A DNA stretch of 64,000 nt, taken from contig CAWDLY010000020.1 of assembly GCA_963803315.1 (NCBI GenBank), positions 136,426 to 200,425 of the forward strand, written 5' to 3'. The notes under the pieces were generated by a model, which did not search any database, was not told the DNA's origin, and worked only from the letters and a program-made list of their open reading frames with translations. Positions 1-64,000 of this stretch are shown here, one piece after another. The DNA is from an uncultured Verrucomicrobiae bacterium. Its GTDB lineage: Bacteria; Verrucomicrobiota; Verrucomicrobiia; Chthoniobacterales; UBA10450. How positions within the stretch are numbered: position 1 is the first letter of the stretch; the number at the start of each line of letters is the position of its first letter. The translations under genes and the position numbers were made by a program.

Positions 1-1332
1 ACAAGCGTGGCGACAAAAGGTGCTGATGAGGTCGCGGGATCGGCTCCCATGCGACGGAGAATGAATGGCAGCATCGAACCGGAGAGCGATCCCCACAGGA
101 CCACGCCAACGAGTGAGATCCCAACCGTGAGCGCGATAAGCGGCCAATGCGGCCCGTAAATTTGGCGATGAAAATATTCCTCGCCAATGATCGACCATAG
201 CGCCGACACGCAGCGCCCCGATCACCCCGAGGAAAGATCCAAGAATCAGGCCGGCCTGAAATTCGCGCCGCATCACCTGCCACCAATCACGCAGTGTCAC
301 TTCGCCCAATGCCATCGCGCGGATCATGAGAGTGGACGCTTGCGAGCCGGAGTTGCCTCCGCTGGAAATGATCATGGGCAGAAAAACCGCGAGCACGACC
401 GCGCGCGCGATCTCATCTTCATAGTTCGCCATCGCCGTCGCAGTCAGCATTTCGCCGACGAACAGAATGATCAGCCAGCCTGCGCGCTTCTTTACCATGC
501 GCAGAAGCGGAGTGCGCATGTACGGCTCGTCCAACGCCTCCATGCCGCCGACTTTCTGAATGTCTTCGGACGCTTCTTCTTCAGCGACGTCGAACATGTC
601 GTCACTGGTTACGATGCCTACGAGAACGCCGTTGGAATCGACCACTGGCAACGCGATACGATCGTATTTACGGAACGAATTTAGCGCTTCCTCCTGCGAA
701 TCGGTCACGTTAAGCGCCACGAAAGCCTCATCGCGGATTTCGCTCACTTTCGCCGTCAACGGCTTCAGCAAAAACTCGCGGATGCGCAGGTCGTCGACGA
801 GCTTGCCGCGGTCATCTACCACGTAGATGACGTTGAGCGTCTCACTATCGCGTCCATGTTCGCGGACATGATCGAGCACTTCGCTCACCGTCCAATCGTC
901 GCGCACCGCGATGAAATCCGGCGTCATCAAACGGCCGACACTTCCTTCGGGATAACCAAGAAGCGCCTGCGCCACCCGACGCTCCTCCGGCGTCAATAAT
1001 TGAATCAGCCGTCGCGCCGCGGTACTCGGCAGTTCTTCGAGAAGCGCCGTGCGATCGTCGGGCGACATTTCGTTGAGAATGCCGGCCACCTGTTCGTGCG
1101 CCATGGCGCGGAGCAATTGCTCCTGCTCCTCGACCTCGAGATATTCGAAAACGTCCGCCGCGAGCGCGGTCGGCAAAACGCGGAAGATAATGACCCGATC
1201 GTCTTCCGGCAGATCGGTAATGATTTCGGCAAGATCGGCCGGCGGCCATTCGCGAAAAATTTCGCGCAACGCGTTGAAATCACGCGCCTCGATCAAGCTC
1301 TTGATTTCGGGTATGAGAATTTTGCCGACCAT
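1..1332 (-). CDS. mgtE: Mg2+ transporter MgtE (C-terminal end runs off window start; apparent frameshift near 205-225)
   Basis: Minus-strand ORF from ATG 1332 stays open to the window edge, which is why it is absent from the ORF track. It reads MVGKILIPEIKSLIEARDFNALREIF..., then a CBS-pair region, then FLPMIISSGGNSGSQ. The last TM part (PHWPLIALTVGISLVGVVLWGSLSGSMLPFILRRMGADPATSSAPFVATL) reads in another frame. Confidence 0.8.
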   Translation of the reverse strand, partial: MVGKILIPEIKSLIEARDFNALREIFREWPPADLAEIITDLPEDDRVIIFRVLPTALAADVFEYLEVEEQEQLLRAMAHEQVAGILNEMSPDDRTALLEELPSTAARRLIQLLTPEERRVAQALLGYPEGSVGRLMTPDFIAVRDDWTVSEVLDHVREHGRDSETLNVIYVVDDRGKLVDDLRIREFLLKPLTAKVSEIRDEAFVALNVTDSQEEALNSFRKYDRIALPVVDSNGVLVGIVTSDDMFDVAEEEASEDIQKVGGMEALDEPYMRTPLLRMVKKRAGWLIILFVGEMLTATAMANYEDEIARAVVLAVFLPMIISSGGNSGSQASTLMIRAMALGEVTLRDWWQVMRREFQAGLILGSFLGVIGALRVGAMVDHWRGIFSSPNLRAALAAYRAHGWDLTRWRGPVGIALRFDAAIHSPSHGSRSRDLISTFCRHAC

Positions 1333-1452
1333 AGCTGAATGCCTCGCGAGTCTTAACATTCGCAATTCCCAAGCGCAATCACCGCGAACGCGCGCTGCGC
1401 TTCGGATTCACGAACACGGTTCGCTTTCGTTATCGCAGCTCGTTTCGCAATC

Positions 1453-1515
1453 AAGGAGCGGCGCTTTCTAAAGCGCCGTTTAATAAAATCGGCGACTTGG
1501 AAGTCGCCGCTCCTT
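1453..1515. repeat. Palindromic repeat, family E (AAGGAGCGGCGCTTTC..AAAGCGCCG ... CGGCGACTTGGAAGTCGCCGCTCCTT)
   Basis: Two nested hairpins bounded by inverted AAGGAGCGGCG/CGCCGCTCCTT ends. A second copy lies at 58317-58372 in the opposite orientation. Confidence 0.7.
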
Positions 1516-1582
1516 GGCAGCTCGTTGGCGAACGACACCTCTGCGCTTGGAATTTTCGGGAAACCGTCCAAAATTGAACGCT

Positions 1583-3728
1583 ATGTCTGCCACTGTTAGC
1601 AGCTCGATGATTCAGCGCGAAATCAGCGACGTAGGTATCTGCATGCTCATCTTCGATCGGCCCGAATCGGGTGCGAACATTTTCGACGCTCCCACGCTGG
1701 CCGACTTGAGCGAACACGTGGCTTTTATCGAAAATGAGCCAACGCTTAAGGGCTTGATCATCACTTCCGCGAAGAAATCGATTTTCATCGCGGGCGCTGA
1801 TCTCAAGACGCTGATGCGCCAGGCTGCGCGCGGCGAAATGCGCACGTTCATTGCCGAAGGCCAGCGCGTTTTCAATCGCATCGCTGCCTTGAAAATTCCG
1901 ACATGCGCCGCCATTCACGGCGCCTGCGCCGGCGGCGGATATGAAATCACGCTCGTGTGCGACTATCGCGTCGCGTCGAACGATCCATCGACCAAAATCG
2001 GTTTGCCGGAAACGACATTGGGCCTGATTCCCGCCTGGGGCGGCGCAACTCGCTTGCCGCGATTAATCGGTGTCGAAAAATCCGCCGACGTAATTCTGAA
2101 AGGAAAATTGTATCCGGCCGCGGAAGCGAAAGAGCTTGGACTCGTCGATGAAGTTGTAGCGCGCGAGCAATTGTTGGAAGCGGCAAGAGCAAAACTCCAA
2201 ACAGGAAAAAAACGGCCCCCACCCTCCCCTCTCCCTGAGGGAGAGGCGGACGGCAAAGCCGCCGGTGAGGATCAAACACGCAGCGTGTTGCAAACCGTCG
2301 GAAATCCAGCACCAGCCCGTGCCCGCGAAATCATTTCCAAAACACTCCACGTTTCGATTGACGATTCGTTGCAAATGGAACTCGACGCCATCGTTGATCT
2401 CGGCGAAACGGAATCGACGCGCAATCTGGTCCGCAATTTCTTTCTGGCGGACAAGTATCGCAAAGGCAGCTCAAAACCTGTCGCCGAGAAAGTCGCCCAT
2501 GCCGCGGTCATCGGCGCCGGCGTAATGGGTTCGGGCATCGCGCAATGGCTCAGCTCGCGCGGCGTCTCCGTGATTTTGCGTGACGTTAATGCCGAAGCGA
2601 TCGATCGCGGGCTGGCCAACATCGACAAAACTTACGGCGATGCGGTAAAGCGCGGCTTGATGAGTGAAGACGAAAGCGAAAGAGGGCCGCGCTCGCATTG
2701 TCGCTTCCACTGCACCCGTGGAAATGCGCAACGTGCAAATTGCGATCGAAGCGGCGTCAGAAAAGCTCGAAATCAAAAAGCAAATCTTTGCCGATCTCTC
2801 CGCGAAAACTGGGCCGGCTGCGATTCTCGCGACGAATACCTCGGCGCTGCCGATAGCCGAACTGGCCGCCACCACGAAATCGCCGGAACGCGTTATCGGC
2901 ATGCATTTTTTCAATCCCGTCAGCCGGATGAAGCTGGTGGAAGTAGTCGTCGGCAAACAAACCGCGCCGGAAACAACCGATCGCGCGCTCGCATTTACGC
3001 GACAGATCGGAAAGCTGCCTGTGCTTGTGCAGGACAGTCCCGGCTTTCTCGTCAATCGGGTGCTTTTCCCTTATTTGATCGAAGCTGCGCAACTCTACGA
3101 AAACGGCGTGAGCGCGAACGAAATTGATGAGGCCCTCGTCCCATGGGGGATGCCAATGGGTCCGCTTCGGTTAATCGATGAAATCGGCGTCGATATCACG
3201 ATCGACATCGCGGACACACTCGAGAAAGCTTACGGCGAACGCGATCGCGCACCGGACATTTTGCGAAAAATGCGCGAGGACGGAATGCTCGGTCGCAAAT
3301 CTGGCAGTGGCTTCTACAAATACGAGGGCAAGAGGCAATCGCCTAACGAGACGCTCCAGCAGTGGCGCAGCACCTCCAGCGGTCATCCCGAACGAAGTGA
3401 GGGACCCGACCAAGCTGGAACTCGCGGGGTTCCTCGCTCCGCTCGGAATGACAGCGAGAGCGATCTCGCGCTTCGTCTTGTTTTTCTCATGGTGAATGAA
3501 GCGGCGCGCTGTCTCGAAGAAAAAGTTGTCGCCACGGCGGAAGATGCCGATTACGGCATGATTCTTGGAACGGGATTCGCTCCCTTTCGCGGAGGACCAC
3601 TGCGCTTTGCCGATCATTTCGGCATCGCGGAAATGGTTCGCGCGGGAGACCGGCACGGCGGAAAATTCAAACCGTGCGATCTGCTGCGGCAGCACGCGCA
3701 GAACAACACCAAATTTTATGAAGATTAA
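1583..3728 (+). pseudogene. Bifunctional enoyl-CoA hydratase / 3-hydroxyacyl-CoA dehydrogenase (FadB/FadJ-like), one frameshift
   Basis: N-terminal crotonase fold, then a Rossmann motif AVIGAGVMGSGIAQ and MHFFNPV. ORFs 1514-3127 and 2664-3728 join as ...GLMSEDE|AKEGRARIVAS with a 1-nt shift at AAA 2673-2675. The probable start is ATG 1583. Confidence 0.75.
3382..3452. repeat. Palindromic MITE-like repeat (family A) inserted in-frame in the fadB-like gene
   Basis: GTCATCCCGAACGAAGTGAGGGA ... TCCTCGCTCCGCTCGGAATGAC inverted arms. It is translated as GHPERSEGPDQAGTRGVPRSARND inside an otherwise conserved C-terminal region. Confidence 0.75.
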
Positions 3729-3754
3729 CGTAGGGCGCGACGGCTCGCCTCTTT

Positions 3755-3858
3755 GTCATGTCGAGCGAAGTCGAGACATCTCTCTTTGTTTGGGATGGAT
3801 ACGGTCACTTGGAACAGTGAGAGATTCCTCGACTCCGCTGCGCTTCGCTCGGAATGAC
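3755..3858. repeat. Palindromic MITE-like repeat (family B)
   Basis: GTCATGTCGAGCGAAGTCGAGACATCTC ... GAGATTCCTCGACTCCGCTGCGCTTCGCTCGGAATGAC. It is intergenic, between the fadB-like gene and the acyl-CoA dehydrogenase gene. Confidence 0.8.
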
Positions 3859-3884
3859 AAAATTACAGCGCGCGCGCGAAACAT

Positions 3885-5813
3885 ATGAAATCACCACTCG
3901 AAGCGCCAGAGCGTCAGGTCGCAGAGGAAACAAGCGCGAAGCCGGAAAAACAAACGGCATCAGTCATCGACACTTCGAAAATGTCGGAGGGCAAGCGTGC
4001 CGCCCTCGAACTCGCCGAAGCATCACGCGATCCGCTCGACGATCGCGGCAGTTTCGCGAGCAATCTTTTTGTCGGTCGCTACGACTTCGACCGCATTCAC
4101 CCTTTTGCCGAACAAAGCGCGGAAGATCGCGCCGCCGGCGAAGAGTTTCTCACGAGTCTGAAGAAATATTTGCACGACAACATCGACGCCGACGAGATCG
4201 ATCGCACCGGCGAGATTCCGCAAAAGAACATCGACGATCTTTTCGCGATGGGCGCGTTCGGCGTGAAAATTCCAAAAGAATACGGCGGCCTCGGTCTATC
4301 GCAGGTCAATTATGGTCGCGCCGCGATGTTGCTCGGTAGTTGGGACGCAAATGTCACCGCTCTCATCTCCGCGCATCAATCGATCGGCGTGCCGCAGCCG
4401 CTCTTGCTTTTCGGCACGGAGGAGCAGAAGAAGAAATATCTGCCGCGTGTCGCGCGTCACGAAATCTCGGCCTTCGCCCTAACGGAATGGAATGCCGGTT
4501 CCGATCCGGCGAACATGAGTTTGCGCGCCGACCCCACGGAGGACGGCTCGGCCTTTATCCTTAACGGCGAAAAACTTTGGTGCACCAATGGCGTCAAAGC
4601 CGGCGTGCTCGTGGTCATGGCAAAGACGCCGCCGAAAATCGTCAAAGGCCGCGAGCGAAAACAGATCACAGCCTTCATCGTCGATGTTGATTCGCCCGGA
4701 CTCGAAATCACTTATCGCTGCCATTTCATGGGTTTGCGCGCGCTCTACAACGGGATCGTGAAATTCACCGATGTGCGTGTGCCGCGCGAAAACATGATCT
4801 CGAAGGAAGGCGCGGGATTGAAAGTTGCCCTAACGACTTTGAACACCGGCCGCCTGACGATTCCAGCGGCGTGCGTCGGCTTGTCGAAGCGCTTGCTCGA
4901 AATCTGCCGCAAATGGGCGGCGGAACGCGTGCAATGGGGCGTGCCGATCGGTCAGCACTACGCTATTGCCGGCAAAATCGCCGAGATGGCCGGCAGCGTT
5001 TTTGCGATGGAAGCGATGACCTTTCTGACTTCCGCGCTGGTCGACGGCAAAGCCGGCGATCTGCGCATCGAAACTGCCATGTGCAAAATGTGGGCGACGG
5101 AAACGACATGGCGCATCGCCGATGAAGCGATGCAGGTGCGCGGCGGACGCGGTTATGAGACGGCGCAGTCGCTCGCCGGTCGCGGAGAAGAACCAATCGC
5201 AGTCGAGCGGTTCCTGCGCGATTGCCGCATTAACATGATCTTCGAAGGCTCGAGCGAAATCATGCGCTTGTTTATCGCCCGTGAAGCGCTCGATCCGCAT
5301 CTCAAAGTCGGCGGCGCGATTTTCAATACGCAATTGCCGATGTCCGAACGGATCAAGGCGATGTTCAGTTCTGGAAAATTTTACGCGAGCTGGTATCCGA
5401 AACAGTTGTTCGGCGGCGGGGCTGGAGAGATCAAAGGTTTGCACGATGATCTTCGCGCGCATGTGAACTACGCCGCGCGCACGAGCCATCGTCTTGCGCG
5501 CGGATTGTTTCACGCCATGGCACGTTTCGGTCCGAAGCTCGATCGCGAACAACTGTTGCTTTCGCGTTTCTGCGGAATTGCTACGGAACTTTTCGCGATC
5601 AGCGCGACCTGTTCGTTTGCGCAATCGAAAATCAATCACGGCGAACCGGCAGATGAAATTCTTTCGCTCGCAAATTATTTCTGCCGTTCGGCGAGATTAC
5701 GCATCGATCATCATTTTGCCGGAACGAGCGCGAATGCCGATCGCCGCGGCTATGATTTGACGCAGGAATTGCTCGCAGGAAAGCACGAGTGGCTGCAGAA
5801 GGGAATTGTCTGA
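3885..5813 (+). CDS. Long acyl-CoA dehydrogenase family protein
   Basis: Intact 642-aa ORF. It shows acyl-CoA dehydrogenase N/M/C-domain features (GLGLSQVNYGRA, WCTNG, IFEGSSEIM) and follows the fadB-like gene, giving a beta-oxidation context. Confidence 0.85.
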   Translation: MKSPLEAPERQVAEETSAKPEKQTASVIDTSKMSEGKRAALELAEASRDPLDDRGSFASNLFVGRYDFDRIHPFAEQSAEDRAAGEEFLTSLKKYLHDNIDADEIDRTGEIPQKNIDDLFAMGAFGVKIPKEYGGLGLSQVNYGRAAMLLGSWDANVTALISAHQSIGVPQPLLLFGTEEQKKKYLPRVARHEISAFALTEWNAGSDPANMSLRADPTEDGSAFILNGEKLWCTNGVKAGVLVVMAKTPPKIVKGRERKQITAFIVDVDSPGLEITYRCHFMGLRALYNGIVKFTDVRVPRENMISKEGAGLKVALTTLNTGRLTIPAACVGLSKRLLEICRKWAAERVQWGVPIGQHYAIAGKIAEMAGSVFAMEAMTFLTSALVDGKAGDLRIETAMCKMWATETTWRIADEAMQVRGGRGYETAQSLAGRGEEPIAVERFLRDCRINMIFEGSSEIMRLFIAREALDPHLKVGGAIFNTQLPMSERIKAMFSSGKFYASWYPKQLFGGGAGEIKGLHDDLRAHVNYAARTSHRLARGLFHAMARFGPKLDREQLLLSRFCGIATELFAISATCSFAQSKINHGEPADEILSLANYFCRSARLRIDHHFAGTSANADRRGYDLTQELLAGKHEWLQKGIV

Positions 5814-5816
5814 TTT

Positions 5817-5893
5817 GTCGTCCTGAGCGAAGCGAAGGACCTCACGAATAGCACGGGGTAACTTGCGAGGCTCATCGCTTCGCTCAGAATGAC
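5817..5893. repeat. Palindromic MITE-like repeat (family A)
   Basis: GTCGTCCTGAGCGAAGCGAAGGACCTCACGA ... GCGAGGCTCATCGCTTCGCTCAGAATGAC, intergenic. Confidence 0.8.
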
Positions 5894-5899
5894 AGAATT

Positions 5900-7161
5900 G
5901 TGAAATCGATCACTATTCTGATTTGTTCGACTCTTCTCGCGGTTAATGCCGTGGGCGCTCAAATGAAATCTGCTGCATCCGCCACCAACGAGTTCGGACT
6001 CGATCTTTATCGCAAGCTCGCAACAGGTGACGGAAATCTTTGCCTCTCGCCTTACTCAATCGAAAGCGCGCTCGCCATGACATTCGCGGGAGCCGATGGC
6101 AAAACGCGCACCGAAATGGCGCGAGCACTGCATCTTCCGGAGAGCGATGACAACATTCACAGTTCTTTCGCTGCCCTCCAAAAATCGCTCGAAGCAATGG
6201 CGGAAAAATCCGAGGCGATCAGCCGGCAATCGAAAGGATACCGGCACGCCGAGCGATCCGATTACGTTAACAATCGCGAACCGCCTCTTCGCCGAGAAAG
6301 ATTACAACTTTCGCAAGAGTTTTCTGGCGTTGGTGAAGAACAACTATGGCGCTCCTCTCGAGCCGCTCGATTTCTCGAATAATCCGGAAGAGGCACGCAC
6401 GCACATCAACGATTGGGTCGCCGAGCAAACACGCAAACGCATTCGGGATTTGGTTCCCACCGGTGCGATCGACGCGGCCACGCGCATGGTCCTGACCAAC
6501 GCGCTTTATCTCAAGGCGCCGTGGGCCGATCCATTCGAAAAAGAAGCGACCAAGCCTGAGCCATTTCACGTGAAAGGCGGCGCGCCCGTCGATGTGCCAA
6601 TGATGCATAAACGCCTTGAACGGGTCGGTTACATGAAACAACCGGGATTCACTGCTGTTTGCATTCCCTATCCGGGCGCGAATTGAACTTCGTTGTTCTT
6701 TTGCCTGATGAAGTCAAAAGGCCTGGCCGGACTCGAGAAGAAATTGACGCCGGCGATGCTGGCTGAGTGCGCCAAACTCCCGCGCGCGGAAATCATTCTC
6801 TCATTTCCCAAATTCAAATTCGAGCCGCCAACGATGGCATTGAAGGAGCAACTCGAAGTGCTCGGAATGAAAACCGCCTTCGATGTGCCGCCGGGCAGCG
6901 CCAATTTCGACAAACTCGCGCCGCGTCGGCCTAACGAGTATTTGTATCTCTCGAATGTGTTTCACAAAACATTCATCGCGGTGGATGAAAAAGGAACAGA
7001 GGCCGCCGCCGCAACAGCCGCGGTCGTGGCGTTGGTGACGAGCATGGTGCAAGCCCGCCGAACCGATCGAGGTCAAAGTCGATCGCCCGTTTCTTTACGC
7101 CATCCAGCATGTCTCGAGCGGCGTCTGTTTGTTTCTCGGACGCGTGACCGATCCTCGTTAG
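5900..7161 (+). pseudogene. Serpin (serine protease inhibitor) with signal peptide, about four frame changes
   Basis: Serpin features are spread over three frames: NEFGLDLYRKL, LTNALYLKAPW, FVVLLPDEVKGLAGLEKKLTP, HKTFIAVDEKGTEAAAATAAV, and EVKVDRPFLYAIQHVSSGVCLFLGRVTDPR followed by a stop. Shifts lie near 6240, 6683, 6716-6719 and 7057. Confidence 0.7.
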
Positions 7162-7164
7162 GCA

Positions 7165-7683
7165 ATGGATATCTCGACCATCGCAAATTTCATCAACGCA
7201 TTTGCGGTCACAGCCGGCCTGATTTTTGCGGGCGTGCAAGTCCGGTATTATCGCCAACGAAGGCAGCGCGAGGCGATGCTCGAACTCGTGCGATCATTTC
7301 AAAGCCCGGCGTTCACGAGCGCGCTTCGCCGAGTGATGTCGTTACCCGATGGCGCGAACGCAGAAAAAATACGCGAAGTGCTCGGACCGGATGGCGAAGA
7401 CGCGGTCTATTTGGTTTCGCTCACCTGGGAAAGTATTGGGATATTGTTATTCCGTCGCGAACTGACATTGAATTTGGTCGACGATTTTTTCAGCGGTCCG
7501 ATTCTTCTTTCCTGGCAGAAACTCAAAACCTACAGCGAGGAGTGGCGACAGAAGCTAAATCGGGAAACCGGCTCGGAATGGTTTCACTGGTTGGCCGAAC
7601 AAATGATGGAGCGAGAGAAATCTTCGCCACCAGTTCCAGCCTATGTTGCGCACCGCGGTTGGCGCGAACGCCAGCGGAAGTAA
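7165..7683 (+). CDS. Hypothetical membrane-anchored protein (possibly DUF4760-like)
   Basis: 172-aa ORF with one N-terminal TM segment (FINAFAVTAGLIFAGV) followed by a soluble helical part. The family assignment is from memory only. Confidence 0.45.
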   Translation: MDISTIANFINAFAVTAGLIFAGVQVRYYRQRRQREAMLELVRSFQSPAFTSALRRVMSLPDGANAEKIREVLGPDGEDAVYLVSLTWESIGILLFRRELTLNLVDDFFSGPILLSWQKLKTYSEEWRQKLNRETGSEWFHWLAEQMMEREKSSPPVPAYVAHRGWRERQRK

Positions 7684-7713
7684 CCAACCGTTCGGGATGA
7701 CAAGGCGGCAGAG

Positions 7714-7778
7714 TTGTAGCTGCCGCTGTCATCAGCGGCAGAACTTTAATCCTGCCGCCGGCGACGGCGGCAGCTACA
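7714..7778. repeat. REP/REPIN-like palindromic doublet with GTAG...CTAC ends
   Basis: TGTAGCTGCCGC ... GCGGCAGCTACA with two internal hairpins. It sits between convergent genes and probably also acts as a bidirectional terminator. Confidence 0.6.
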
Positions 7779-8316
7779 ATAAATCGGCTTGCGCGGCGTC
7801 AGCGTAGCTTAAGCGACCGTCTACAATCCGCGCCGCGGAAGTAAACGGATGCGGTTCGGACTTTCTCGCGTCGACAATGTGCATTACCTCGACACCTCGC
7901 ACTTTCAGAAAATCCGAAATCAGCGCGCGATGACAACGCCACCAGACCGCTTCTGCGCACATGATCGCAGCTGGCCCAATCTCTCCTGACAATTGAAGAA
8001 GCCGTTCAATTCCATTTTGGAATTCTCCTGTCTCCATGTGATCGGCATAGCCGCGAAATGCGTCATTGCGCCAGGCCGTATTGTGCGAATCGGGTTTCGG
8101 CTTTCGTCGTCCGCCAAGTTCCGGAAAGTGTTCGTACCGAATCCCTGATTTGCCTAACGAATCGCGAAGAGCCTCTTTATTGAATTGCGGATACCGTTTT
8201 GAACCTGGCAACAAGCGAACATCAGCGATCAGTTTTATCTGATTCGCCTCGAGCGCAGCGATGAATTCATCGATCGACCGGGTCGAATGTCCGATAGTCC
8301 AAATCCGCTCGATCAT
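7774..8316 (-). CDS. DUF488 family protein
   Basis: 180-aa ORF: IWTIGHSTRSIDEFIAALEANQIKLIADVRLLPGSKRYPQFNKEAL ... CAEAVWWRCHR, which is typical of DUF488. Confidence 0.8.
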   Translation of the reverse strand: MIERIWTIGHSTRSIDEFIAALEANQIKLIADVRLLPGSKRYPQFNKEALRDSLGKSGIRYEHFPELGGRRKPKPDSHNTAWRNDAFRGYADHMETGEFQNGIERLLQLSGEIGPAAIMCAEAVWWRCHRALISDFLKVRGVEVMHIVDARKSEPHPFTSAARIVDGRLSYADAAQADLL

Positions 8317-8375
8317 AAATCTTTTGTTAGAAGTGAGGCAGTGATAACTTCCAACGGCAAACTTCGGAGGACCAG

Positions 8376-8915
8376 ATGAAAAACTATTTTGCTGCAGTTA
8401 TTGCAATAATCTCATTCGCTTTCACGATCATGGCCGCGACTGAAACTCAGACGCAACCGGCCATTGGAAAACCAGCGCCGGATTTTAGCCTAACGACTAG
8501 CGACGGCAGCCAGGTGAGCCTGAAGGATTATCGCGGTAAATGGGTCGTGCTTTATTTTTATCCGAAAGATTTCACGGGCGGTTGCACGATGGAGGCGAAG
8601 AATTTCGAGCGCGATCGCGCGAAATACGAGCCGTTCAATGCCGTCATCCTCGGCGTAAGCGTGGACTCGGCGCAATCGCACAAGGATTTTTGTGCGAAAG
8701 AAGGATTGAACTTCAAGCTGTTGGCCGATCCAGACGCGAAGGTCGCGACGGAGTACGGATCGGTCATGGATTATAAGGGACAAAAACTCGCGGCTCGAAA
8801 CACCTTCATCATCAATCCGCAAGGTGAGGTGGCGAAAGTTTTCGTGAAGGTTGATCCAACAACGCACAGCGTGGACGTGATGAAGGCGCTGGCCGAATTG
8901 CAGAAAGGCAGCTGA
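8376..8915 (+). CDS. bcp: Peroxiredoxin (Bcp/AhpC-TSA family) with signal peptide
   Basis: 179 aa with the motif GKWVVLYFYPKDFTGGCTMEA and an N-terminal hydrophobic leader. Confidence 0.85.
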   Translation: MKNYFAAVIAIISFAFTIMAATETQTQPAIGKPAPDFSLTTSDGSQVSLKDYRGKWVVLYFYPKDFTGGCTMEAKNFERDRAKYEPFNAVILGVSVDSAQSHKDFCAKEGLNFKLLADPDAKVATEYGSVMDYKGQKLAARNTFIINPQGEVAKVFVKVDPTTHSVDVMKALAELQKGS

Positions 8916-8919
8916 TGTT

Positions 8920-9004
8920 TGTAGCGGCGGTCTGTGACCGTCGCACTTTTTTCGATCGCACAATCCCAGGCGAAATAATGTGACGGTCATAGACCGCCGC
9001 TACA
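8920..9004. repeat. REPIN-like doublet (TGTAGCGGCGGTCTGTGACCGTC ... GACGGTCATAGACCGCCGCTACA)
   Basis: Two inverted ~23-nt REP-like units with GTAG/CTAC termini, immediately after the bcp stop. Confidence 0.7.
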
Positions 9005-9052
9005 GAAGAGGTGGAACTGAGTTGGCCTTAGCTGCGAGCGAGTGAATTAATT

Positions 9053-9919
9053 TTGTCGCGCATTCGCATCAGTAACGGTGGCGCCTCCGGCTCACGAAAA
9101 ATCGCCATCGCCGCGGGCGTGCTCGCGGGGGTTTGCGTTTTGGTAACGATGTTCGCTAATTTGCCCGACCAACTGCTTCTTTTTCCAACAACGCAGGCGA
9201 TTGATCCGCACGGTGCAATTCGGAAAACGGTCCCATTCGAGAATGGTGAGCTGGAGTTGTGGACGGCGCGATCGCGTCTTGCGCAACAACGTGGTGGCGC
9301 TGAAATCTACGTGCTGCGATTTTACGGTAACGCGGATCGTGCCGAGCGCTGGGTCGCGGCTGAAGCCGAGATGTGGAACGAGCGTCCCGCGGAAATTTGG
9401 GGAATGAATTATCCGGGATTTGGCGGCAGCACCGGCCCGGCGCGCCTGAAGCGGATCGCGCCCGCGGCGATGACTGCGTTCGATGCGCTCCGGCGCGAAG
9501 CTGGGGAACATCCGATCGTGCTTTTCGGCGCGAGCATCGGGACTGCGCCAGCGCTGCATATCGCGGCACATCGACAAGTCGCCGGCTTGATTCTGCACAA
9601 TCCGCCGCCGTTGCGACAAATGATTCTACGCCAACACGGCTGGTGGAATCTCTGGGTATTGGCCGGCCCGGTGGCGGCGCAAATTCCATCCGACCTCGAC
9701 AGCATCGCAAACGCGCGCGCGGTGCATGCGCCGGCTATTTTCCTGCTCGCAGAGCAGGACGAGATTGTTGCCCCGCGTTTTCAACATCTCGTGGTCGACG
9801 CGTATGCTGGAGAGAAGCGTCTCATTACGTTGCGCGGCGCGCATCACAATAGCCCGCTTGAAGGCGCGGCCCTCGCAGATTTCTACAACGCGGTCGATTG
9901 GCTCTTGCCCCCAAGGTAG
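9053..9919 (+). CDS. Alpha/beta hydrolase family protein
   Basis: 288 aa with an N-terminal TM segment, a nucleophile-elbow-like FGASIGT, and a C-terminal HH/D region. Confidence 0.65.
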   Translation: MSRIRISNGGASGSRKIAIAAGVLAGVCVLVTMFANLPDQLLLFPTTQAIDPHGAIRKTVPFENGELELWTARSRLAQQRGGAEIYVLRFYGNADRAERWVAAEAEMWNERPAEIWGMNYPGFGGSTGPARLKRIAPAAMTAFDALRREAGEHPIVLFGASIGTAPALHIAAHRQVAGLILHNPPPLRQMILRQHGWWNLWVLAGPVAAQIPSDLDSIANARAVHAPAIFLLAEQDEIVAPRFQHLVVDAYAGEKRLITLRGAHHNSPLEGAALADFYNAVDWLLPPR

Positions 9920-9969
9920 GGGCGGTTCACCGAACCGCCCGCGGGCGATTGAGGTCAATCGCCCCTACC
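9917..9969. repeat. REP-like palindrome (GTAGGGGCGGTTCACCGAACCGCCC ... GGGCGATTGAGGTCAATCGCCCCTAC)
   Basis: GTAG...CTAC-bounded double hairpin between convergent genes. Confidence 0.6.
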
Positions 9970-9986
9970 TGTTGCAGCCGCCTGTC

Positions 9987-10988
9987 TCACTTCACACCGG
10001 AAGCAAGCGACTGAATCAATTTCTCGGTACTGCTGACGACGAGCGCAAAACGATCGTAGTCGAGTTTGTCCGGCGTATCGGTGGCTTCGTGATAATAGGG
10101 ATAACGGAACGGCGCCGTGTCCGTGATCATGATTCCCGGATACCCGTTCTGCCAAAACGACCATTGATCGGACCAGCCGACGCCGGCGATGAATGAAGGC
10201 AGCGCTGCACCTTCGGCCGGAATCTTTCCGTCCTTTCGAAATTCCGCAATCGCGCGCCTAACGAGCCAGCGCGATCGGACATTGCCGACGATGCCGATGA
10301 AGTTGCCGACCTTCGGATAAAACGCACCAAGAGCAGCGACGGGATACTTTTGCGATCGCGGCGCATCGGAAAAATATCCGATGGTCTCCAGACTGATCAT
10401 GGCGGCGATGTGATCGCCGCGCGCTTTGCAGCGTCCCGCGTAAACAAGGCTGCCCATTTTTGGCGTTTGAAAATTAGGCGGCTCTTCATTAACAAAGGCA
10501 ACGAACCGCAAAGTCTGCTGCGTTTGCTTCCCGGCGAAACGTCGAGCTAGGGCGAGCAAGGCGGCGACTCCGGTCCCGTTGTCGTTTGCGCCCGGCGCAC
10601 CGAAAACAGAATCGTAGTGTGCACCGACAAGTACGATCTCGGGAGAAGCGCCAGGAACTTCGACTTCGATGTTGTGAGACGCCAGGCCATTAACCTCATA
10701 GCTGTCGCGACGCGATTGCAAACCAGCTTGCTGAAATGATTTCTCGATAAATTCAGCCGCTGCATTGAGCTGCGGATAACGCGACAGATTTCGTTCGCCG
10801 ATATCACCAGCGAGATGCTGAACGTCCGCCTTCAGCTCGTCGCGCAGGATGACATCCGCAGCCGACAGCGACGCCGCCCTCGATGGATTCTTACCCGGCA
10901 TCCTAATTCCGATATACCAAAGTAAAACGAAGACCGCGAGAACTGCGACCGTAATACGAAACGCACTTAACAGGATGCGGCGAAGCAT
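9987..10988 (-). CDS. M28 family metallopeptidase (aminopeptidase)
   Basis: 333 aa with VGAHYDSVFGAPGANDNGTGVAALLALAR and FVNEEPP motifs and an N-terminal TM anchor. Confidence 0.85.
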   Translation of the reverse strand: MLRRILLSAFRITVAVLAVFVLLWYIGIRMPGKNPSRAASLSAADVILRDELKADVQHLAGDIGERNLSRYPQLNAAAEFIEKSFQQAGLQSRRDSYEVNGLASHNIEVEVPGASPEIVLVGAHYDSVFGAPGANDNGTGVAALLALARRFAGKQTQQTLRFVAFVNEEPPNFQTPKMGSLVYAGRCKARGDHIAAMISLETIGYFSDAPRSQKYPVAALGAFYPKVGNFIGIVGNVRSRWLVRRAIAEFRKDGKIPAEGAALPSFIAGVGWSDQWSFWQNGYPGIMITDTAPFRYPYYHEATDTPDKLDYDRFALVVSSTEKLIQSLASGVK

Positions 10989-11027
10989 AGCGACACCATC
11001 AGAGACCCCGCGCGGGACAGACGCAAA

Positions 11028-11540
11028 TTACGGTGGACTTGGTTCCCGTTCGCCGATCGGCCAGCCTCGAAACATTCCCATGGTCTCGACAAAGTTCGCA
11101 GGTAGAAAAGAGGGCGGATCAGGATCGACTAGTTCATAGCCGGTCAAAACAAATTCCGGGTAGAAGCGACCGCTTGTCGCTTCGTAGATCAGGTCGCCGG
11201 AGAAATATCCCTGAAGACGATATTCGCAATTGTCGTCCGCTCCAGGTCTGCCCGTGTCTCGGTCGGGCGCGTGCTTTCGTTGTTCGTTCAACATCACGAG
11301 CCGAGCCCGCTTCCAGGATTCGCGCGGCTTTCTCACGTAGCCCCAGAACGAAAATTTTCCTCCGTAAAGACGCCGCCCCACGAAATCATTGCCTTGCGAT
11401 TCGTTAGCTATCCGCTGCTGCAGATTGCCGTCTTCGATGAACAGGCTGGTGCTGTCCATGCGAGTAGTAGCGCAACTGCAGATGAAAAAGGCGTTCAGGC
11501 AAATGGCAATACACAGACCAGAGCATCTTCGAAGTTTCAT
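11028..11540 (-). CDS. Hypothetical lipoprotein
   Basis: 170 aa. The leader MKLRRCSGLCIAICLNAFFICSC has a lipobox-like Cys. No family was recognised. Confidence 0.5.
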   Translation of the reverse strand: MKLRRCSGLCIAICLNAFFICSCATTRMDSTSLFIEDGNLQQRIANESQGNDFVGRRLYGGKFSFWGYVRKPRESWKRARLVMLNEQRKHAPDRDTGRPGADDNCEYRLQGYFSGDLIYEATSGRFYPEFVLTGYELVDPDPPSFLPANFVETMGMFRGWPIGEREPSPP

Positions 11541-12333
11541 TTACCCTGAGATCATCTATCAGTGACTGAGCGTAGTGAAGAAACTCGCGTTTTATCGCGA
11601 ACGAGCGAAATCGGATTACTTCGTAACCCACCGCCCGCCTGGAGAACTCAGGTACGGGCAACTGTTCGGTCATATATTGCGTTCTCCCCACCGCGCCGGT
11701 CATTTTCGCTCCAGTCGCCTGATCCCAGAAGCGCACGAAACTTTGCCCCTGATAACAGCCCCAGCTTTTGATCAGCGCATGCCTGGCAAAAATTCCGCGT
11801 CGCAACTTGCTCTTCAATTCCGATTGGTGCAGCCAGACCTTCGAGGCGCTGCCAACTTCGTTACTGTAATCGAACATGATGCAATCTTGATTGGAATGAC
11901 CGAAATAATCCAAGGAAGCGATCTTGCAGCGCGCGCGATCTTCTCCGCGATCAAGATATGCGCAAAATTGGTCGGCATTATCGAAGTAGATCAATTTCAC
12001 TCCGTATCTCGCAGGGATTGAATCGATGACGGAAAAGAGATTCTTCTTCTCCTGCAACTCGCGCCGCCGATACGAAGGAGCGAAGACGAGCCACGTTATG
12101 CGAGCATCGGCTCCATATTCCTGTTGCAGTTGTTCGATCCGAAGGCGGCTCGCCCGGATGAAATTGAGCCACCAATGATCATGCGGTTGCGGTTTGTCTT
12201 TTTCCCATTCCCATAAAGAAACACCACCGGTAACTACCACGCGCTCGTCGCACGAAATGCTCGCCCCGCTGGCTGCGATTGCCGTCAACCCGGCCAACAT
12301 CAGAGACAACAGCGCCACCAAGGTAAGTTTCAT
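11404..12333 (-). CDS. Hypothetical secreted protein
   Basis: Starts at MKLTLVALLSLMLAGLTAIAA (ATG 12333), 14 nt after the stop of the ABC-2 remnant. ORF-track entry 11404-12648 wrongly fuses the two. The 3' end overlaps the next gene by ~135 nt, so the stop may be mis-set. Confidence 0.5.
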   Translation of the reverse strand: MKLTLVALLSLMLAGLTAIAASGASISCDERVVVTGGVSLWEWEKDKPQPHDHWWLNFIRASRLRIEQLQQEYGADARITWLVFAPSYRRRELQEKKNLFSVIDSIPARYGVKLIYFDNADQFCAYLDRGEDRARCKIASLDYFGHSNQDCIMFDYSNEVGSASKVWLHQSELKSKLRRGIFARHALIKSWGCYQGQSFVRFWDQATGAKMTGAVGRTQYMTEQLPVPEFSRRAVGYEVIRFRSFAIKREFLHYAQSLIDDLRVNETSKMLWSVYCHLPERLFHLQLRYYSHGQHQPVHRRRQSAAADS

Positions 12334-12347
12334 ATCACGCGCACTCT

Positions 12348-12602
12348 TTATCCGATTTTTTTCCGAAAGCGCAAGTGCGCAGACACAGAAAAGCAAAATC
12401 GAGATGCCGATAAGGATGACAAGGTGCTGCCAGTATTCGAATAAGTGTGCGCCGCGCAGGATTATTGCACGCATGAGCGAGATGAAATAGGTGGCGGGCA
12501 AGATTGTGCTCAGGGCGTAGAAAATCGGTGGCATGGTTTCGCGCGGGAATACGAAGCCGGAAAAGAAAACGCTTGGCAACATGAAGACCATCGACATTTG
12601 CA
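12348..12602 (-). pseudogene. Orphan 3' fragment (last ~85 codons) of an ABC-2 permease
   Basis: Encodes LQMSMVFMLPSVFFSGFVFPRETMPPIFYALSTILPATYFISLMRAIILRGAHLFEYWQHLVILIGISILLFCVCAL, identical in protein to the end of the 29481-30605 gene. About 18 nt substitutions are all synonymous. A 1-nt indel lies just before the stop. Confidence 0.85.
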
Positions 12603-12653
12603 GACAAGCGCGACAGCGTTCGCCGCGCGGTTTGCAAGAAATGCTCATGCCGT

Positions 12654-13412
12654 TTACCTGCGCTGCACGTTTATTCTCCAGGTATTGTGGTATTCAAAGA
12701 AGCCACCAAAGGCGGGTTGCGTGTTGATTGCGTCGAGCTTGAGCGTATGCATCCCGGGCGAAAGGGGCCCGTGGACGATGCTGATTCCCTCGAACCAGAT
12801 GATGGCGTCGATCGGCGGGAAATTGACCGGAATCCACGGGCTAAAGACGAACCCGGAGTAGAAGTTCATTACGTTTCCTCGACTGATTACGGTCGCGCCA
12901 TCAATCTTGAAGGTTATGTGCAACGTTCGGAAAACACTCCGGGGAACACGCGGGTCCGCTGGCGTCCCATCGGTGTAATGCGTCCCGAGTAGGACCCAAA
13001 GCGGGAGGACGAAGGCTTGTCCTTTGTAGAGAGTTACGTCGAGATGGCCGGGCGTGCCGTCTCCTGGAGCGTCCGGAAGCGGCATGAGCACAACCCCGGG
13101 AGGAACAACGGCGTTGCCGTTGAGATCAGTCGGAACAGTGATGGCGCCAAAGGCCCAACATTCATAGAGTGCGTTCCAAGCCGCGAGCGTTCGGCCGAGG
13201 AAGAGACAACGTTCGCGCGATTCGCCAAGGTTGTCCGTATTTGCGATGTCGCCTTCAAACGTGACCGCATCCGGCGCGGTGATAAGGATGCCTGGTAATG
13301 CCTGGCCCAAAGCCGACCCGACCAGGCAGGCGAGAAAGGCAGCGAGAAGCAGCCGTGTGTTCGTCTTAAGGCAAAGGATTCGAAACAAGCCGTTTGATTT
13401 ATTGGTATTCAT
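12654..13412 (-). CDS. Secreted hypothetical protein (leader MNTNKSNGLFRILCLKTNTRLLLAAFLACLVGSALGQA)
   Basis: ORF 12654-13541. ATG 13412 is preferred because the neighbouring gene starts with a homologous MNTN leader. No family was recognised. Confidence 0.6.
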   Translation of the reverse strand: MNTNKSNGLFRILCLKTNTRLLLAAFLACLVGSALGQALPGILITAPDAVTFEGDIANTDNLGESRERCLFLGRTLAAWNALYECWAFGAITVPTDLNGNAVVPPGVVLMPLPDAPGDGTPGHLDVTLYKGQAFVLPLWVLLGTHYTDGTPADPRVPRSVFRTLHITFKIDGATVISRGNVMNFYSGFVFSPWIPVNFPPIDAIIWFEGISIVHGPLSPGMHTLKLDAINTQPAFGGFFEYHNTWRINVQRR

Positions 13413-13429
13413 ATTTTGGTTTTCCATTT

Positions 13430-13487
13430 TTGAGTTGGAGCAGTGATCGCTTTCCCTTTCCAACGGTGTGTCGAAGTGGCCGCTACA
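13430..13487 (-). promoter_or_regulatory. Conserved upstream motif L, copy L1 (candidate ECF-type promoter)
   Basis: On the minus strand: TGTAGCGGCCACTTCGACACACCGTTGGAAAGGGAAAGCGATCACTG. It ends ~20 nt before ATG 13412 and shares its core with L2-L5. Confidence 0.5.
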
Positions 13488-13660
13488 AAAGAATTGTAAG
13501 TTTCCTTTCAAGTCACTTCGCGGAATGAGCAGTTCCTTCAATCACAACACGCGAGTGAATCTCGCACGGCTGGTTCGCGTATGATGCGCCGTTTCAGCGC
13601 CGAGCTGCAAACTAGTGTCGCGAAAGTGAAAAAGGGGGACAGGAAGTAACTGTCCTTATT

Positions 13661-13682
13661 TCATGTTCCGTACGGAACATGA
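13661..13682. promoter_or_regulatory. Operator-like perfect palindrome P1 (TCATGTTCCGTACGGAACATGA)
   Basis: The 16-bp core TGTTCCGTACGGAACA lies at 13664-13679. It is one of five copies in the window. Confidence 0.6.
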
Positions 13683-13730
13683 ATCTTATTACTTCTTTCC
13701 TTGGCGCTTCTAGCGCCAGACAGAAATAAC

Positions 13731-13763
13731 GATGCCTCACGATGTTCGACACCGTGAGGCATC
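13731..13763 (-). terminator. Hairpin terminator after the 13785-14388 gene
   Basis: GATGCCTCACG...CGTGAGGCATC stem, followed on the minus strand by GTTATTTCTG. Confidence 0.5.
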
Positions 13764-13784
13764 TGAGTTATCGCCGGACGACTG

Positions 13785-14388
13785 TTACAGCCCTGGCGGC
13801 TGGAATATCACGTGAATGAGCCCGTTGAACGAACCTTCGCTGCGGCCGGTGAGACCGTCTGGTGCAAAGGTGAGTAGCCGATTTACAGTGAAGCTCCCGG
13901 CCGCGCCGGTATAATAACCAGTGCCACCGGTGACGGTGTGAAACTCGATTATTGATTTCACTGTCGCATTCCCGGTGTCACTCATTTGCCCTGTCGTGGT
14001 CGTATAGATACTATCTCCGTTAGCGTCGATGAAACGCGCGCACTGCGGACTCGCTCCGGTCGCGTAGTCGACCAGACCTGCGTAGACGACGCGGAACCGG
14101 CCTAACGGGCTTGCATCGGCGTTACCACCCGCCGCCACAACCAGAATGTATGGATTGATTGCCGACTGCTGGGCGGCGTCGAGCGATTTGGCAGATTGTG
14201 GATAATACTGATAGCTCTCCGCTGCAATCAGGCTTCCCCTGAAACGGATTACGCCTATGGGCAGCGAGTCCGCCCAGGCCGAGCCCACCAGGCAGACCAG
14301 CAAGGAGGCAAGAAGCAACCGCGTCTTCGCTTTGCGAGCAAGAGACGCGGAGCGATTGAAACGAAACGTTTGTTTGATTGGTATTCAT
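13785..14388 (-). pseudogene. Secreted hypothetical protein, leader out of frame with mature part
   Basis: ATG 14388 gives MNTNQTNVSFQSLRVS... The mature frame (LLLASLLVCLVGSAWADS..., ORF 13785-14318) is offset by 1 nt near 14320-14335. Alternatively the TTG at 14318 is the start. Confidence 0.5.
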
Positions 14389-14407
14389 ATATTTTTCTTT
14401 CTGTTTT

Positions 14408-14468
14408 GAGGTTTGAGCGATTGACTCGCTTTCCCTTTCCAACGGCGTTCCGCAGCCGGCGCTACACA
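14408..14468 (-). promoter_or_regulatory. Conserved upstream motif L, copy L2
   Basis: On the minus strand: TGTGTAGCGCCGGCTGCGGAACGCCGTTGGAAAGGGAAAGCGAGTCAATCGCTCAAACC. It ends ~20 nt before ATG 14388. Confidence 0.5.
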
Positions 14469-14512
14469 AAGGTAGTGTTCGCTGATTGTTAGCGGCGCGT
14501 GGCTTCGTCGTT

Positions 14513-14587
14513 GTAGCCGGGATCGGTGATCCCGGGAGTGAGTCCGGCGCCTCTTCCGGAGCGGCCGGGGTCACCGACCCCGGCTAC
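14513..14587. repeat. REPIN-like doublet (GTAGCCGGGATCGGTGATCCCGG ... CCGGGGTCACCGACCCCGGCTAC)
   Basis: Inverted REP-like units with GTAG/CTAC ends in the divergent spacer. Confidence 0.65.
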
Positions 14588-14697
14588 AACTGCGCTCCGC
14601 ACAGAGAAACAACTGGCAATTCACCAACACTACCCTGCGCAGACATTGATTTTTTTTCACGCTTGCCTTCCCGATTGCCTCGCAGCACCCTAACGAA

Positions 14698-15471
14698 GTG
14701 AGTTCCCTGCCGGGCGCTGTCCGTGGCGGGAGCGATGATCCCTTCGCTCCCACCCATTGGAGCGTAATCGCCGCGGCATCGAGAAATGAAATCGAGCCGG
14801 AGCAAGCCCGCGCCGCGCTCGGGCAGCTTTGCGAAGTGTATTGGGCGCCCCTTTACGCGTTCGTCCGCAGTCGCGGCCATTCCGTGCACGATGCGCAGGA
14901 CCTCACGCAAAGTTTTTTCGCTCACCTGATCGAACGCGAAATATATGGCCGGGCTGATCGCGCCAAGGGCCGGTTCCGCTCCTTCCTGCTCGCTGCTTTG
15001 AAAAACTTTCTGGCCGACGCCTATGCGTACGCGCACGCGCTGAAGCGCGGTGGTGCGGAGGATTTTTTACCTCTCGATGAGAGTCGGGCCGAGGCGGCGG
15101 AATCGCTTTTCCAGACGCATTCGAAAACCGGTGAGCCGATCGGAGAAGATCGGCTTTTTGAGAAAAGCTGGGCAGATGCGCTCGTTGCCACCAGTCTGGC
15201 GCGGCTTTTAGCAGAGTATCAAAGCGAAGACAAACAGACGCTCTTTGAGCGATTAAAGATTTTTTTGACCGGAAGCCCGGACCCGCTGCCCAGCTACGAT
15301 CAGCTTTCCATTGAAATGGAAATGCCGGCTTCCAGCATACGCACATACGTTACGCGCTTGCGCCAGCGTTACCGCGAAACTTTGCGCGCTGAGGTCCGCC
15401 AAACAGTCGAGACCGAGGCGGAAGTAGATGAGGAATTGCACGAGCTGTTTCGCGTGCTGTCCGCAACGTGA
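14698..15471 (+). CDS. ECF-type sigma-70 factor of the Ser/Thr-kinase-linked type (ECF43-like)
   Basis: 257 aa with an N-terminal PFAPTHWSVI motif, sigma-2-like LCEVYWAPLYAFVRSRGHSVHDAQDLTQSFF, and sigma-4-like SYDQLSIEMEMPASSIRTYVTRLRQRY. Its stop overlaps the kinase GTG (GTGA). Confidence 0.75.
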   Translation: MSSLPGAVRGGSDDPFAPTHWSVIAAASRNEIEPEQARAALGQLCEVYWAPLYAFVRSRGHSVHDAQDLTQSFFAHLIEREIYGRADRAKGRFRSFLLAALKNFLADAYAYAHALKRGGAEDFLPLDESRAEAAESLFQTHSKTGEPIGEDRLFEKSWADALVATSLARLLAEYQSEDKQTLFERLKIFLTGSPDPLPSYDQLSIEMEMPASSIRTYVTRLRQRYRETLRAEVRQTVETEAEVDEELHELFRVLSAT

Positions 15472-18295
15472 AAGTCCTAACCGTGAAAACGCTCGCTCCC
15501 CGCATCGCGCTTTGTTCGACATGCGGCAGGATGTTGAATGAGAAAGGCGAGTGCATGTCCTGCCTTGTTCGGTTGGGGTTTGATCAGCCGTTACCGGAAT
15601 TGTCTTCCGCAGTCTTCGGCGATTTCGAAATCGTGCGGCGCGAAGATGGCTTATTTTGGGAACTCGGACGCGGCGCGATGGGTGTGACTTATCGCGCCCA
15701 GGACAAGGTGTTGAATCGCACCGTCGCGTTAAAAGTGATCGACCCACCGGCAACAGAAGGCGGCGGGCAGGCGGTGCGGGATCGTTTCTTGCGCGAGGCT
15801 CGCGCCGCGGCGGCCTTTCGCCATCCAAATGTGGCAGGTGTGTTTCACTTCGGCGCCTCGAGCGAAGGCGATCGTTGCTACTATGCCATGGAGCTGGTCG
15901 AGGGCGAAACTCTCGAAGCACTCGTTAGGCGTGATGGTCCGTTAGAAGTCAAAGTCGCGCTCGAAATGACAGTTCAAGTCACGCGCGCGTTAATCGCAGC
16001 GGCAGCGCATGGACTCATCCATCGCGACCTTAAGCCGGGTAACATCATGTTGATCCGAAGCGACGCTTCAGAGCTTGAGGTTAAAGTGATCGATTTCGGT
16101 TTAGCCAAAGCGATTGCGGATGGTGGAAAAGAAATGGACTTGACCAAGGGCGGCTTCATCGGCACGCCTGCTTTCGCCAGCCCCGAGCAATTCAGCGGCG
16201 CAGCCGCCGATGCGCGCTCCGATATCTACTCGTTAGGCGTGACGCTTTGGTATGCGCTCACGGGCGAGGTGCCGTATCAGGGAAAAACTATTGAAGAGAT
16301 TCGCCATCGTCAGAGCGATCTCCCACTGCCAGTACAAAATTTGGTCGCGCGCAAAATCCCGACTCCCGTTATTCAGCTACTGCGTCGAATTCTCGCCGTG
16401 GATCCAACCCAACGACCAGCATCGGCTCGGGATTTTATGGAAGCCCTGGATTCGTGCCGCTCACGTTTGGGGCTTATTCCTTTGCCAAGATCGAAAGTGC
16501 GACAAGCCGTCCGCATGGACTTGCAGCCCTTGCCGCTGCGGTGGCGGTCGGCGCCGTAGGTTTTTTTGCTTTCCGGCCATCGCAGCAGAAACCAACGCCC
16601 GCTATAGCAGCCACCGCGCAAGTAGCACTGCCGCCGGTAGTCATACCTAGGAAGTCGATCGCGGTTCTGCCATTCGAAAATCTTAGCGCGGAGAAGGAGA
16701 ACGCTTTCTTCGCGGATGGAGTGCAAGACGACATCCTTACGGCGTTGTCGAAAATCGCCGACCTCAAAGTCATCAGCCGGACCTCTGTGATCAGTTATCG
16801 CGCAGGGGCCGCGCGCAACTTGCGCGCGATCGCTCAAGAATTGGGTGTCGCCAATATTTTGGAAGGCAGTGTTCGCCGCGCCGGAGGCAAAGTCCGGGTA
16901 ACAACCCAACTGATCAATGCGCAGACCGACGCTCATTTGTGGGCCGATACTTACGATCGGAGTTTGGAAGATGTCTTCGCGATTCAAAGCGACATCGCAT
17001 TACAAGTCGCGGCGCAACTGCAGGCGAAGCTCTCGCCCAGCATCAAGTCCGCCATTGAGGAGCGTCCCACCAGCGATTCGATCGCATATGAGTTTTACAC
17101 GCGGGCTAAATTACTCCGGCAACAACCGATGACGGCGCCAGCTGAACAGTTGGAGGCGATAGCATTGCTTGACCAGGCGGTGAGGCGAGACCCGCAGTTT
17201 CACCTTGCCTATTGCGCATTGGTGTCGTTGCACACGCTGTAATACGCGTACTTTGAACATGTGCCGGCACGACGCGCTTTGGCGGAGCGCGCTCTCGAGG
17301 CGGCAGTCCGTTTGCGGCCGGACGCGGCCGAAACTCATCTTGCTCGAGCGGATTACTATTATCGCTGCGACTTTAATTACGACAAAGCCAGGGCAGAACT
17401 CGCGCTGGCCCAGCGGGAACTTTCTGGCGAACCGCGCTTTTTCATCACCGCAGCCCGGATGGACCGATGTCAAGGCCGCTGGCAGGACGAACCTCGCAAT
17501 TGGGAGAAAGCGCTCGAACTCGATCCTCGGAACATGCAGAGCTATAAGCAGCTCTACGAATCTTACCGGGAGGTGCGGCGCTATCCAGAAGCCGCCGCGG
17601 CTCTGCAGCGCGCAGCGGCCATCGATCCGGCCGCGCCGTGGCCGCGGATATTACGCGGCGACCTCGAACTTCAGTGGCGGGCCAACACCAAGCCTTTGCA
17701 TGAGATTTTCGACGAGTTGATAAAGAAAGATCCAGAGAATATTTGGACCGAAGTGTGGTTCGACCTTGCCCTCTGCGAGCGTGATCCAGATGCGGCTGCC
17801 AGAGCCGCGGCTGAACTGGAGTGCGACCTACGATGGTGTGTGGCTCCGCGAGGGGTGGTTTAAGGGTTTAGCCGCGCGCATCCGCGGCGACGAGACGGCG
17901 GCAAGAATGGCGTTCACCGCGGCTCGTGTGGCAGCCGAAAAGGAGGTAACCGAGCAGCCAGATTACGGTCCTCCATTGTGCGCGCTCGGCCTTATCGACG
18001 CCGCTCTCGGACGGAAAGACGAGCGATCCGGGAAGGTCGGCGCGCCGCAGGAACTTCTCCCGGTAACCAAAAATGCTATCGCCGGCGCAATATATCCAAG
18101 ACATTCCTCGCCCTGATCTACGTCTTCTGCGGGGAGAAGGACCTTGCGATTGAACAACTGCAAACTTCGATGAAATCCTACAACGCCATGTTGTCCTACG
18201 GGGAACTCCGCCTGCATCCGTTCTGGGATCCGTTGCGCGGCGATCCGCGTTTTGAGAAACTCGTCGCCAGCCTTGCGCCCAAGCCGGGTGAGTAA
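15468..18295 (+). pseudogene. Membrane Ser/Thr protein kinase with periplasmic TPR domain (copy 1), at least 4 disruptions
   Basis: Order of parts: Cys4-like N-terminus (CSTCG..CMSC), Hanks kinase (HRDLKPGNIML, DFGLAK, GTPAFASPEQ), a TM segment, then KSIAVLPFENLS... and TPRs. The gene is split over ORFs 15468-16559, 16454-17242, 17261-17863, 17766-18116 and 17978-18295. Confidence 0.75.
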
Positions 18296-18318
18296 GTGCC
18301 CAACCACTACAGCCGCGA

Positions 18319-21216
18319 TCAGAATTTCTTCGTTAGGCTAAAGTAAATAAACCGCCCGGTGGGGTCGTAGAGGTACCTGTGGATAATCATTCACGCTATC
18401 GGGCGGGTCGTGGTCGAACAGATTGGTACAACCAACCGAAACGCGCATGCCATCGAGGATTTGCTTCCAACCCGGGCGGGCGTGGCTACCGCTGATGGAG
18501 GTGAAGTCGTAGGCTGCTTGCAGGTCAAAAAACCAGGTTTGCTTCACCCAGTGTTCTCGGCCGTTAAGGCCGAATTCGTGAAAACCGTCACGATAATTCG
18601 ACTGTGGCGGACAACTCGAAGTCCCGCCAACTCCAATCAAGGCGGGATGTTCCTTTCCATTTTAAATAGGCGTCTTCAGAAAAGAAAACGGTTGGGCTGG
18701 GGCTGCTGCGCAGCTCTTTTTCCTTTTCCCCGGGGACGGAGGAGAATTGAAAGGAATCCAGGAAGGCTCACTTGCGTGACGGAGGTGAAAGTTCCGAAGG
18801 ACGTCTGGAGCTGATACTGGAGGGCGAAATCAACGCCGCGGGCTTTTTGTGTCCCGCTGTTTTGATAGGACTCTGACATCGCCAGAAGGTTTCCGTTGGC
18901 ATCTCTCGTGGCGCTCTCGCCCGGCAGTGGATTTCCGGCCGCAACGCGCGCAAGAACATCTTCCGGATCTGGATTCGGGTTAATCCATCCGGTGGTTTCG
19001 ATGTCGAAAAGATCTACGGTCAGGGTGAGCCCCGGAATGAATTTTGGCGTGTAAACGAACCCTCCGCTGAAAGAACGGGAATCCTCCGGTTGCAGGTTAG
19101 GGTTATTGAGAAACGTCGTTGGAACTTCACTAACCTCTGCGCCCGTGACCGGATCTCTCACGTCCTGGAAGAATAGAACGAGCTCCTTGCTGTGCCGAGG
19201 TTTACCAGTGAAGGTTGTTTGAAACCTTCGCCCCAGGTCGCGCGGAAAGTGAGCGAATCGTCGAACGGCTGCCAGCGCATTCCAAACTTTGGCACCATCA
19301 CATTGCTGCCGTTGTTGAGAAATTCTTCGTAGCGGACCGCGGCGGTAAATTCCAGCGCATGAAACCCGGGTGCGGTGCAGCCGGAGCCGAAAACCGGGAT
19401 ACTCGTTTCGGCATAAGCGGCGTACTCGCTTCGGCTTGCGCGCACAGGGAAAAAGATGCCGGTGCCGAGAAGATCCCCGGCATTTTGCAGGACAGTTGTT
19501 TCCTGGCTGTTCGTCTCGTGTTGAAATTGTCCGCCGAAAGCGAGGCCGACGCCGCCCGCGGGCAATTTGAACAGTTCCGTCGTGTAGATGTTGACGTCGA
19601 CCGTCGTCGCACTACCGCGGTCCGGTTCGCGCTCGTGCAGAAGCACGTAGTCAATAAGCCGGTAATTCGATGCGATCGGTCTGCGATAATCGCCGAATGG
19701 ATTGTAAGGAGTGGTTGTGCCGATGTATTCCGGGGAGCTCGGATCAAAGATCGGATCGGCCGCATTGAGCGTGCGATTGAAACGCGATGGCAGAAGGACC
19801 ATTCCAAATGGTGGTGCTAAGAATGTGGCTGTAACGAAATGCGGCGTCGTAACCCCACGTGCCGTCAAAGAGTTTATCTCCTTTGATTCCGGCGGTGGTG
19901 AAAAATGCATCGACCTTGGTGTCAAACTTCGCGATTTCCCAATTCAAAGGTGCGTCCTCTGCTTCCGCCGGAGATTATTTGTTGAAAGGGATTGAAGGGA
20001 TTGTAAGCGCCGGGAGATACACCAGTTTCCTCATAGGTCGGACCTCCGAGCACCGCCCCGGGCGCATGTGGTGGAATCGCGATGAGCGGAAGCCCTGGCG
20101 ATTGAAAATCGTTAGTATTGGAAGGAGCCAATTCGTTGTGCGTATTGACACGTTGATACAGGAAGTCGGCGTAAATCACCATCTGGTTATCGAAGACTCC
20201 GTGATGCGCGTTTAAGTAGGCGCCGTAACGCTCGGAGTCCGGCAGGGCGCTGGTGAAAATCAACGGCGGGAATAGGACACTGCGTCCTTCCGAATAGGTA
20301 TAGGCCGAGGCCGGAGCAGAACCATTACTGAGAAATGGCGCGTGCCCAAAGAAGGTATCGCCCGACCCTGGAGGTGGATTGCCTCCAGCTGCGATCACTG
20401 CTGCGCGCGACAAGCTCCAGATTAAACGGACTGGCATTCGAACTGAGAATGGTTCGAGGTGTCTGGGTCGCCGAATACGATCGGTCACTGTTGAAAATAG
20501 AGTTCCTGCGGTAGTAATTAAGGACGCCGGTGACATTGGTATTTTCACTGCCGAGTCCGAAGACGAGCGAAGAAGCGAACTCAGTTGAATCTTTGTTCGT
20601 CGTATTTCCAGCCTCGATATTCACTTCTGCATCCGTGTAATTGTGGCGCAACTTAATGTTGATCACGCCGGCCACGGCATCGGCGCCATAGGTGGTCGAA
20701 GCACCGTCTTTCAGGATCTCGATGCTTTCGATTGCGGCTTTCGGAATCGAATTCAAGTCGATGAACAACTGCGAGCCATCGGCCGTCCCACCCGGAAAAG
20801 GCGTTACACGATGTCCATCAATCAAAACAAGTGTCGCTCCCGGATCGAAACCCCGCAACGAGATTGACGAAGCACCCAGCGCGAGAGGACTAGACGCATT
20901 ATTGTTCGCGATCGCGACGCCATTGGCGTTCGCGATCGGCAGATTCTTGATCAACTCCTCGCCGGTGCGTTCTCCGGAGGCGTCGATCACTGTGCGAGTG
21001 ATAACCTGCACCGGGTTCGGCCCCACTTCCGCCGCCGTTGGAATAAGAGAGCCAGTGACCATCACGCGCTCAGCCTCCGCAGTCTTCGAAGCTTCGCTAG
21101 CCGATTCGTCGCCCGGGGTTGGCGTTGCCTGCTGTGCGCTAATCGTCGCGCCTAACGACAGGACAGATCGTTGTCGTGAATGCAAGAGCACAACTCTTGC
21201 GGATTAGATTTTTCAA
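18319..21216 (-). pseudogene. TonB-dependent receptor (copy 1), at least 5-6 frame changes
   Basis: TTG 21216 gives MKNLIRKSCALAFTTTI. This is followed by a plug domain (ISLRGFDPGATLVLIDG, IEILKDGASTTYGADAVAGVINI), barrel fragments in ORFs 20325-21191, 19922-20548, 19158-19925, 18676-19161 and 18338-18640, and a terminal FIYFSLTKKF followed by a stop in yet another frame. Confidence 0.75.
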
Positions 21217-21448
21217 GGTGGGGTCCTTTCATCGCTTGCAAAGCCGTGCGAAAGAAAGCGACCGTGAGCTTGGGGCCAACCCTGCGATCTATTGCCGACG
21301 TTGAGTAACGCTACCTTGGCGGATGCCTCAAACCGATTGCAAGCATCAAATTCGGTAAACATAGACAAGCGAGTTCACACCGCTTTCTTTTAAGAGTTGA
21401 AGCGATGATCGCTCGCCGTTTCCAACGGCATTCGAGAACGAGCGCTAC
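21217..21448 (-). promoter_or_regulatory. Receptor leader including motif L3 (core 21385-21448)
   Basis: Minus-strand TGTAGCGCTCGTTCTCGAATGCCGTTGGAAACGGCGAGCGATCATCGCTTCAACTC plus ~170 nt up to the TTG. It is almost identical to 27555-27786. Confidence 0.55.
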
Positions 21449-21505
21449 ACAAATTGCGATTTTTCTGCGCTTGCCTTTGCGATTGCTTCGCACCAACCTA
21501 ACGAA

Positions 21506-21635
21506 GTGAGTTCCCTGCCGGGCGCGGACGTGGCCGGAGCGATGATCCCTTCGCTCCCACCCATTGGAGCGTGATCGCCGCGTCATCGAGAAATGAAATT
21601 AAGCCGGAGCTGTTCGCGTGCTGTCCGGTACCTGA
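21506..21635 (+). pseudogene. Remnant of the ECF sigma gene (internal ~690-nt deletion)
   Basis: The first ~30 codons (SSLPGA...PFAPTHWSVIAA..RNEI) are fused directly to the last codons (LFACCP..). The junction lies at the shared CCGGAGC microhomology. Compare 14698-15471. Confidence 0.75.
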
Positions 21636-21701
21636 AAGTCCTAACCGTGAAAACGCTCGCTCCCCGCATCGCGCTCTGTTCGACATGCGGCAGGATATTG
21701 A

Positions 21702-24462
21702 ATGACGAAAGGCGAGTGCATGTCCTGCCTCGTTCGGCTGGGGTTCGATCAACCCCTGCCGGAACTGGCTTCAGCTGTCTTTGGCGATTTCGAAATCTGC
21801 CAGCGCGAGGATGGCTTTCTTTGGGAACTTGGACGTGGCGCGATGGGTGTGACTTATCGCGCTCAGGACAAGGTGTTGAATCGCAGCGTCGCATTGAAAG
21901 TGATCGACGCACCGGCGACAGAAGGCGGCGGCCAGGCCGTGCGGGATCGCTTTTTGCGCGAGGCGCGCGCCGCTGCGGCTTTCCGTCATCCGAATGTAGC
22001 AGGTGTGTTTCACTTCGGCGCTTCAACCGAAGGCGATCGTTGCTACTATGCGATGGAGCTGGTCGAAGGTGAGACTCTGGAGGCACTCGTTAGGCGCGAC
22101 GGTCCGTTGCAAGTCAAAGCGGCGCTCGAGATGACGGTTCAAGTGACGCGCGCCTTAATTGCCGCCGCGGGGCACGGTTTGATCCATCGCGATCTCAAGC
22201 CGGGTAACATCATGTTAATCCGCAGCGACGCTTCCGAGCTTGAGGTTAAAGTGATCGATTTCGGTTTAGCCAAAGCGATCGCGGATGGTGGAAAAGAAAT
22301 CGACCTGACCAGGGGTGGCTTTATCGGCACGCCTGCTTTCGCCAGCCCCGAGCAGTTCAGCGGCGCAGCGGCCGATGCCCGCTCCGATATCTACTCGTTA
22401 GGCGTGACGCTTTGGTACGCGCTCACGGGCGAGGTTCCCTATCAGGGAAAAACCATCGAAGAGATTCGCCATTGTCAGAGCGATCTCCCACTGCCGGTGC
22501 AAAATTTGGTCGCGCGCAAAATCCCGACTTCCGTCATTCAGCTATTGCGCCGCATTCTCGCAGTTGATCCAACTCAGCGGCCAGCGTCAGCTCGGGAATT
22601 TATGGAAGCCCTTGAGTCATGCCGCTCACGTTTGGGATTCATTCCTTACCAAGAGATCGAAAGCGCAACAAACCTTTCGCATGCTCGCGGCCCTCGCCGC
22701 GGCAGTCGCGGTCGGCGCTGTGGGGTATTTCGCTTTCCGGCCGTTGCAACAGAAACAAACGCCGGCTATTGCAGGCACCACGCAAGGAGCATTGGCGCCG
22801 GTGGTCATACCGATGAAATCGATCGCGGTTCTGCCATTTGAAAATCTCAGTGCCGAAAAGGAGAACGCATTTTTCGCGGATGGAATGCAGGACGACATCC
22901 TCACGGCGTTATCGAAAATCGCCGACTTAAAAGTCATCAGCCGTACCTCCACGATCAGCTATCGCGCGGGGGCCGCCCGCAACTTGCGCGCGATCGCGCA
23001 AGAATTGGGCGTCGCTAATATTTTGGAAGGCAGTGTACGTCGCGCGGGAGGCAAAGTCCGGGTAACAACGCAACTGATTAATGCGCAGACCGACGCTCAC
23101 CTATGGGCCGATACTTACGATCGCAGTTTGGACGATGTCTTCGCGATTCAAAGCGACATCGCGTTACAAGTCGCGGCCCAACTTCAGGCGAAGCTCTCGC
23201 CCAGCGTCAAATTCGCCATTGAGGAGCGTCCCACCCGCGATTCGACAGCATACGAGTTTTACACCCGGGCTAAACTTCTCCGGCAAAAGCCGCTCACGTG
23301 GTCCGAGGATCAGTTGGAGGCGATAGCATTGCTGGACATGGCGGTGAAGCGAGACCCGGAGTTTCACCTTGCCTACTGCACGTTGGTGTCGCTACACGCG
23401 ATCTTATACGCAAACTGGGAACATGTGCCGGCACGGCGCGCTTTGGCGGAGCGTGCCCTTGAGGCAGCAGTCCGTTTGCGGCCGCGTGCGGCCGAGACTC
23501 ATCTCGCTCGAGCGGATTACTATTGTCGCTGCGAGTTTGATTACGACAAAGCCCGGGCAGAACTTGCCTTGGCCCAGCGGGAACTTTCTGGCGAACCGCG
23601 GTTTTTCATCACCGCAGCCAAAATAGACGGATTTCAAGGCCGTTCAGAGGACGAACCTCGCAATTGGGAGAAGGCACTCGAACTCGACCCCCGCAACATG
23701 CAGAGCTACAAGCAGCTCTTCGAATCTTACCGTCACGTGCGGCGCTATTCAGAAGCCGCCGCGGCTCTGCAACGAGCAGCGACTATCGATCCGACCTCGG
23801 TGTGGCCGCGGATATTACGCGGTGAACTCGAACTGCAGTGGCGGGCCAAGACCAAGCCTTTGCATGAGATTTGCGACGAGTTGATGAAAGATCCAGAGAT
23901 CGCCGCTAGTTGGGCCCATGTGTGGTTCGGCCTTGCCTTCTGCGAGCGTGATCCAGATGCGGCTGCCAAGGCGGCGGCGGTGGTTGAAGAACTGACTTAC
24001 GACGGGGTGATAGTTCCGAAGGCGTGGTTTGCTGGTTTATCTGCATCGAGCCGAAACGACCAAATCACGGCAAAGAAAGCGTTCATGTCAGCTCGCGCTG
24101 AAGCGGAAAAAACATTAGCGGAGCAGCCTGAAGAAGGAACGGCGTGGTGTGCGCTTGGCCTCATCGACGCCGCTTTGGGACGGAAAGACCGAGCGATTCA
24201 TGAAGGTCGCCGGGCTGTGGAACTTCTCCCCGTAACCAAGAATGCTGATACCGGTGGGATTATCCAGGATTTCCTTGCCCTGATCTACGTCTTCTGCGGG
24301 GAGAAGGACCTTGCGATCGAACAACTGAAGACTTCGATGAAATCCTACAACGGCATGTGGTCCTACGGAGAACTCCGCCTGCAGCCGTATTGGGATCCGT
24401 TGCGCGGTGATCCGCGTTTTGAGAAATTCGTCGCCAGTCTTGCGCCGAAACCGGGCGAGTGA
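21702..24462 (+). pseudogene. Membrane Ser/Thr protein kinase with periplasmic TPR domain (copy 2), 1-2 frameshifts
   Basis: The kinase domain is ~95% identical to copy 1. ORFs 21702-22841 and 22564-24462 join near 22682-22690. The ancestral GTG start and Cys4 N-terminus are lost (extra C near 21700, and GTG changed to CTG at 21632). Confidence 0.7.
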
Positions 24463-24534
24463 GCGTTGATCACCGTGACCCTGATCAGAGTTTGTCAACC
24501 GGACTCTTCGATTAAAAGAGGTTCAAACGAAACT

Positions 24535-27500
24535 CTAAAATTTCTTCGTTAGGCTGACATAGACGAAGCGGCCAACGGCGTCGTAAATGAAACCCGGATA
24601 GCCCGTCGAGTTACCGAAGCCCCCGAAAGCTATTGGGTTATCCTGGCCAAATACATTGTTGCAACCAACCGTGATGCTAGTGTTGTTCACCAGGTTCTTC
24701 CAGCACGGCATTGAGTAATTGGCCGTTTGTGAGTGGCTTCGCGACGATCCTTACTGTCCTTAGAGTATCCTGCCACTGGCTGTGACTCCACCGGAGGCGC
24801 GAAAGCGAAGTTGTAGGTTCCCTGCACATCAAAGGTCCAGGTGGCCTTGATCCAATGCTCCTTCTTTTTGTCAGGCAAAAAGTCCGCATCGAAGAGAATT
24901 TCGTGGAAACCACTGATGTAGTTCACGCTCGCGAAGATATCGAAGTTGTTCCAAGTCCAGTCGAGCGACGATCTGCCCTTCCATTTCAGATAACCATCGT
25001 CGGCGGTCGAAGATGAGAAACCCGTCCCTATTCCCGATATTTGTCCGACCGGAGTGCCGCTGACTTCGATCGTTGGATTGCCGGCAGTCAGCTGTAGTCT
25101 GAAGGAATCCAGATATGTCGCCTGCGTCAGCGAAGTAAATGTGCCGAAGGGCGATTGGTATTGATATTGGATTCCAAAATCGACACCACGTGCGCGCGCC
25201 TGGGCGGCGTTTTGGAAGGTAAAGCCGATGAGTGAGATGTTGCCGGCGACGTCACGCTCGACGAACTCACCAGGAAGGAGAGTGCCAGCAGCCTCACGAG
25301 CGAGCACCTGATTGGCATCTGGCGTCGCCACGACACCTGTGCGTTCGATGCTCCAGAGATCGAGCGAGAGAGTCAAACCCGGCACGAATTTGGGCGTAAA
25401 GACCACGCCTGAGCTGAATGAGTGCGAGTCCTCTGGTTGGAGATTCGGATTGCTCGAAAACAGGATATTTGTTTCTGATTCGAAATTTCCCGTGAGAGGA
25501 TCGGTCGTAGGCGTAAGTGCCAGCGGTGGCGCCCGAAAATAGCTCAAAGAGCGACGGTTCGCGGAAGCCTTTACCCCATGTCGCGCGGATGGTTAACGAG
25601 TCGTCAAAGGGCTGCCAGCGCATACCCAGTTTCGGCACCAAAACATTCGTGTCGTTGTTGCGAAACTCTTCGTAGCGGCCCGCCGCATTAAATTCCAAGG
25701 CGCGGAAGCCAGGAATCGCGTTTTCCGGGCTGAAAATCGGAATGGACGTCTCCGCATAGAACGCAAACGTTTTGCGGCCGCCGATCCGTACCGAAGAGGC
25801 CCACGTCGATGATCGATTGATCCACGCTCTGCTCGATGTTTTCACGGCGGAACTGTCCGCCGACGGCAAACCCAACACCGCCCGCCCGGAAGTTTAAACA
25901 GCTGGGTGGTGTAGATGGTCGCGTCGAGGGTTGCCAATTTAGAGGAATCGATCTCCTTGGGATGCCCGAGAACGAAATCCACGAGCGCGGCATTGGAAGG
26001 GATGTCAACCCGATAATCGCCAAATGGATTGTAGGCAGCCGCTCCTTCGAGAACTCCGCCCGGTCCAAAGATCGGGTCGGCCTGATTCAAAACTTGATTA
26101 TAACGCGGGATGGAAACGATCTGTGCCGTAAAAGTCTCCTTGACTTGACTGTAGCGGAACCCGAAATCGTAACCCCAGTTCCCGTCGAATAGTTTGTCAC
26201 CTCTGGCACCGAGGGTGAAGAGTATTGCATCGGTCTCGTCATTAAATAGTCGGTTGCCGAATTCAGCCGCTCGCAAACGGCTGCCGCCCGAAATAATCTG
26301 CCCAAACGGATTGAATGGGTTGAAGGCATTGGCCGGAACTCCGGTCTCCGCGTGGGTTGGTGTGTCAGGTGGTTCAGCGCCGGGCGCGATCGGTGTATTT
26401 GGGGGAATTGCGATCGCGATAAACCCAGCGGTCTGGAAATCTCCAGTGGCTAGCGGCGCCAGTTCGTTATGGGTCTTTACATTTTGATAAAGCATGTCGG
26501 CATAGAGCACTAATTGTTCGCCACAGATCTTGTGCTCGGCGTTCACGTATCCGCCCCACCGTTCCGATTCCGGAAACGAGCTCGAGAAGGCGTTAAAGTT
26601 AAAGAACGAAGTACGCCCGAGCTCGAATAGACATAGTCCGAGGCCGGGCTAAAGCCATTCGTGAAGAACGGCGCATGACCAAAGAATACGGGAAGCGGCA
26701 CACCATTGGCGTCCACAGGGAGAGTCGCCGGATCGACTCCCGCTGCGATGACTACGTCCCTGCTTAACTGCAAATTTGCCGGACTTGAGTTCGTGCTAAG
26801 GAATGGCGGCTTGGAGGAAAGCCCACCACGGTCACGGTTAAAGATCGAGTTGTGATGATAATAGTTAATGACACCGCTGACCTGCGTCGTCTCATCGCCG
26901 ATACCAAACAGGAGGTCGGCCGTGTAAAGGCCACCATCCTTGTCGAGTGTATTGCCATAAGATAGTGTCGCCTCCGCTCCACGGTAATTGTGGCGGAGCT
27001 TGAGGTTGACGACACCAGCAACCGCGTCTGCACCGTAGGTGCTCGAAGCGCCATCCTTCAGAATTTCAATGGAGTCGATCGCCGCCCGTGGGATCGAATT
27101 CAAATCCACGAAGGATGTTGTGCCACCGTTTCCAATCGGATACGGGGCAACACGCCTGCCGTCGACCAAAGTGAGGGTGGCACTGGCATCGAAACCGCGC
27201 AGCGAAACCGAAGAAGCGCCCGAAGTAAAGCCGGTCGCGTTATTCGAAACAGGAACACCATTGGCATTCGCCACCGGGAGATTGCGGATGAGTTCTTCGG
27301 CGTTGCGCTCACCGCGCTTGTTGATCAAATCGCGATTGATGGTCAAAATCGGGTTCGGCCCCACTTCTTCCGCCGTTGGAATGTTGGAACCGGTTACAAT
27401 GACGCGCTGAGCTTCCGCAGTCTCCGAAGCTTCGATTGCCGATTGGTCGCTCGGAGTTGGTGCTGCCTGCTGTGCACTAGTCGTCGTGCCTAACGACAGA

Positions 27501-27554
27501 ACGATCGTCGTAGTGAATGCAAGAGTACAGACCCTTGCGGATTAGATTTTTCAA
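24535..27554 (-). pseudogene. TonB-dependent receptor (copy 2), at least 5 frame changes
   Basis: TTG 27554 gives MKNLIRK. The plug and barrel lie in ORFs 26543-27364, 25842-26546, 25294-25878 and 24687-25547. The C-terminus ...GRFVYVSLTKKF followed by a stop is in another frame. About two-thirds identical to copy 1 by eye. Confidence 0.75.
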
Positions 27555-27786
27555 GGTGGGGTCCTTTCATCGCTTGCAAAGCCGTGCGAAAGAAAGCGAC
27601 CGTGAGCTTGGGGCCAACCCTGCGATCTATTGCCGACGTTGAGTAACGCTACCTTCGCGGATGCCTGAAACCGATTGCAAGCATCAAATTCGGTAAACAT
27701 AGGCAAGCGAGGTCACATCGCTTTCTTCGAAAGTTGAGGCGACGATTGCTCGCCGTTTCCAACGGCATTCCGGATCGGGCGCTACA
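27555..27786 (-). promoter_or_regulatory. Receptor leader including motif L4 (core 27723-27786)
   Basis: The first ~125 nt upstream of the TTG are identical to copy 1. The core is GTAGCGCCCGATCCGGAATGCCGTTGGAAACGGCGAGCAATCGTCGCCTCAAC. Confidence 0.55.
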
Positions 27787-27854
27787 AGAAATCCGTTGGA
27801 ATCAGAATTATCCAAACGGATTGCATCCCCGAGTGCGCTCTTCGCTAATCATGC

Positions 27855-27870
27855 TGTTCCGTACGGAACA
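27855..27870. promoter_or_regulatory. Operator-like palindrome P2 (TGTTCCGTACGGAACA)
   Basis: Perfect 16-bp palindrome ~70 nt upstream of motif L4. Confidence 0.6.
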
Positions 27871-27894
27871 CAATTTTTGAGGCTGGATTGGCCG

Positions 27895-28024
27895 GATGCC
27901 TCAACTCGGTTGCAAACATCAAATTGCGTAAACATACCCGAGCAAAGTCACGCCGCCTTCCTTCAAAAGCTTGAAGCAACCGATCACTCGCGGTTTCCAA
28001 TGGCATTCCAGAACGAGCGCTACA
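27895..28024 (-). promoter_or_regulatory. Orphan third copy of the leader with motif L5 (core 27961-28024)
   Basis: GTAGCGCTCGTTCTGGAATGCCATTGGAAACCGCGAGTGATCGGTTGCTTCAAGC plus a diverged leader start. No gene follows it before L4. Confidence 0.5.
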
Positions 28025-28086
28025 AGAAATCGTTGGAATTATCCAAGCAGATGTATCCGCGAGCACAGCTTTACGCTTAAATATGC

Positions 28087-28102
28087 TGTTCCGTACGGAA
28101 CA
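28087..28102. promoter_or_regulatory. Operator-like palindrome P3 (TGTTCCGTACGGAACA)
   Basis: Lies 50 nt upstream of the PaaX-like start (28152) and ~65 nt upstream of motif L5, in a divergent control region. Confidence 0.6.
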
Positions 28103-28151
28103 CAGTTTTAGACTGGACATTGTGATCGCGGTTTGTCTTGGCTGGCAGGAT

Positions 28152-28922
28152 ATGAACTCCAAAACCGAAGAATTTCTTTATCTGTTGCTCTGGGGAGCCG
28201 AGACCTTAATGCATCCCACCTTCCGCAATTTGCATGAGTCGTATGAAGGGTGGGCCTACCGCACAGGCCTGCTGCCGCAACTTGCAAGACTTGAACGACG
28301 CAAGCTGATCGAGAAAAAGCCGGGAAAGATGGCTCAGCGCATCTATCGCCTCACCGAAACCGGCCGTCTCACCGCCCTGGCGGGTCGCGATCCTGAGGCC
28401 CGCTGGAGCCGTTCCTGGGACGGGCGATGGCGACTCGTTGTATTCGATTTGCCTGAAAGACAGAATGCCGCACGCGTGCGACTCCGGCGTTTCCTGAAGG
28501 AGCGCAATTTCGGTTACCTTCAGAACAGTCTTTGGATCACGCCGGACCCTTTGGATGATAGAGTGGCGAAACTAGGTGCGGGCGGCAAGGACGTCGAATC
28601 GTTCCTGACTCTGGAGGCCCGGCCCTGCTCGGGAGAGAGCGACCGGGCGATTGTCGCGGGAGCGTGGGATTTCAATAAGATCAATCGGCGTTACGAGGAT
28701 TGTCTCTGCTTGCTGAAAAACCACCCGCCGTTTCATCGAATTGCTGCTGCAGGTACGGACAAGCTTTGGCAATGGGCGCGGCGGGAGCGGGTCCTCTGGC
28801 GCGCGGCTATCCAAAGCGATCCGCTTTTGCCATCGGTGCTTCTGCCGAGAGGCTACCGCGGCAAAGAAGTCTGGCGCAAGCGGAACTCGGTGTTACGAAA
28901 AGCCGGGCAACGGTTTAAGTAA
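28152..28922 (+). CDS. PaaX-family transcriptional regulator
   Basis: N-terminal wHTH (LARLERRKLIEKKPGKMAQRIYRLTETG), then the PaaX signature WDGRWRLVVFDLPERQNAARVRLRRFLKERNFGYLQNSLWITPDP. ATG 28152 is preferred because ATG 28083 lies inside palindrome P3. Confidence 0.75.
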   Translation: MNSKTEEFLYLLLWGAETLMHPTFRNLHESYEGWAYRTGLLPQLARLERRKLIEKKPGKMAQRIYRLTETGRLTALAGRDPEARWSRSWDGRWRLVVFDLPERQNAARVRLRRFLKERNFGYLQNSLWITPDPLDDRVAKLGAGGKDVESFLTLEARPCSGESDRAIVAGAWDFNKINRRYEDCLCLLKNHPPFHRIAAAGTDKLWQWARRERVLWRAAIQSDPLLPSVLLPRGYRGKEVWRKRNSVLRKAGQRFK

Positions 28923-28940
28923 TGTTTCAATATTGTATGC

Positions 28941-28956
28941 TGTTCCGTACGGAACA
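28941..28956. promoter_or_regulatory. Operator-like palindrome P4 (TGTTCCGTACGGAACA)
   Basis: Lies 19 nt after the PaaX-like stop and is followed by A6C5T9. Confidence 0.5.
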
Positions 28957-29255
28957 GTGAAAAAACCCCCTTTTTTTTTAGCGACCGAAGGGTTTTATTC
29001 GGCGGCTAATTCGCGCAAGGCTGGTTGGTTTAGAGAAGCTACCCGGCTCGTTAGGCGAAAATTGTGGTCTAAGTGAAGCGGTCCATGCGAAGCTTGGCGA
29101 AATTTTGCCCGCTCTGCGCCCGGGGCGCATGAGCGCAAAAGGCTCTGAGGCAGGTCGGTGCTCCTTGCCGCTTAGCGCTGTCCTTCTGAGATAAGCTAGC
29201 TAGTGGTTTCACAAATAAAGTTTCTGCAATTCTTCGCTTGTTCTGAAGGCGCGCT

Positions 29256-29285
29256 AAAACGTTGTTCCGTACGGAACAACGTTTT
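29256..29285. promoter_or_regulatory. Operator-like palindrome P5, extended to 30 nt (AAAACGTTGTTCCGTACGGAACAACGTTTT)
   Basis: Perfect 30-nt palindrome containing the same 16-bp core (29263-29278). It could also act as a bidirectional hairpin terminator. Confidence 0.5.
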
Positions 29286-29480
29286 GCACATGCGATAGAG
29301 GGACCCACTCGTTCTTCCCCTTGTAGGCTGGTGGCGCTAATCTGGGGACTTTTGCCGGACATTGGCGCGGGAGAAGTTTGACGTGAGTTGAAAGAACTTC
29401 CCAGTCACACCAATAGGTCACACCGCTTCTTTCAACGTTTGAGAACAATGATCGACCACGAGGAGATTGCCCATCGCGAG

Positions 29481-30605
29481 TCACCCGATCTTTTTTCGGA
29501 ATCGCAGCGCGCAGACGCAGAAAAGCAAAATCGATATGCCGATAAGGATGACGAGGTGCTGCCAGTATTCGAATAAGTGTGCGCCGCGTAAGATGATCGC
29601 GCGCATGAGGGAAATGAAATAGGTCGCAGGCAGAATCGTGCTCAGGGCGTAGAAAATCGGCGGCATGGTTTCGCGCGGGAAGACGAAGCCGGAAAAGAAA
29701 ACGCTCGGCAACATGAAGACCATCGACATTTGCAAGGCCTGCATTTGGTTCTCGGCTTTGGTGGCGACGAGCAGGCCGAGACTGAGCAATGCGAATACGT
29801 AAACGAGCGTCGCGAACATCATCGCGATCACGCTTCCGTTAATCGGCACGCCAAACAGGAATCGCATGATCAGAAACAGGATCACGGCCATCATCATGCC
29901 GATGCAGAGATAGGGAACGAGTTTGCCGAGCATAAGTCCCCAACGGCTGAGTGGACTAACGAGTAATGTCTCGAGCGTTCCTTTCTCGCGTTCGCGCACG
30001 ACGGCCATGGCGGTGGCGAAGGTGGTGCCGATTTGCAGGACGATGCCGATCACGCCCGGGATGTAGAAGTTCGGGCTTTTCATCGCCGGGTTGTAAAGCA
30101 TTTGCGGGCGGATCTCGATCGGCACATCGCGTCTTCCGCTTTCGCGCAGGAGCGTTTCGATCGATTGCGTGAGACCGACGGCAAGCGCGGTGTTGAGCGC
30201 TTGGAGCGCAGTTGTGGAATTCGAACCGTCGATGAGCAATTGCACCTGAGCGGGATTTCCAGCACGCACATCGCGCGTGAAGGTCGGCGGAATCTCGAGT
30301 CCGACATAGGCGCGACCACCGCGAATCGCGCTTGCCAGTTCGTCGATGCTTCGCACTTCGCCGACGACGCGAAATGTTTCGGTGTTCACGAATCGATCGA
30401 TGAACTGCCGGCTCTCGACCGTGCGATCTTCGTTCAGGATCATCATCGCCATGTGTTTCACATCGGTGTCGAGCGCGTAACCGAACGCGATCATTTCCAC
30501 GAGGGGCGGGAAGAACATGAAGAACAACGTCATCGGATCGCGCCAGACGATGATGAATTCCTTGAACAAAATGGCGCTGAGGCCGCGGAAGGGAACGTGT
30601 TTCAT
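29481..30605 (-). CDS. ABC-2 type transporter permease (YbhS/YbhR-like)
   Basis: 374 aa with 6 TM segments and an ABC-2 membrane domain. It lies downstream of the ABC ATPase and the HlyD-like gene. Confidence 0.85.
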   Translation of the reverse strand: MKHVPFRGLSAILFKEFIIVWRDPMTLFFMFFPPLVEMIAFGYALDTDVKHMAMMILNEDRTVESRQFIDRFVNTETFRVVGEVRSIDELASAIRGGRAYVGLEIPPTFTRDVRAGNPAQVQLLIDGSNSTTALQALNTALAVGLTQSIETLLRESGRRDVPIEIRPQMLYNPAMKSPNFYIPGVIGIVLQIGTTFATAMAVVREREKGTLETLLVSPLSRWGLMLGKLVPYLCIGMMMAVILFLIMRFLFGVPINGSVIAMMFATLVYVFALLSLGLLVATKAENQMQALQMSMVFMLPSVFFSGFVFPRETMPPIFYALSTILPATYFISLMRAIILRGAHLFEYWQHLVILIGISILLFCVCALRFRKKIG

Positions 30606-30625
30606 AGGAGGGCACTCTCCATATC

Positions 30626-30997
30626 TGTCATCCCGAGGTCGCCGCGGCGACCGAGGGACCTCGCGATTCCTGATAAAGCATCGTCGAAAGGTCAGCCCAC
30701 TTCGGATTTAATGTTCCAATCAATGCGTTTTTCTTGCTTCGACGCCAGCCTTTGATTTCTTTTTCGCGCGATATCGCATCGCGCGGATCGTCGTAGCTCT
30801 CGTAGTACACGAGACGATCAACGCGATACTTTTTTGTAAAGCCATCACGCGTGTGGTTCCTATGCTGCCAGACACGAACTTCGAGGCTATTTGTGATGCC
30901 GGTATACAGAACTACACGACTCTTGTTCGTCATCATATAGACATAGAATGTTTTCACTGATTCGTGAGGTCCTTCGCTTCGCTCAGGATGACATATC
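30626..30997 (-). mobile_element. GIY-YIG gene flanked by the two arms of the family-A palindromic repeat
   Basis: Left arm: GTCATCCCGAGGTCGCCGCGGCGACCGAGGGACCTCGCGA (30628-30667). Right arm: TCGTGAGGTCCTTCGCTTCGCTCAGGATGAC (30962-30992). The arms are mutually inverted, matching the solo elements at 5817, 47208 and 3382. Confidence 0.6.
30628..30957 (-). CDS. GIY-YIG nuclease family protein (small, URI-domain only)
   Basis: 109 aa: FYVYMMTNKSRVVLYTGITNSLEVRVWQHRN...GFTKKYRVDRLVYYESYDDPRDAISREKEIKGWRRSKK. The C-terminal tail is encoded by the repeat arm. Confidence 0.8.
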   Translation of the reverse strand: MKTFYVYMMTNKSRVVLYTGITNSLEVRVWQHRNHTRDGFTKKYRVDRLVYYESYDDPRDAISREKEIKGWRRSKKNALIGTLNPKWADLSTMLYQESRGPSVAAATSG

Positions 30998-31003
30998 TTT
31001 TGA

Positions 31004-31972
31004 TCATGCTGCTTTCTTTTGTTCGGTCGCGTGTTTCTCGCTCAAGGTGACGAAAACGTCTTCGAGCGACGGCCCGATCTCGTGAATGTCACTGTGAGTA
31101 ATGCCGACTTCGCGCAATCGATTATCGATCCTTTCCCGCGTGACCGACTCATCGACCAACAGGTGCATCGATTGACCAAAGACGGTGGCGGTCCGCACGC
31201 CATCGAGTTGGCGCATCGCTTGTAGCGCCCTCGTCACGTGATCACATGTGACGTCCAGGCGACGGGTGCCCGGCGGGCTCACCTCCGGCATCTGTTTCAG
31301 ATCATCCGGTTCGCCGCATGCGATCAACTTCGACATATATATGTAGCCGACGTGGTCGCAGCGTTCGGCCTCATCCATGTAATGCGTCGTGACGAAGAGC
31401 GTCATCCCTTGTCCCGCGAATTCGAAGAGCAGATCCCATAACTCCCGACGCGCGACCGGATCGATGCCGGCCGTCGGTTCGTCGAGGAACAACACGGTTG
31501 GTTTGTGCATGAGCGAGCAGGCCATCGCGAGTCGTTGCCGCCAACCGCCGGAAAGTAATGCGGCGCGGCGGTCGAGGTACGGTTCGAGATGCGTGAGAGC
31601 GATCAGTTCGTCGCGTCGCTGAGTCAACGCGCGGCCTTTCAGGCCGTAAAGTTTTCCGGCGAAGAGCAGGTTCTCGTTCGTCGTCAGTTCGTCGTAGAGC
31701 GAAAACTTCTGCGACATGTAGCCAATCATCTCTTTGATGTCGTCACCTTCCTTGATGATGTCGTGCCCGCCGATGCGCGCGGTGCCTTCGCTCGGCTCAA
31801 GTATTCCGCAGAGCATCCGGATCACCGTCGATTTCCCGGAGCCGTTCGGTCCGAGAAATCCGAAAATGGAACCTTTGCCGACCGAAAACGAAACATGATC
31901 CACGGCCGTGAACGTGCCGAAACGTTTCGTTAGGCCGTCGCATTCGATCATGGCGTCAGCGTTTGTTGTCAT
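31004..31972 (-). CDS. ABC transporter ATP-binding protein
   Basis: Walker A GPNGSGKST, signature LSGGWRQR, Walker B LFLDEPTAGID. The true start may be the second Met (MIECDGLTKRFG, ~31951), because ATG 31972 lies in a repeat arm. Confidence 0.85.
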   Translation of the reverse strand: MTTNADAMIECDGLTKRFGTFTAVDHVSFSVGKGSIFGFLGPNGSGKSTVIRMLCGILEPSEGTARIGGHDIIKEGDDIKEMIGYMSQKFSLYDELTTNENLLFAGKLYGLKGRALTQRRDELIALTHLEPYLDRRAALLSGGWRQRLAMACSLMHKPTVLFLDEPTAGIDPVARRELWDLLFEFAGQGMTLFVTTHYMDEAERCDHVGYIYMSKLIACGEPDDLKQMPEVSPPGTRRLDVTCDHVTRALQAMRQLDGVRTATVFGQSMHLLVDESVTRERIDNRLREVGITHSDIHEIGPSLEDVFVTLSEKHATEQKKAA

Positions 31973-32079
31973 CTCGAGCGAAGCGGAACGAAGTGGAGCG
32001 CAGTCGAGAGATCTCTCATCGTTGTCGGAAAACTGGGTGGATCCACAGTAAGAGATTCCTGGACTTCGCTCGGAATGAC
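31968..32079. repeat. Palindromic MITE-like repeat (family B)
   Basis: GTCATCTCGAGCGAAGCGGAACGAAGTGGAGCGCAGTCGAGAGATCTCTC ... GAGATTCCTGGACTTCGCTCGGAATGAC, between the HlyD-like and ATPase genes. Confidence 0.8.
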
Positions 32080-32091
32080 ATAATGGCCTTT

Positions 32092-32178
32092 CTTCTTCCT
32101 CTTCCGCTTCCTCTTAGTCTGAATCTCTTTCTTGCAGCCAGTTCCTAAGAAGATTCAGAGGAAGCGGAAGAGGAAGAG
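32092..32178. repeat. Long perfect-stem hairpin (TTCTTCCTCTTCCGCTTCCTCT..TGAATCT / AGATTCAGAGGAAGCGGAAGAGGAAGAG)
   Basis: Inverted arms of ~28 nt around a ~25-nt loop, adjacent to the family-B repeat inside the operon spacer. Confidence 0.7.
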
Positions 32179-32186
32179 AACAAAAG

Positions 32187-33071
32187 TCAGGATTTAACAT
32201 TCGGGAAATAAGCATCGGCCGACATGCCGGCGCGTAACCGGTCGTCGTTATTCGGCAGCCGAATTTTTACGCCAAAGACCTGGCGAATGCGGTCCGCGAC
32301 GGTTTGCACGTTGCGCGGAGTAAATTCCGCCTGGCGATTTATCTGCTCGACCACGCCATCGAAATCCTTGTCGGGAAAAGAATCGACACGGACGCGAACG
32401 TGCTCGCCAACCTTGATCAAACCGAGCCACGGTTCCGGCACGAAAACACGGACCCAGAGATGCCCCGTTAAGAGCAAAGTCGCCACTTCGCGATTTGCCG
32501 GAAGCACGTCACCCACCTTCACGCTCAAGACTTCAAGGACCGAAGCGGTCGGCGCCGTCACTTGCATTTCGGCAAGCTGCGCATCGACATCGGCAAGCTG
32601 CGCGCGCGCCTGGACGACGCGCGTCTTTGCCGCCTCGACATTTTTTTCCTGGGCTTTGGCTGCGCTGACAGCGCGCTCGGTGTCGTTAGGCGAAACTACT
32701 TTGCGTTTGAGCAGATCCTGCTGGCGCTTCGCGTCGTCGCGCAGAAATTCGAGCTGTGCCTGTTGCGCAGAGACATCGTGGATGGCGGTATCAATTTGGG
32801 CAGCGGCAAGATCGCGTCGCGCGAGAAGCTCGGTCGCTTCCAACTGCACAATCGGCTGTCCGGCACGCAGCTTGTCCCCTTCCCATGCGAAAATTTTCTC
32901 GACGCGGCCGCCGCTGCGCGGGCCAACGTGCACTTCGTCTACTTCGATTGTGCCCGAGACGGCGTTATCGTGCTTCTGACAACTCGATAACGCCATCGCC
33001 GAAACCATGAACACGAGCGAGCAAAGCCATTTGCAAATTCCGAGTCGATAACTAGAGGAATTCATCACCAT
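32187..33071 (-). CDS. HlyD-family periplasmic adaptor lipoprotein (YbhG-like)
   Basis: 294 aa with a lipobox (AMALSSC), a coiled-coil hairpin, and a barrel-sandwich motif (AGQPIVQLE...VTAPTASVLEV). It is the first gene of the ABC-2 exporter operon. Confidence 0.8.
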   Translation of the reverse strand: MVMNSSSYRLGICKWLCSLVFMVSAMALSSCQKHDNAVSGTIEVDEVHVGPRSGGRVEKIFAWEGDKLRAGQPIVQLEATELLARRDLAAAQIDTAIHDVSAQQAQLEFLRDDAKRQQDLLKRKVVSPNDTERAVSAAKAQEKNVEAAKTRVVQARAQLADVDAQLAEMQVTAPTASVLEVLSVKVGDVLPANREVATLLLTGHLWVRVFVPEPWLGLIKVGEHVRVRVDSFPDKDFDGVVEQINRQAEFTPRNVQTVADRIRQVFGVKIRLPNNDDRLRAGMSADAYFPNVKS

Positions 33072-33483
33072 GGCGGGCTACTCTGGAACTCCACTGCCCC
33101 AGAAACTGGGGATCAAATCGGGAATGCGTGTCATTGCCATCGGCGCCCCGGAAAATTACCGAGCGCTTCTGGGCAAGCTTCCCGATGATGTAGCTTTTTC
33201 AAATCGGCCGCACCTTGGCGCGCAATTTATCCACTTCTTTGTCAAACGTCGAAGTGATTTGGAGAAGCAGTTGCCGCGTCTGCTCAAGAGACTTGCCGAC
33301 GACGGAACGCTTTGGATCTCATGGCCCAAGAAATCGTCGCGCGTGGCGAGCGACGTGACCGAAGATGTGATTCGCGCGGTTGCATTGCCGCTCGGTTTGG
33401 TCGACGTGAAAGTTTGCGCAGTCGACGAGACGTGGTCGGGACTGAAATTCATGATTCGGAGGGAACGAAGGTTAAAAAAATGA
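33070..33483 (+). CDS. DUF3052 domain protein
   Basis: 137 aa: MAGYSGTPLPQKLGIKSGMRVIAIGAPENY...LWISWPKKSS...DVKVCAVDETWSGLKF. Confidence 0.7.
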   Translation: MAGYSGTPLPQKLGIKSGMRVIAIGAPENYRALLGKLPDDVAFSNRPHLGAQFIHFFVKRRSDLEKQLPRLLKRLADDGTLWISWPKKSSRVASDVTEDVIRAVALPLGLVDVKVCAVDETWSGLKFMIRRERRLKK

Positions 33484-33884
33484 AGAGAAGACGATTCGAT
33501 CATATCGATCTGCGCGTAAAAGACCGCGCCGCAGCGCAAAAGTTCTACGAAAACATTTTGCCCGCGCTTGGATTTACATTGGAAAAGTCGGATCGAGAAT
33601 GGGGCACGTTTTATGCAGAAACCGATGGAGTGCCGACGGAATTTTTTGGTTTCACCGAAGACAAGAATCATCAGCCTAACGAAACGCGCATCGCGTTCTG
33701 GGCCGACACGCGCGACGAAGTAAACCAGATAGCCGAGGTTGTGCGCCAGGCCGGCGGAGGCAATCTCGAAGGACCGCAGATCTGGCCGGAATACACGGCC
33801 GGTTACTACGCGTTATTTTTCGAGGACCCCGATGGAAACAAATTGGAAGTGTGCTGCCGGCAAACTGCGCTCGGAACGAAATGA
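33480..33884 (+). CDS. VOC (glyoxalase/bleomycin-resistance fold) family protein
   Basis: FDHIDLRVKD...FFEDPDGNKLEV. The start overlaps the preceding stop. Confidence 0.75.
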   Translation: MKRRRFDHIDLRVKDRAAAQKFYENILPALGFTLEKSDREWGTFYAETDGVPTEFFGFTEDKNHQPNETRIAFWADTRDEVNQIAEVVRQAGGGNLEGPQIWPEYTAGYYALFFEDPDGNKLEVCCRQTALGTK

Positions 33885-34444
33885 GTTCCGTTCAAGAATT
33901 GCCGAAAGCCGAGACGAAACATGTTCCCGCGATCTTGTCTCAGCCTCGACGCGTTCGATTTCTCAAGCTGATCGCGATCTTTAAAATTTTGCAGGGGACT
34001 CTTTTGCTTGCGGCCGGATTCTCCCTTTTCTTTTTGAACAGCCGGACTCTCTGGCTGGACCAAATCTCCGAGTGGGCGGATGATGAATTGCTGCTGCATC
34101 ACAGCCGGGCTGTCTTGTATCTGCTCAACAAGTTGCAGGACGTGCTCGCGGAAGGGCAGCTGCGCGCGACCGGTTTGCTCGCTTTCTTTTATGCCGCGGT
34201 TTTATTTACGGAAGGTTTCGGCGTTTATTTTCAGAAACGCTGGGCGGAATTCCTGATGGTTTTTGCGACGGGGGCATTGATCCCATTGGAAATTCGCCAT
34301 ATCTGGTATCGGCCGAGCGCGGCCGCGATAATCACCCTCGTGGTGAATTGCTTTATTGTCTGGTTCTTATATCGCATCCTGCGGCGTGATGCCGAAAAAC
34401 GGCGACACCCCGACTCGCAACCGGAAGTCGCGCCCCTCAGTTAA
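33881..34444 (+). CDS. DUF2127 membrane protein
   Basis: ATGA overlap with the VOC gene. Four TM segments. KLIAIFKILQGTLLLAAG ... EFLMVFATGALIPLEI, typical of DUF2127. Confidence 0.65.
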   Translation: MSSVQELPKAETKHVPAILSQPRRVRFLKLIAIFKILQGTLLLAAGFSLFFLNSRTLWLDQISEWADDELLLHHSRAVLYLLNKLQDVLAEGQLRATGLLAFFYAAVLFTEGFGVYFQKRWAEFLMVFATGALIPLEIRHIWYRPSAAAIITLVVNCFIVWFLYRILRRDAEKRRHPDSQPEVAPLS

Positions 34445-35037
34445 GATGACGCCGGTTCAATCCCGAAACGTCGTAATTCCACCGTTGTCCTCTCCATCGG
34501 TAACCCGACAACGTTGGTAAACGATCCATCGATCGCTTCGATAATCTCGAAACCAGCACCCTGTGCTGCGTAAGCTCCTGCTTTATCCAACGGATTAATT
34601 TTGGTCAGATAAGTTGCAATCATATTACTCGTTAGGCGACGGAATCGCACCAGCGAGAACTCACAGAAGTTCGAGACGCGGGTTCTTGCGAGCTGGCAGA
34701 TGAAGACTGCGGTGCAAACAGTGTGAGTACGACCGCTCAGGCGCCGGAGAGTCTTAGCTGCCTCCTTCATATCGGCCGGCTTGCCAATAATCTCGTGGTC
34801 GATCGCGACCAGCGTATCCGCGGCCAGGACCACCTCCTGGCGATGCGCTCGCGCGGCAAAAAGCCCTTTGCGCGATGCGTTGTAGAGGGCGAGTTCGCCG
34901 AGACTTAAATTGCGGTCTAACCGCTCCGTCACAGCGGCGCGCGCGATTTCAAACTTGAACCCGGCTGCGGCAAGCAATTCACGCCGCCGCGGTGACGCGG
35001 AAGCCAGGACCAAATTTGTCGCCACGTTGCGCGACAA
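34441..35037 (-). CDS. maf: Maf-like nucleoside triphosphate pyrophosphatase
   Basis: LVLASASPRRRELL...ADTLVAIDHEIIGKP...KAGAYAAQG. Confidence 0.85.
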   Translation of the reverse strand: MSRNVATNLVLASASPRRRELLAAAGFKFEIARAAVTERLDRNLSLGELALYNASRKGLFAARAHRQEVVLAADTLVAIDHEIIGKPADMKEAAKTLRRLSGRTHTVCTAVFICQLARTRVSNFCEFSLVRFRRLTSNMIATYLTKINPLDKAGAYAAQGAGFEIIEAIDGSFTNVVGLPMERTTVELRRFGIEPASS

Positions 35038-35039
35038 AT

Positions 35040-35732
35040 TTACGGCGTCGGAATGGGAGACGCTGTCCTGGGCCGGCCCAGAATGTCGGGCATATTCATC
35101 TCCTTGTAATCGGCCGGCACCGCGAATTCACTATCGCTCAGGGCATCTTGTTTGACTGAGCTAAGCGTCGTGGTGACTGCGTTGCCATTTACGGAGACGA
35201 CCGTCTTCACCGGCACACCCGGGAAATCGCGATAATCCGGCATCTGATTATTTGGTCCACTCAAAGCATCCATCTTTATTGCCTGAAGCTGCTTAAGGAT
35301 TGCGGGGCCGTCGGGATAGTTGGTGGCGATCCAATAGGTCGCTTTGAAACGCGGCGCATCGCAGGTGTACTGTTCGGTTTGATAGCCGTTGAGCGTTTCT
35401 TTCTTTCCGGTCGCGACAATCTTCGGTTTCTCCGCGCCCTCTTTCTGCCCCTGGGATTTTCCCATCATGGCGGCGGCAGCTTTGATTTTATCGGCAGACG
35501 TGCGAACAGCCAGTTTCTGGTCGCGCATGAGATTGATCATCTCGCCTGTTTTGGCATTGAAAATCATGGTCATTTGCGGAGAGGCCTCGATACGGGCCTT
35601 ATCGCCCTTAATTTTCATGGTCATTTGCGTAATGGGACCAATCCCTTCGACGCTTTGCACGAGAGTGAGATCGCCAAATGCGGCGGTGACCAATGCGGCA
35701 TAAAGGCCGAAGACAAGGCAGTAAAGTTTCAT
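35040..35732 (-). CDS. Secreted DUF4412-like protein
   Basis: 230 aa with a signal peptide. The family call is from memory of the GxxTMKIKGDKARIE-type pattern. Confidence 0.5.
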   Translation of the reverse strand: MKLYCLVFGLYAALVTAAFGDLTLVQSVEGIGPITQMTMKIKGDKARIEASPQMTMIFNAKTGEMINLMRDQKLAVRTSADKIKAAAAMMGKSQGQKEGAEKPKIVATGKKETLNGYQTEQYTCDAPRFKATYWIATNYPDGPAILKQLQAIKMDALSGPNNQMPDYRDFPGVPVKTVVSVNGNAVTTTLSSVKQDALSDSEFAVPADYKEMNMPDILGRPRTASPIPTP

Positions 35733-35859
35733 GGAAAGTTGCTAATCTCCCTTCCGCAAAAAGCAAGCGCCTAACGAAAAGAGGTTGCCTCAGCGTAACC
35801 CCGGTTCCGCGGGAAAATCCGCTTGGCTTTCACGCATCTTCGCGCCAGCTTAGCGGCGC

Positions 35860-35930
35860 GCGGGCATAGCTTAATGGTAAAGTTCCAGCCTTCCAAGCTG
35901 GCCATGCGGGTTCGATTCCCGCTGCCCGCT
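35860..35930 (+). tRNA. tRNA-Gly (anticodon TCC)
   Basis: Acceptor GCGGGCA/TGCCCGC, anticodon stem CCAGC/GCTGG with loop CTTCCAA, T-arm GCGGG-TTCGATT-CCCGC. No CCA is encoded. Confidence 0.9.
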
Positions 35931-36221
35931 TACGGAAATGCGGCCTTTCCAGCTGGCTGCCCGGCAATTTACAGAAAAAAATCGTCCGCCGGGCATGTAG
36001 ATCGCTGAAACAAAGCCAGCGCGGCAGCACCAGCGCCGTCCACGACTCGCGCGGCACCGGAAAAACGATGAACGAACAAAATCTCGCCGGCAAAAACCGA
36101 ACGCCTGAGGCGGACCTCAGAAAAAGATTGCCCTTTTTCGACGACCTCTTACTCTTCGGACGCTTGGGCAAAACACTTGCGAAACCACCTCAAAGTGTGT
36201 TTGGAATATCTGCTGGGGCAT

Positions 36222-37487
36222 ATGAGAAATTATAAAATCTCAAGATTGAGCTGTACTGGACTCTTCCTTTTGCTCGCCCTCCTCCCCAGCCATCGGCTCT
36301 CTGCCGGCGGAGAAGAACTCGCCACTAACGCCGAGAGCGACCAGAGTGTTTCGGACGACGGCAGCACAACAGGAAACATCGGCATAGGGAAGTTCACAGG
36401 TCTGCCGTTTCACGTATCGGTGTCCGTCCGGGGTGGGTATGACGACAACGTTCTCACAGCCCATTCCGATCAGCAGGGCTCGGCTTTCGTAAATACGAAT
36501 TTTGCGCTGACCTATAACTTTGGCAGCCCGCGCATGACAATCAATCTGCAGACAAACGGAGGAATCACGGACTATTTCGATCAACCGGGCGGCATCAATT
36601 ATGACTTCAACCCGAACATCAATTTTTCCTTAACCTACAAAGCAAGTCCGCGCCTTACTATCTCGGAGACCACTTACGCGGCGTACCAGAATCAGCCTGA
36701 TTTCCAGTACAACGCCGGGCTGACGCGCAGAAGCGGGAGCTTCTTTTATTCGTCGAACAAGTTCTCCGCCGCCTATCGATGGAGACCGCGCTTTTCCACC
36801 GTCACCAGCTACACGATCGGGATACTTCAGTACGCGGATAACGCGACCGCGAGTTACGAGAATCGCTTCGAGCACACGTTCGGCAATGAGTTTCGATTTC
36901 TGCTTTGGCCGACTACGACTGTGATCGCTGAATACCGGTTCTCCTTTCTCGACTACGAAGACTCGGTGCGCAACTCCACCTCGAATTACTTTTTGGGAGG
37001 CCTGGATCACAACTTCAGCCCACGTTTTAGTATTTCCACGCGCGCTGGCGTGGAGGTTCGTACTTTCGAAAATTTTGGCACTCGTAGCGATCCCTACTTC
37101 GAGGGCACTTTGTCTTACGCGCTCGGGCCCCATTTCTCGCTGGCGTGGAATAATCGTTATTCTCTGGAAGAACCCGACGTTCCCGGCTCTCAGGCTCGCA
37201 CCACTTTTCGCACCGGTTTGACGGGAAGCTACAGGCTCACGCCGCGCATCGTCGCGAGCCTGAGCGCTTTTTACGAGCACGACGAAAACGATCCCTCCAT
37301 GATATTTATTTTCATTCAGCCGGGATTTGCCGAAGACTCTTTGTCCTCGACGCTCTCTCTTCGCTACGCGATCAATCACACTTGGGCAGCTGAGCTTGGT
37401 TGGGATTTCAGCGACGTCGAATCCGACATCCCCCTCCGTGGGTACTACCGCAATCGTTTTTACGGCGGAGTAAATTTCACCTTCTGA
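36222..37487 (+). CDS. Outer-membrane beta-barrel protein of an EPS export locus
   Basis: Signal peptide, alternating beta-strand pattern, and C-terminal ...YGGVNFTF. It precedes the Wzc-like and Wza-like genes. Confidence 0.6.
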   Translation: MRNYKISRLSCTGLFLLLALLPSHRLSAGGEELATNAESDQSVSDDGSTTGNIGIGKFTGLPFHVSVSVRGGYDDNVLTAHSDQQGSAFVNTNFALTYNFGSPRMTINLQTNGGITDYFDQPGGINYDFNPNINFSLTYKASPRLTISETTYAAYQNQPDFQYNAGLTRRSGSFFYSSNKFSAAYRWRPRFSTVTSYTIGILQYADNATASYENRFEHTFGNEFRFLLWPTTTVIAEYRFSFLDYEDSVRNSTSNYFLGGLDHNFSPRFSISTRAGVEVRTFENFGTRSDPYFEGTLSYALGPHFSLAWNNRYSLEEPDVPGSQARTTFRTGLTGSYRLTPRIVASLSAFYEHDENDPSMIFIFIQPGFAEDSLSSTLSLRYAINHTWAAELGWDFSDVESDIPLRGYYRNRFYGGVNFTF

Positions 37488-37560
37488 GGGAACCAGAGAG
37501 ATTGCGTTCCTGAGACTTTATTGGTAGGCTCTTAATCTCCTTCAGAGGGATTTCTCGCTT

Positions 37561-39723
37561 ATGGCACAAACGGAAGAAGTTAAACTTCATTTTCTCGACT
37601 ACTGGAGAGTCATCCGCGTCCGCTGGATTCTGATTCTTCTGGCGTTTCTACTTGTTCTCATTACCGCCGCAGTTGTGACCTATTTTCAACCCCGCGAATA
37701 TCAGGCCTCCTGTTTCGTCGAGGTCAAATCCATGGCGCAAAATCCGCGCATCTTTGATAGCACAAACCCGAGTATCCCCATCCATGATCCGCAACTGGCG
37801 CCAACGGTTTTCCAGGTCATTCAGCGCACCGGTATTCTCTATCCGGTGATTGAAGATTTAAAGCTGCAGGACAAATGGACCAAAGAAGGGAACCGCCCAT
37901 CGCGTGAGCAAGCTTACCAACTCTTGCGGCGCAAGCTGGACGTCGATGAAGTGCGCAACACCGATTTGCTGCAAATCAGTGTTTTTAGCGTCGATCCGCA
38001 GGAAGCGGCCGATATCGCCAACAAAATCGTCGCTGTTTATCAAGACAAACGCGTCGAAGAGGAGAAGGACATCCTGAATCGGGCGGTCACGACGATGAAC
38101 GAAGAAGTGGCCAAGCAGCAAAAGGCTGTGGCCGATGCCGGTACTGAAGTCGCTCGCATCCGTGACGAGGAGCATATTGTCGATCTCAATCCCGAGGGCA
38201 AAGAGGATACGGAGGCGCCGGTTAACGCCATCGTCGTCAAGCAAGAGTCGGAAGTAAACGAAGCCGAAACACAAGAGGCGACGCTCGCGAACAAGCTCAA
38301 ACAGATCGAGAACGTTAGTGGCGACGAGCTAATCCGAATGTTGCCGACGCTCAATCCGACCCTGAATATCCAGGATCCGACCATTCAGAAGATTCTACCG
38401 ACCTATCAGGAAGCGGTGGCCAACGAAGCATTGATGCTCAATTCCGGACTTGGCGAGAACCATCCTCGGGTCAAAGCGATTCGCGCCACGAAGCTGGTTT
38501 ACGAGAAACAACTGCGAGAGCAGATCGCCAGTATCCGCATAGCCTTGGAAAAAAATCTCGAGGCGGCCAAAACGACGCGCCAATCTTTGCAGAAGCGGCT
38601 CGACGAAATTAACACCAAACAACTTGCCTCGAAGAATCTGAGCGCCAACTACACGCGCGCCAAGAACGAATACATCAAGGAGAAGCTGCTCCTCGACGGT
38701 GTGCGCGCGCGCGCGCAGACACAGGCCATGGAATTGGCCATGCCGCGAATGGCGGTCAGTGTGAAACAAGTGGCGGAGCCACCCAGTTACGCCGCGCGTC
38801 CGCGTGTCGGGTTGAACCTCGCCCTTGGCGCTGTCATCGGCCTGGTCGTCGGCCTGGGTCTCGCATTTTTCATCGAATACCTCGACACCAGTGTGAAAAC
38901 GATGGAAGACGTGGAAAGTCTGCTCGGCGTCCCCGTCCTTGCAATTATTCCGAAAAACATTCGCCTGCTGCACAAGGAAGCGGGCGATAGCCCCGATGCC
39001 GAAGCCTATCGAATTCTGCGCACCAACATCGAATTCAATCGCAAAAGCCCGGAAGCAAACACCATTTCCGTGGCGAGTGGCGGGCCGGGCGAAGGAAAAT
39101 CGACTACGATTGCCAACCTCGCCTTTATTTCCGCGCAAGGCGGTTACTCGACCCTGGTGGTCGATGCGGACTTACGCCGACCCACGCAACACGGCATATG
39201 GGATCTGTCGAACAGGATTGGCCTAACGAATTACCTCACCACCGAGATTCCGCTCGAGGAAGCGATCTTTCCTACCTCGGTGGAAAATCTTTCTGTCCTG
39301 CCCAGCGGCATTCTTCCGTCAGACGCGGTCGGCATCCTCAATTCGCAGCGCATGTCCGACTTGATCGGAGAATTGAAGACGCGTTTTGACATCGTCTTCT
39401 TCGACTCGCCACCGATGCTCGGCGTGAGCGATGCGTCGGTTCTCGCCAGCGAAGTCGATCAGACAATCATCGTCGTGCAACATCGTCGTTTTCCGCGGGC
39501 AATGTTGTCGCGAGTCAAACAAGCCATCGTCGGCGTGGGCGGATCGGTTTTGGGCGTGGTCCTGAACAACGTCGATCTCAAACACGATCAGAACTACTAC
39601 TACTACACCAATTACTACGGCTATTACCAACCGCGAGATAAGGAAACGCGCAGCAGCAGAAAACAACGCGCTGCCGCCACCACCGCCAGTAACGGCGCTT
39701 CGAAGGAACCGGAGGAATATTAA
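37561..39723 (+). CDS. Polysaccharide co-polymerase / tyrosine autokinase (Wzc/GumC-like)
   Basis: 720 aa with a Wzz domain between two TM segments, a long coiled coil, Walker A GGPGEGKSTT, VVDADLRRP, and a Tyr-rich tail YYYYTNYYGYY. Confidence 0.85.
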   Translation: MAQTEEVKLHFLDYWRVIRVRWILILLAFLLVLITAAVVTYFQPREYQASCFVEVKSMAQNPRIFDSTNPSIPIHDPQLAPTVFQVIQRTGILYPVIEDLKLQDKWTKEGNRPSREQAYQLLRRKLDVDEVRNTDLLQISVFSVDPQEAADIANKIVAVYQDKRVEEEKDILNRAVTTMNEEVAKQQKAVADAGTEVARIRDEEHIVDLNPEGKEDTEAPVNAIVVKQESEVNEAETQEATLANKLKQIENVSGDELIRMLPTLNPTLNIQDPTIQKILPTYQEAVANEALMLNSGLGENHPRVKAIRATKLVYEKQLREQIASIRIALEKNLEAAKTTRQSLQKRLDEINTKQLASKNLSANYTRAKNEYIKEKLLLDGVRARAQTQAMELAMPRMAVSVKQVAEPPSYAARPRVGLNLALGAVIGLVVGLGLAFFIEYLDTSVKTMEDVESLLGVPVLAIIPKNIRLLHKEAGDSPDAEAYRILRTNIEFNRKSPEANTISVASGGPGEGKSTTIANLAFISAQGGYSTLVVDADLRRPTQHGIWDLSNRIGLTNYLTTEIPLEEAIFPTSVENLSVLPSGILPSDAVGILNSQRMSDLIGELKTRFDIVFFDSPPMLGVSDASVLASEVDQTIIVVQHRRFPRAMLSRVKQAIVGVGGSVLGVVLNNVDLKHDQNYYYYTNYYGYYQPRDKETRSSRKQRAAATTASNGASKEPEEY

Positions 39724-40271
39724 TGCGCCTCATCACAACGCTCCTGTTTTTCTTCTGCATCATCGGCATCGCTTTCGGGCAGGCCACGCTGCGCATCGGC
39801 GATCCGATTGAAATAAAAATCGGCGGCGTTCCGGTCGACGAACAAACGCAGATCAACAACACCTACACCGTCGATGTTAACGGAGACATCAGCTTGCCTT
39901 ACATTAATAAAGTGCAGGCTGCCGGGCTCGTCCCGGCACAGGTCGCGGCCGCTGCCGAGGCCAAGTATCGCGAGGAGAAAATCTTCACCAATCCGACGAT
40001 CACCATCATGATGCAGCCGACGGCCCGCTTCGTGAACGTGGGTGGCGCGGTCCGCAACCCCTCGCGTGTCCCTTTCACCGAGGATCTGACGATGCTCGCT
40101 TCCATTAACGCAGCGGGCGGCTTCAATGATTTTGCCGATCAGAAACGGGTCCGGCTTCTTCGCGGGAGCGAGGTAAAGGTTTTCGACGTTCGTCAATTTC
40201 GGCGTGATCCATCGCGCGACCCGAGGCTCCAGCCCGGCGATCGCGTCGAAGTTCCGCAAAGCTTCTTCTGA
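39723..40271 (+). CDS. Polysaccharide export protein (Wza-like; Poly_export plus SLBB)
   Basis: 182 aa. TAATG overlap with the Wzc-like gene. LRIGDPIEIKI...VDVNGDISLPYI...VNVGGAVRNPSRVPF...LQPGDRVEVP. Confidence 0.8.
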   Translation: MRLITTLLFFFCIIGIAFGQATLRIGDPIEIKIGGVPVDEQTQINNTYTVDVNGDISLPYINKVQAAGLVPAQVAAAAEAKYREEKIFTNPTITIMMQPTARFVNVGGAVRNPSRVPFTEDLTMLASINAAGGFNDFADQKRVRLLRGSEVKVFDVRQFRRDPSRDPRLQPGDRVEVPQSFF

Positions 40272-40315
40272 TCCGCCGCGTCCACCGCTCAATCTCGCGA
40301 CGCGGAGTCGGCCGA

Positions 40316-40891
40316 TTATTGCGGTGTGATTACCTGGCGATGACGCCAGGCATAGCCGAGTCCGGAATAAAGCGTGAGCGCGACTGCGATCCAGATAAGA
40401 ACGGGCCCGCCCCGGTACCACGCATTCGACCACCATTCGCTTTCGCGTCCGGCATATTTCAATTCGCGCGCGGCCAGCAGCACGAGAAAGAACAGGATCG
40501 TCACAATCTGCCAGGAAGTCTTGTGTTTGCCGAGACGCTCGGCCGGAAGCACCTGTCCCTGCGCGCTTGCCATTAATCGCAAGCCGGTGATCAGAAAGTC
40601 GCGCGCCACCACAATCGTCGCTGCCCATGCCGGAATCGCTTTAAACGGGACCAGGCAAATGAACGCCGCCGCCATCAGCACTTTGTCCATCAGCGGGTCC
40701 ATGAGCTTCCCGAAATTTGTCACGATCGCATAACGGCGCGCGATCTCGCCGTCAAAGAAGTCAGTCGCACCGGCCACGAGAAAAAGAATAAGCGCAGCGG
40801 TTCGCCCGTAGCTCCATGAGGAATTGAGCGCAACGACAAATAAAATCGTCAGCAGCAACCGGCTTAATGTCAGTCGATTCGCCCAATTCAT
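40316..40891 (-). CDS. pgsA: CDP-diacylglycerol--glycerol-3-phosphate 3-phosphatidyltransferase
   Basis: MNWANRLTLSRLLL...GATDFFDGEIARRYAIVTNFGKLMDPLMDK (CDP-alcohol phosphatidyltransferase motif). Start at the internal Met 40891, with ATGA overlap to moaE. Confidence 0.8.
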   Translation of the reverse strand: MNWANRLTLSRLLLTILFVVALNSSWSYGRTAALILFLVAGATDFFDGEIARRYAIVTNFGKLMDPLMDKVLMAAAFICLVPFKAIPAWAATIVVARDFLITGLRLMASAQGQVLPAERLGKHKTSWQIVTILFFLVLLAARELKYAGRESEWWSNAWYRGGPVLIWIAVALTLYSGLGYAWRHRQVITPQ

Positions 40892-41331
40892 GCGCGCGCG
40901 ACTTCTTGCGGTTGCCTCCCCGCAGCCCGGGCCGGATGACCGTCTCTGAATACGGGACGCTTCCAGATCGGCACTTTCCGCTTTAACTCTTCGATCAACC
41001 ACTGGCTTGCCGCGAATGCAGCAGTGCGGTGAGGGCTCGCGACGCGCAGAAACAGAGAAGCTTCGCCCACCGGCACAAAACCAATCCGATGTAGCAAGAG
41101 CAGCCCGGTCAAAGAAAAATTGAGCATCGCTTTCTTCGCGAGAAAATTCATCTGGTATTCGGCCATGACCCGATGCACTTCATAGGTGATTCCTTCCAGT
41201 GCGCGCCCATCTTCGGTTCCCCTCACTTTCCCCCAAAAGTCGATTACGGCTCCCGAGCCCGGATCGCGTGCTTCTCCAGGAGATTCCAGCGGAAGATTCG
41301 TGATTAAAATTTCGGAATTCGAAATTGCCAT
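40888..41331 (-). CDS. moaE: Molybdopterin synthase catalytic subunit MoaE
   Basis: 147 aa: GAVIDFWGKVRG...ITYEVHRVMAE...GEASLFLRVASPHRTAAFAASQWLIEELKRKVPIWKR. Confidence 0.8.
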   Translation of the reverse strand: MAISNSEILITNLPLESPGEARDPGSGAVIDFWGKVRGTEDGRALEGITYEVHRVMAEYQMNFLAKKAMLNFSLTGLLLLHRIGFVPVGEASLFLRVASPHRTAAFAASQWLIEELKRKVPIWKRPVFRDGHPARAAGRQPQEVARA

Positions 41332-41383
41332 GAACTAAAGTAACGCGGAGAATGATTCTCCCGAACGATTCAGCATACTCAGA

Positions 41384-42868
41384 ATGACCACGAAGCAATG
41401 TGATATTGGCGTCATCGGCCTGGCGGTCATGGGCGAAAATCTCGCGCTCAACATGGAATCGAAAGGTTTCTCCGTCGCGGTTTACAATCGCACGCACGAA
41501 GTGACGGAGAAATTCGCGACCGGGCGCGGCAGCGGAAAGAACATCCTGCCGGCGCGCACCGTGGAAGAATTTGTCGCGGGCCTGGCCCGCCCACGCAAAG
41601 CGATGATCATGGTCAAAGCGGGGGCGCCGGTCGATTCGGTCATCGCTCAGCTCACGCCACTTTTGGAAAAGGGAGATGTCATCATCGATGGCGGCAATTC
41701 CCTTTTTACCGACACGCAGCGCCGCTGCCGCGAAATCGAAGCGCAGGGAATTCATTACATCGGCTGTGGAGTTTCCGGTGGCGAGGAAGGCGCGCTCAAA
41801 GGTCCATCACTCATGCCCGGCGGGAAGCGCGAAGGATTCGATATTATTGCGCCGATCTTTTTGAAAATCGCCGCCCAAGTAGATGGCGAGCCGTGCTGCC
41901 GCTACATGGGTCCGGACGGTGCCGGCCATTACGTCAAGATGGTGCATAACGGAATCGAGTACGGCGACATGCAGTTGATTTGCGAAGCGTATGCCATTTT
42001 GCAACACGTCCTCGGTCTGGCGGCAGCCGAGCTGGCTGAGATTTTCAGCGATTGGAACCGCGGCGCACTCGAGAGCTATCTCATTGAAATCACCGCGCAG
42101 ATATTTGGCAAAAAAGATCCGGACACGGGCAAGCCGCTTGTCGATGTCATCCTCGACAAGGCAGGACAGAAAGGGACCGGGCTTTGGACGCTGCAATCGG
42201 CACTCACGCAATCTGTTGTCATCTCAACGATCAACGCAGCGGTCGAAGCGCGCGTGATTTCGTCGCGCAAAGACGAACGCGTCGCCGCTTCCAAGATTCT
42301 GCCGCAACCGAAGCCCGTGAAATTTAACGGCGATCGGAAGCAACTCGTTCAAGCGGTGCACGACGCATTGTATGCCTCGAAAATCGTTTCGTATGCGCAG
42401 GGAATGGAATTGCTCGGCGCCGCCAGTACCACTTACAAATGGAATTTGAATTTCGGTGACATCGCCACCATCTGGCGGGGCGGTTGCATCATTCGCGCGA
42501 AATTTCTGAATCGAATCACCGACGCTTACACGCGCGATCCTGCCCTGCACAATCTCCTTTTCGATTCCTACTTCACCGACATTATGGCGAAGTCGCAGGA
42601 TCGGTGGCGCGTCGCTGTTTCTAAAGCCGTCGAGCACGGTGTCGCTGTGCCCGCCTTCAGCGCTTCGCTGGCTTACTTCGACAGCTATCGTTCCGCGCGG
42701 TTGCCGGCAAACCTCCTGCAGGCGCAACGGGATTTCTTTGGCGCGCATACCTACGAGCGCGTCGACAAGCCGGGCATTTTCCACACCGAATGGATGGAAT
42801 CCGGTGAAGAACCTACTGGAAAACCAGCTGCGCCGAAGCCGCCTGAGAAACGTCACGCGGCTGAGTAA
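41384..42868 (+). CDS. gnd: 6-phosphogluconate dehydrogenase, decarboxylating
   Basis: 494 aa: DIGVIGLAVMGENLALN, GGNSLFTDT, HYIGCGVSGGEEGA, GAGHYVKMVHNGIEYGDMQLI. Confidence 0.9.
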   Translation: MTTKQCDIGVIGLAVMGENLALNMESKGFSVAVYNRTHEVTEKFATGRGSGKNILPARTVEEFVAGLARPRKAMIMVKAGAPVDSVIAQLTPLLEKGDVIIDGGNSLFTDTQRRCREIEAQGIHYIGCGVSGGEEGALKGPSLMPGGKREGFDIIAPIFLKIAAQVDGEPCCRYMGPDGAGHYVKMVHNGIEYGDMQLICEAYAILQHVLGLAAAELAEIFSDWNRGALESYLIEITAQIFGKKDPDTGKPLVDVILDKAGQKGTGLWTLQSALTQSVVISTINAAVEARVISSRKDERVAASKILPQPKPVKFNGDRKQLVQAVHDALYASKIVSYAQGMELLGAASTTYKWNLNFGDIATIWRGGCIIRAKFLNRITDAYTRDPALHNLLFDSYFTDIMAKSQDRWRVAVSKAVEHGVAVPAFSASLAYFDSYRSARLPANLLQAQRDFFGAHTYERVDKPGIFHTEWMESGEEPTGKPAAPKPPEKRHAAE

Positions 42869-42870
42869 GA

Positions 42871-45800
42871 TTAGTGGAAATCGTGGGAGTTGCTTCCCAC
42901 GAGCTGCTCATGTGCGAGCGGCCGGATCTGTTGCGCCTTGATCAAAACTACGCCATCGGAGTTCTGCACTTCACCTTCGATCAATAAAAACGCCTCTTCC
43001 GTTATGACGAGGCGCAGTTTCTCAAACAGGTCCGGTGTCACGATTGCGTTCGACACACCGGTCTCATCTTCCAGGCTGATGAAAACAAAACCTTTCGCCG
43101 TACCGGGTCGCTGACGGCAGATCACATTTCCGGCAATCTGGACAATCGATTTGTGCCGAGCCTGATTGAGATCGCTCGCGCGCCAGATATTCGGCAAGCT
43201 GTCGCGCAAAAGCTTCATTGGGTGCGGACCAGTTGTTAAGTTCATCCCTTCGTAATCCGCTCGCACGCGCTCCGACATCGTCATCGGAAGAAGCGGCGAA
43301 CTCCTCTTCTGGGGAGCGCACGCCTGTGGCGTGCGGGCGAAGGCATTCTGCCTTCGCGAACTTTTCTGAGCAGCGCACATCTCTCCTGAAGTCTCCGGCT
43401 CCATAAAAGTTCGTCGTTGCAGAATGCAACGACCAGCACGCTGCAAGCGTGCGCTCCCCAGAAGATCATCATGCCACGTCTCTTCTACATCCCACATCGC
43501 CGCCCGCCGATGTTCGGCAAAACAATTCAGCGCGCCCAATTCCGCCAATGTCCGCAGCTCTTCCTTCGACAATGAAGTACGTTGCCGGAAATCGTCCATC
43601 GAGCACAACGGCTTTTCATTGCGTTGCCTAACGAGTTCTTCCACATGCTCCTGCCGCAAACCGTTCACCACACAAAAACCCAATCTCACCGTGTCATCCG
43701 AAATAACGGTGCAGCGCCATTCCGAGCGTTGCACGCAAACCGGTTCCATCTTTGTCCCATGCCGGCGTGCATCCTTGACGATGGTTGCGGGCGTATAAAA
43801 TCCCATCGGCTGATTATTCAGCAGACTGGCGTAAAACTCCGCCGCGCGATGCACTTTTAGATATGCACTGCCATAAGCGAGAATGGCAAAACTGATCGCG
43901 TGCGATTCCGGAAATCCGTAAAGCGCAAACGATGTGATCGCCTGCAGGATTTTTTCGATCACATCAGGTGCGATATTTTTCCGCATCATCGCGGTGCGCA
44001 ATTTCACGCTCACTTTTTGCATCCGCTCCTGCGAACGATGAAAGCTTAGCGCCCGTCGTAACTCTTCCGCTTCATCGCCGGAAAAATCTGCCATCACCAT
44101 CGCGATCTTGAGCATCTGCTCCTGAAACAACGGCACGCCGAGGGTACGACCTAAAATCGGTTCAAGTCGCGGATCAAAGTAAGTAACCGGTTCGCGGCCG
44201 GCGCGTCGCGCCAGATACGGATGCACCATGTCGCCCTGGATCGGCCCCGGGCGGATGATCGCGACTTCGATGACAACATCGTAAAAACATTTCGGCTTCA
44301 TCCGCGGCAGCGTCGCCATTTGCGCGCGGCTTTCGATCTGAAACACACCGATCGTGTCGGCTTTCTGCATCATCTCGAAAGTGGCCGGATCGTCCTTCGG
44401 AATATGGGCGAGATCGAGCGGGCGATTGCGTTCGCGGCACAACTCAAACGCATCCTGCATCACTGACATCATGCCGAGGCCTAACAAGTCCACTTTCACG
44501 ATGCCGAGATCTTCGCAATCATCCTTGTCCCATTGCGCCACGACGCGTCCCGGCATCGATGCATTTTCCAAAGGCACAAACGAGCTGAGCTTGTTCTGAC
44601 AAATAATCATCCCGCCAGAATGCTGGCCGAGATGGCGCGGCAATCCGTAGATCGCGCGATACAAATTCACGAATGCCGGCATGCGCGGATGCGCTTTGGG
44701 CAATCCGGCCTGCTCGATTTGCGATTGCAAATCGAGCGTGTGCGGGAAATCGCCGTTCGCAAAAAGATGCGAGAAACGATCGAGAATGCTGGGCGAAAAA
44801 TTCAGCGCTTTACCGATTTCACGTGCCGCGCTGCGACCGCGATAGGTAATCACGTTTGCCGTCATGGCAGCGCCATGTTTGCCGTAGCGACGATAAATTT
44901 CCTGGATGACGCTTTCACGGCGATCGCCGCTCGGCAGATCGAGATCGATGTCGGGCCAGCCTTTGCGGCTTTCGCTGAGAAAACGCTCGAAAACCAAATG
45001 GTTGCTGACCGGATCGACCGGCGTGATCCCAAGACAATAACAGACCGCGCTATTCGCTGCGCTACCGCGGCCCTGCACCATGACATTGTGTTCGCGGCAG
45101 AAATTGATGATGTCCCAAACGATTAGAAAATATCCTGAGAAGCCGAGCTTTTGAATAAGGGCCAGTTCCTCTTTGAGTTGTCTTTTTACTGCGCTGCTGA
45201 TCGCGTCATAGCGTTGCTGCGCGCCAAACCAGACGATGGTGTTGAGGAACGAATTCATGTTGTGTCCATCAGGAACGGGAAATTGCGGGAATTCGTAACC
45301 GATGTTTTCGAGTGAGAACGTGAGGCGTTCCGCGAGCCGTTCCGTGTTCGCAATCGCATCAGGACGATCGTGAAAAAGTGCGCGCATTTCCGCATCGCTT
45401 TTCAGATGGCGTTCGCTGTTTTGGCTCAGAAGTTTTCCCGCGGCATCGAGATGTGTGTGCTCTCGGATGCAGGTAAAAACATCGAGGACGTTTCGACCGT
45501 TTGATGTCGCGTACTGCACGCCGTTTGTCGCGAGTAACGGCAGCCGATAATGATCCGCCAGATTGATTAGCTGCCGATTAATCTGTTCTTCGCCGCGGAT
45601 GAAATGGCGCTGGATTTCAACGTAAACATTCTTGCGACCGAACCCATCGATAAGGCGTTGCACATTCTGGGGAGCGCACGCCTGTGGCGTGCGGGCGACG
45701 ACATTCTGTCGTCGCGAACTTTTCTGAGCAACGTACATCTCCCCTGAAGTCGGCAGCTCCATCAAAGTTCGTCGTTGCAGAATGCAACGACCCGCACGCT

Positions 45801-46209
45801 GCAAGCGTGCGCTCCCCAGAGTTTCCCCCAGAGTTTTCCCCAGAAGGGCTACTAGCCCGGCACTGAATCGCGGGAGTTCATCCCATCGCACCGCGCATTC
45901 GCCTTTCACTTCGCTCCGGAGATGCGCTTCGGTCAGGAGCGAGCAGAGATTCGCGTAGCCGGTGCGATCCTGCACGAGAACCGGCAAAATACTGCCGTCC
46001 TCTATTGTCAGTTCGCTGCCAACGATCGGCCGCACATTTTGTTCGCGCGCGGCAACAGAAAATCGTTGCGCGCCATATACGCCGTTGCGATCGAGCAACG
46101 CCAGCGCCGGCATTTCCAACTCGGCGGCGCGTTCCGCTAAATGTTCAGGAAAAGATCCGCCACGCAGGAAACTGAAAGCGCTGCACGCATGGAGTTCGAT
46201 GTAAGACAT
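42871..46209 (-). CDS. dnaE2: Error-prone DNA polymerase DnaE2 (with two 50-aa repeat-encoded inserts)
   Basis: Intact 1112-aa ORF with PHP domain (YIELHACSAFSFLRG), pol III alpha core and an OB fold. It lies immediately downstream of the imuB fragment. Confidence 0.9.
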   Translation of the reverse strand: MSYIELHACSAFSFLRGGSFPEHLAERAAELEMPALALLDRNGVYGAQRFSVAAREQNVRPIVGSELTIEDGSILPVLVQDRTGYANLCSLLTEAHLRSEVKGECAVRWDELPRFSAGLVALLGKTLGETLGSARLQRAGRCILQRRTLMELPTSGEMYVAQKSSRRQNVVARTPQACAPQNVQRLIDGFGRKNVYVEIQRHFIRGEEQINRQLINLADHYRLPLLATNGVQYATSNGRNVLDVFTCIREHTHLDAAGKLLSQNSERHLKSDAEMRALFHDRPDAIANTERLAERLTFSLENIGYEFPQFPVPDGHNMNSFLNTIVWFGAQQRYDAISSAVKRQLKEELALIQKLGFSGYFLIVWDIINFCREHNVMVQGRGSAANSAVCYCLGITPVDPVSNHLVFERFLSESRKGWPDIDLDLPSGDRRESVIQEIYRRYGKHGAAMTANVITYRGRSAAREIGKALNFSPSILDRFSHLFANGDFPHTLDLQSQIEQAGLPKAHPRMPAFVNLYRAIYGLPRHLGQHSGGMIICQNKLSSFVPLENASMPGRVVAQWDKDDCEDLGIVKVDLLGLGMMSVMQDAFELCRERNRPLDLAHIPKDDPATFEMMQKADTIGVFQIESRAQMATLPRMKPKCFYDVVIEVAIIRPGPIQGDMVHPYLARRAGREPVTYFDPRLEPILGRTLGVPLFQEQMLKIAMVMADFSGDEAEELRRALSFHRSQERMQKVSVKLRTAMMRKNIAPDVIEKILQAITSFALYGFPESHAISFAILAYGSAYLKVHRAAEFYASLLNNQPMGFYTPATIVKDARRHGTKMEPVCVQRSEWRCTVISDDTVRLGFCVVNGLRQEHVEELVRQRNEKPLCSMDDFRQRTSLSKEELRTLAELGALNCFAEHRRAAMWDVEETWHDDLLGSARLQRAGRCILQRRTFMEPETSGEMCAAQKSSRRQNAFARTPQACAPQKRSSPLLPMTMSERVRADYEGMNLTTGPHPMKLLRDSLPNIWRASDLNQARHKSIVQIAGNVICRQRPGTAKGFVFISLEDETGVSNAIVTPDLFEKLRLVITEEAFLLIEGEVQNSDGVVLIKAQQIRPLAHEQLVGSNSHDFH
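43308..43462. repeat. Palindromic repeat, family D, in-frame in dnaE2 (copy 1)
   Basis: TCTGGGGAGCGCACGCCTGTGGCGTGCGGGCGAAGGCATTCTGCCTTCGC ... GTTGCAGAATGCAACGACCAGCACGCTGCAAGCGTGCGCTCCCCAGA. Translated as GSARLQRAGRCILQRRTFMEPETSGEMCAAQKSSRRQNAFARTPQACAPQ. Confidence 0.8.
45666..45820. repeat. Palindromic repeat, family D, in-frame in dnaE2 (copy 2)
   Basis: Same 155-nt element, about 90% identical by eye, in the same orientation. Translated as GSARLQRAGRCILQRRTLMELPTSGEMYVAQKSSRRQNVVARTPQACAPQ. Confidence 0.8.
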
Positions 46210-46224
46210 ACGCGAGCGACATGG

Positions 46225-47173
46225 CTAATCGTAAATTCCATCGACTTTCCAAGCTTGATCGGCATCGCGATAACAACGGCACAGCGCGCCATTCTCCAAT
46301 TGCAAATCCCATTCGGCGCGCGCCCACAAATTTTCATCCCACCAGTTTCCGGAAGAATGATAAGGTCCGTTCGCGTTTTGCACCTCGCCTTGTAGTTGCG
46401 AACTCTGCAAATGCGCAGGTTCATTTTCCGTCGATAAAACAGACGCCGAAATTGGAGAGCGGAATCGCCGTAGCGCACAAGACGGCATCTGTTGTTCCAC
46501 TGCAGTGACCTCATCGAGCTCCCACGTGAATGGCTCGAGATGAAAACTGTCCGGCCGGTGTGTGTCTTCCAGAACCGGCGTGCCAACACGATCGGCTCCG
46601 AGCAAACCGGTCAAACGCGCCAGAGTTTCGGAAAGTTGCGCCGGATCACGGAGCGCTGTTTCAAAAAGACCGAATTGCTGTTGCCCGGGCCTGGCCGCTT
46701 GCGCCTCGAGCGAGACCGCGGTGATGGGAAACTCCGATCTAAAATTTTCGAGATGCGTATGCAGCATTCGAAACAGCACTTCCACGCTGCGGGTTGGCCT
46801 GCGGAATTTTAAAGCGATGCTCGTAACTTTTTTTGTCGCTAAAAGTGATTTGCAGATTCAGCTCGTTGGCGACGAGATAAAGCGCGCCGAGACGCAGAGA
46901 TATTTGCTCTAAAAAACGGCGCAGAATGAAAAGAAGCGGCTCGACCGTTTCGATTTCGTTTTCGAACTCGAATGTCTCGGCAAACGATTCCACCGGCGGC
47001 ACGAGCTTGAGCAAGCGAACGCATTTGCCATTAGCGCGTTCCCACAAATGCACTGCGGTCGGCCCGAGACGTCGCCCAAGATCGTCTTTATTTAAATTAG
47101 CGAATTGGCCGAGCGTGTGAATTCCCCACTTGTGCAGGATGTCTAGGATATGCTGAACTTCGAGCCGCCTTAT
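46225..47173 (-). pseudogene. imuB: ImuB (Y-family polymerase-like) C-terminal two-thirds, detached from its N-terminus and frameshifted
   Basis: Opens after an in-frame TAG at 47174-47176: IRRLEVQHILDILHKWGIHTLGQFANLNKDDLGRRLGP... (ORF 46739-47053). It continues in ORF 46225-46785 after a shift near 46790. The stop lies 15 nt before dnaE2. Confidence 0.7.
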
Positions 47174-47207
47174 CTATCGATGTCTTAGTGGTCATTGCAA
47201 ATAGCCT

Positions 47208-47283
47208 GTCATCCTGAGCGAAGCGAAGGACCTCGCAAAAATCCCAATGTATTCGTGAGGTCCCTCGCTTCGCTCGGGATGAC
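47208..47283. repeat. Palindromic MITE-like repeat (family A)
   Basis: GTCATCCTGAGCGAAGCGAAGGACCTCGC...GTGAGGTCCCTCGCTTCGCTCGGGATGAC, 35 nt from the imuB break. Confidence 0.8.
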
Positions 47284-47338
47284 ATGTTCGGTATGCAACG
47301 GTAATTTCCGCGTTTCGTTTGCATGGACATGTCTAAGA

Positions 47339-49276
47339 TTAGCGCTTCGGCAGAAGGCGCATCTTCGTTTCCTCTGGCAAAGCGGATGCGCTAATCCAGT
47401 TCGTGGCCGCATTGGCATCCATTTTTAGCCAGTTGCCGAGAAGAGATTCGAGCCGGCTGTTGCGCATTCTTTCATTGCTAATCGTTTGCGCCCATTGCAC
47501 CGCCGCCGCTGGATCAGACCCCATAATTCGCCCGGTATAAGCATTGACGGCGGCATCCCGGGAATCGCCCGCCGGCAAGGTGCCGAGCCACGAGCCAGCC
47601 GCATACGGATCGTTTTGCGCCCATCGATTCATCACGGTTTCAAAAGCGCGTTGCCGCGTTGGGCCTTCGGGAAAAGAGGCGGCCCATTTGCTTGCCGCTT
47701 GCGGATCGTCTCCGGCCCATTGCCAGCCGATCGAGCCCGCCGCACTAGCTTGCGAATCGCCTGCGGGCAATCGCGCTACCAGCCGTGTCGCTTCCGGCAA
47801 ATCGGTCTCCGCGACCGAAGCAATAATGCCGGGCAAAACAGAATCGCGCGTGGCACTCGGCAAACTGCTCACCCACGCGATGGCCGCCTGGGCATCGACT
47901 CGGGCCCATTGCCGCGAAATATTTTCGAGCAAATTATTGCGTCCAGCCAGGTCACTTGAACGCAAAGCAAAATTGGCCGCCGCTTGGGGATCGGCTTGCG
48001 TCCATTGCGAAACAATATTGGTGAGCGCATTTTGCTTGCCCGGACCGTCGGGAAGTTTTTGCGCCCAGGCGATGGCGTTTTGCACATCGCTGCTGGCTAA
48101 TTGCATCGCGATGGCGGTGACGGCTTTCTCCTGCGCTTTCCCCGCGGGCATGCTCGCGACGTACTCGGCGGCCGCCGCCGGTTCCGATTGCACCCAGGTG
48201 GCGAGCACATTGCTCAAGGCATTTTGCTGTGCCTCGTTCGCCGGTAACCTCTGCGTCCAGGCGAGCGCAGCGCGGGGATCAGTTGTGGCCCATTGCCGGG
48301 CAATGTTGGCGACCGCTTGATCCCGCGCGGAACCGGAAGGCAATGTGTCGATCATGGAAGCGGCTTTTTGCGGATCTTTGTTCCCCCAATTGGAAAAAAT
48401 ATTCTGCAGCGCGTTATTCCGACCCTGCCCAGCGGGCAAAGTATTCGCCCAGGCATAAGCCGCCTCCGGATCCTGCTGGGCCCAATTGGAAGCGACCACT
48501 TGCAACGCTGTGTCTCGACTCGATCCGGCTGGCAGTTGTGCGGCGCGTTGGGCGGCCGCAAGTGGATCGTCCGAGGTCCAGCGGGTGAAAATCGGCCAAT
48601 ACAAACCCTGGCGCTTCCGGCCCTCAGGCAGGTTTTGCAAAAAAGCGAGTGCCGCTTGTGGATCTTTCTCCGCCAATGCGGAAACGATTGTTTGCATGGC
48701 CTGATCGCGCTGCGGACCGGGCGGAAGCTGCTCCACCCACGCCATGGCCGCAGTGGTATCGTGCTCGGCCCAACCGGCCACCGCACTCGTTAGGGCCCAA
48801 TTGTGAAATGATCCGGCCGGCAAACCCTGCGCGTAAACGACGGCGGCTTTGGGATCGAGTTCCGCCCAACGGGCGATCACCATCGGCACAACCATGCTTT
48901 TTTCGCGGTCGCGCAGCGTTTCTACGAAAGCGAGAACTTCACGAACATTTTGTTGATCGACCAAATCGATCACTCGATTCAATGCGGCATAGGTGCGTTG
49001 TCGGCCGGAATGCAGTAAGGCCGCTTTGATTTTCGAAATGATCGCGGCGGCGCTTGTGCCGGATGGAACCGCCTCATCAGCATCGCGCTTTGATTCCGCA
49101 ATAGCGACGCTCTCTGGAGGAAGAGAGGGCGCAGGGGAAATGGTGGAAGCCGCTAATGAGTTAACGGATTTTTGCGACGCAGCATTTCTGACCACCGGAA
49201 ATGCATAACGGCCAACTGCGATTCCGATCATGAGCGCGACAAACGCAATGACGGCTGAAGGAACAAAGCGCTTCAC
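47339..49276 (-). CDS. Membrane-anchored protein built of ~15 tandem ~36-aa helical repeats
   Basis: 645 aa with an N-terminal TM segment. The recurring unit is LPxGxxRxxAxxxIxxxWxxxDPxAAxxW (for example LPAGQGRNNALQNIFSNWGNKDPQKAASMIDT). Confidence 0.7.
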   Translation of the reverse strand: MKRFVPSAVIAFVALMIGIAVGRYAFPVVRNAASQKSVNSLAASTISPAPSLPPESVAIAESKRDADEAVPSGTSAAAIISKIKAALLHSGRQRTYAALNRVIDLVDQQNVREVLAFVETLRDREKSMVVPMVIARWAELDPKAAVVYAQGLPAGSFHNWALTSAVAGWAEHDTTAAMAWVEQLPPGPQRDQAMQTIVSALAEKDPQAALAFLQNLPEGRKRQGLYWPIFTRWTSDDPLAAAQRAAQLPAGSSRDTALQVVASNWAQQDPEAAYAWANTLPAGQGRNNALQNIFSNWGNKDPQKAASMIDTLPSGSARDQAVANIARQWATTDPRAALAWTQRLPANEAQQNALSNVLATWVQSEPAAAAEYVASMPAGKAQEKAVTAIAMQLASSDVQNAIAWAQKLPDGPGKQNALTNIVSQWTQADPQAAANFALRSSDLAGRNNLLENISRQWARVDAQAAIAWVSSLPSATRDSVLPGIIASVAETDLPEATRLVARLPAGDSQASAAGSIGWQWAGDDPQAASKWAASFPEGPTRQRAFETVMNRWAQNDPYAAGSWLGTLPAGDSRDAAVNAYTGRIMGSDPAAAVQWAQTISNERMRNSRLESLLGNWLKMDANAATNWISASALPEETKMRLLPKR

Positions 49277-49341
49277 AAGACGAATATGAGCGGGTTTAAT
49301 ATATGTTCAAGTGAACTTAAGCAAATCGGGGTCTCTTTTTT

Positions 49342-49433
49342 GTCATGTCGAGCGAAGTCGAGACATCTCACATTGTTCATCGTCCTCCGTCCCAGCTAAC
49401 AGTTAGAGATTCCTCGACTTCGCTCGGAATGAC
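49342..49433. repeat. Palindromic MITE-like repeat (family B)
   Basis: GTCATGTCGAGCGAAGTCGAGACATCTCAC ... AGAGATTCCTCGACTTCGCTCGGAATGAC. Confidence 0.8.
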
Positions 49434-49596
49434 ATAGATGGCGGTTTCACTGCGATCGCGCACCTCAGATGATTTTTCTCGGACATTTCGGTAAGGCGTC
49501 TAAAAACGCGCGGCCATATGAGTTGTCTCTCGCGGGGCGGGTTTTCGTTCAGGATTTTTCTTGACAATCATTTCTCGCTCTGTCGTTCTCGCTCAC

Positions 49597-52182
49597 ATGA
49601 ACACTTCCTCTCAGTTCGCTCGTTTCCTCTTTCCTCTTTCCTCGTTTCCTCGTTTCCTCGTTTCCTCGTTTCCTCGTTTCCTCGTTTCCTCGTTTCCTCG
49701 TTTCTCCTTTTCATTATCCCGTTCTCGGCTTCCGCGCTACTGATGCGCGATGATGGACCCGAGCCCGTCATTGTCCAAATAAAGGAGTCGTTGCGAACAT
49801 CGGACGATTTGGATAGCCGGCTGGCGGAGTTCGCGTTGCTACGCCAGCAGAGTCGGGTAGATGCCATCAAATGGTGGGCTGGCCGGAAATTATTGGTCAT
49901 GCTTTCTTTCCCAACAAATTTCACCGAGCAACAAGCATTGGCGGTTATCGCCCGGCTGAAACAATCGCCCGCAGTTGAAAAAGTAGTTGCGCAATCGGCC
50001 TTCAATCTCGAGTTCAAGTCAGGTGATTTTTCCCGTGATTACGAAGCCTCTGCGGCAATCCCGGACGCTGCTCGCCGCGGTTTTGATGTGGCCGCCTTTC
50101 TCGTCCGGCAGTCAATTACAGCGCAACCACTGAGCTTCCTCTTCACGTTGCGAATCGACTGATCGTTCGTTGGAAGGATGAATACGTCTGGAAAGCTGCT
50201 CAAACTGGTTTCAGCAGCGCTTCGCCAATTTTAACGCACAACGAGAATGCAACGTCGTTAAAGAATACAGGTATTCCGATCATGATCTGACTCAGCTTCT
50301 TGAATTCGATCCGGTGGAATACTCGGTTCTGAGTCAACTAAGGTATTACCAAGCCTGTGATTGGGTGGATTATGTTCAGCCAGATTATATTTACGAGCCT
50401 CAAAGACGTGCCAAACGATACCTTTTACGGCGGTTACCAACAGGCGAAACTAGCCAAGATCAGTGCTGAGGCCGCGTGGAGCATAACCCATGGAAGCAAG
50501 TCGGTGATTGTTGGCATCCTGGACACAGGTGTGAATACAGCGCATCCGGACTTTATGCCAAATCTCTGGAGCGGACAGAATAATCCTGACCCAAAGAACT
50601 TTACCACTACCCCGCACTCAACAAACATATATGACGGCAATGGACATGGAAGTAATGTCGCTTCAATTGTTGGAGCAAAAGGAAACAACGGGCTTTATTT
50701 GAGCGGCGTTAGTTGGATTGTTTCGCTCATGCATCTCAAGGTCCTGACGGATGGTACTCGACAGGATCCAAGCCATGGGGACGATGATTGGACTATCGAC
50801 GCTATCAACTATGCTCGCACTCATGGTGCTTCTGCCATCAATTTGAGTTATGGCGGTTATGTTATTGATAATTTGTCCGAGACGCGTTGGATCTCGCGCG
50901 ACAGAGCAATGTCGTGGCGGTATGCGCAGCCGGTAATGACGACTCGAACACAGATACCGCGCCATTCGTGCCAGCTGATTACCCGACGGACAATGTAATT
51001 TCGGTGGCGGCGTCCGACCAGTATGATGTGAAATGGTTTCATTCGAATTTCGGCCCAAAGACCGTTGACCTGGCTGCCCCAGGCGTAGCGATATATGGTT
51101 TAAAGCCAACCTATACCGACGATCATTTCGCAAGCAATTACATCGCTTACAGGGAACTTCTCAAGCCGCCCCCCATGTGACTGGCACAATCGCCTTGCTA
51201 AAGACAAAATATGATTGGGAGGATTATCATGGTCTCAGGGATCGCGTGCTCATGGGGACCGATGACGTTACCTCATTTGCGGGATTGACCCGGACGGGAG
51301 GGCGCTTGAACGCGGCTAAGGCGCTGCACCCAGATCAGTGATTCGCAATCTTTCTACGCGTGCTCGGGTAGAGAGCGGTGACCGCATCATGATCGGCGGA
51401 TTCATGATCGGCGGGAGCGGAAGCGGAACATTGAAGGTCATGATTCGCGCCCTCGGACCCAGTATCCAGGGACTGAGCGTTCCCAAACTTAGCGACCCTA
51501 AAATTCGGTTAAACAATGCCTCTGGCCAGATTGCCTCGAACAATAACTGGTAGAAGCCCACACGCAAGAAACGCTCATCATGTCGACCGGACTCGCGCCG
51601 ACCGATGACCGGGAAGCAGCTATGGTGCAGACTTTGCCCCCGGGGCCTTATACCGTATTCGTGGAAATCCAGAGCGGACAACCTGGAGTGGGAGTGTTCG
51701 AAATTTACGAATTGGAGGGCGGCGCAGATGAGCAAACCCGCCTAGTTGATGTCGCCACACGCTGTATCGTCGGAATCAATGAGGAACGAGCGATCGCCGG
51801 CGTAATTATCGGCGACCTCGCCCACCCCAACGACGTGACCCTTCCGAAACGCAGTCTTCTCATACTAGGCAAAGGACCAAGCTTGCTCACCGTTCCGGGG
51901 CGTTTGGCGAACCCTTTCCTCACGCTTAACAATTCGGTCGGCACTCAAATGGCTACGAACGATTCTTGGTCGAGCGCACTGGCGCCGGTTGTCGCGGCCG
52001 CGAACAGTTCCTGGACGACGCAGCCGGCCGCCGTTGATGAACTGGTCCAGGCAGGCTTCAGTCCCACCTCCGCTTCTGAAAGTGCGGTGTGGCCAATTCT
52101 GAAATCAGGTCTCTATACGGCCGTCTTAAGCGGCGTAAGCGGCGGCACTGGTATCGGTTTAATAGAGATGTTCGAATACTGA
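49597..52182 (+). pseudogene. Subtilisin-like (S8) serine peptidase with propeptide and two C-terminal ~110-aa modules, at least 6 frame changes plus an in-frame TAG
   Basis: Parts in order: MNTSSQFARF leader, octamer tract, I9-like propeptide (VIVQIKESL...), Asp (VGILDTGV), His (NGHGSNVASIVGA), Ser (GTSQAAPHVTG at ~51150), then IRNLSTRARVESGDRIMIGGF... modules. Pieces lie in ORFs 49518-50162, 50357-50998, 50887-51180, 51338-51553 and 51580-52182. Confidence 0.65.
49621..49705 (+). repeat. Octanucleotide microsatellite (CGTTTCCT)x7 perfect (49643-49698) with degenerate flanking units
   Basis: Read directly: cgtttcct ctttcct ctttcct (cgtttcct)x7 cgtttct. The unit length is not a multiple of 3. 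Confidence 0.9.
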
Positions 52183-52198
52183 ACGAAGGAGACGGCTT

Positions 52199-53405
52199 AT
52201 GAAACTAAGAATAGTCTATCATCTGTTTGTGAAGGCTGTCGCGCTAAGCGTATGCATGGTTCCCCTCTGTGCGCGCGCTGCCGCAGGCGATCTGTACGTA
52301 GCAGGTCAGGGGTCCGGGGACTTTTTTCAATCGATTTTCAAATTTACTCCTACCGGTACGATGAGTACCTTTGCCTCGTTCGATATCTCCAGTATCCCAG
52401 CAGGAGTTGCCTTTGACACCGCGGGCAATCTCTTTGTCGCCGATGCCGGCACTGGAACAATCTTCAAGTTCACTCCCGCCGGAAGTCGGAGCACATTCGC
52501 ATCGGGAGCGATCAGCCCGATTGGCATCGCCTTCGATGGCTCTGGGTAATCTGTTTGTGGCTGACTCCGCCAGCCATGCGATCCTCAAATTCACACCCAA
52601 TGGAGTAGAAAGCGAGTTCGGTTCCACCGGAATGGGTCCTCCTAGCGGCCTGGCATTTGATAATTCTGGCGATCTTTTCTGTAACCGAACGCTGACTCGC
52701 ATCTTCCGGTTCAAACCAAACGGGACAAAAAGCACCTTCGCCTCCGGACTAAGCGACCCCTCCGGTCTGGCATTTGACCGCGCTGGTAACCTCTTTGTGG
52801 CAGATAACATCAGCGGAACGATCTTCAAATTCACTCCTGCTGGAGTGAAGACCACTTTTGCCTCAGGGCTGGGCAACGTTCACGGGCTGGCCTTTGACAG
52901 CTCGGGCAATCTCTTTGCGACGGCCAGCAGCTTGATTTTGAAATTCACGCCCGATGGAACAAAAACCACCTTCGCCTCCTTGATCGGAAGCTACCTCGCC
53001 TTCGAACCGGTGACCGAAAAGCTGCGCAACATCAGCGCACGTGGATTTGTTCAAACGCGGGACAATGTTTTGATTGCCGGCTTGATCGTTGGCGGCAACG
53101 GCCTGGCCAACAATGCTGTCGTGTTGCGCGCCATCGGGCCTTCTCTTTCACATTCTGGAATCGCTAATCCCCTACAAGATCCAATGCTGGAATTACACAA
53201 CTCCAGCGGCACGATTATCGCATCCAATGACAATTGGCAGGACACGCAACAGGCGCAAATCATGGCGAGCGGCCTTGCACCAAGTGATGCGCATGAATCA
53301 GCAATCTTTGCCGCACTGCCGGCCGGGGCCTACACCGCGATCGTGCGTGGCGTCGATGACACCACGGGCGTAGCTTTGGTCGAAGTTTACAGTCTTATCA
53401 GGTAA
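52199..53405 (+). pseudogene. Secreted NHL/beta-propeller repeat protein with the same C-terminal module as the S8 peptidase, one frameshift
   Basis: Repeats of the form GNLFVAD...GTIFKFTPxGxxSTFASGLxxPxGLAFD. ORFs 52199-52549 and 52371-53405 join at GGG 52544-52546. The C-terminal module is KLRNISARGFVQTRDNVLIAGLIVGG...GAYTAIVRGVDDTTGVALVEVYSL. Confidence 0.65.
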
Positions 53406-53513
53406 ACTGTCGCTGCCGGAGCAAGCATGTTTGCCTAACGAGTAAAGTAGAATCGGTTTCCTGCCGCTTTTCTTTTCTTTGCCACGCGACTGGAAGTCGC
53501 GTCGACATGCACC

Positions 53514-55520
53514 TTAGATGATTTTTTGCGGACATTTCGGCAATGCATTCAGAAACGCGCGTCCGTATGATTTCGTCACGATGCGATTATCTAAAATCAC
53601 CACGATGCCATGATCGCTCTTCGTGCGAATCAACCGTCCGACTCCCTGCCGAAATTTTAGCACCGCTTCCGGCAAAGAATATTCTGTGAACGGATCGCCT
53701 CCGCGCTCCTGCACAAGTTCCAGTTTCGCCTCGATGAGCGGATGGTCGGGAACGGCAAACGGTAGTCGCGTGATGATGACATTGGAAAGCGCCTCGCCGG
53801 GAACATCCACGCCCATCCAGAAACTGTCCGTCCCAAAAAGAACGCTGCGCGGTGTGTTCTTGAACTGTTCAAGCAACCGCCCGCGCGGCGCACCCTGTCC
53901 CTGCACCAGCAGGTTCATTCTGCTTTTCGCAAAAAACGTTTCCATCTCTCCCGCGAGCAATTGCATTCCGCGATAGCTCGTAAAGAGAACAAAAGCGCGG
54001 CCCTCCGTCTGCTCGACAAAATGCGCGACCCATTTCGCGAGCGCTTCGTTGTAACCGGCGTCGCGCGGATCGGGCATTTTCTTTACGACGAACAATTCCA
54101 TCTGCGCGGTGAAATCGAACGGACTTCCCAGTTGCACCGGCTCGGCTTCGCCCGCGCCAATGCGCTCGCGGAAATAAGCGAGATCAGGACGGCCGACAGC
54201 GAGCGTTGCGCTCGTCATGATGCAGGAACAATCATCCCGAAAAAGCATGCGCCGGAGAACGGGCGCGATATCGATCGGCGCGGCATTAAGCGAAAGGAAC
54301 TGCGCCGTTTTTCCGGTGCGCTCGACCCAATAAACGTGGCCCTCCGCGCTCTGCTCCAGGAATGTGACGATGCCAAGCCGCGCATCGCGAACGCGGCGGC
54401 CGAGCTCATTTAGCTCGGCTTTGAGAAATTCATCGTCGTTGCGCCTGACCACCTCGGTGATGCGCGCCTGCAAGCCCATCAAGCGCGCGCTGATCGTATC
54501 GGGCACAAAATCCGGCTCGCGCACGCGCACTTCGCGGCCTTTGCGAAAATCGCAACGCTCCTCGACCGCTTTGAAAAATCTGTCGAGATCGTCCACCAGC
54601 TCCGCCGCCAAAGTCACGCCCGCCGCATCGCGTGTAACGGTAAAGAGACCTTTGCGCGTGCGCGCGTTGTAAAGTCGCTGCACCGTGCTCCGCAGCCCAT
54701 ATTGCGAAACGCCAATCCCGATCTGGCGCGAAGCGACCTGCTCGACCGTATGGGCTTCATCGAAAATAATGAAGTCGTTAGGGAAAAGATAACCGCTTTC
54801 GCGTTCGGCCATTTCCTCGACACCGCCCAGAAGCATGAAGAGCAAGGTGTGATTGATGACGATCACGTCGGCTGCGAGCAATCGTTTGCGGGCTTGCTGG
54901 AAAAAACAGTTCCCAAGCAGGCCGCATGTTTTCGTCGTGCAGATATGCGCTTCGCTACAGATCTGCGTCCACACTTTCGCGTCCGGCTCGATCGACAAAT
55001 CGCTCAGCGAACCATCCTTTGTCGTGCGCGCCCAATCGGCGATGCGTTCGAGTTCCACCTTCTCCGACGTCGTGAAAAGCTCGGTCGCCTGCTGTAATGC
55101 GCGCTCCAGACGCCGCGGACAAAGATAATTTTGCCGGCCTTTCAATAACGCCGCTTCAAATTCGATCGGCAGAATTTTTTTTACGATCGGAATGTCCTTG
55201 TTCAGCAACTGTTCCTGAAGACTGATGGTGTAGGTCGAAATGATGGCCTTTTTCGATTGCTCGATGGCGTAGAGAACCGCCGGCACGAGGTAGGCAATCG
55301 ATTTGCCAACGCCAGTGCCGGCTTCGATGACCAGATGACGCTCTTCTTCCAGAGCGCGGGCCACCGCCCTGGCCATCTCCTGTTGCTCGCGGCGATACTC
55401 GAAATTCTTTGCTTTGGAGAGCAAACCATCGGAGGCGAAGATCGCGCAAACGCGTTCCACGAATTCGGTTCCGAGGTTGTTTTTGAGCGCGATCATAGCG
55501 GCCGAAGCACCAAGCACCAA
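53514..55520 (-). CDS. dinG: DinG-family ATP-dependent DNA helicase
   Basis: 668 aa with EAGTGVGKSIAYLVPA (Walker A), FDEAHT (DEAH box), and the C-terminal helicase motif GVGRLIR. The start may be Met 55496, because the first codons lie in a repeat. Confidence 0.85.
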   Translation of the reverse strand: MVLGASAAMIALKNNLGTEFVERVCAIFASDGLLSKAKNFEYRREQQEMARAVARALEEERHLVIEAGTGVGKSIAYLVPAVLYAIEQSKKAIISTYTISLQEQLLNKDIPIVKKILPIEFEAALLKGRQNYLCPRRLERALQQATELFTTSEKVELERIADWARTTKDGSLSDLSIEPDAKVWTQICSEAHICTTKTCGLLGNCFFQQARKRLLAADVIVINHTLLFMLLGGVEEMAERESGYLFPNDFIIFDEAHTVEQVASRQIGIGVSQYGLRSTVQRLYNARTRKGLFTVTRDAAGVTLAAELVDDLDRFFKAVEERCDFRKGREVRVREPDFVPDTISARLMGLQARITEVVRRNDDEFLKAELNELGRRVRDARLGIVTFLEQSAEGHVYWVERTGKTAQFLSLNAAPIDIAPVLRRMLFRDDCSCIMTSATLAVGRPDLAYFRERIGAGEAEPVQLGSPFDFTAQMELFVVKKMPDPRDAGYNEALAKWVAHFVEQTEGRAFVLFTSYRGMQLLAGEMETFFAKSRMNLLVQGQGAPRGRLLEQFKNTPRSVLFGTDSFWMGVDVPGEALSNVIITRLPFAVPDHPLIEAKLELVQERGGDPFTEYSLPEAVLKFRQGVGRLIRTKSDHGIVVILDNRIVTKSYGRAFLNALPKCPQKII

Positions 55521-55645
55521 AACCCAAATCCCAAGGAAACTCCAATCACGAAATTACAATAGCTTGTCCCCAGCAAGGGTTGGAGCTTGAAGATTGGTGC
55601 TTCTCTGGGGTTTGGTGCTTGGGATTTGGGATTTCGCATCCGCGG
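55505..55645. repeat. Composite inverted repeat built of GGTGCTTGG / GGGATTTGGG sub-units
   Basis: GCACCAAGCACCAAAACCCAAATCCCAAGG ... GGGGTTTGGTGCTTGGGATTTGGGATTTCGC, in the dinG / lptF-G divergent spacer. Confidence 0.6.
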
Positions 55646-55683
55646 CGTGCAGGTTCAACCGGGTTAGGCTAAATTCGCCGCCG

Positions 55684-56832
55684 ATGCGCCTGCTCGACCG
55701 CTACGTACTCCGCAATTTCCTGCAGGCGTACTTCTATTGTATTGCCGCGTTTTTCTCCATCTGGCTCATCTTCGATATCAGCGACAAGATCTCTACCTTT
55801 CTCGACGAGCGTCTTCCGCTCCACCGCGTCCTGCATTATTACCTCACCCAAATCCCGCAGATTTTCGTTATCCTTCTGCCGGTCTCGTTTCTTCTCGGTC
55901 TGCTTTTTTGCCTCGGCCGCATGTCGCGTGCGAACGAAATCGTCTCGATGCTGACCGCGGGCATCAGTCTGCCGCGCGTCATTTTGCCGCTGATCTGCGT
56001 TGGAGTAATCACTTCGGTGGCCATGGCCGCGTTGAATTATTCTCTCGCGCCGCATGCAGATATCGCGCAGCGCGCTTTCGACGAAGAAACACACGCCCGT
56101 CGGGAATACAAAGGAGTGATTGGCCAGATCTTTCGTAATCGGGCCGACAATCGCACCTGGTTTATTCAGTCATTTGTTCCCGGAGAAAATGAATTTCACA
56201 GCGTCCAGGTTCTTCAGCAGGATCAGCATGACGACATCACGCGCGACTATCTCGCGAATAAGGCCATTTATCATCCGGAAGACAAAGCCTGGGAACTGCA
56301 GGGAGTTAAAATCGTCGATTACGACGCTGCTGGAAATATCAAGCGTTCGCGCATTCTGCGATCTTTCGTCATCAAAGATTGGAGTGAGACGCCGTATCGA
56401 TTGGTGAGCGCGAATATGCGCGCGGATTCACTCAGCGTTCCGGAGCTGCGCGAATATTTGCATTTCAATTCCGACTTTCCGCCCGTTTTGCTGGCGCCTT
56501 TCGCCACGCATTTGCAATATCGCCTCGCCCTGCCTTGGAGTTGTCTGGTCGTTGTTTTCATTGCCGCGCCACTTGGCGTCGGCTTTTCGCGGCGCGGGAT
56601 TCTTTCCAGCGTGGCGACTGCGATTCTTCTCGTGTTCGCGATGAATTTTCTTACTCACTTCTTTCTCGCGCTCGGTGAGGGGTATCGCATCTCCGCATGG
56701 GTCGCCGGTTGGACACCGAACATCGCATTCGCCATCATCGGTGCTTATTTATTGTATTTGCGTGCGGGCAATCGTGAAGCGCCGGGACTCCGCTTCGCCT
56801 TTGCCCGCGCCGCTTCTACCCCTAACGAATGA
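55684..56832 (+). CDS. LptF/LptG family permease (YjgP/YjgQ)
   Basis: MRLLDRYVLRNFLQAYFYCIAAFFSIWLIFD..., 6 TM segments with a periplasmic beta-jellyroll insert. ATG 55684 is preferred over the ORF-track start. Confidence 0.8.
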   Translation: MRLLDRYVLRNFLQAYFYCIAAFFSIWLIFDISDKISTFLDERLPLHRVLHYYLTQIPQIFVILLPVSFLLGLLFCLGRMSRANEIVSMLTAGISLPRVILPLICVGVITSVAMAALNYSLAPHADIAQRAFDEETHARREYKGVIGQIFRNRADNRTWFIQSFVPGENEFHSVQVLQQDQHDDITRDYLANKAIYHPEDKAWELQGVKIVDYDAAGNIKRSRILRSFVIKDWSETPYRLVSANMRADSLSVPELREYLHFNSDFPPVLLAPFATHLQYRLALPWSCLVVVFIAAPLGVGFSRRGILSSVATAILLVFAMNFLTHFFLALGEGYRISAWVAGWTPNIAFAIIGAYLLYLRAGNREAPGLRFAFARAASTPNE

Positions 56833-57332
56833 ATCCTTTAGCAAACGAATGGCCGATCAAACATCGCGCGGATGCTTGCGCCGTGACGCAACGGCCGTTC
56901 GTTTCGGGCGAGCAATTTTACACCCTGCTCTTTCGTGAAGGCGACGGTTTCCGGCGCGAAGATTTGAGCGAAGAAGCATGGGCTAATCGCAACGAAAACA
57001 TCCGCCCATTTTCATTCTGGAAAAGCCGCTACGAACCGCCGCCCGCCACGCCGCCGGAACCGATCGCAAAAGAAAGCGCGGAAGATTTTTTGCGCCGGTT
57101 GCTCGGGGAGAAAAATCCGGAACGCGCAAATGCCTGCTACGTGCTGGCCGTGATGCTCGAGCGCAAGCGCGTTCTCAAGCAGATAAAAAGCGAAGCGGCG
57201 GACGATGGTCGCGTCTTGATTTACGAACACAACAAGACAGGCGATGTTTTCATCGTGCCCGACCCGCAGTTGCGACTCGATGAAATCGAGAAAGTGCAGA
57301 CTGAAGTGGGCGCACTGCTGCGAAACGCCTAA
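56829..57332 (+). CDS. Conserved hypothetical protein
   Basis: 167 aa with ATGA overlap to the lptF/G-like gene. No family was recognised. Confidence 0.55.
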   Translation: MNPLANEWPIKHRADACAVTQRPFVSGEQFYTLLFREGDGFRREDLSEEAWANRNENIRPFSFWKSRYEPPPATPPEPIAKESAEDFLRRLLGEKNPERANACYVLAVMLERKRVLKQIKSEAADDGRVLIYEHNKTGDVFIVPDPQLRLDEIEKVQTEVGALLRNA

Positions 57333-57345
57333 CGAATCATTGCCA

Positions 57346-58374
57346 ATGACGCCTGCTCTTCCATGGTTTTCCGAAGGAAACTTCCCGCTCTACCTCGCTC
57401 CCATGGCGGGTGTGTCGGACAAGATTTTCCGGCAAATCTGCAAATCATACGGCGCCGACGTTCTCGTGACCGAATTCGTTTCGGCCGAAGGCGTCTTTCG
57501 GCGTAACGAACGCACGCGAGAATATCTCGACTTCGATGAGATCGAGCGCCCCATCGGCGTCCAACTTTTCGGCGCCAATGCCGCGCACATGGCGGAAGCG
57601 GCGCGTCACGTCGTCGATTGGGTTCGTCCGGATTTTATCGATCTCAATTTCGGTTGCCCGGTTAACAAAGTCGTCGCCAAGAATGGCGGCTCAGCTTTGC
57701 TGAAAGATTGTCCGACACTCGCCGCTGTCGCCGAGGCGGTCGTGCGCGCGGTCGCTCCGCTTCCTGTGACTGCGAAAATTCGCATCGGTTGGGACGCGGA
57801 TTCAATCAATGCGCCGCGCGTCGGCCAGCTTTTGGAAGAGTTGGGCATTGCTGCGATCGCGGTGCACGGACGCACCCGCGCGCAAGGTTATTCTGGCGCA
57901 GCGGATTGGAACGTCATCGGCGAGGTCGCTTCAGCGGTTTCGATTCCGGTGATCGGAAACGGCGATCTCACTACTGCGGCAATCGTTGCCGATCGACGTG
58001 CGAGAACCGGAATCGCCGGCGCGATGCTCGGCCGCGCCGCGATGAATGCGCCCTGGATTTTTCAGCAAATCAAAACTTATTTCACGACGAGCGAAGTGCC
58101 GCCGGCACCCGAACCCGCGAAGCGATGGGAATTAATCAGACGTCATTGCCAGCTGGCCGTTCAGGAATGGGGCGCGGAAGAACCAGCGATTCGCTCGATG
58201 CGCGCCCGCTTGATGGCGTACTCCAAAGGTTTTCCGGAAGGCAAAAGTTTGCGCGAAAAATTTCAGCACGTTTCAACGTTATCTGAGATCGCGCACATCG
58301 CCGACGAGCACCTATCAAGGAGCGGCAGTTTCCAAACTGCCGACAACGGCGCTTTGGAAAGCGCCGCTCCTTGA
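57346..58374 (+). CDS. dusB: tRNA-dihydrouridine synthase
   Basis: LYLAPMAGVSDKIFRQICKSYGADVLVTEFVSAEG, DLNFGCPVNKV, AIAVHGRTRAQGYSG. The last ~18 codons and the stop lie in repeat family E. Confidence 0.85.
   Translation: MTPALPWFSEGNFPLYLAPMAGVSDKIFRQICKSYGADVLVTEFVSAEGVFRRNERTREYLDFDEIERPIGVQLFGANAAHMAEAARHVVDWVRPDFIDLNFGCPVNKVVAKNGGSALLKDCPTLAAVAEAVVRAVAPLPVTAKIRIGWDADSINAPRVGQLLEELGIAAIAVHGRTRAQGYSGAADWNVIGEVASAVSIPVIGNGDLTTAAIVADRRARTGIAGAMLGRAAMNAPWIFQQIKTYFTTSEVPPAPEPAKRWELIRRHCQLAVQEWGAEEPAIRSMRARLMAYSKGFPEGKSLREKFQHVSTLSEIAHIADEHLSRSGSFQTADNGALESAAP
58317..58372. repeat. Palindromic repeat, family E (second copy)
   Basis: AAGGAGCGGCAGTTTCCAAACTGCCG..CGGCGCTTTGGAAAGCGCCGCTCCTT, the inverse orientation of 1453-1515. 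Confidence 0.7.
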
Positions 58375-58404
58375 CCGCTGCTCGTTAACGCGAGATTTTT
58401 CGTC

Positions 58405-58782
58405 GTGGAAAGCTCGCCAGCGAACGGACAGATCAATTACAAGATCGGCAACGAACGCCTGATCAAGGTAACGGAAAATGCCTCGCGTAAATTGGTCTCA
58501 CTGCTGGAGAAACAAGGTCGCGCTCAAGGCGCACTGCGCGTCGCCGTGATCGGTGGCGGCTGTTCGGGACTGCAATACAAAATGGACCTGGTCGACGGAC
58601 CCGCTAATCGCGACATCCTGGTTCAATCCGAAAATGTGCGCGTGGTGGTCGATCCAAAAAGCGCGCTTTTCGTGAGCGGTTCGCTTCTCGATTACAGCGA
58701 AGATCTGCAAAAAGGCGGATTCAAAGTCACGAATCCGAACGCAGTCGCGCACTGCTCTTGCGGCGAAAGCTTCGCCGCATGA
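58405..58782 (+). CDS. Iron-sulfur cluster insertion protein (HesB/IscA/ErpA family)
   Basis: VIGGGCSGLQYKMDL ... NPNAVAHCSCGESFAA, the C-terminal CxC signature. Confidence 0.8.
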   Translation: MESSPANGQINYKIGNERLIKVTENASRKLVSLLEKQGRAQGALRVAVIGGGCSGLQYKMDLVDGPANRDILVQSENVRVVVDPKSALFVSGSLLDYSEDLQKGGFKVTNPNAVAHCSCGESFAA

Positions 58783-59357
58783 CGGATTTTTTCGCGCTCT
58801 TCTCCCAACCGCGGCAGCCCTGGATCGAGCGCGGCGTATTGAAAGAAAGACATCATCAGCTCACGCGTCTTGCGCATCCGGACGTGCGCGGTCCGCATGC
58901 CGACCAGAAATTCGAAGACGTCAACGAAGGGTATCGGATCCTTTCCGATCCGAAATTGCGCATCGAACATCTTCTCGCGCTGGAAGGTTCCGGAAATCTC
59001 GCGAGAGATCGACCCCTTCCTGCTGATTTGCAGGAACTTTTTCTGCGCATCGGAACACTGCGCCAGGCAATGCAGCGAGTGTTCACGGCGCTTGGCGATG
59101 TCACGAGCGCCCTCAAGCTTTCTCTCGCAAAAAACGACCTGCTGCAGTTACAAAAGCAAACGAACGAAATGCTGGAGGAGTTGAATCGTTCTTACGACCG
59201 CTGTCTCAAAGAGCTTCGAAATTCGAACGAAGTTTGGAAACGTGCGCGGCAACAGGCCATCGCACAGCTACAATCTTTACGCGATCGCATTGCCTACCTC
59301 GCACGCTGGATCGCGCAGTTGAAGGAAATGGAGTTGCAGCTCAAGCTGCGCGGCTAA
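58779..59357 (+). CDS. J-domain co-chaperone (HscB-like)
   Basis: ATGA overlap with the preceding gene. FFALF...LKERHHQLTRLAHPDV (HPD motif), followed by a helical C-terminal domain. Confidence 0.65.
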   Translation: MTDFFALFSQPRQPWIERGVLKERHHQLTRLAHPDVRGPHADQKFEDVNEGYRILSDPKLRIEHLLALEGSGNLARDRPLPADLQELFLRIGTLRQAMQRVFTALGDVTSALKLSLAKNDLLQLQKQTNEMLEELNRSYDRCLKELRNSNEVWKRARQQAIAQLQSLRDRIAYLARWIAQLKEMELQLKLRG

Positions 59358-59366
59358 CGAGCAATC

Positions 59367-59380
59367 TGTTCATTTGAACT
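59367..59380. promoter_or_regulatory. Candidate LexA box (TGTTC-ATTT-GAACT)
   Basis: Lies 35 nt upstream of the lexA ATG. It fits the TGTTC-N4-GAACA palindrome that I recall being reported for Verrucomicrobia LexA. Confidence 0.6.
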
Positions 59381-59414
59381 TGCAAATCGCCTGGTCGTTA
59401 GCGAAACTCAGTTC

Positions 59415-60050
59415 ATGCTGACTGAGCGACAACGCAACGTCCTCGAATTCATTCAAAGCGAGCAGCGCGAAAAAGGGATTACGCCGAGCACACGCGAAAT
59501 CCAAACTCATTTCGGTCTGGCGAGCCAGACTTCGGTGATGCAATACCTCGCGGTTTTGGAGCGCAAAGGATTTATCGATCGCCACGCTCGTAAAGCGCGC
59601 GCGCTCATCACGCCGGTGCAGAAGGTTCGCATCACCGATATTCCAATTTACGGGCAGATCCCTGCCGGCATGGCGACGTTGACCGAGCAAACGATCGAAG
59701 GCCACGTTTCCCTTGATGCGCGCTCGGTAAATGCATCGAAAAATGGCCGCACTTTCGCGTTGCGCGTGCGAGGCGACTCGATGATCGACGCGCATATTCT
59801 TGATGGCGACATCGTCATCCTGGAAGACCGCAAAGACGTCCGGAATGGCGATATCGTCGCGGCGTTGATCGATGGCGAGACAACATTGAAGCGGTATGTA
59901 ACGGAACACGGGCGGCCTTATTTGAAGGCGGAGAATCCGTTGTATCCGGATCTGATCCCCGCGCGCGAATTGCGGGTGCAGGGTGTCATGGTTTCTCTGG
60001 TGCGGAAACAAGCAGCCGGGCAGGGCGGACAAAAGCGAAAACGCATCTAA
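59415..60050 (+). CDS. lexA: LexA repressor
   Basis: 211 aa with N-terminal wHTH (TPSTREIQTHFGLASQTSVMQYLAVLERKGFI) and the S24 peptidase part (GDSMIDAHILDGDIV...TLKRY). Confidence 0.9.
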   Translation: MLTERQRNVLEFIQSEQREKGITPSTREIQTHFGLASQTSVMQYLAVLERKGFIDRHARKARALITPVQKVRITDIPIYGQIPAGMATLTEQTIEGHVSLDARSVNASKNGRTFALRVRGDSMIDAHILDGDIVILEDRKDVRNGDIVAALIDGETTLKRYVTEHGRPYLKAENPLYPDLIPARELRVQGVMVSLVRKQAAGQGGQKRKRI

Positions 60051-60063
60051 GTTCGTTTGAACA
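60050..60063. promoter_or_regulatory. Candidate LexA box (AGTTC-GTTT-GAACA)
   Basis: Lies in the 25-nt lexA-imuA spacer and has the same half-sites and N4 spacing. Confidence 0.6.
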
Positions 60064-60075
60064 TATCTCAACCTC

Positions 60076-60834
60076 GTGCCATCCTCGGGGATGGAAGCGG
60101 GTTTCAGATTGGAGGGCGCCGCGTCCGCCGGTCGGACGGACTCGTCCCGTGGCGAGCTGTCGGCGCCAGATTTGAAACACGACAGCCCGCGTTCCTCCAA
60201 TAAACTCATCGATCTGCGGAAACTTCTCGCGGAGCGGTATCCGCATTCTTCGCCGATTCCTGCCAGCCGGTTAAAAACGAATATCGCGGCGCTCGATCGA
60301 GCGAGCGAAGGCGGACTGCCCAAAAACGCCATTACCGAAATCACCAGTCCTCATGCCAGCGGTGGAAGTGCGTCGCTGATCCATAAGCTTTTGCGGACAG
60401 CACATCGCGATCGTTATTTCCTGGCGCTTATTGATGGTCGGGATTCGTTCGATCCCGAGTCCATCGGAAATCCATGTTTGCGAAATCTGCTCTGGATTCG
60501 CTGCCATAATGCGATGGAAGCGGTGAAGGCAGCCGACTTGCTTTTGCGCGATGGAAATTTTCCTCTCGTTATTCTCGATCTGGTGCTGAACGCAGCGGAT
60601 GAATTGCGAAAAATTCCGCAGACTAGCTGGTATCGCCTGCAACGATTAGTAGAGCCGGTGGCGACGGCATTTCTGGTTCTGACGCGCCGAAGCATGGTCA
60701 GCAGCGCGCAATGGAAACTGACACTCGATAATTACTGGACGCTGGAACATCTGGAGAATCGTGACGTTGTTTCCGAACTAAAAATTCGCGTGCAACGCGT
60801 TCACGGCACGCGGGAAATCGCGGAAATGCGCTGA
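60076..60834 (+). CDS. imuA: ImuA (RecA-fold SOS mutagenesis cassette protein)
   Basis: 252 aa: GLPKNAITEITSPHASGGSASLIHKLL...FLALIDGRDSFDPES...LVILDL. Positioned between lexA and imuB. Confidence 0.75.
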   Translation: MPSSGMEAGFRLEGAASAGRTDSSRGELSAPDLKHDSPRSSNKLIDLRKLLAERYPHSSPIPASRLKTNIAALDRASEGGLPKNAITEITSPHASGGSASLIHKLLRTAHRDRYFLALIDGRDSFDPESIGNPCLRNLLWIRCHNAMEAVKAADLLLRDGNFPLVILDLVLNAADELRKIPQTSWYRLQRLVEPVATAFLVLTRRSMVSSAQWKLTLDNYWTLEHLENRDVVSELKIRVQRVHGTREIAEMR

Positions 60835-61355
60835 TGTTTGCCACGATTTATTTGCCGAACTTTTATCTGCAAGCAGTGCTGCGCCACCAAACGGAGCTGG
60901 GCATCCAACCGGTTGCCTTGCTCAACGCCGAGGATGCGAAACCAGTGATCTTGCAACTCAATCCGGCGGCAGAAAGCGCGGGCGTCTGCAAAGGAATGAC
61001 GCCCAGCCAGGGATTGGCGCGCTGTTTACATTTGGTTGTGAAAGTTCGAAGCCGGACTCAGGAAAAATTGCTCGATGAAATTTTGCTGCAACATGCCTTC
61101 ATGCTTGCGCCTTATGTGGAAGCAACCGCTCCCGGGATTTGCACCGTCGAATTTACCGATAACCGCAATCTGACCGACAAAGTCTCGCGCGTAATCGAGC
61201 GCCTGATCGACGCTGACGTGAATGCACAAGCAGGCATCGCCAGCACGCCCGATACGAGCTTGCTCGCCGCGCATCTGGCGAAACCGGTTTTGCAAATCGA
61301 CGACGCGAAACAATTTCTCGCGCCGCTCCCGATCGAAACGCTCGCGATCACTTAG
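60834..61355 (+). pseudogene. imuB: ImuB N-terminal third (truncated)
   Basis: MFATIYLPNFYLQAVLRH...GVCKGMTPSQGLARC...APGICTVEF...FLAPLPIETLAIT followed by a stop. It ends 27 nt before a family-B repeat. The continuation is at 47173-46225 on the other strand. Confidence 0.7.
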
Positions 61356-61382
61356 GAGCATCTGACGCTGTGGAAAAGCTCT

Positions 61383-61470
61383 GTCATTCCAAGCGCAGTC
61401 GAGGAATCTCTCATTGGTATTACCCGGCGGAATAAACAGTAAGAGATGTCTCGACTTTGCTCGACATGAC
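61383..61470. repeat. Palindromic MITE-like repeat (family B, inverse orientation)
   Basis: GTCATTCCAAGCGCAGTCGAGGAATCTCTC ... GAGATGTCTCGACTTTGCTCGACATGAC. Confidence 0.8.
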
Positions 61471-61481
61471 AGAACCCAGTT

Positions 61482-63023
61482 TCATCCGAAAGAACGCAAG
61501 CGCGGCCATAACTCACTCCATTTCACACGCAAACCGCGGCACAAAAAAATGTTCGGATTATCACTCGTTTCTTCGTTTTTGATCTGCCACGGATTTGGGG
61601 TGCGGCCAACGATCTCGACCGAATCAAAAAGCTTCTCGAGCCGCTCGCGCTTGCCGCCGAGGACGATCAATGATTCCGGCGGCGGAGTTCCGGGACCACG
61701 AGCCCAGTAGGAATTAATCCCGCTGATTGCAGATGGAAGTCCGTAAGCGGGACCGTACAGATCAATCGCCCCGGCTTCGCCGTAGTTTGCACAATAAATA
61801 CCCACGCGCGCGCGTTGGGATGCAGGCAGCGTTGCGTAAATCCGCGCCACTTCGCGCACGAGTTCCGGCCAGCCGATTTCTTCTACGAGATCGCCATTCT
61901 GTCTGATAGCGAAGCGAAAGAGCGGCGAATCAATTTTGCCCAGAGGCAGAATGGCAAAAGCGACAGCGCTGCCGATCAGCAACGCCAGTGTAATCGCTGC
62001 GTAGGCCGCGATCCTCCACGACGAGCGCACGCGCGCCAGAATCCGCTCCAGAGCCACCGCACCAGCCGCGATAAGCATCGGATAAACCGGTCCCATATAA
62101 TAACCGCGACCATGAGCGAGAAGAAGAATCGCAAATGGCACGAGCGTCATCCACGCGAGAACTCGATCGCTCCTATCGCGTGGTGCAATCAACAACGAAG
62201 ACAAACCCAGCAGCCAGAGCGGGACGGTGATGATGTTTGTTGCCTCGGAAAATTGATCGGCAACAAATCCGGATGTCCGACCGATACGCACATCGCGTTC
62301 GTGGATATGGCGAAGAAAATCCAGCGTGATGAAATGGTGGTGCCATTGCCACAGAAAATTTGGCAGCGCGATGAGGAGAGAGAGGGCTGCGCCAATCCAA
62401 AGCCATTTGCTCGTTAGGTATGACCGGAGCGGTGTTGCCAGGACTCCGCAAAGCAAACCGACGACGAAGAAAGCAGCCGTGTATTTTGTCTCGATCGCGA
62501 GACCGATGACTATCCCGACGGCCAGCCACCAGCGCGGATCTCGCGATCGAATAAGCCGCACCATGAAATAGGCAAGCAAGACGAACCAGAGATAATCAAA
62601 AGACACATATTGGAACAATGCGCTGGCACCGATTGAGATCGGCGCGATCGCCGTCGCCCCAGCGGCGATGAACATTGCGGCGCGTTTGCCGCCGAGTTCA
62701 CGCGCGATCAATCCGGCAACAACAATGGCGACACTTTGCGCGAGCGCCGCTAAAAATCGGAAGCCGGTGAGCGACGGCCCGAACAAGATCAGCTCGATTC
62801 GTCCAATGAGCGGCGTAAGCGGCGGATAAGCGACGTAGCCCCAATCCAGATGGCGCGCGTCTGAAAGCGTGGCCAGTTCGTCGCGATGAAAACCGTAGCG
62901 GGTATTGACCAGCAGGTGAAATACGAGTTTGAGCGCGGCGAACGCAATGAGAATGAGAAGATCAACATCCCTGCGCTGCCACGAACTGCCGGAAGTCGCT
63001 TTCACGCAGCCGCACGTTCCCAA
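61482..63023 (-). CDS. Glycosyltransferase family 39 (ArnT/PMT-like) membrane protein
   Basis: 513 aa with many TM segments and an N-terminal DE...YPPL loop (FHRDELATLSDARHLDWGYVAYPPLTP). Confidence 0.75.
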   Translation of the reverse strand: MGTCGCVKATSGSSWQRRDVDLLILIAFAALKLVFHLLVNTRYGFHRDELATLSDARHLDWGYVAYPPLTPLIGRIELILFGPSLTGFRFLAALAQSVAIVVAGLIARELGGKRAAMFIAAGATAIAPISIGASALFQYVSFDYLWFVLLAYFMVRLIRSRDPRWWLAVGIVIGLAIETKYTAAFFVVGLLCGVLATPLRSYLTSKWLWIGAALSLLIALPNFLWQWHHHFITLDFLRHIHERDVRIGRTSGFVADQFSEATNIITVPLWLLGLSSLLIAPRDRSDRVLAWMTLVPFAILLLAHGRGYYMGPVYPMLIAAGAVALERILARVRSSWRIAAYAAITLALLIGSAVAFAILPLGKIDSPLFRFAIRQNGDLVEEIGWPELVREVARIYATLPASQRARVGIYCANYGEAGAIDLYGPAYGLPSAISGINSYWARGPGTPPPESLIVLGGKRERLEKLFDSVEIVGRTPNPWQIKNEETSDNPNIFLCRGLRVKWSELWPRLRSFG

Positions 63024-64000
63024 CTATCCGCCGGCGTAGTCTGGATATTTTTCGTGCAGTTGTTTCGCGACACGATCCGCTTCGTCTTTGTGGCCCGCTT
63101 TTTCGTAGGCGAACGCGGCCTTTTCCAGAGCACGAGGCGTTATCGCCGGATCGTCGTAAAGAAGCGCAACACCCATGAACGCTTTACTCGCTTCATCGAA
63201 ACGCTGGCGCTCAAGCTCCACTTCGCCGGCCAGCAAACGGGCTTCGGCATTGACGCGACCTTCCGGTTGCAGCGTCATGATTTCCTCCGCGATTTTTTGC
63301 GCGTCGTCCGGTTTGTGTGCGCCGATCTTGGCGGCGCCCAGCGCGAGAAGGGTTTTTGCTTTGCCGGCCGGATCCGTCGCGGTCTGCAAATACTTTTCAT
63401 ACGCGGTTTCCGCCGCCGGAAAATTTTTCAACTTCGTTTCCGCGTCGCCGAGGTAAAACCAGAAATCCGGTTTAACCGCGCCGAGATTATCGCTTTGACT
63501 TAGCGCCGTCAGATATTTCTCGGCCACCGCGTAATTCTTTTCGTTGTAATATTCTATGCCGAGCCATTCCAGAATTTCCGCAGGCACCCTGGTCTGTGGA
63601 TTTGTCGACATGAACGCGTCGACTTCATTCGTTAGGGCGCTGCGATCCTTCAAATAAAAGTAGGCGGAGATAATTCGCAGAGTCGCGAGACTAAAATATT
63701 GCTCTTTGTTCAGAGTGCGCGCGGCATTCAATTCCGTGATCGCTGTTTTGTAATCCTTGTCGTCAAACGCCGCTTTGCCAATGTAGTAATGCGCCTGCGC
63801 CGCGACCGAGCTTTTTGGGAACTCCCTTAACAATTGCCGAAACGCATCGGACATCCCTTTGTTATTTTCCTCCTGTCCGAGAATAAGCGCTTTTTGTTGC
63901 AGAGCGGCTTCGCGTTCGTGCGCCTTGGGATAGCTAGCCAAAAGCGCATTCAGGTCCTGTAGGGCAGCGCTGTAATTCTTGCTGTCCTGGTACGAGAGAG
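63024..64000 (-). CDS. TPR-repeat protein (N-terminus beyond window end)
   Basis: The reading frame stays open upstream of the ORF-track start through 64000 (..LSYQDSKNYSAALQDLNALLASYPKAHE..). TPR-like A/Y/L periodicity throughout. Confidence 0.65.
   Translation of the reverse strand, partial: LSYQDSKNYSAALQDLNALLASYPKAHEREAALQQKALILGQEENNKGMSDAFRQLLREFPKSSVAAQAHYYIGKAAFDDKDYKTAITELNAARTLNKEQYFSLATLRIISAYFYLKDRSALTNEVDAFMSTNPQTRVPAEILEWLGIEYYNEKNYAVAEKYLTALSQSDNLGAVKPDFWFYLGDAETKLKNFPAAETAYEKYLQTATDPAGKAKTLLALGAAKIGAHKPDDAQKIAEEIMTLQPEGRVNAEARLLAGEVELERQRFDEASKAFMGVALLYDDPAITPRALEKAAFAYEKAGHKDEADRVAKQLHEKYPDYAGG

Follow-up and report, generated by a model that had tools for sequence, protein, structure and literature searches.

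A hyper-abundant DNA-level word with features of DNA uptake sequences in an uncultured soil Chthoniobacterales lineage

To our knowledge, DNA-uptake tags of "self" have so far been known only in two proteobacterial families. The over-representation of these sequences, the DUS of Neisseriaceae and the USS of Pasteurellaceae, falls 82-92-fold at the first mismatch (PMC1939737). They avoid the stop-encoding frames inside genes and are biased in frame usage, and about half of the uptake sequences in Neisseriaceae and Pasteurellaceae lie in terminators (bioRxiv 10.1101/2025.10.24.684340). In cyanobacteria HIP1, a word of still unknown function, is over-represented 15-300-fold, and selection on it has been inferred from positional conservation (PMC5861425). 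Here we describe GCCTAACGA(G/A), with the core CCTAACGA, which on sequence evidence appears to be maintained by selection or drive, as a word at the level of DNA, throughout the genomes of a genus-level, uncultured soil lineage of Chthoniobacterales (Verrucomicrobiota). By analogy with DUS and USS, we give a probability of roughly 40% to the reading that it is a signal for uptake or self-recognition that has spread by molecular drive.

Abundance and consensus of the word

The window (the whole 64-kb stretch of DNA analysed) contains 24 copies of GCCTAACGA on its two strands, where ~0.2-0.4 are expected; dinucleotide shuffles gave 0.39 on average and never more than 4. The original prediction had listed these 24 starts, together with at least 34 copies of the 7-mer CCTAACG oriented about 19 to 15 and an extension of about half of the 9-mers to GCCTAACGAG. 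Every coordinate and count was reproduced: CCTAACG occurs 34 times (19 on +, 15 on -; 4.0 expected), and half of the 9-mers, 12 of 24, are part of a GCCTAACGAG. The core is best defined as the 8-mer CCTAACGA, of which there are 32 copies (17 on +, 15 on -); a third-order Markov model predicts 0.5. The 8-mer is enriched 60-fold and the 9-mer 140-fold, values like those of DUS, USS and HIP1 and much higher than those of Chi, and the GCCTAACGA/CCTAACGA word is the top enriched word of the window at each k from 7 to 10. It is present in every 8-kb bin, with an overall density of ~1 per 2 kb on both strands, its final position varying between G and A, and the smallest distance between two copies is 226 nt. 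The consensus of 46 non-redundant sites from the window and three close relatives (L161, L162 and L163) is t-t-n-G-CCTAACGA-R-W, with positions further out random. As the flanks are random, a REP or MITE element was rejected. The sites in the window are:

3342..3349, +, CCTAACGA after G (9-mer GCCTAACGA); fadB-like gene (ECH/3HCDH), sense, CCT AAC GAG (P-N-E); orthologous position intact in L161, L162, L163
4478..4485, +, variant CCTAACGG; acyl-CoA dehydrogenase gene (3885-5813), sense
4829..4836, +, CCTAACGA after C; acyl-CoA dehydrogenase gene, sense, xxC CTA ACG; kept in L161, L162, L163
6930..6937, +, GCCTAACGAG; serpin gene, sense, CCT AAC GAG; kept in L161, L162, L163
7155..7162, -, GCCTAACGAG; contains the serpin stop TAG; kept in L163
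8153..8160, +, GCCTAACGA; DUF488 gene (7774-8316, -), antisense; kept in L163
8489..8496, +, GCCTAACGA; peroxiredoxin gene (8376-8915), sense, CTA ACG; kept in L163
10257..10264, +, GCCTAACGAG; M28 peptidase gene (9987-10988, -), antisense; kept in L163
14101..14108, +, variant CCTAACGG; unannotated stretch
14689..14696, +, CCTAACGA after C; 5' end of ORF 14698-15471; duplication copy 1
15922..15929, -, GCCTAACGAG; Ser/Thr kinase gene (15468-16559, +), antisense; duplication copy 1
16230..16237, -, GCCTAACGAG; Ser/Thr kinase gene, antisense; duplication copy 1
18330..18337, -, GCCTAACGA; intergenic between convergent kinase-TPR and TonB-dependent receptor genes, no terminator-like hairpin; duplication copy 1
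21151..21158, +, GCCTAACGA; TonB-dependent receptor gene (20325-21191, -), plug domain, antisense; duplication copy 1
21497..21504, +, CCTAACGA after A; duplication copy 2, counterpart of 14689
22087..22094, -, GCCTAACGAG; kinase gene copy 2 (21702-22841), antisense; counterpart of 15922
22395..22402, -, GCCTAACGAG; kinase gene copy 2, antisense; counterpart of 16230
24546..24553, -, GCCTAACGA; intergenic, 84 nt downstream of the TPR gene end (24462); counterpart of 18330
27489..27496, +, GCCTAACGA; TonB-dependent receptor copy 2, antisense; counterpart of 21151
29048..29055, -, GCCTAACGAG; intergenic between PaaX-like regulator (28083-28922, +) and ABC-2 permease (29481-30605, -) genes
31927..31934, -, GCCTAACGA; ABC ATPase gene (31004-31972, -), sense
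32683..32690, -, GCCTAACGA; HlyD-family gene (32187-33071, -), sense
33675..33682, +, GCCTAACGA; glyoxalase-family gene (33312-33884), sense; relatives have CCGAACGG, CCAAACGA and similar
34629..34636, -, GCCTAACGAG; maf gene (34441-35037, -), sense
35770..35777, +, GCCTAACGA; intergenic between DUF4412 gene (-) and tRNA-Gly (35860-35930)
39222..39229, +, GCCTAACGA; Wzz/tyrosine-kinase gene (37561-39723), sense
43627..43634, +, GCCTAACGAG; dnaE (42871-46209, -), antisense, CTC GTT AGG with rare Arg codon AGG
48787..48794, -, CCTAACGAG after C; ORF 47339-49276 (-), sense
53434..53441, +, GCCTAACGAG; intergenic between convergent NHL-repeat (ends 53405) and DinG-like helicase (ends 53514) genes, no terminator-like hairpin
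54775..54782, -, CCTAACGA after C; DinG-like helicase gene, sense, TTC CCT AAC GAC (F-P-N-D)
56821..56828, +, CCTAACGA after C; last codons of LptF/G permease gene, directly 5' of its TGA (56830-56832)
57328..57335, +, GCCTAACGA; contains the TAA of ORF 56829-57332, also 5' part of dihydrouridine synthase ORF
62411..62418, -, CCTAACGAG after A; PMT_2 glycosyltransferase gene (61482-63023, -), sense
63629..63636, -, CCTAACGA after C; TPR protein gene (63024-63941, -), sense

A tandem duplication, its two copies now diverged to 75-97% identity, spans 14.6-21.4 kb and 21.4-27.7 kb. It accounts for 5 copies of the word and leaves 27 independent 8-mers and 19 independent 9-mers, close to the 4-5 duplicated and ~20 remaining copies estimated originally. 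At 5 of 5 sites the word is intact in both duplication copies with flanks ~70% identical, and at 24546 and its counterpart at 18330 it is intact with strongly diverged flanks. The 5 duplicated copies, and reading frames broken in several genes of the window (the fadB-like gene among them), a possible sign of errors in long-read assembly, would be in keeping with an artefact of composition or codon usage, a repeated peptide, a dispersed repeat, the duplication or misassembly. This reading is refuted by dinucleotide, Markov and synonymous-codon nulls exceeded 20-140-fold, by random flanks, by the use of several frames and both strands, by the 27 independent sites and by like enrichment in independent contigs of ENA, JGI and GTDB-genome records (L009, L135, L139, L161-L163). 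The excess is not confined to duplicated segments, whereas such confinement would have counted against the original prediction.

Codon, frame and strand usage

The word is a feature of the DNA and not a peptide or codon effect. In 1000 synonymous-codon shuffles within each gene, which preserve protein sequence and codon usage, 1.1 +/- 1.0 8-mers were expected in called genes (maximum 6) versus 22 observed. Rare codons serve at these sites: CTA and TTA, with 3% and 6% of Leu, and AGG, with 4% of Arg. The word is read in each of the four frames free of stops, and in the two stop-containing frames only at gene ends: TAG at 7159-7161 ends the serpin gene, TAA at 57330-57332 ends ORF 56829-57332, and one copy immediately precedes the TGA at 56830. 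Rare codons, several frames, stop-codon overlaps and a constraint at the level of DNA had all been noticed beforehand, and all hold. The frame constraints are similar to those published for DUS and USS. The sense-strand excess is about 72%, compared with 76% under a coding-constraint null; because this excess matches the null and the 8-mer is balanced at 17+/15-, a polar word of the Chi or KOPS type was rejected, as the original prediction had anticipated.

Over-representation at 0, 1 and 2 mismatches is 143x, 2x and 0.8x, and the first drop of ~70-fold is similar to that of DUS and USS. In the window the 8-mer core shows no enrichment of its one-mismatch variants (25 observed, 28 expected), and no single variant is notably depleted, this last comparison being of low power. 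No word copy in the window lies in a terminator-like hairpin or close inverted pair; Neisseria DUS differ in this respect from the intergenic copies found here. Both the non-enriched variants and the lack of terminator copies count against an uptake signal.

Conservation and turnover among relatives

In the three relatives, whose nucleotide identity is ~82%, the density of the word is 0.55-0.7 per kb (12-15 copies in 22 kb), and some of these copies lie in regions that the window lacks. The original prediction had proposed to look in orthologues for conservation of the word, and it is found there: L163 (81% nucleotide identity) keeps 7 of the 7 window sites that can be aligned, against a background of 23% for 8-nt windows overall (P = 3e-5), and L161 and L162 each keep 3 of 3. 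Relatives differ at orthologous positions by single, mostly synonymous substitutions and no indels. The dnaE site has the word in 12 of 87 orthologues and synonymous variants in the rest (CCGAACGA, CCTGACGA, CCGGACAA and similar), and at the DinG-like helicase site (54775) orthologues keep the peptide through other codons (CCA AAC GAC, CCG AAT GAT). Word sites arise by point change, mostly synonymous.

Other lineages carry the word at lower density, the variant CCTAACGG (the preferred form in L135) or the unrelated word AAGATCGACAW. Many lineages have the latter, whose density reaches 1.2 per kb (L003 has 26 copies in 21 kb) and whose strand split is 149/140 across 80 pooled loci oriented by dnaE. 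Both words are found together in L003, L164, L130 and L140, and one replaces the other between lineages with DnaE ~80% identical. Neither was enriched in 66 control loci from other phyla. The density, length and both-strand distribution of the word are those of uptake sequences, a likeness already drawn originally from density, strand distribution and DNA-level constraint, and strengthened by the positional conservation, the point-change origin and the variant or different words of related lineages. Known uptake-sequence dialects, in contrast, are close variants of one word, and here two unrelated words coexist in some relatives.

A ~3.9-kb insertion in L161 with a NotI-family endonuclease gene, probably a mobile island, carries 3 word copies. 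This counts against an uptake tag, which foreign DNA would be expected to lack. It would suit a Chi-like marker of self, a word that acts on a nuclease or helicase (RecBCD/AddAB or a nuclease of defence) and causes the DNA bearing it to be spared or recombined, since any resident DNA would then benefit. The asymmetric 8-base form is typical of Chi, and words of this kind are lineage-specific in other bacteria. Even so, we consider such a marker very unlikely, as strand polarity is absent in the 64 kb and in pooled loci with coding constraints accounted for, and known Chi enrichment is one to two orders of magnitude lower.

Candidate functions of the word

If the word is an uptake signal, a component of the DNA-uptake machinery, a putative receptor, would bind double-stranded DNA bearing it, and DNA of the same lineage would be preferentially taken up and recombined. 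Alleles that create the word would thereby be over-transmitted, existing copies would be retained, and the word would accumulate where the protein tolerates it: in synonymous or tolerated codons in four of six frames, at stops in the two stop-encoding frames, and in spacers. We infer the uptake link and the receptor from the likenesses above. A genome would hold ~1,500-2,500 copies if 0.5-0.7 per kb holds over 3-4 Mb.

Any other selected function at the level of DNA would account for positional conservation just as well, and the original prediction had named a protein-binding site and a modification target, which we rate as less probable than an uptake signal. The main rival, somewhat unlikely in our view, is a HIP1-like word under purifying selection, bound by an abundant protein of the chromosome that serves nucleoid organisation, segregation or some other housekeeping process on DNA, with no link to uptake. 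Conservation well above background is the argument used for selection on HIP1 in cyanobacteria; further support comes from the absence of terminator association, from the fact that one genome can hold two different words, and from a spacing slightly, though not significantly, more even than random (CV 0.81, P = 0.13). Nucleoid and segregation sites (matS, SlmA and Noc sites, parS), however, are palindromic and 10-100 times sparser. HIP1 itself is a palindrome tied to methyltransferases, whereas the word here is asymmetric with no palindromic sub-site, and a housekeeping site would not be expected to give way to an unrelated word between lineages as close in DnaE as these.

We consider it improbable that the word is a functionless by-product, its count inflated where a non-palindromic methyltransferase or other modification system acts on part of it and an associated short-patch mismatch repair turns near-matches into the word. 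The usual methyltransferase targets are shorter than 8-10 fully specified asymmetric bases, and repair-driven effects such as that of Vsr on CCWGG are ~2-fold, against 60-140-fold here. Patchy variation between lineages does recall restriction-modification specificities, AAGATCGACAW contains GATC and TCGA, and for HIP1 a connection of hyper-abundant words with orphan methyltransferases has been suggested (PMC4390886). Conservation across 18% divergence nevertheless favours retention of individual sites over continual neutral replenishment (by the logic of PMC5861425), and the lack of a markedly depleted one-mismatch variant, at low power, also counts against a by-product. So does the finding that no methyltransferase or Vsr-like gene lies in the 64-kb window. 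Nor does the window contain any restriction gene, or any competence, pilus or receptor gene, the latter three counting against an uptake signal. As to the uptake signal, ComEC homologues and signs of homologous recombination have been reported for 54-55% GC soil Verrucomicrobia populations of a grassland meadow (PMC7305173, Table S3), which lends it circumstantial support.

Abundance, shape and coding context of the word

The original prediction had reported a short word repeated throughout the window, and its counts were reproduced. The 9-mer GCCTAACGA is present in 24 copies, each exactly where it had been placed, compared with a mean of 0.39 in dinucleotide-preserving shuffles, and the 7-mer CCTAACG in 34 copies (19 on the plus and 15 on the minus strand) compared with 4.0 expected. 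An unbiased scan of all k-mers in the window ranked the word and its sub-words first at k = 7, 8, 9 and 10. Using a third-order Markov background estimated with the word masked, we obtained observed and expected counts of 32 and 0.52 for the core 8-mer CCTAACGA, 24 and 0.17 for the 9-mer, and 12 and 0.04 for the 10-mer GCCTAACGAG, so that the 8-mer is over-represented 61-fold and the 9-mer 143-fold. Density is 0.5 per kb (32 copies in 64 kb) and every 8-kb bin contains the word; a trend toward even spacing of the copies in the window was not significant.

Alignment of all copies indicated that 32 of the 34 CCTAACG sites belong to CCTAACGA, the remaining two reading CCTAACGG. The preceding base is G in about 72-75% of copies, the following base is A or G, and the next position, +10, is weakly T or A (W). 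There is also a weak T at -4/-3, AT-rich flanking segments are absent, and information content is ~0 outside positions -1 to +10. Over-representation drops from 143-fold at zero mismatches to 2-fold at one and 0.8-fold at two, and one-mismatch variants of the core 8-mer are not enriched in the window (25 observed versus 28 expected). On direct reading the word is not palindromic as a whole and has no internal palindrome of 4-6 bp. A short non-palindromic motif, enriched tens- to hundreds-fold at ~0.5-1 copy per kb, is also what characterizes the DNA uptake sequences of Neisseriaceae (DUS) and Pasteurellaceae (USS).

Diverged tandem copies at 14.6-21.4 kb and 21.4-27.7 kb (75-97% identity) carry five copies of the word each. 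We rejected duplication as the source of the excess because it explains only 5 of the 32 8-mers, in line with the four or five first estimated, leaving 27 independent ones. All five sites are intact in both copies of the duplication, while the ungapped 40-nt flanks are only ~70% identical.

With synonymous codons shuffled within each called gene, which preserves protein sequence and per-gene codon usage, the 8-mer appeared 1.1 +/- 1.0 times and at most 6 times in 1000 shuffles, compared with 22 copies observed within called genes. The original prediction had also pointed to several reading frames, rare codons and word-derived stop codons, all of which were borne out: copies occupy every one of the four stop-free frames and both gene strands, they recruit rare codons (for Leu, CTA at 3% and TTA at 6%; for Arg, AGG at 4%), and they supply the TAG of the serpin gene at 7159 and the TAA at 57330. 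The two stop-encoding frames are occupied at gene ends only. The synonymous-codon shuffle and the multiple frames rule out a peptide or codon origin, and the use of either gene strand and of four stop-free frames by the word rules out an RNA motif. Such constraint at the DNA level within genes, with many frames, tolerated codons and avoided stop frames, is also a property of uptake sequences, for which biased frames and avoidance of stop-encoding frames within genes have been described (bioRxiv 10.1101/2025.10.24.684340).

Orientation in the window is roughly balanced, as first noted (17 plus and 15 minus for the 8-mer), and switches about 15 times across the 64 kb; uptake sequences likewise use both strands near-equally. 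The sense-strand share is about 72% when broken genes and three close relatives are counted, and the sense and antisense counts, which rest on our own crude gene calls and Pfam, are uncertain by about +/- 2 sites since several genes in the window are broken. Coding constraints account for this excess, as the synonymous-shuffle null yields 76% sense. A plus-strand excess in the three relatives (34 of 42 copies) could have suggested a polar or RNA-level signal, but is explained by gene orientation together with the sense preference that the null reproduces. Balanced strands and a null-like sense excess thus agree with the earlier view that the word is not polar within the 64-kb window. Chi and KOPS/AIMS are also asymmetric 8-mers of lineage-specific sequence, but they are strongly co-oriented with replication and few-fold enriched, whereas the word is strand-balanced in the window and enriched 60-140-fold. 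Given the absent polarity, a Chi-like marker is very improbable.

Conservation and a second word in relatives

The 6-phosphogluconate dehydrogenase of the window is 77-82% identical to homologues from soil MAGs labelled Chthoniobacterales, Spartobacteria or Verrucomicrobia, and homologues of its acyl-CoA dehydrogenase are assigned to Chthoniobacterales by their sources. Through the latter enzyme (96-97% amino-acid identity) we reached the loci of the three close relatives, L161, L162 and L163, which share only ~82% nucleotide identity with the window; the comparison covers 64 kb of the window genome and ~22 kb per relative. CCTAACGA is the top-ranked word there too, with 13, 15 and 12 copies per 22 kb (0.55-0.7 per kb). 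Copies also lie in regions absent from the window (macB, padR, aminotransferase and polB), showing that the word belongs to the genomes of this lineage and not to the window alone.

All seven alignable window sites are intact in L163, compared with 22.8% of all 8-nt windows that are fully conserved (P = 3.3e-5), and the aligned sites are intact in both L161 (3/3) and L162 (3/3). At other orthologous sites relatives differ by small changes: a dnaE site reads CTC GTT AGG in the window and GTT CGG or GTC AGG in relatives, and the F-P-N-D of a DinG-like helicase is encoded by TTC CCT AAC GAC in the window and by CCA AAC GAC or CCG AAT GAT elsewhere. REP, MITE and RPE-type repeats resemble the word in their high copy number, but they are 30-160 nt long, with conserved flanks, inverted termini and an insertion origin, whereas the word, with its random flanks, originates by point substitution. 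It shows neither extended conserved sequence nor a hairpin, and we rejected a REP or MITE element because flanks are random and orthologous sites differ by single substitutions, not indels.

Positional conservation above background is shared with HIP1 of cyanobacteria (GCGATCGC). HIP1 is also an 8-mer, 15-300-fold over-represented, found in genes and spacers and varying in some lineages; its position is kept between genomes. Conserved position implies that HIP1 is under selection, and the argument for the word is identical (PMC5861425). A HIP1-like signal, selected and read by some chromosomal protein, is the main rival to an uptake signal. However, HIP1 is a palindrome linked to methyltransferases, holding the targets of two orphan enzymes, whereas the word is asymmetric and lacks a palindromic sub-site, and we regard a HIP1-like role as unlikely.

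Relative to L162, L161 carries a ~3.9-kb insertion (13330-17270) between the serpin and macB genes, with genes for a NotI-family restriction endonuclease and a PhD-type antitoxin. This insertion, which is probably mobile, holds three CCTAACGA copies, two of them in a short repeated segment.

The wider sample consisted of 14 genome loci and 80 soil-metagenome loci (DnaE 76-87% identical), the latter partly picked via peptides that a repeat element within dnaE encodes, and the relatives sampled may therefore be biased. No enrichment of the word was found in 66 control loci from other phyla. CCTAACG is clearly enriched in L135, which favours the variant CCTAACGG, and in L139 (9 copies in ~14 kb each, P ~1e-7); L009 (5 copies in 3 kb) shows enrichment as well, L003, L164, L165 and L166 show a moderate excess, and many other loci are at background level. 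A second, unrelated word, AAGATCGACA(A/T), reaches 26 copies in 21 kb of L003 (1-21482; P ~1e-54), and many further lineages have 8-18 copies per locus, with L086, L096, L101, L130 and L164 among the carriers. It attains up to 1.2 copies per kb, has random flanks and occurs in several frames and on both strands in balance (GATCGACA, 149/140, pooled over dnaE-oriented loci). Both words are found together in L003, L164, L130 and L140, and the count of the second word in the window equals expectation.

The distribution across lineages looks patchy on a crude DnaE tree (UPGMA, pairwise identity), the first word being common to the window's lineage and of lower density elsewhere. A by-product of DNA modification or repair would fit such a patchy, switch-like distribution, but it accords poorly with how long the word is, how large the excess is and how its positions are conserved, and is an improbable source. 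In full-text searches, no methylation motif that includes CCTAAC turned up.

Comparison with uptake sequences

The USS of Pasteurellaceae, e.g. the Haemophilus influenzae 9-mer core AAGTGCGGT, is, like the word, a short asymmetric motif at ~0.5-1 per kb, on both strands and mostly within genes, where it falls in several reading frames with coding constraints setting frame and orientation bias. It also loses enrichment steeply at one mismatch, and related species share it, other genera having a second type. The word differs in coming from another phylum, in its unrelated sequence without AT-rich flanking segments, in core one-mismatch variants that are not enriched, and in an alternative word that is unrelated and co-resident in some relatives. 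The DUS of Neisseriaceae (GCCGTCTGAA and dialects) is recognised by the minor pilin ComP, the other receptor named being the predicted ComN. It shares with the word a 10-12 nt motif with invariant core and variable edge, thousands of copies per genome (a number that we infer for the word), positions conserved between species, and dialect-like variation, here CCTAACGA versus CCTAACGG. DUS dialects keep the core CTG and track family phylogeny, whereas the second word in the present lineages bears no relation to the first, and on the crude DnaE tree the distribution looks patchy. DUS also often form inverted pairs that act as terminators, strongly so in Neisseriaceae, whereas the window holds no close inverted pairs of the word (minimum distance between two copies, 226 nt) and no terminator-like hairpin overlapping any intergenic copy. 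In published work, DUS/USS enrichment falls 82-92-fold at one mismatch (PMC1939737), and dialects follow phylogeny and act as interspecies transformation barriers (PMC3630211). Overall, the resemblance to DUS and USS first proposed for density, both-strand distribution and DNA-level constraint was found in all three respects.

Rfam and ARAGORN identified one tRNA-Gly as the only RNA gene in the window, and no -35/-10 partner of the word was found. The single tRNA, the absent -35/-10 partner and the absent terminator link led us to reject an RNA family, tRNA or promoter. The genes are ordinary chromosomal ones: mgtE, fatty-acid oxidation, serpin, peroxiredoxin, ABC-2 transporters, Ser/Thr kinases, TonB-dependent receptors, wzz/wza, gnd, dnaE, a dinG-like helicase, lptF/G, dus and lexA. 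No competence, pilus/pilin, restriction or methyltransferase gene is among those of the 64 kb, and no gene responsible for the word was found inside the window, its genes serving housekeeping or transport.

Because DUS and USS show nearly all features of the word, the explanation that we favour, with a probability of roughly 0.4, is an uptake-type signal for self-recognition that molecular drive has spread. Such a signal would explain an asymmetric 9-10-nt motif that is 60-140-fold enriched, sharply specific, strand-symmetric and lineage-specific, with one variant and one unrelated alternative. Point substitution would create the word wherever the proteome tolerates it, molecular drive would spread it, with the uptake machinery treating it as a self tag, and sites would then be retained at fixed positions across ~18% divergence. 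Circumstantial support comes from similar soil Verrucomicrobia populations (54-55% GC, grassland meadow), which have ComEC homologues and signs of homologous recombination (PMC7305173, main text and Table S3). Arguing against an uptake signal are the lack of a competence gene in the 64-kb window and of a terminator association, the core one-mismatch variants that are not enriched, the two unrelated words side by side in some genomes, and the three copies inside the probable mobile insertion of L161.

We class the finding as a hyper-abundant short genomic word of the DUS, USS and HIP1 type. What is new is the phylum, the unrelated sequence, the lack of an association with terminators, and a second word in sister lineages that is not related to the first. 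In full-text searches we came across no earlier mention of this word, nor of uptake sequences in Verrucomicrobia. More tentatively, an abundant uncultured soil Verrucomicrobia family may use uptake self-recognition words, and close lineages may have switched between or co-carry GCCTAACGAR and AAGATCGACAW. If true, this would be the first uptake self-recognition system outside Proteobacteria; a 2025 survey describes uptake sequences in two proteobacterial families only (bioRxiv 10.1101/2025.10.24.684340). The words would then be barriers to or channels for gene flow among co-occurring soil populations, and a new, fast-evolving DNA receptor would be implied.

To our knowledge, HIP1 is still without explanation 30 years on. 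A third independent case would open a new way to study why bacteria repeat a single word thousands of times in their genomes. Its useful traits are that the word is asymmetric, that its sites are conserved in position, and that sister lineages of these very abundant soil bacteria carry unrelated words. Genomes with the first word, the second or neither could be compared by phylogenetic profiling to find the receptor or enzyme behind the words, and the words could be lineage markers and DNA-delivery tools for uncultured organisms. If unrelated to uptake, the word would still be a strongly selected genomic signal.

Other elements in the window and its relatives

REP-like palindromic families (CTGGGGAGC-GCAGGCTG..., GGGATCCC pairs and TCCCGAGCGNAGCGAGGGACCTCGCA) and heptamer tandem repeats, (TGGGAGA)n, are present in relatives (L156 750-3250, L150 200-1140, L098 2779-2903, L007 2400-14720 and L011 400-6060) and can pass for enriched words when k-mers are scanned. 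Several words that scored as enriched in relatives (CTGGGGAGC, GCAGGCTG, CGTCCGGC, GGGATCCC, AATGACGAA, GAGGGACCT and TGGGAGA repeats) are pieces of palindromic or tandem repeat elements, unlike the two isolated words.

The duplication at 14600-27730 has a unit of ~6.3 kb with a Ser/Thr kinase-TPR and a TonB-dependent receptor gene per copy, each split into several ORFs. Frame changes or in-frame stops break genes at 1514-3728, 5900-7161, 15468-17863, 19158-21191 and 24687-27364; these are fadB-like, serpin, kinase-TPR and TonB-dependent receptor genes, and are either pseudogenes or long-read assembly indel errors. The serpin and fadB-like genes are unbroken in L162 and L163.

Two ~155-nt elements (43307-43462 and 45665-45820) are 92% identical, have inverted termini (CTGGGGAGCGCACGC...GCGTGCGCTCCCCAG) and sit in frame within dnaE (42871-46209, minus strand), whose ORF stays open at 1112 aa. 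Each adds ~52 amino acids, in one case around DnaE residues 131-181 and in the other around 917-967, and both resemble the in-frame palindromic elements (RPE) of Rickettsia. Of the 101 relatives' loci searched, 19 contain kin of this element, which lie inside dnaE in those compared with dnaE coordinates.

A 16-bp palindrome, TGTTCCGTACGGAACA, has five perfect copies in the window compared with 0.03 expected:

13664-13679, perfect copy of the palindrome
27855-27870, perfect copy of the palindrome
28087-28102, perfect copy of the palindrome
28941-28956, perfect copy of the palindrome
29263-29278, perfect copy of the palindrome

Since the copies cluster near a PaaX-like regulator gene (28083-28922) and the adjoining ABC-2 transporter genes, the palindrome is probably the operator of this regulator. 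Finally, at 59415-61355, lexA is followed by a weakly RecA-like (ImuA-like) ORF and then another ORF, an arrangement that may represent an SOS mutagenesis cassette.

Follow-up and report, generated by a model that had tools for sequence, protein, structure and literature searches.

A permease-tail repeat behind a conserved ABC exporter operon as the probable scar of inter-lineage recombination in a Udaeobacter-like soil bacterium

The window analysed here, a 64,000-nt stretch of DNA, belongs to a Chthoniobacterales (Candidatus Udaeobacter-like) soil MAG and carries an ABC exporter operon, a block of accessory genes (X), and an orphan copy of the 3′ end of the operon's last gene. We consider it probable that the locus is a recent recombinant of two alleles from related lineages, one with the island and one without it, produced by an event of the homology-facilitated illegitimate recombination (HFIR) type with one homologous and one illegitimate end. 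The orphan is best explained as an ordinary, non-functional scar of recombination, with no new mobile element or molecular system. The features on which this reading draws are as follows.

9987..10988, minus strand: M28 peptidase, the permease's ancestral neighbour in most relatives
10050..33650: tract divergent from relative L091 (sliding-window identity)
11404..12333, minus strand: dn309, secreted hypothetical protein of 309 aa (89 homologues covering ~73% of the query)
11404..12648, minus strand: 414-aa ORF, orphan fused to dn309 through a +1 insertion; probably not meaningful
12334-12347, minus strand: 14-nt spacer between orphan and dn309 (sequence)
12348..12602, minus strand: orphan repeat copy, 84 codons and TAA, with an extra T at ~12374/12375 (alignment, repeat search, seven orthologues)
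12600..12602, minus strand: illegitimate junction with 3-nt microhomology TGC (three-way comparison of window, L089 and permease)
12600..14453, minus strand: distal sub-block with unk177 (13785-14318) and unk295 (12654-13541), 95.6% identical to L089
12603..29480: accessory block X between the repeats, without mobility genes, its parts differing in history
14640..21460: module A, with an ECF-type sigma factor (14698-15471), a Ser/Thr kinase (15468-16559) and TPR pieces (Pfam, NCBIfam, repeats)
18676-21191: convergent TonB-dependent receptor of module A, split into at least four ORFs (Pfam, NCBIfam)
21448..27795: module B, tandem repeat of module A from which the sigma gene has been deleted (Pfam, repeats)
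21702-22841, 22564-24462 and 24687-27364: kinase, TPR and split TonB receptor of module B (Pfam)
27796..29468: sub-block specific to the window relative to L001, with unk94, a PaaX-like regulator (28083-28922; Pfam PaaX_M) and unk97
29481..29734, minus strand: resident repeat copy, last 84 codons and stop (alignment, repeat search)
29481..30605, minus strand: full-length resident ABC-2 permease, 374 aa (Pfam ABC2_membrane_3, E=1.9e-53)
30628..30957, minus strand: GIY-YIG nuclease-domain gene, 109 aa, between ATPase and permease (Pfam, E=5e-16)

The permease is the last gene of an operon in the order HlyD, ABC-ATPase, (GIY-YIG), permease, whose neighbours are kept in the 80 relatives of the main comparison (93 loci were examined altogether); the GIY-YIG gene is sporadic, being found in 12 of the 80 loci as well as in L091 and L092, and is cleanly missing in L093. 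The last 84 codons and stop of this permease (29481-29734) recur at 12348-12602 as a 255-nt tail in the same orientation, both copies lying on the minus strand. Local alignment on that strand matched 12352-12602 to 29485-29734 over 251 nt at ~90% identity with one 1-nt gap and a longest exact run of ~35 nt, and a repeat search of the window returned the pair as family D4 (12374-12602 and 29506-29734, 92% identical ungapped); a direct repeat of this kind cannot be chance. In translation, 77 aa are identical as far as the indel, and once the extra T is removed the 84 codons and stop of both copies give one peptide, LQMSMVF...CVCALRFRKKIG*. Alignment, repeat search and translation thus confirmed the same-orientation orphan with a 1-nt indel reported in a preliminary description of this DNA, which had also correctly placed the orphan 14 nt from the ATG at 12333 (its stop, TAA, lies at 12348-12350). 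The same description had counted about 18 substitutions over a ~215-nt core, all of them synonymous: the synonymous-only character held, while the number was an undercount.

Between the orphan and resident tails we found 25 synonymous and 0 nonsynonymous differences (Nei-Gojobori; S=58.2, N=193.8), giving dS=0.64 and dN=0, and the 7-11 substitutions private to the orphan are every one synonymous. These counts support the earlier suggestion that both copies had been under selection in different backgrounds before they were joined; they mean that both tails evolved within functional genes of different lineages and came together later. As a random change would be nonsynonymous in ~77% of cases (N=194 vs S=58), the orphan left its functional gene only recently; a neutral orphan as old as the divergence implies should have accumulated tens of nonsynonymous changes, and none is seen. 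A recent intragenomic tandem duplication was rejected, as the copies differ at 10% of sites with a dS of 0.64 where near-identity is expected, and as the native permease spacer and dn309 come after the orphan rather than X a second time.

The extra T at ~12374/12375, which only the orphan has among seven aligned orthologues, places the orphan in frame with dn309 to form the single 414-aa ORF (11404-12648), a feature missed in the preliminary description. It could be supposed that selection keeps the orphan because it supplies a new chimeric protein with an N-terminal membrane anchor, in keeping with this in-frame fusion and with the lack of nonsynonymous changes, but we regard this as extremely unlikely. 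The same permease segment is equally invariant in orthologues, the L002 permease having the same 84 aa despite 23-29 synonymous differences, so descent from a functional permease accounts for the pattern. Moreover, the fusion would bury the signal peptide of dn309, the insertion occurs in the window contig alone while assemblies of this clade are rich in indels, and a corresponding fusion in L091, whose contig is rich in errors, goes back to another indel. The 414-aa ORF is probably not meaningful, and in annotation it should not be read as a true ABC-2 family protein.

The 5′ edge of the orphan is an illegitimate junction. A three-way comparison places island sequence above 12602 and permease sequence below it, with homology to L089 stopping at 12600; the trinucleotide TGC is common to the island end, as present in L089, and to the permease (codons L-Q), and the junction joins sequence 50 nt downstream of unk295 to permease codon 291. 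The preliminary description had seen here the architecture of an element integrating at a gene's 3′ end, an interpretation at odds with an edge made of TGC microhomology with no att-like core. To the left of the junction the window is 95.6% identical to L089, and to the right its identity is 92.8% and 92.7% with L091 vs 88.7% and 83.5% with L089, which shows different nearest relatives on the two sides.

Such a change of affinity could also arise from an assembly chimera at 12602/12603 that combined reads of X-bearing and X-less strains from one soil. The relatives come from long-read soil metagenomes, several samples of which each gave two or more related lineages, and frameshifts split many of the long genes of X. 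We nevertheless consider a chimera very unlikely, because just 3 nt are common at the junction, leaving nothing to mislead an assembler, and because the scars in L089 and L046 described below come from independent assemblies. It counts against the recombinant reading that the contig itself is a metagenome assembly with many split genes. Somewhat less improbable, though still unlikely, is that the orphan is what is left of a second, xenologous ABC operon, formerly situated between X and dn309, whose remainder was lost to a deletion running from the X end into its permease. One relative's contig (L044 and L064) does carry two divergent operon copies, 78-86% identical at the nucleotide level, with M28 peptidase and a hydrolase, and the junction observed could not be told apart from a deletion endpoint at 3 nt of microhomology. 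This history, however, requires two events, an acquisition and a deletion, both recent enough to leave 0 nonsynonymous changes, and tandem operons at this position were found in 0 of the 93 loci examined.

The relatives also show the locus in other states. X is absent in L091, L092, L002 and most of the 80 relatives, consistent with the earlier view that everything between the repeats is accessory, and the empty site that the preliminary description had proposed to look for, with the permease directly followed by the gene at 12333, is present in L091, where the same spacer and dn309 come right after a full-length permease. The contig of L090 starts with the last 43 nt of a permease gene, again followed by this spacer and dn309, whose family is ~235-255 aa long, with the window copy longer. 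In L002, L092 and most other relatives the permease is followed by the M28 peptidase, so that dn309, earlier taken for the original operon continuation, gives way to this peptidase as the deeper ancestral neighbour.

Within X, modules A and B are spaced 6.16-6.34 kb apart and are 74-97% identical. L001, whose permease is 92% identical to that of the window at the nucleotide level, has the TonB-receptor/TPR/kinase module right after the permease stop; module B is 86% identical to this module, and the sub-block 27796-29468 is missing in L001 between its positions 11136 and 11217. L001 shares only the permease-proximal part of X and L089 only the distal part: in the latter, the distal genes and dn309 are accompanied by just ~35 nt of permease 3′-end remnant at the same end of X, and the sub-block 12600-14453 stands out at 95.6% from flanking DNA that is only ~86% identical. 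Together these loci show X to be older than the orphan, as L001 has the permease-to-receptor junction and L089 the distal genes, and they speak against the proposal that the 17 kb arrived as one element bringing a replacement 3′ end, given that X and the repeats do not form one unit and that L001 and L089 hold different parts of it. Smaller scars of the same kind recur in L089 (~35 nt) and in L046 (~50 nt), where a 651-nt non-coding insert is bracketed by the last ~50 nt of the permease. Identity to L091 is 87-95% in 10050-33650 and 97-100% outside it (33700-38349 and 8560-10050), and in a sliding window it alternates between blocks of 98-100% and blocks of ~91%; from this mosaic, recombination between lineages is evident.

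We weighed these data against the possibility that X is, or descends from, a discrete element that inserted site-specifically at the permease 3′ end, carried a replacement end, and has since lost its integrase. Integrative islands insert at the 3′ ends of genes, classically tRNA or tmRNA genes, restore the gene, and leave att direct repeats. The window resembles them in that two direct copies, one within an intact gene and the other an orphan 3′ end, enclose the cargo, and in that relatives have an empty site (L091; in L002, L092 and many others the permease is followed by M28). In the window and in L089 alike the X end (...GTCTGC) borders on permease sequence, though not at the same permease position, and L046 offers a third bracketed insert, although its 651 nt are non-coding. 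The target, however, is protein-coding, and no recombinase, transposase, integrase, excisionase or phage gene was found among the ~40 ORFs of 7.8-34.4 kb by Pfam, with unknown ORFs also searched against PHROGs and NCBIfam, so that the earlier remark that no integrase or transposase is visible stands for X and its surroundings alike. The repeats, 255 nt long and 10% diverged, show no identical core that stands out, microhomology at the junction amounts to 3 nt, and the boundaries are not constant (the L089 remnant is ~35 nt vs 255 nt). The cargo, which is older than the repeat, is pieced together from native-type genes, combining a tandem duplication, the window-specific PaaX sub-block and the 95.6% sub-block. 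A composition check proposed in the preliminary description did not set X apart from the host: the GC content of X is 55.7% vs 55.2% in the flanks, and its tetranucleotide correlation of 0.946 is only marginally below the 0.961-0.984 of other 17-kb segments, a comparison confounded by the internal duplication. A discrete element is accordingly given a very low probability. Campbell-type single crossover of a circular molecule would similarly leave a full gene, an insert and a truncated copy starting at the fragment boundary; it requires, however, a circular molecule of repeat and X, with crossing-over inside a 255-nt stretch of only 90% identity (longest exact run ~35 nt), and it leaves the greater age of X relative to the orphan unexplained.

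The recombinant origin that we favour would start from two alleles of a hypervariable locus, one with the permease followed by X (L001- and L089-like) and the other with the permease directly followed by dn309 (L091-like). DNA of one Udaeobacter-like lineage would enter the other and recombine homologously at one side, while the other side would be joined illegitimately at TGC, linking the X end to permease codon 291; no integrase would be required for this joining. HFIR joins at 3-10 bp microhomologies, according to the summary in PMC6382021 of de Vries & Wackernagel 2002, Prudhomme et al. 2002 and Meier & Wackernagel 2003, and its products are described there from the naturally transformable Acinetobacter baylyi, Streptococcus pneumoniae and Pseudomonas stutzeri. 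The window matches this pattern in that one side lies in homologous sequence and the other at a microhomology of this size (TGC), the sides derive from different related genomes (L089 to the left, L091 to the right; dS 0.64 and dN 0 between the two permease ends), the donor is a diverged relative, mobility genes are not involved, and a partial gene copy remains at the illegitimate end. Homologous anchors are at hand beside the joint in the conserved operon, dn309 and M28 sequences. The window differs from the experimental cases in that it is reconstructed by comparative genomics of uncultured Verrucomicrobiota and in that its tract may reach ~20 kb; experimental HFIR cases have smaller tracts.

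We infer both the mode of DNA entry and the direction of the event. We slightly favour a history in which a genome with X received the permease 3′ end, dn309 and following sequence from a relative lacking X, in which case the import would have replaced an older short remnant and a 3.2-kb L089-like block; the opposite course, with permease and X arriving in a genome that had no X, is almost equally likely. Both event and direction are a reconstruction, none of the relatives being near-identical as donor or recipient. One observation runs against HFIR: the X-side breakpoints of the window and L089 lie no more than 4 nt apart while the permease-side breakpoints differ by ~190-220 nt, a pattern that would need anchoring by an older remnant or a shared older junction.

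There is also a small chance, comparable to that of a discrete element, that the site downstream of the permease is a non-random hotspot for cargo exchange. In one version the GIY-YIG protein would make breaks like a free-standing homing endonuclease, which would be repaired from foreign alleles with repeated co-import of a replacement permease 3′ end and downstream cargo; in the other, a defined right end of X (...GTCTGC) would be joined to varying permease positions. If either version were true, the locus would represent a recombinase-independent "integration with 3′-end replacement", with the tails in the window (255 nt), L089 (~35 nt) and L046 (~50 nt) as its scars.

On the recombinant reading, the locus provides a worked example of how a purely synonymous orphan fragment dates and localises a recent inter-lineage exchange. 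In the soil clade concerned, the abundant but uncultured Udaeobacter-like Verrucomicrobiota, homologous together with illegitimate recombination would shuffle accessory genes at a hotspot downstream of a conserved ABC exporter operon, without mobile-element machinery.

Read along the permease direction, the locus comprises the following genes, assigned with Pfam and NCBIfam. We denote by X the ~17-kb accessory block (12603-29480) between the resident permease and the orphan copy of its 3′ end; unk numbers mark unnamed ORFs of X.

Genes of the locus in order along the permease direction
32187-33071, minus strand: HlyD-type adaptor
31004-31972, minus strand: ABC ATPase
30628-30957, minus strand: GIY-YIG protein, 109 aa, directly before the permease
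29481-30605, minus strand: ABC-2 permease, 374 aa (Pfam ABC2_membrane_3, E=2e-53)
27796-29362: unk97, PaaX-like regulator and unk94, following the permease
21448-27795: module B, with split TonB-dependent receptor, TPR protein and Ser/Thr kinase; sigma gene deleted
14640-21460: module A, with split TonB receptor, TPR protein, kinase and ECF-type sigma factor
After module A: unk177, unk295, then the orphan
11404-12333: dn309, the gene after the orphan
11028-11540: 170-aa ORF
9987-10988: M28 peptidase, then alpha/beta hydrolase, AhpC and DUF488

The last 251-255 nt of the permease gene recur in the same orientation at 12348-12602, aligning at ~90% identity with one 1-nt gap; an independent repeat finder returned the ungapped part (12374-12602 against 29506-29734) at 92%, and together these confirm the repeat coordinates of the preliminary description. 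The orphan and resident peptides are identical over 77 aa, and without an extra T (~12374/12375) in the orphan the match covers all 84 codons and the stop. This extra T is unique to the orphan, being absent from all six other aligned sequences, and it links the reading frames of the orphan and the next gene into a 414-aa ORF (11404-12648), a fusion that had been overlooked. A functional fusion protein is nevertheless an unlikely reading of this ORF: the insertion occurs on this contig alone, indels are common in these assemblies, and in the relative L091 another indel creates the fusion. The product of dn309 is 309 aa long in the window against 234-255 aa in 88 homologues (family P0001-P0089); a ~28-nt gap relative to L091 at ~11.55-11.85 kb lengthens its frame into an overlap with the 170-aa ORF, and the dn309 gene of this genome may be damaged as well. 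A metagenome scan with dn309 returned only homologues at 62-66% identity in unrelated contexts, and exact-sequence queries with the permease, dn309, the 414-aa ORF and the 100%-identical cluster representatives P0090 and P0210 matched no recorded protein.

Nei-Gojobori comparison of orphan and resident gave 25 synonymous and no nonsynonymous differences (dS 0.64), so that the earlier observation of purely synonymous change stands, with a substitution count that was too low. Substitutions private to the orphan number 7-11, every one of them synonymous. With 194 sites counted as nonsynonymous and 58 as synonymous, even neutral change at 0.15 per site predicts ~30 nonsynonymous changes in the orphan, where none was observed, and the private changes would all be synonymous with a probability below 1e-4 if synonymous changes make up 23% of random ones. 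Because nonsynonymous changes are absent and the private changes all synonymous, the orphan must have belonged to a functional permease gene up to a very recent time. The 84-codon segment is under very strong conservation in any case: the L002 gene differs at 23-29 synonymous positions and still specifies the same 84 aa, and since the segment is equally invariant there, special selection on the orphan is not needed to explain the pattern. Tandem duplication and gene conversion were both rejected as origins of the orphan on the basis of its divergence and context. A search for the relative whose permease 3′ end is nearest to the orphan named no donor, because the five sequences form a star with pairwise identities of 88-91%.

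A permease search of species-representative genomes recovered 337 relatives, the best of which are all soil MAGs, many of them long-read, from Verrucomicrobiota, Chthoniobacterales or Candidatus Udaeobacter. The order g230, g198, DUF2127, glyoxalase, HlyD, ATPase, permease, M28, hydrolase, AhpC, DUF488 is conserved in 80 relatives, and the interval 3′ of the permease is hypervariable among them, many having no insert and others differing inserts of 0.6-3.5 kb. M28 directly follows the permease in L002 and L092. In L091, whose upstream flank is 98-100% identical to the window, the permease is full length and leads through the same spacer into dn309, and the 17-kb block is absent; L091 provides the empty site that the preliminary description had predicted, and these three loci bear out its view of the block as accessory. 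L090, a 1.6-kb contig, begins within the last 43 nt of a permease gene and then carries the same spacer, dn309, the 170-aa ORF and M28. There are at least three arrangements lacking X, in which the permease is followed by M28, by dn309, or by a hydrolase, fatty-acid hydroxylase and LysR block.

Parts of X are found in two relatives. In L001, the closest species representative (permease 92.4% identical at the nucleotide level), a receptor/TPR/kinase module with 86-89% identity to the window lies right after the permease stop, without a counterpart of window 27793-29468, and the contig stops inside the module. L089, from a 320-kb contig (ERZ25039533 contig_34724), carries kinase, sigma, unk177-like and unk295-like genes, then a 3.2-kb block (hydrolase, fatty-acid hydroxylase, 151-aa ORF and LysR), dn309, a 175-aa ORF and M28. 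Directly after the same X end, L089 holds at ~6818-6852 the last 32-35 nt of a permease gene including the stop (local alignment score 44; 300 shuffles gave at most 30), followed by the hydrolase gene, whose orthologue (81.5% identical) lies directly after a full-length permease in L093 (11092-11767). Because L001 has the permease-proximal junction of X and L089 its distal end, X or its core predates the 8-14% nucleotide divergence of the alleles, and X is thus older than the orphan. Arrival of the 17 kb as a single integrating element, as had been proposed, is contradicted by this relative age and by the sharing of separate parts of X with L001 and L089. An older, decayed version of the full repeat at the end of X was considered and rejected, only the last 32 nt being significant in L089; window 12603-12760 has no significant similarity to an older permease repeat copy.

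The window reads ...GAACGCTGTCGCGCTTGTC-TGC-AAATGTCGATGG... at the joint between X and the orphan, L089 reads ...GAACGCTGTCGTGTTCGTC-TGC-GCGCATCTC... at the same place, and the permease reads ...ATGCAGGCCT-TGC-AAATGTCGATGG... at the corresponding position. The window matches L089 up to TGC and the permease from TGC on, with a 3-nt microhomology 50 nt downstream of the unk295 stop, which is an illegitimate recombination junction and not an att core. An assembly chimera, in which the two sides were joined artificially, is unlikely given that only these 3 nt are common to both sides.

Identity of window segments near the joint to L089 and L091
12600-14453 (left of the joint): L089 95.6%; not in L091
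14653-17031 (next X segment): L089 86.5%; not in L091
dn309 (right of the joint): L089 88.7%; L091 92.8%
170-aa ORF and M28: L089 83.5%; L091 92.7%

Because the nearest relatives differ across the joint, the window is best read as a recombinant of L089-type (X-bearing) and L091-type (X-less) alleles joined at TGC, in line with the earlier suggestion that the two permease copies come from two lineages. Identity to L091 is 98-100% from 38349 to ~33700 and 87-95% across the operon, then 88-95% between the orphan and ~10100, 97-99% at 10050-8560, and 74-90% below 8550. The switches at ~33650, ~10050 and ~8550 are sharp, one lying inside the glyoxalase gene and one at the M28/hydrolase boundary. 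Such switches point to allele replacement through homologous recombination between lineages, and exchange of this kind is evidently frequent at the locus.

The layout and the empty site would also fit a true integrative element at the permease 3′ end, but every other defining feature of such an element is missing. No ORF of X matched integrase, transposase or phage families in Pfam or, for the unknown ORFs, in PHROGs or NCBIfam. In the composition check suggested in the preliminary description, GC is like that of the flanks (55.7% inside X, 55.2% outside), and the tetranucleotide correlation of X with the rest of the window (0.946) is the lowest among 17-kb segments (others 0.961-0.984), only a slight difference to which the internal duplication contributes. 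A tRNA was ruled out as insertion target, the sole one (Gly, 35860-35930) lying outside the region.

Modules A and B of X are diverged tandem copies of one unit, 74-97% identical at a period of 6.16-6.34 kb; module B lacks ~645 nt of the sigma gene through deletion. All of their long genes are broken by frameshifts or stops into 2-5 ORFs, unlike the long genes in the remainder of the window, which are intact. The L001 TonB-receptor copy is likewise split, and the indels lie outside homopolymers; the split genes are either pseudogenes or the result of locally poor consensus. Between window 12600-14453 and L089 4948-6796, 10 of 11 indel events fall within 13773-14425 (unk177 and just upstream), none of them in homopolymers, and because of this clustering the frame of unk177 cannot be trusted in at least one of the two assemblies. 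A leader-like element of 64-140 nt containing GTTTCCAACGG is repeated at 21320-21458, 27658-27795, 27893-28033 and 13433-13496, that is, 5′ of both TonB receptor genes, 5′ of the PaaX region and near unk295, and could be a common ECF-dependent promoter or leader.

The orphan is most simply explained by two crossovers, one homologous and the other illegitimate, that joined DNA from two related lineages. Homology-facilitated illegitimate recombination joins DNA at 3-10 bp microhomologies (PMC6382021), and the window joint at the 3-nt TGC resembles such a product. In one direction, the permease 3′ end, the spacer, dn309 and what follows would have passed from an X-less relative into an X-bearing L089-type genome, anchored in dn309/M28 and possibly also in the older short remnant, with replacement of the remnant and the 3.2-kb block. 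In the other, the operon and X would have entered an X-less genome, with the anchor in the operon and the far end joined inside the recipient's permease, which fits the layout first described, minus the integrase. We slightly prefer the former because the X-side breakpoint of the window lies only 4 nt from the X/remnant junction of L089. The X-side breakpoints of the two nearly coincide and the permease-side ones differ, a detail that this account leaves unexplained. Deletion of a second operon copy could possibly have left the orphan instead, since one contig can carry two divergent copies, as seen for L044 and L064, but this route needs more steps than the two crossovers. The L044 and L064 copies (71-86% nucleotide identity) lie ~32-53 kb apart in opposite orientation on scaffold JBEEHV010000020.1 and span the whole glyoxalase/HlyD/ATPase/permease/M28/hydrolase locus; the second copy is either genuine and xenologous or the product of a chimeric scaffold.

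The GIY-YIG nuclease-domain gene of the ATPase-permease intergenic region occurs in only 12 of the 80 relatives, plus L091 and L092 (in all L001, L003, L012, L016, L018, L021, L029, L041, L051, L052, L067, L080, L091 and L092). Truncated remnants are found in L018, L051 and L029, the gene lies between HlyD and ATPase in L003, and it is cleanly missing (290 nt) from L093. This patchy, decaying, site-specific distribution resembles that of a free-standing homing-endonuclease gene, and the predicted nuclease might contribute to the recombination hotspot.

At the protein level, no second permease fragment was seen in 80 loci; at the nucleotide level, the other loci yielded only L046 and two 16-nt matches regarded as chance. 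In L046 (11126-11819), a 651-nt non-coding insert after the permease stop is followed by a ~50-nt copy of the permease end (E=4e-8, one nonsynonymous change), a terminator-like hairpin, and DNA that directly follows the permease in L043 (11142-11850), making it an independent small case of an insert bracketed by ~50-nt direct repeats of the permease end. The orphan is a further example of an established type of recombination scar. As L089 and L046 also carry remnants, insertions here repeatedly leave a partial duplicate of the permease end, as would be expected if the conserved operon provides the homology for anchoring and the illegitimate end in some cases lands within the permease of the recipient.

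Follow-up and report, generated by a model that had tools for sequence, protein, structure and literature searches.

A motif of ~60 bases that recurs in one locus of an uncultured soil verrucomicrobium is probably a promoter that is recognised, in the register that we propose below, by an adjacent ECF-like sigma factor (14698-15471) coupled to a Ser/Thr kinase. The motif is repeated five times, its full copies are restricted to this locus, and it is associated with the same family of sigma genes across genomes. From these observations, together with its conservation pattern and a link between a residue of sigma region 4.2 and a base of the proposed -35, we infer promoter function, register and start site. 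A preliminary description had proposed an ECF-dependent promoter, and this general idea is supported, since the element accompanies homologues and paralogues of the adjacent sigma; its register, GGAA(T/C) followed by CGA(T/G)(C/T), is contradicted by the conservation, by the spacing and by where start codons lie.

Five copies of the motif and the genes behind them

Within the window, the 64,000-nucleotide stretch of DNA analysed here, the pattern TGTAGCG-N14-CCGTTGGAAA with at most two mismatches was matched five times, always on the minus strand (13487-13457, 14466-14436, 21449-21419, 27786-27756 and 28024-27994, that is, L1-L5), against 0.01 matches expected from 100 shuffles. The five clear copies described earlier were thus borne out; L2 and L3 start 1-2 nt away from where they had been placed. 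A motif search of the whole 4.08-Mb assembly, run with the pattern and with a weight matrix built solely from the five window copies, returned L1-L5 as the sole full copies, and the exact pattern was not found in a pattern search of 60 relatives. Matrix scores of L1-L5 are 40-50 bits (L1, 40.5 bits), and the core blocks are unbroken in all five. The copies are as follows:

13425..13487, minus strand: L1, preceding secreted-protein gene A; proposed -35 TGTAGC 13487-13482, proposed -10 CCGTT 13466-13462, predicted start ~13454
14403..14466, minus strand: L2, preceding gene B and directed away from the sigma gene; proposed -35 14466-14461, proposed -10 14445-14441, predicted start ~14433
21385..21449, minus strand: L3, preceding TonB-dependent receptor 1; proposed -35 21449-21444, proposed -10 21428-21424, predicted start ~21416
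27722..27786, minus strand: L4, preceding TonB-dependent receptor 2; proposed -35 27786-27781, proposed -10 27765-27761, predicted start ~27753
27960..28024, minus strand: L5, orphan copy with CCATT as proposed -10 and 77 nt of receptor leader, without a gene; predicted start ~27991
29405..29455, minus strand: L6, degenerate remnant (by matrix and alignment) with block 3 and the start of the leader, without the two core blocks

The degenerate sixth copy reported at about 29470-29405 proved to be only a decayed 3' half: the matrix scores it at -9.8 bits at best, and only its 3' part aligns, to block 3 and the start of the receptor leader. The genes of the locus are:

12654..13412, minus strand: gene A, encoding a 252-aa secreted protein without Pfam or NCBIfam family, putative target of L1
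13785..14388, minus strand: gene B, paralogous to gene A and interrupted by one frame change close to the start, putative target of L2
14698..15471, plus strand: divergent ECF-like sigma, 257 aa, intact, proposed reader of the motif; its 3' end shares 4 nt with the start of the kinase gene
15468..18295, plus strand: transmembrane Ser/Thr kinase with periplasmic TolB-N-like and TPR domain, copy 1, in several frames
18322..21216, minus strand: TonB-dependent receptor 1 (Plug and barrel), at least seven frame changes, putative target of L3
21520..21699, plus strand: second sigma gene, reduced to a fragment upstream of kinase 2 that matches residues 6-69 at 52% identity
21702..24462, plus strand: transmembrane Ser/Thr kinase-TPR, copy 2, one frame change
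24538..27554, minus strand: TonB-dependent receptor 2, at least four frame changes, putative target of L4
28083-28922: PaaX-like regulator gene, intact

Frame changes in the receptors were counted by comparison with an unbroken paralogue from this assembly. As described before, L1 and L2 end close to 20 nt ahead of start codons (18 nt from the conserved ATG at 13412 and 20 nt from the ATG at 14388), and L3 and L4 about 170 nt ahead of receptor TTG starts at 21216 and 27554 (169 nt each); downstream of its predicted start, L3 has ~200 nt of leader. A terminator-like hairpin follows gene B, so L1 would need to be a separate promoter. L3, L4 and L5 lie inside a 6.3-kb segmental duplication and a ~235-nt tandem duplication, with homologous flanks; L5, indeed an orphan upstream of L4, is a product of the tandem duplication of the L4 region. 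L1 and L2 each stand ahead of paralogous genes, and similarity between these two and L3-L5 is confined to the motif. The five copies are thus not five independent events, and as L3, L4 and L5 are recent duplicates, their mutual similarity says little alone.

Conservation of the element and its link to the sigma factor

Of 24 metagenome loci coding for a homologue of this sigma (identity 56-88%), 20 carry a matrix hit of at least 12 bits, which lies on the opposite strand, 54-123 nt before the start of the sigma gene and directed away from it; further hits in the same loci stand ahead of other secreted-protein genes. At 18 bits or more there were 23 hits in 0.75 Mb of strand from these loci, compared with three unrelated ones in 8.2 Mb of this genome. 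Orthologous L2 copies occur in loci L026, L027 and L028, where gene B orthologues hold the same position. Paralogues of the sigma on three other contigs of this genome (C22, C11 and C10) have their own motif variants alongside, as do at least 20 of 29 further sigma loci drawn from 120 other family genomes searched. An open reading frame of at least 50 codons begins in the same direction 41-95 nt downstream in 39 of 43 instances (one of the 39 at 145 nt), mostly with a signal-peptide-like N-terminus, and only at 211-239 nt in two others. Secreted enzymes rather than receptors are the putative targets in most related loci. That the element recurs next to relatives of this sigma gene, in dozens of genomes besides this one, shows it to be real, though not an unusual type of feature.

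Across an alignment of 58 instances the unchanging bases fall into two blocks, TG(C/T)AGC and, 15-16 nt on, C(C)(G/C)TT, with an A-A pair between them. T0, G1, G4, C5, C21, T24 and T25 are conserved in 57-58 of the 58 and A18 in 57, while the intervening bases vary; the first and second A of the pair are kept in 47 and 57 instances, respectively. Between orthologous promoters whose sigmas are 78-88% identical, the blocks are retained and the spacer differs. Judged from the alignment, this is the conservation pattern of a promoter. We propose TG(T/C)AGC as the -35 and C(C)(G/C)TT (CCGTT at this locus) as the -10, with a spacer of 15-16 nt that is variable save for the nearly invariant A-A three bases ahead of the -10. 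Transcription would start ~7 nt past the -10, inside GGAAAGGG and ~33 nt after the first T of TGTAGC, so that each copy would comprise a promoter and the initial ~25 bases of the transcript. Block 3, likewise conserved (AAGCGATCATCGCTTCAAC; AGCGATCACTGCT in L1), would be the start of the mRNA, with a candidate role at the mRNA 5' end or in translation. The conserved stretch, ~55 nt with three or four blocks, is more than a promoter needs, and the proposed -35 is without the AAC core typical of ECF promoters; both features count against the promoter reading.

The putative reader looks like a sigma factor. In a Foldseek fold search all 12 best matches, and 19 of the 20 best, were ECF sigma factors, with probabilities of 0.38-0.99, weak E-values (0.03-0.5) and a predicted structure of moderate confidence (pLDDT 66); in a Pfam search region 2 fell below threshold and region 4 went undetected by sequence. 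Region 2.2 retains an acidic D-x-x-D (DAQDLTQ). The predicted 4.2 helix covaries with base 3 of the first block: R-S-H (or R-S-D, R-S-N, R-G-E) goes with C in ~36 of 36 loci, and R-T-Y or R-T-R with T or G in seven of seven, a link present in two separate clades and resting on just two evolutionary events. Loci L006 and L007 combine a -10 of the window type with R-S-H and TGCAGC.

Alternative readings of the motif

It is possible, if unlikely, that the promoter type is real elsewhere and that the copies here are relics in a decaying duplicated module, alike only through recent duplication. Receptors 1 and 2 have the frame changes listed above, kinase 1 is in about five pieces, kinase 2 and gene B have one break each, the second sigma is a remnant only and L5 drives no gene. 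However, the reading frames of gene A, the sigma and the PaaX-like regulator are unbroken, no core block is damaged, and the kinase genes are also split in related contigs from other samples, which points to assembly indel errors rather than decay. Unless such errors account for the interruptions in both receptors, kinase 1 and gene B, some of the promoters may drive decaying genes.

We consider it improbable that the -35 is instead GGAA(T/C), with CGA(T/G)(C/T) 17-18 nt on as the -10 and TGTAGCG as an upstream element. In its favour, the motif here resembles the classic -35 core of ECF promoters, GGAAT or GGAAC, whose A-A is the nearly invariant pair, and GC(A/G)ATC follows 17 nt downstream in most instances. 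Yet within the clade of the window's sigma only five of 13 promoters retain GGAA (L1 has GACAC, locus L027 CGCAC, and loci L028 and L022 GGCAC). In 39 instances aligned for these counts, the CGAT block is missing from ~10, and its distance from GGAAT varies from 16 to 19 nt. In two instances, C11:112286 and L021:9250, a signal-peptide protein begins 45 and 47 nt, respectively, past the motif start, which puts its start codon upstream of the transcription start that this register implies. The register also leaves the link between region 4.2 and the TGYAGC block unexplained.

Binding of another protein, either the PaaX-like regulator encoded within the locus or an unseen activator, to a quasi-palindrome ATTCCG-N14-CGGAAT is very unlikely. 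Part of the family consensus does form an inverted repeat (helix 1, 78% complementary), and the conservation exceeds the needs of a promoter. Against this, the window copies are mostly without the ATTCCG/CGGAAT repeat, T stands opposite G in 14 instances, which is non-complementary in DNA, the motif is present in loci holding only sigma, kinase-TPR and targets, without a PaaX-like gene, and a separate perfect palindrome, TGTTCCGTACGGAACA, with five copies in the locus, better suits a PaaX-like protein.

Least credible of all is a transcribed cis-regulatory RNA leader with its promoter further upstream; an RNA element had been raised earlier on the strength of hairpins GCCGTT-GGA-AACGGC and AGCGA-TCA-TCGCT. 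Both palindromes are perfect in L3, the AGCGA/TCGCT arms are conserved around variable loops (TCA, TTA, TCG, ATGA, GTCAA) in the window clade and at pair 37-45 of the first hairpin some changes affect both sides, but the palindromes are imperfect in the other copies, the first is broken without compensation in L1, L2, L5 and orthologues, the second arm pair is non-existent in most of the family (AGCAATCATCATTTCG), Rfam gave no match, whether at the gathering threshold or with E <= 1, folding energies are shuffle-like (z -0.9 to +1.2) with predicted folds unlike between copies, 70-74% of cells pair in the covariation check compared with 67-69% after shuffling, and the motif is separated by only ~20-25 nt from the -35-like box belonging to the sigma gene, which leaves hardly any room for an upstream promoter.

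Known systems and proposed control

Read as a promoter of the adjacent sigma, the element shares with ECF (group 4) promoters such as those of SigW, SigE/RpoE and SigH/SigR two short conserved blocks ~16 nt apart, CGTT in the -10 (at this locus), and a position beside the cognate sigma gene and ahead of envelope or secreted-protein genes. It differs in its -35, TG(C/T)AGC without the AAC core, in the extra A-A upstream of the -10 and the conserved initial transcribed region, and in that the sigma operon lacks the motif, so that there would be no autoregulation. Sigma factors activated by Ser/Thr kinases have been described in ECF43 (EcfP/PknT of Vibrio parahaemolyticus and EcfK/PknS of Xanthomonas citri; PMC8999054, PMC13147305), and kinase-linked groups in planctomycetes (ECF59, 61, 62 and 217; PMC7826278). 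Here too a Hanks-type transmembrane kinase gene directly follows the sigma gene, no anti-sigma gene is seen, and the sigma is expected to be constitutive and switched on by the kinase. Unlike ECF43 members, the present sigma retains the D-x-x-D of region 2.2; it is also longer (257 aa) and too divergent for Pfam models, and its kinase has a TolB-N-like domain and a TPR ectodomain. As in FecI/FecR/FecA, an ECF-like sigma adjoins TonB-dependent receptor genes with its promoter, predicted in our case, but a kinase takes the place of a FecR-like anti-sigma, the receptors consist of Plug and barrel only, without an N-terminal signalling domain, and targets in most related loci are secreted enzymes.

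The gap between motif and sigma start codon is only ~55-120 nt and is partly taken up by a conserved TTGC(C/T)T box that serves the sigma gene itself, which leaves scant space for other elements. In the intergenic regions of the sigma loci the motif is absent ahead of the sigma gene's own start, and no sigma-70-type promoter was found. The sigma gene would be transcribed from its own housekeeping-type upstream box and, as it lacks the motif, we infer that sigma activity is presumably set after translation by the kinase-TPR protein of the overlapping gene. An envelope signal may be sensed by the periplasmic TPR part of the kinase, which would then act on the sigma, and the activated sigma would in turn direct transcription of the secreted-protein and TonB-dependent receptor genes.

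Copies of the motif and their gene neighbourhood

The five minus-strand copies of the roughly 60-nt motif (L1–L5) are real: a search for TGTAGCG-N14-CCGTTGGAAA with up to two mismatches returned 5 matches in the window against 0.01 expected. The genome-wide search that the preliminary description had called for, run with both pattern and matrix over the 4.08 Mb and 34 contigs of the assembly, in which the window is C20:136426-200425, found full copies at these five positions alone. The sixth copy proposed there (L6, at about 29470-29405) is degenerate, as had been stated, and does not qualify as a full copy, since its best matrix score is -9.8 bits compared with 40–50 bits for L1–L5 and only the 3' third of the motif, together with the start of the receptor leader, is matched.

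Motif copies (first position, from the pattern search) and genes of the segment, in window coordinates

12654-13412, minus strand, secreted protein A
13487, minus strand, motif copy L1, upstream of gene A
13785-14388, minus strand, paralogue B of secreted protein A
14466, minus strand, motif copy L2, upstream of gene B
14698-15471, plus strand, ECF-like sigma factor of 257 aa
from 15468, plus strand, transmembrane Ser/Thr kinase 1 with TolB-N-like and TPR ectodomain, 4-nt overlap with the sigma gene
18322-21216, minus strand, TonB-dependent receptor 1
21449, minus strand, motif copy L3, upstream of receptor 1
21520-21699, plus strand, remnant of a second sigma gene
21702-24462, plus strand, second kinase
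24538-27554, minus strand, TonB-dependent receptor 2
27786, minus strand, motif copy L4, upstream of receptor 2
28024, minus strand, motif copy L5, driving no gene
28083-28922, plus strand, PaaX-like regulator

Segmental and tandem duplication and the paralogy of the targets mean that the five copies do not represent five independent events. L3, L4 and L5 lie within a 6.3-kb segmental duplication (15449-21458 versus 21613-27795) with homologous flanks and an additional tandem duplication of about 235 nt, while L1 and L2 precede the paralogous genes A and B; between the L1/L2 and L3–L5 groups, likeness is confined to the motif. Relative to an intact paralogue in the assembly, at least seven frame changes interrupt receptor 1 and at least four interrupt receptor 2; kinase 1 is split into about five pieces (about four frame changes), and kinase 2 and gene B have one break each. 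These changes, concentrated in the duplicated module (window 15468-27554), may reflect either decay or indel errors of long-read assembly; an intact paralogous receptor is present on contig C11, and split kinase genes also occur in related contigs from other samples.

A 229-nt direct repeat (12374-12602 and 29506-29734, 92% identical), corresponding to the 3' end of an ABC-2 permease gene, brackets the entire 17-kb segment. We rejected the segment as an island carrying the sigma module because relatives (loci L026 and L027) share the gene order of M28 peptidase, gene B orthologue, sigma and kinase, so at least the sigma-module part looks native. A hairpin of 15 pairs with a T-rich tail directly follows gene B (13731-13763, minus strand); it is likely a terminator that insulates gene A, driven by L1, from gene B. 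The window holds five perfect copies of the 16-nt palindrome TGTTCCGTACGGAACA (13664-13679, 27855-27870, 28087-28102, 28941-28956 and 29263-29278), and the rest of the genome has no perfect one. One copy precedes L1 by 177 nt; copies are also placed 63–69 nt ahead of L4 and L5, across the start of the PaaX-like gene and, in two cases, beyond it. The palindrome is probably the operator of the PaaX-like regulator. Both receptor leaders contain a short ATG ORF (MFTEFDACNRF..., 21213-21362 and 27551-27700, minus strand) ending at the receptor TTG, with a terminator-like hairpin just ahead of it at 21385-21367. Comparison of its L3, L4 and L5 copies gave no support for coding, the L5 copy keeping 14 codons with three non-synonymous differences. 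Elsewhere in the window, the 8-nt unit TTTCCTCG forms a tandem array of about 12 copies (49621-49720).

Association of the motif with a sigma factor family

The exact motif pattern was absent from 60 relatives; the motif is too variable for such a pattern, and a weight matrix, built from the five window copies alone, was therefore needed. At a threshold of at least 12 bits it detected an element in 20 of 24 loci encoding sigma homologues of 56–88% identity, in each case on the opposite strand and 54–123 nt upstream of the sigma start, as well as additional copies elsewhere in the homologue loci. At 18 bits or more there were 23 matches in 0.75 Mb of strand from homologue loci, against 3 unrelated matches in 8.2 Mb of this genome. 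A loose regular expression applied genome-wide showed no enrichment near sigma paralogues (14 of 198 matches, with about 11 expected); true sites are separable only by matrix scores. The dispersed repeat TGTAGCGGCGGTCTATGACCGTCGCTCGAA, present in at least a dozen copies genome-wide (for example C20:112879, C20:319355, C10:159261 and C1:124681), shares TGTAGCG with the motif by coincidence and scores only weakly with the matrix, at 12–16 bits.

Searching for homologues of the sigma factor gave more than 7,500 hits. This genome encodes 13 paralogues of the sigma factor, and the three closest (on contigs C22, C11 and C10) each adjoin a motif variant. The sigma is also present, often in multiple copies, in 94 of 120 other genomes sampled from the same family, with the motif upstream of it in at least 20 of 29 loci taken from those 120 genomes; the named homologue loci place the organism of the window among Chthoniobacterales and Candidatus Udaeobacter-like Verrucomicrobiota. 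An ORF of at least 50 codons in the same direction opens 41–95 nt downstream of the first T of the motif in 39 of 43 instances; in three others the opening is farther off, at 145, 211 and 239 nt. Most of these ORFs start signal-peptide-like; the targets identified with Pfam include haem peroxidase, vanadium-haloperoxidase-like, di-haem peroxidase-like, Kelch propeller and NosD-like beta-helix proteins, and this genome has an intact TonB-dependent receptor of 972 aa as one target.

Promoter register and alternative readings

Conserved bases of the motif (position counted from the first T as 0; aligned instances)

0, T, 57 of 58
1, G, 58 of 58
3, A, 53 of 58
4, G, 57 of 58
5, C, 58 of 58
18, A, 57 of 58
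21, C, 58 of 58
24, T, 57 of 58
25, T, 58 of 58
26, G, 49 of 58
28, A, 53 of 58

Invariant bases are restricted to two blocks and A18. ECF-type promoters have a -35 element with an AAC core and a -10 element with a CGT core, separated by a constant spacing of about 16 (±1) nt, and the motif agrees with this two-block spacing: in 60 of 63 instances, 13–15 nt separate the end of TGxxGC from CCxTT, which corresponds to 14–16 nt before the C(G/C)TT core. Where the sigmas are 78–88% identical, their orthologous promoters share the blocks but not the intervening sequence (CCGGTTTCGGAA, CAGCCCGCCGCA, ACGCGCTCCGGCA). With a hexamer followed by 15–16 variable bases and C(G/C)TT, the motif has an ECF-type promoter layout, which supports reading TG(C/T)AGC as the putative -35 and CCGTT as the putative -10 element; transcription is then predicted to begin about 33 nt downstream of the first T, near 13454, 14433, 21416 and 27753 for L1–L4. 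At -35 distance stands TGCAGC or TGTAGC, without AAC; the -10 block has CGTT in the window clade, and CCTT or CTTT instead in about half of the motif family.

The earlier proposal of an ECF-dependent promoter is supported in substance; its register, with GGAAT as -35 and CGAT as -10, is not. GGAA is kept in just 5 of 13 promoters of the window's sigma clade, and the CGATC block is missing in about 10 of 39 instances and stands 16–19 nt from GGAAT. At C11:112286 and L021:9250, both upstream of genes for signal-peptide proteins, the start codons are no more than 45 and 47 nt downstream of the first T, which puts them upstream of the transcription start that this register implies.

Region 4.2 of the sigma offers a further indication. 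Where its predicted helix reads R-S-H (or R-S-D, R-S-N, R-G-E), base 3 of the first block is C, in about 36 of 36 loci; where it reads R-T-Y or R-T-R, that base is T or G, in 7 of 7. The Ser/Thr correspondence is seen in two separate clades, and L006 and L007 combine the window's -10 type with R-S-H and TGCAGC, so that the first block follows region 4.2 and not the remainder of the motif. With only two evolutionary events behind it, this link is suggestive and would favour TG(C/T)AGC as the -35 element.

The third block, AAGCGATCATCGCTTCAAC, is kept ahead of unrelated genes in the window clade, not family-wide, and would be the start of the transcript. The arms of its palindrome are kept and the loop varies (TCA, TTA, TCG, ATGA, GTCAA), making a short 5' hairpin possible. 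Formal tests gave no support to the alternative of an RNA element: no Rfam match to the motif was obtained, folding z-scores were near zero (-0.9 to +1.2) with folds unlike between copies, and pairing in the first hairpin (GCCGTT/AACGGC) is disrupted in L1, L2, L5 and orthologues with no compensating change. The covariation analysis suggested earlier gave 70–74% of cells paired, against 67–69% after shuffling. A sigma-70 promoter read as TTGGAA-N17-CTTCAA would have a poor -10 and a spacing of 17–19 nt that shifts with loop length, and a sigma-70 consensus scan gave no match. Sigma-54 promoters carry GG and GC exactly 10 nt apart (TGGCAC-N5-TTGC), and we dismissed this reading as the GC in TTGGAAAcggcgAGCG is one base short and unconserved in the family, the invariant bases lying elsewhere.

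The ECF-like sigma factor, its probable control and a possible wider family

The window sigma is a highly divergent ECF-like protein. Its Pfam Sigma70_r2 match (E 3.8e-4, 20.6 bits) is under the cut-off of 24, its NCBIfam sigma70-ECF score (32 bits) is under the cut-off of 42.9, and there was no match to region 4 in the Pfam search or to PDB by sequence. In a structure model built on 52 homologues (pLDDT 66), the 12 best fold matches are ECF sigmas such as AlgU, SigH and SigW, as are 19 of the best 20 PDB matches, with probabilities of 0.38–0.99 and weak E values of 0.03–0.7. Among the 52 homologues, D65 and D68 of region 2.2 (H-D-A-Q-D-L-T-Q) are nearly invariant or invariant and T70 (window 14905-14907), directly after the acidic D-A-Q-D-L, is nearly invariant; T70 is a candidate phospho-acceptor for the adjacent kinase. 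The Pkinase gene overlaps the sigma stop codon by 4 nt, and L026, L027 and L028 share the layout; no anti-sigma domain was found by Pfam among the neighbour genes scanned.

FecI/FecR/FecA signalling relies on a FecR-like anti-sigma factor and on a receptor extended at its N-terminus by a signalling (STN) part. Such a system was ruled out here, because the locus is without a FecR domain and the receptor pieces show only Plug and TonB_dep_Rec_b-barrel, without the signalling extension (Pfam). With ECF43 the locus shares a Hanks-type Ser/Thr kinase gene adjoining the sigma and, among the neighbours scanned, the lack of an anti-sigma gene. Post-translational control by a co-translated kinase has been shown for ECF43 sigmas, in which the acidic DAED/DxxD of region 2.2 is replaced by uncharged residues and a phospho-acceptor Thr (PMC8999054, PMC13147305). 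Unlike these, the window sigma retains the acidic residues, with T70 after them, and with D-x-x-D kept its activation mechanism may differ.

Autoregulation found no support: no motif lies upstream of the sigma gene in its direction, the motif facing away from it. Read in the sigma direction, the 55–120 nt between motif and sigma start contain a conserved TTGC(C/T)T box (window 14600-14697, L006–L028), and with this box in place of the motif the sigma appears to be driven by a housekeeping-type promoter and not by itself. Most loci also have a GATACAA box about 8–12 nt before the sigma GTG, which suggests a very short or absent leader on the sigma mRNA. The sigma is probably made from a housekeeping-type promoter and then controlled post-translationally by the co-translated kinase, by analogy with ECF43. 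Between L2 and the sigma's upstream box, a REP-like insertion (window 14513-14587) has the inverted ends GTTGTAGCCGGG ... CCCGGCTACAAC; the corresponding intergenic regions of the orthologous loci L026, L027 and L028 lack it.

Knowledge of kinase-linked ECF sigmas comes mostly from gene neighbourhoods, target promoters having been established for very few, and our literature search found none in Verrucomicrobiota. Judged from sequence, the motif provides a new promoter consensus for a family of kinase-coupled, ECF-like sigmas that is as yet uncharacterised. Tentatively, and with more doubt than confidence in the reading as a whole, we consider that it may mark a large and undescribed family of signalling systems in soil Verrucomicrobiota. 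Such a family could combine a three-part promoter (TGCAGC, A-A, CCNTT) with an unusually long ECF-like sigma bearing an extra middle domain, and its switch could be a transmembrane Ser/Thr kinase with a TPR ectodomain, replacing the anti-sigma factor. The system is multiplied up to 13-fold per genome, and its paralogues could be kept apart by a simple code between the Ser/Thr of sigma region 4.2 and base 3 of the -35 block, possibly with the region 2 Tyr versus -10 base 3 as a second code element; the regulon could comprise secreted peroxidases, haloperoxidase-like enzymes and receptors.

Read as a promoter, the window repeat is explained as ordinary regulatory DNA, neither a mobile nor an RNA element. 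The correspondence between Ser/Thr and C/T constitutes a testable specificity rule, and the sigma/promoter pairs may offer orthogonal parts for engineering. A family-wide promoter consensus would open the way to sequence-based regulon prediction in these abundant, uncultured soil bacteria.

Follow-up and report, generated by a model that had tools for sequence, protein, structure and literature searches.

A palindrome-bracketed PaaX-like gene from a Verrucomicrobiae bacterium as a probable autoregulated mobile cassette

Introduction

Operators that enclose the gene of their own regulator are familiar from phage λ, in which the repressor gene cI is bracketed by the palindromic operators OL and OR and is autoregulated through a leaderless mRNA. 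Across phage immunity regions, modules that are alike in other respects diversify in operator specificity. Bacterial chromosomes carry palindromes of another kind, the REP elements, whose classes have been described (PMC3733652). Among transcription factors, PaaX of Escherichia coli autorepresses Px and binds TGATTC-N27-GAATCA, and in the solved PaaX structures a central Cas2-like domain is the dimerisation motif (PMC9493321).

Here we analyse a 64,000-nt stretch of DNA from an uncultured Verrucomicrobiae bacterium, referred to as the window, in which a PaaX-like gene lies among copies of a 16-bp palindrome, TGTTCCGTACGGAACA. We consider it probable that TGTTCCGTACGGAACA is the cognate site of the adjacent PaaX-like protein, and that palindrome, promoter, gene and second palindrome together form an autoregulated, self-contained and mobile cassette.

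Five palindromes in one window

Five exact copies of the 16-mer, P1 to P5, start at 13664, 27855, 28087, 28941 and 29263, against 0.03 expected by chance, and no further copy is found in the whole window even at two mismatches. The set is real, as the preliminary description had proposed. The extended lengths given there hold in part: P5 is a perfect palindrome of 30 nt (29256-29285), but none of 22 nt exists. P1 measures 24 nt (13660-13683, core 13664-13679), and P2 (27855-27870) and P3 (28087-28102) are palindromic over 16 nt only; the 22-mer that these two have in common, ATGCTGTTCCGTACGGAACACA, is identical in both and non-palindromic.

P3 and P4 are the canonical copies on either side of the PaaX-like gene (28152-28922, plus strand). 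P3, a putative autoregulatory operator, is separated by 49 nt from the ATG at 28152, in line with the distance of about 50 nt first reported. A -35-like box, TGGACA, follows 11 nt past it (28114-28119, plus strand), and its form TnGACA/TTGnnn is conserved in the alignment and the upstream sequence set of the homologues; the -10 element upstream of the window's own gene is poor and unconvincing. P4 is an 18-nt palindrome (28940-28957) whose 16-nt core begins 18 nt past the stop codon.

P1 and P5 are solo copies, P1 lying 105 nt past the stop of a secreted-protein ORF (13785-14318, minus strand) and P5 in a convergent intergenic region, its core 202 nt past the stop of an ABC-2 permease gene. 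P4 and P5 bracket a gene-less stretch of about 306 nt (28958-29255), as had been noted. Its sequence is unique: it recurs neither elsewhere in the window nor in any locus compared, has no counterpart in Rfam and retains no trace of a PaaX-like gene. P2 arose through a local tandem duplication of about 235 bp, as read from the sequence, which copied a unit of L leader and palindrome. The two units (27658-27880 and 27893-28112, within 27658-28112) are about 78% identical overall, with repeat pairs D16, D9 and D7 spaced 232-238 nt apart. That ATGCTGTTCCGTACGGAACACA has stayed identical within units that have otherwise diverged this far points to constraint on the palindrome.

A PaaX-like protein that is not PaaX

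The gene encodes a protein of 256 residues with a winged helix-turn-helix (wHTH) domain (approximately residues 1-80), a Cas2-fold domain (approximately 90-160) and a helical PaaX_C domain. At the Pfam level this is the architecture of the broad PaaX family, with a clear match to PaaX_M (5.4e-19), the Cas2-like part, and weak ones to PadR-like wHTH and PaaX_C. Foldseek searches with the AF2 model (pLDDT 80) return PaaX (8A39) and Rv0674 (3KFW), then type II-A Cas2; the fold also matches 3L09.

Membership of the phenylacetate equivalog can be rejected, the score against NCBIfam TIGR02277 being 59.5 bits for a cutoff of 264.55. No paa catabolic genes adjoin the gene in the window or at the homologous loci inspected. 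Its neighbours are a TonB receptor and the ABC-2 permease here, and elsewhere GFA/EamA, a Ser/Thr kinase with a glycosyltransferase, or hisH/sodA. The PaaX operator TGATTC-N27-GAATCA, from which phenylacetyl-CoA releases the repressor, does not describe the window sites either, whose half-sites are spaced by N4. Nor is the protein a Cas2 proper: Cas2 HMMs match residues 93-128 below the family cutoff (18.7 bits for a threshold of 24.5), and neither cas1 nor any other cas gene is found among the annotated neighbours of the PaaX-like loci inspected. In the Cas2-fold domain, the aspartate D99 that closes strand β1 is invariant.

The protein represents an undescribed wHTH/Cas2-fold/PaaX_C subfamily. 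A profile search gives 376 clusters (50% identity) at E <= 1e-30 as an upper estimate of its size. Members are routinely mis-annotated, and a search for relatives in viral contigs found none.

One palindrome type around most of the genes

Is the arrangement of P3 and P4 peculiar to this genome? A single palindrome type encloses the PaaX-like gene at about 60 of 82 homologous loci, and the arrangement probably extends to hundreds of Verrucomicrobial relatives. Between the upstream core and the start codon, 53 of 62 loci have 44-47 nt (29 of the 62 exactly 45 nt), and the downstream copy lies 3-20 nt past the stop codon across the family. The 16-mer itself recurs unchanged in the closest homologues (79% and 68% identity), at 44-45 nt ahead of the start and 3-12 nt past the stop, although the gene neighbourhoods there are unlike that of the window; the bracketing is found again in loci L001, L083 and L119, and distant family members retain the layout. 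Over the 82 loci the palindrome has the general form TGTnnC-N4-GnnACA with a lineage-specific sequence, such as TGTTGCATATGCAACA, TGTCGCATATGCGACA, TGTCCCGTACGGGACA and TGATTCAGGTGAATCA, among others; in locus L124 the half-site is TGATTC. The two sites within one locus differ by 0.72 mismatches compared with 4.74 between loci (0 of 10,000 permutations), and no neighbouring gene is conserved across the 82 loci.

Which part of the protein might read the DNA? The strongest co-variation with half-site positions 4-5 is seen at residues 103, 106, 107 and 109, which lie in helix α1 of the Cas2 fold. E109 goes with TGTTGC in 20 of 20 cases and V109 with TGTTCC in 6 of 6, a correlation that is confounded by phylogeny, and the mean normalised mutual information between residues and DNA is similar in all domains. 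From the within-locus match of the sites and this residue correlation we infer that the protein binds its palindrome, although both that match and the agreement of palindrome with clade could be explained by co-inheritance, or by recombination at the palindromes, with no protein contact.

The upstream sequences of the homologues have a TTGnnn box following the arm of the palindrome and, about 7 nt before the ATG, a CAnnnT-like box, so that a dyad site stands at a fixed distance from the gene's own promoter. Since the upstream copy abuts the -35-like box at a fixed distance of about 45 nt from the start, a bound dimer would control this promoter. A PaaX-like dimer on P3, its footprint probably wider than the 16-bp core, would presumably act in autorepression, and the start codon is probably leaderless. 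The copy past the stop may be a second high-affinity site that could support looping, a roadblock or a terminator.

The palindromes might, on the other hand, act purely as RNA or DNA hairpins, that is as terminators, mRNA stabilisers or insulators, which no protein recognises. They do form stable hairpins, from -13.6 kcal/mol at P1 (z -4.6) to -22 to -24.5 kcal/mol at P5, and sites lie directly past stop codons. Perfect palindromes of 32-40 nt are common among them. Perfect symmetry over at least 32 nt, more than a simple dimer site requires, is reached by about half of the gene-flanking sites upstream and by about a quarter of those downstream. Yet most copies are without a T-tract, P2 alone having a terminator-like score. 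Related loci stably retain asymmetric, hybrid sites in which the stem is broken, the position of the upstream copy follows the promoter and not the end of the upstream gene, and pure structure gives no reason for the palindrome type to go with the linked protein gene across unrelated contexts. We regard this explanation as very unlikely.

Receptor genes and LexA

The preliminary description had read the five sites as an operator set through which the PaaX-like protein controls the genes for receptors and secreted proteins. Two parts of this proposal stand, namely that the palindrome belongs to the PaaX-like protein and that P3 sits where autoregulation would place it, in a promoter-phased position found throughout the family. 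The third part, control of the neighbouring genes, does not. It would have P1 to P3 act as upstream operators of the promoters marked by the L motif, and on the coding strand of the receptor and secreted-protein genes all three do precede an L motif, at the reported distances (177 nt from P1 to L1, 69 nt from P2 to L4 and 63 nt from P3 to L5). But the L motif occurs in none of a first set of 201 loci searched, and there is no conserved neighbour to be regulated. Copies L2 and L3 have no palindrome, and the pairs P2-L4 and P3-L5 go back to one tandem duplication and are therefore not two independent pairings. Furthermore, the related locus L205 has the L motif and the TonB receptor without a PaaX-like gene or palindrome. 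Such control thus appears highly improbable, even if incidental cross-regulation of receptor genes, following insertion, is possible.

A relation to the SOS response had been suggested by the outer pentamers TGTTC/GAACA, which are common to the palindrome and to candidate LexA boxes at 59367 and 60050. These boxes exist on either side of a true lexA gene, and each departs from TGTTC-N4-GAACA at one position. However, the pentamers of the palindrome are spaced by N6, whereas lexA's own boxes are N4 and degenerate; the palindrome varies with the PaaX-like lineage and not with LexA, and no SOS genes adjoin any of the copies inspected. The chance that the palindromes are LexA boxes of unusual spacing is negligible. 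The palindromes are neither related to LexA nor designed as a set of operators for the genes of the TonB receptor and the secreted proteins.

Mobility and solo copies

A comparison with L205 reveals the gain or loss of the whole unit. A block of 1.67 kb (27794-29467), comprising P2, the L5 copy, P3, the gene, P4, the gene-less stretch and P5, is absent from this close relative, in which the same ABC-2 gene (92% nucleotide identity) is followed directly by the L motif and the TonB receptor; neither a PaaX-like gene nor a palindrome is present within 16.8 kb. The edges of the insertion lie beyond P2 and P5 and do not coincide with palindromes, and the junctions are unalignable. The window cassette is probably a recent insertion at the edge of an accessory island of about 18.5 kb.

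The same unit is met in unrelated contexts. Gene pairs that are 85-92% identical occur without any flank similarity, while syntenic pairs keep 80-94%. Homology sets in at the outer end of the upstream palindrome and stops just past the downstream one. Decayed gene copies are found beside palindromes (L082, L062, L130/L132), and in L130/L132, L122 and L192 the 3' remnant of another gene copy lies to the left of the upstream palindrome. A look by eye at a few junctions found no target-site duplications, and the cassette's only protein has no transposase or recombinase domain.

Beyond the gene, the palindrome is dispersed in related genomes, with at least 7 exact copies in MFD02979, 14 in NC_groundwater_1487 and 5 in LS6_sbin.56, all of them lower bounds. 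The solo copies are mostly extragenic and mostly lie 29-58 nt past stop codons or between convergent genes (5-6 of 16), and their neighbours have no common functional theme. This placement at 3' ends and between convergent genes, without such a theme, is atypical for targets of a transcription factor and resembles that of REP elements. One solo copy lies inside a MITE. The suspicion raised in the preliminary description, that many copies unrelated to the locus would mark just another repeat family, is borne out in part, as related genomes carry many copies off the locus and in one of them these form a MITE family. On the reading as an autoregulated cassette, P1 and P5 would be solo copies of the scattered kind and may serve as secondary binding sites, footprints or landing pads, while the cassette itself would diversify its private palindrome between lineages as it moves between genomic contexts.

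Could the protein be catalytic instead? As a REP/RAYT-like or homing element, it would cut or recombine the centre of the palindrome with its Cas2 fold at the dyad and mobilise its own gene, the solo palindromes being landing pads or excision scars. The gene flanked by its own dispersed palindromes, the 3'-end scatter, the private and diversifying specificity of each lineage, the presence/absence and context jumps and the 3' remnants all fit such an element, as do D99 and the Cas2 HMM matches. In the lineages of L149/L179 and L158, moreover, the outer half-sites match each other and the inner ones match each other, the outer type differing from the inner, as in attL/attR hybrids. Against this, the protein has no known recombinase or HUH fold, and to our knowledge no recombination by Cas2 alone has been described. 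An acidic residue at the position of D99 is also present in PaaX of E. coli, which is a plain repressor; the bias between inner and outer half-sites is not significant (11 versus 7); the copy numbers counted, which are lower bounds, are far under those of typical REP families; and the missing target-site duplications and the insertion edges beyond P2 and P5 tell against it as well. We rate a recombining element as unlikely. More speculative still, and rather improbable, is a selfish cassette of a new class that targets palindromes, in effect a REP/RAYT-like or homing system with a Cas2 fold at its core in place of a transposase: a Cas2-fold dimer on the dyad would read the variable inner bases via helix α1 and cut or recombine there, the gene inserting into solo palindromes and leaving solo palindromes on excision.

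Comparison with known systems

As an autoregulated mobile cassette, the locus would establish a subfamily in which every member is a stand-alone DNA-binding protein whose gene is enclosed by a palindrome of its own. This natural series of orthogonal protein-operator pairs, whose recognition code may sit in a Cas2-fold helix, would be of interest for synthetic biology and for the question of how Cas2 evolved. Both the signs of mobility and the REP-like distribution of the solo copies suggest a possible new mode of joint spread for a regulator gene and its site. For annotation, the locus advises caution: perfect palindromes beside a regulator need not be operators of the neighbouring genes.

How does it relate to what has been described? 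With E. coli PaaX, its best structural match, it has in common the three domains, presumably the autorepression, and half-sites (TGTTCC/GGAACA) that resemble TGATTC/GAATCA. Unlike PaaX, the window family has a spacing of N4 instead of N27, no paa genes nearby and a score far below the equivalog cutoff; its gene is bracketed by two sites, and its specificity diversifies between lineages. Cas2 is matched in the βαββαβ central domain, whose strand β1 ends in an acidic residue and whose helix α1 is rich in arginine, but here that domain is fused to a wHTH and PaaX_C, and HMM scores stay below threshold. The immunity region around λ cI resembles the proposed cassette in its bracketing palindromic operators, its leaderless and autoregulated mRNA and its diversifying specificity, but the cassette has a single site per side, another fold and no phage context. 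REP/RAYT systems also consist of a single gene flanked by its own short palindromes, which are dispersed extragenically, mainly at 3' ends, with a palindrome class for each gene lineage. In contrast to these, the window protein is not an IS200/IS605-like Y1 (HUH) transposase, its palindromes lack the GTAG/CGTC tag, the exact copies counted are at least 5-14 per genome where REP elements reach tens to hundreds, and the gene itself appears to move.

The palindromes in the window

The window has five exact copies of the 16-bp palindrome TGTTCCGTACGGAACA, at 13664 (P1), 27855 (P2), 28087 (P3), 28941 (P4) and 29263 (P5), where 0.03 copies would be expected by chance. As the preliminary description claimed, these are all the copies in the window; tolerating up to two mismatches adds none. 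Its distances from palindromes to L motifs (a repeated motif with the window copies L1-L5) proved correct on recheck. Perfect palindromy reaches 24 nt in P1, 18 nt in P4 and 30 nt in P5. The preliminary description had given lengths of 22 and 30 nt. P2 and P3 are palindromic over only 16 nt, but have an identical 22-mer in common.

P3 and P4 bracket a gene for a PaaX-like protein (28152-28922, plus strand), and a stretch of 306 nt separates P4 from P5. An Rfam search of window 12.5-30 kb returned no relevant match. P2 with L4 and P3 with L5 are two copies of a single tandemly duplicated unit of about 235 bp; they are about 78% identical overall and fully identical in the 22-nt palindrome region. 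The best-supported reading takes P2 as a duplication and P1 and P5 as solo copies, that is, palindromes without the gene.

A private palindrome around the PaaX-like gene

In a scan for the exact 16-mer with one genome per species, in which all counts are lower bounds, the palindrome is enriched in Verrucomicrobial MAGs among the matches listed. At four loci from other genomes (L001, L083, L082 and L062) it adjoins a homologue of the PaaX-like gene or a remnant of one; in L001, where the gene lies between hisH and sodA, a one-mismatch copy is also found on its other side. The genes of the closest homologues, P0002 (79% identity) and P0009 (68%), have unrelated neighbourhoods and carry the 16-mer unchanged, 44-45 nt ahead of the start codon and again 3-12 nt past the stop. 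Among 80 metagenome loci encoding homologues, most genes are bracketed likewise, by lineage-specific palindromes of the form TGTnnC-N4-GnnACA (for example TGTTGCATATGCAACA, TGTCGCATATGCGACA, TGTCCCATATGGGACA, TGTCCCGTACGGGACA, TGATTCAGGTGAATCA and TGTAACACATGTTACA) that are often extended to 32-40 nt. The two sites of one locus match each other: among 25 representatives of less than 80% protein identity they differ at 0.72 of 16 positions, compared with 4.74 between loci, and none of 10,000 permutations reaches the value observed within loci. Their orientation to each other tends to inverted, a trend that is not significant. More distant members (L202, L204) show the same layout with other core sequences, and a profile search gathers 376 clusters (50% identity) at E <= 1e-30. 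Searches of viral contigs and of plasmids yielded no close relatives of the gene, only distant actinobacterial PaaX-like genes.

The upstream site is also phased to the gene. Of 62 loci, 29 have a gap of 45 nt between 16-mer and start codon, and 53 have one of 44-47 nt. A few bases past the palindrome arm comes a TTGnnn/TnGACA box, which in the window reads TGGACA (28114-28119); in clades with long arms the arm overlaps this -35 box. Many loci have a CAnnnT-like box about 7 nt upstream of the ATG; the window's own -10 element is weak. As read from sequence, the succession of site, -35, 17 nt, -10, about 7 nt and ATG would fit a leaderless, self-controlled promoter; the predicted transcription start is the ATG itself or a base no more than 3 nt from it. 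The best-supported reading of the PaaX-like protein is an autoregulated DNA-binding protein whose gene is bracketed by its own private palindrome. Binding of the palindrome by the protein, the sign of regulation and the mechanism of mobility are inferred.

The exact 16-mer also appears in other settings. It is present in at least five copies in the Acidobacteriaceae MAG MFD05377.bin.2.169 (L006, L043, L051, L081, L095) and in MAGs of other Terriglobia and of Eremiobacterota (L036, L044, L064, L115, L050, L091); the 8-kb blocks fetched around these copies contain no PaaX-like homologue. Contigs of Kiritimatiellae, Lentisphaerae, the PVC group, Planctomycetia and Bacteroidales (L002, L003, L024, L073, L117) have it inside a longer conserved string, CCGTAGAACATG-TGTTCCGTACGGAACA-GGCCGAT, which seems to be a conserved but unrelated element or part of a gene. 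The Streptomyces matches have CCC-core-GGG in common and lie within an apparent conserved gene.

A probable mobile cassette in an accessory island

The unit of palindrome, promoter, PaaX-like gene and palindrome behaves, on the best-supported reading, as a mobile cassette that inserted recently in the window's genome. Gene pairs with 85-92% nucleotide identity (for example L130/L132 versus L143/L155, and L146 versus L192) have no detectable similarity in their flanks, whereas the flanks of syntenic pairs are still 80-94% identical. On the upstream side homology begins with the outer boundary of the extended palindrome, and on the downstream side it stops shortly after the palindrome. Decayed gene copies adjoin palindromes in L082, L062 and L130/L132; next to solo copies, remnants occur in L082 and L062 only. 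Sporadically, in three lineages only, the 3' end of the gene is repeated on the left side of the upstream palindrome. Two lineages have hybrid half-site patterns of the kind that recombination in the middle of the palindrome would give; the polarity of inner versus outer half-sites (11 versus 7) is not significant overall. That the PaaX-like protein itself drives movement, by a catalytic, REP/RAYT-like or homing mechanism, we regard as unlikely.

An orthologous-looking gene for an RlmI-type methyltransferase is followed in both L052 and L177, 55-57 nt past its stop codon, by the palindrome type of its own genome, solo in L052 (6331-6406) and as the cassette's upstream copy in L177 (4873-4946). 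The two may form an empty-versus-occupied pair, or this may be coincidence.

L205-L208, whose ABC-2 permeases are 94-97% identical in protein sequence to the one in the window, allow a direct comparison of the locus. In three of these close relatives, L206, L207 and L208, the M28 peptidase gene (window about 10921-10006) comes directly after the ABC-2 gene. The island between the two in the window, about 18.5 kb long (10922-29480), is absent there and hence accessory as a whole. It is enclosed by direct repeats, copies of the ABC-2 permease 3' end at 12346-12602 and 29481-29734 that are 92% identical. In L205 the ABC-2 stop is followed by 91 nt and then by an L motif and a TonB receptor gene, these last with 86% nucleotide identity to window 27793-24362. 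Missing from L205, then, is everything from 27794 to 29467 of the window: P2, the L5 copy, P3, the PaaX-like gene, P4, the 306-nt stretch and P5.

The island comprises two tandem cassettes of about 6.3 kb, each with a TonB receptor, an ECF-like sigma factor and a Ser/Thr kinase with TPR repeats, together with two small secreted proteins and the PaaX-like cassette. Between 13785 and 27500 the receptor, kinase/TPR and sigma-like genes are split into several reading frames (for example four ORFs at 24687-27364, minus strand), either as pseudogenes or through indel errors of long-read assembly; the L205 receptor is likewise in two pieces. L205 and L207 have a small GIY-YIG gene (9568-9951) between the ABC ATPase and permease genes, where none was called in L206 or L208.

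Sixteen solo copies were examined in related genomes. Five to six lie between convergent genes (pheT/transposase; DDE transposase/hydrolase; methyltransferase/unknown gene; IS481 transposase/SGL gene), seven between tandem genes, five of these 29-49 nt past the upstream stop codon, and one between divergent genes; the remainder are ambiguous. Their neighbours have no functional theme in common. The site downstream of pheT is kept in L074 and L077, from two genomes. The Verrucomicrobia MAG NC_groundwater_1487 has 13 copies of a MITE (L004, L009, L014, L034, L049, L067, L088, L094, L100, L104, L108, L116, L118) that is about 200 nt long, ends in the terminal inverted repeats CTCAGARRTCCTGAT and carries the palindrome at its centre, lengthened there to a perfect 40-nt palindrome, GTACATGAAATTTGTTCCGTACGGAACAAATTTCATGTAC. 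This MITE shares the palindrome, and not the arms, with the region upstream of the same genome's PaaX-like gene. It is often found at contig ends, and a second hairpin repeat, CTGCCGCC-GAAAAT-GGCGGCAG, adjoins some copies.

The receptor genes and the L motif

The preliminary description had read the palindromes as an operator set through which the PaaX-like protein controls the receptor and secreted-protein genes. The wider comparison speaks against this: no neighbouring protein family recurs at the homologue loci beyond syntenic strain sets, and L205 keeps the L motif and the receptor with no palindrome in its whole 16.8 kb, up to three mismatches included. The L motif, TTTCCAAYGG-N15-GCTACA, lies upstream of the receptor and secreted-protein genes at 13457, 14436, 21419, 27756 and 27994 (plus-strand coordinates; TGTAGC-N15-CCRTTGGAAA on the minus strand), is found in none of 201 fetched loci, and in L205 occupies 11224-11254. 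It is independent of the palindromes and is probably recognised, as a promoter or leader, by the ECF-like sigma factor of the island. The palindrome goes with the PaaX-like gene and not with what surrounds it, and the set does not look like a receptor regulon.

LexA boxes, too, were considered as the identity of the palindromes and excluded on spacing and context. The window's lexA (59415-60050) is flanked by two N4-spaced boxes, TGTTCATTTGAACT and AGTTCGTTTGAACA; with the RecA-like (imuA-type) and IMS-family (imuB-type) genes that follow (59367-61355) it is an SOS mutagenesis cassette.

The PaaX-like protein and known systems

The ORF, best started at the ATG at 28152, encodes 256 aa and matches PaaX_M (5e-19), with weak matches to a PadR-type winged helix and to PaaX_C; against the PaaX equivalog it scores 59.5 bits, far below the cutoff of 264.6. 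An AlphaFold model from a 117-sequence alignment (pLDDT 80, pTM 0.75), which replaces an AF2 model from 21 sequences set aside for its low quality, predicts a wHTH, a βαββαβ central domain and a helical C-terminal domain. Its top structural matches are E. coli PaaX (8A39), Rv0674 (3KFW) and 3L09, followed by type II-A Cas2 for the central domain. Cas2 HMMs match residues 93-128 weakly, and a phmmer search of PDB sequences with the Cas2-like domain alone returned no Cas2. The strongest covariation of the variable half-site positions 4-5 is with residues 103, 106, 107 and 109, where helix α1 of this Cas2-fold domain begins: all 20 cases of E109 have TGTTGC and all 6 of V109 have TGTTCC, and position 4 is T where residue 106 is A and C where it is S or T. 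This correlation is a lead only, because it is confounded by phylogeny.

Literature searches found no description of this subfamily or its palindromes, nor anything on PaaX together with Cas2-like domains. The core form TGTTnC-N4-GnAACA also resembles the ParB site parS (TGTTNCACGTGAAACA). E. coli PaaX, for its part, autorepresses the Px promoter and binds TGATTC-N27-GAATCA (PMC9493321). Half-sites are alike in the two families, but their spacing is N4 here and N27 in E. coli. In many extended sites across the family, outer GACAA…TTGTC arms flank the core at a distance of about 10 bp; with the core they make four TGT-like contacts spaced by one helical turn. The outer hexamers then lie about N24 from each other, near the E. 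coli PaaX spacing of N27.
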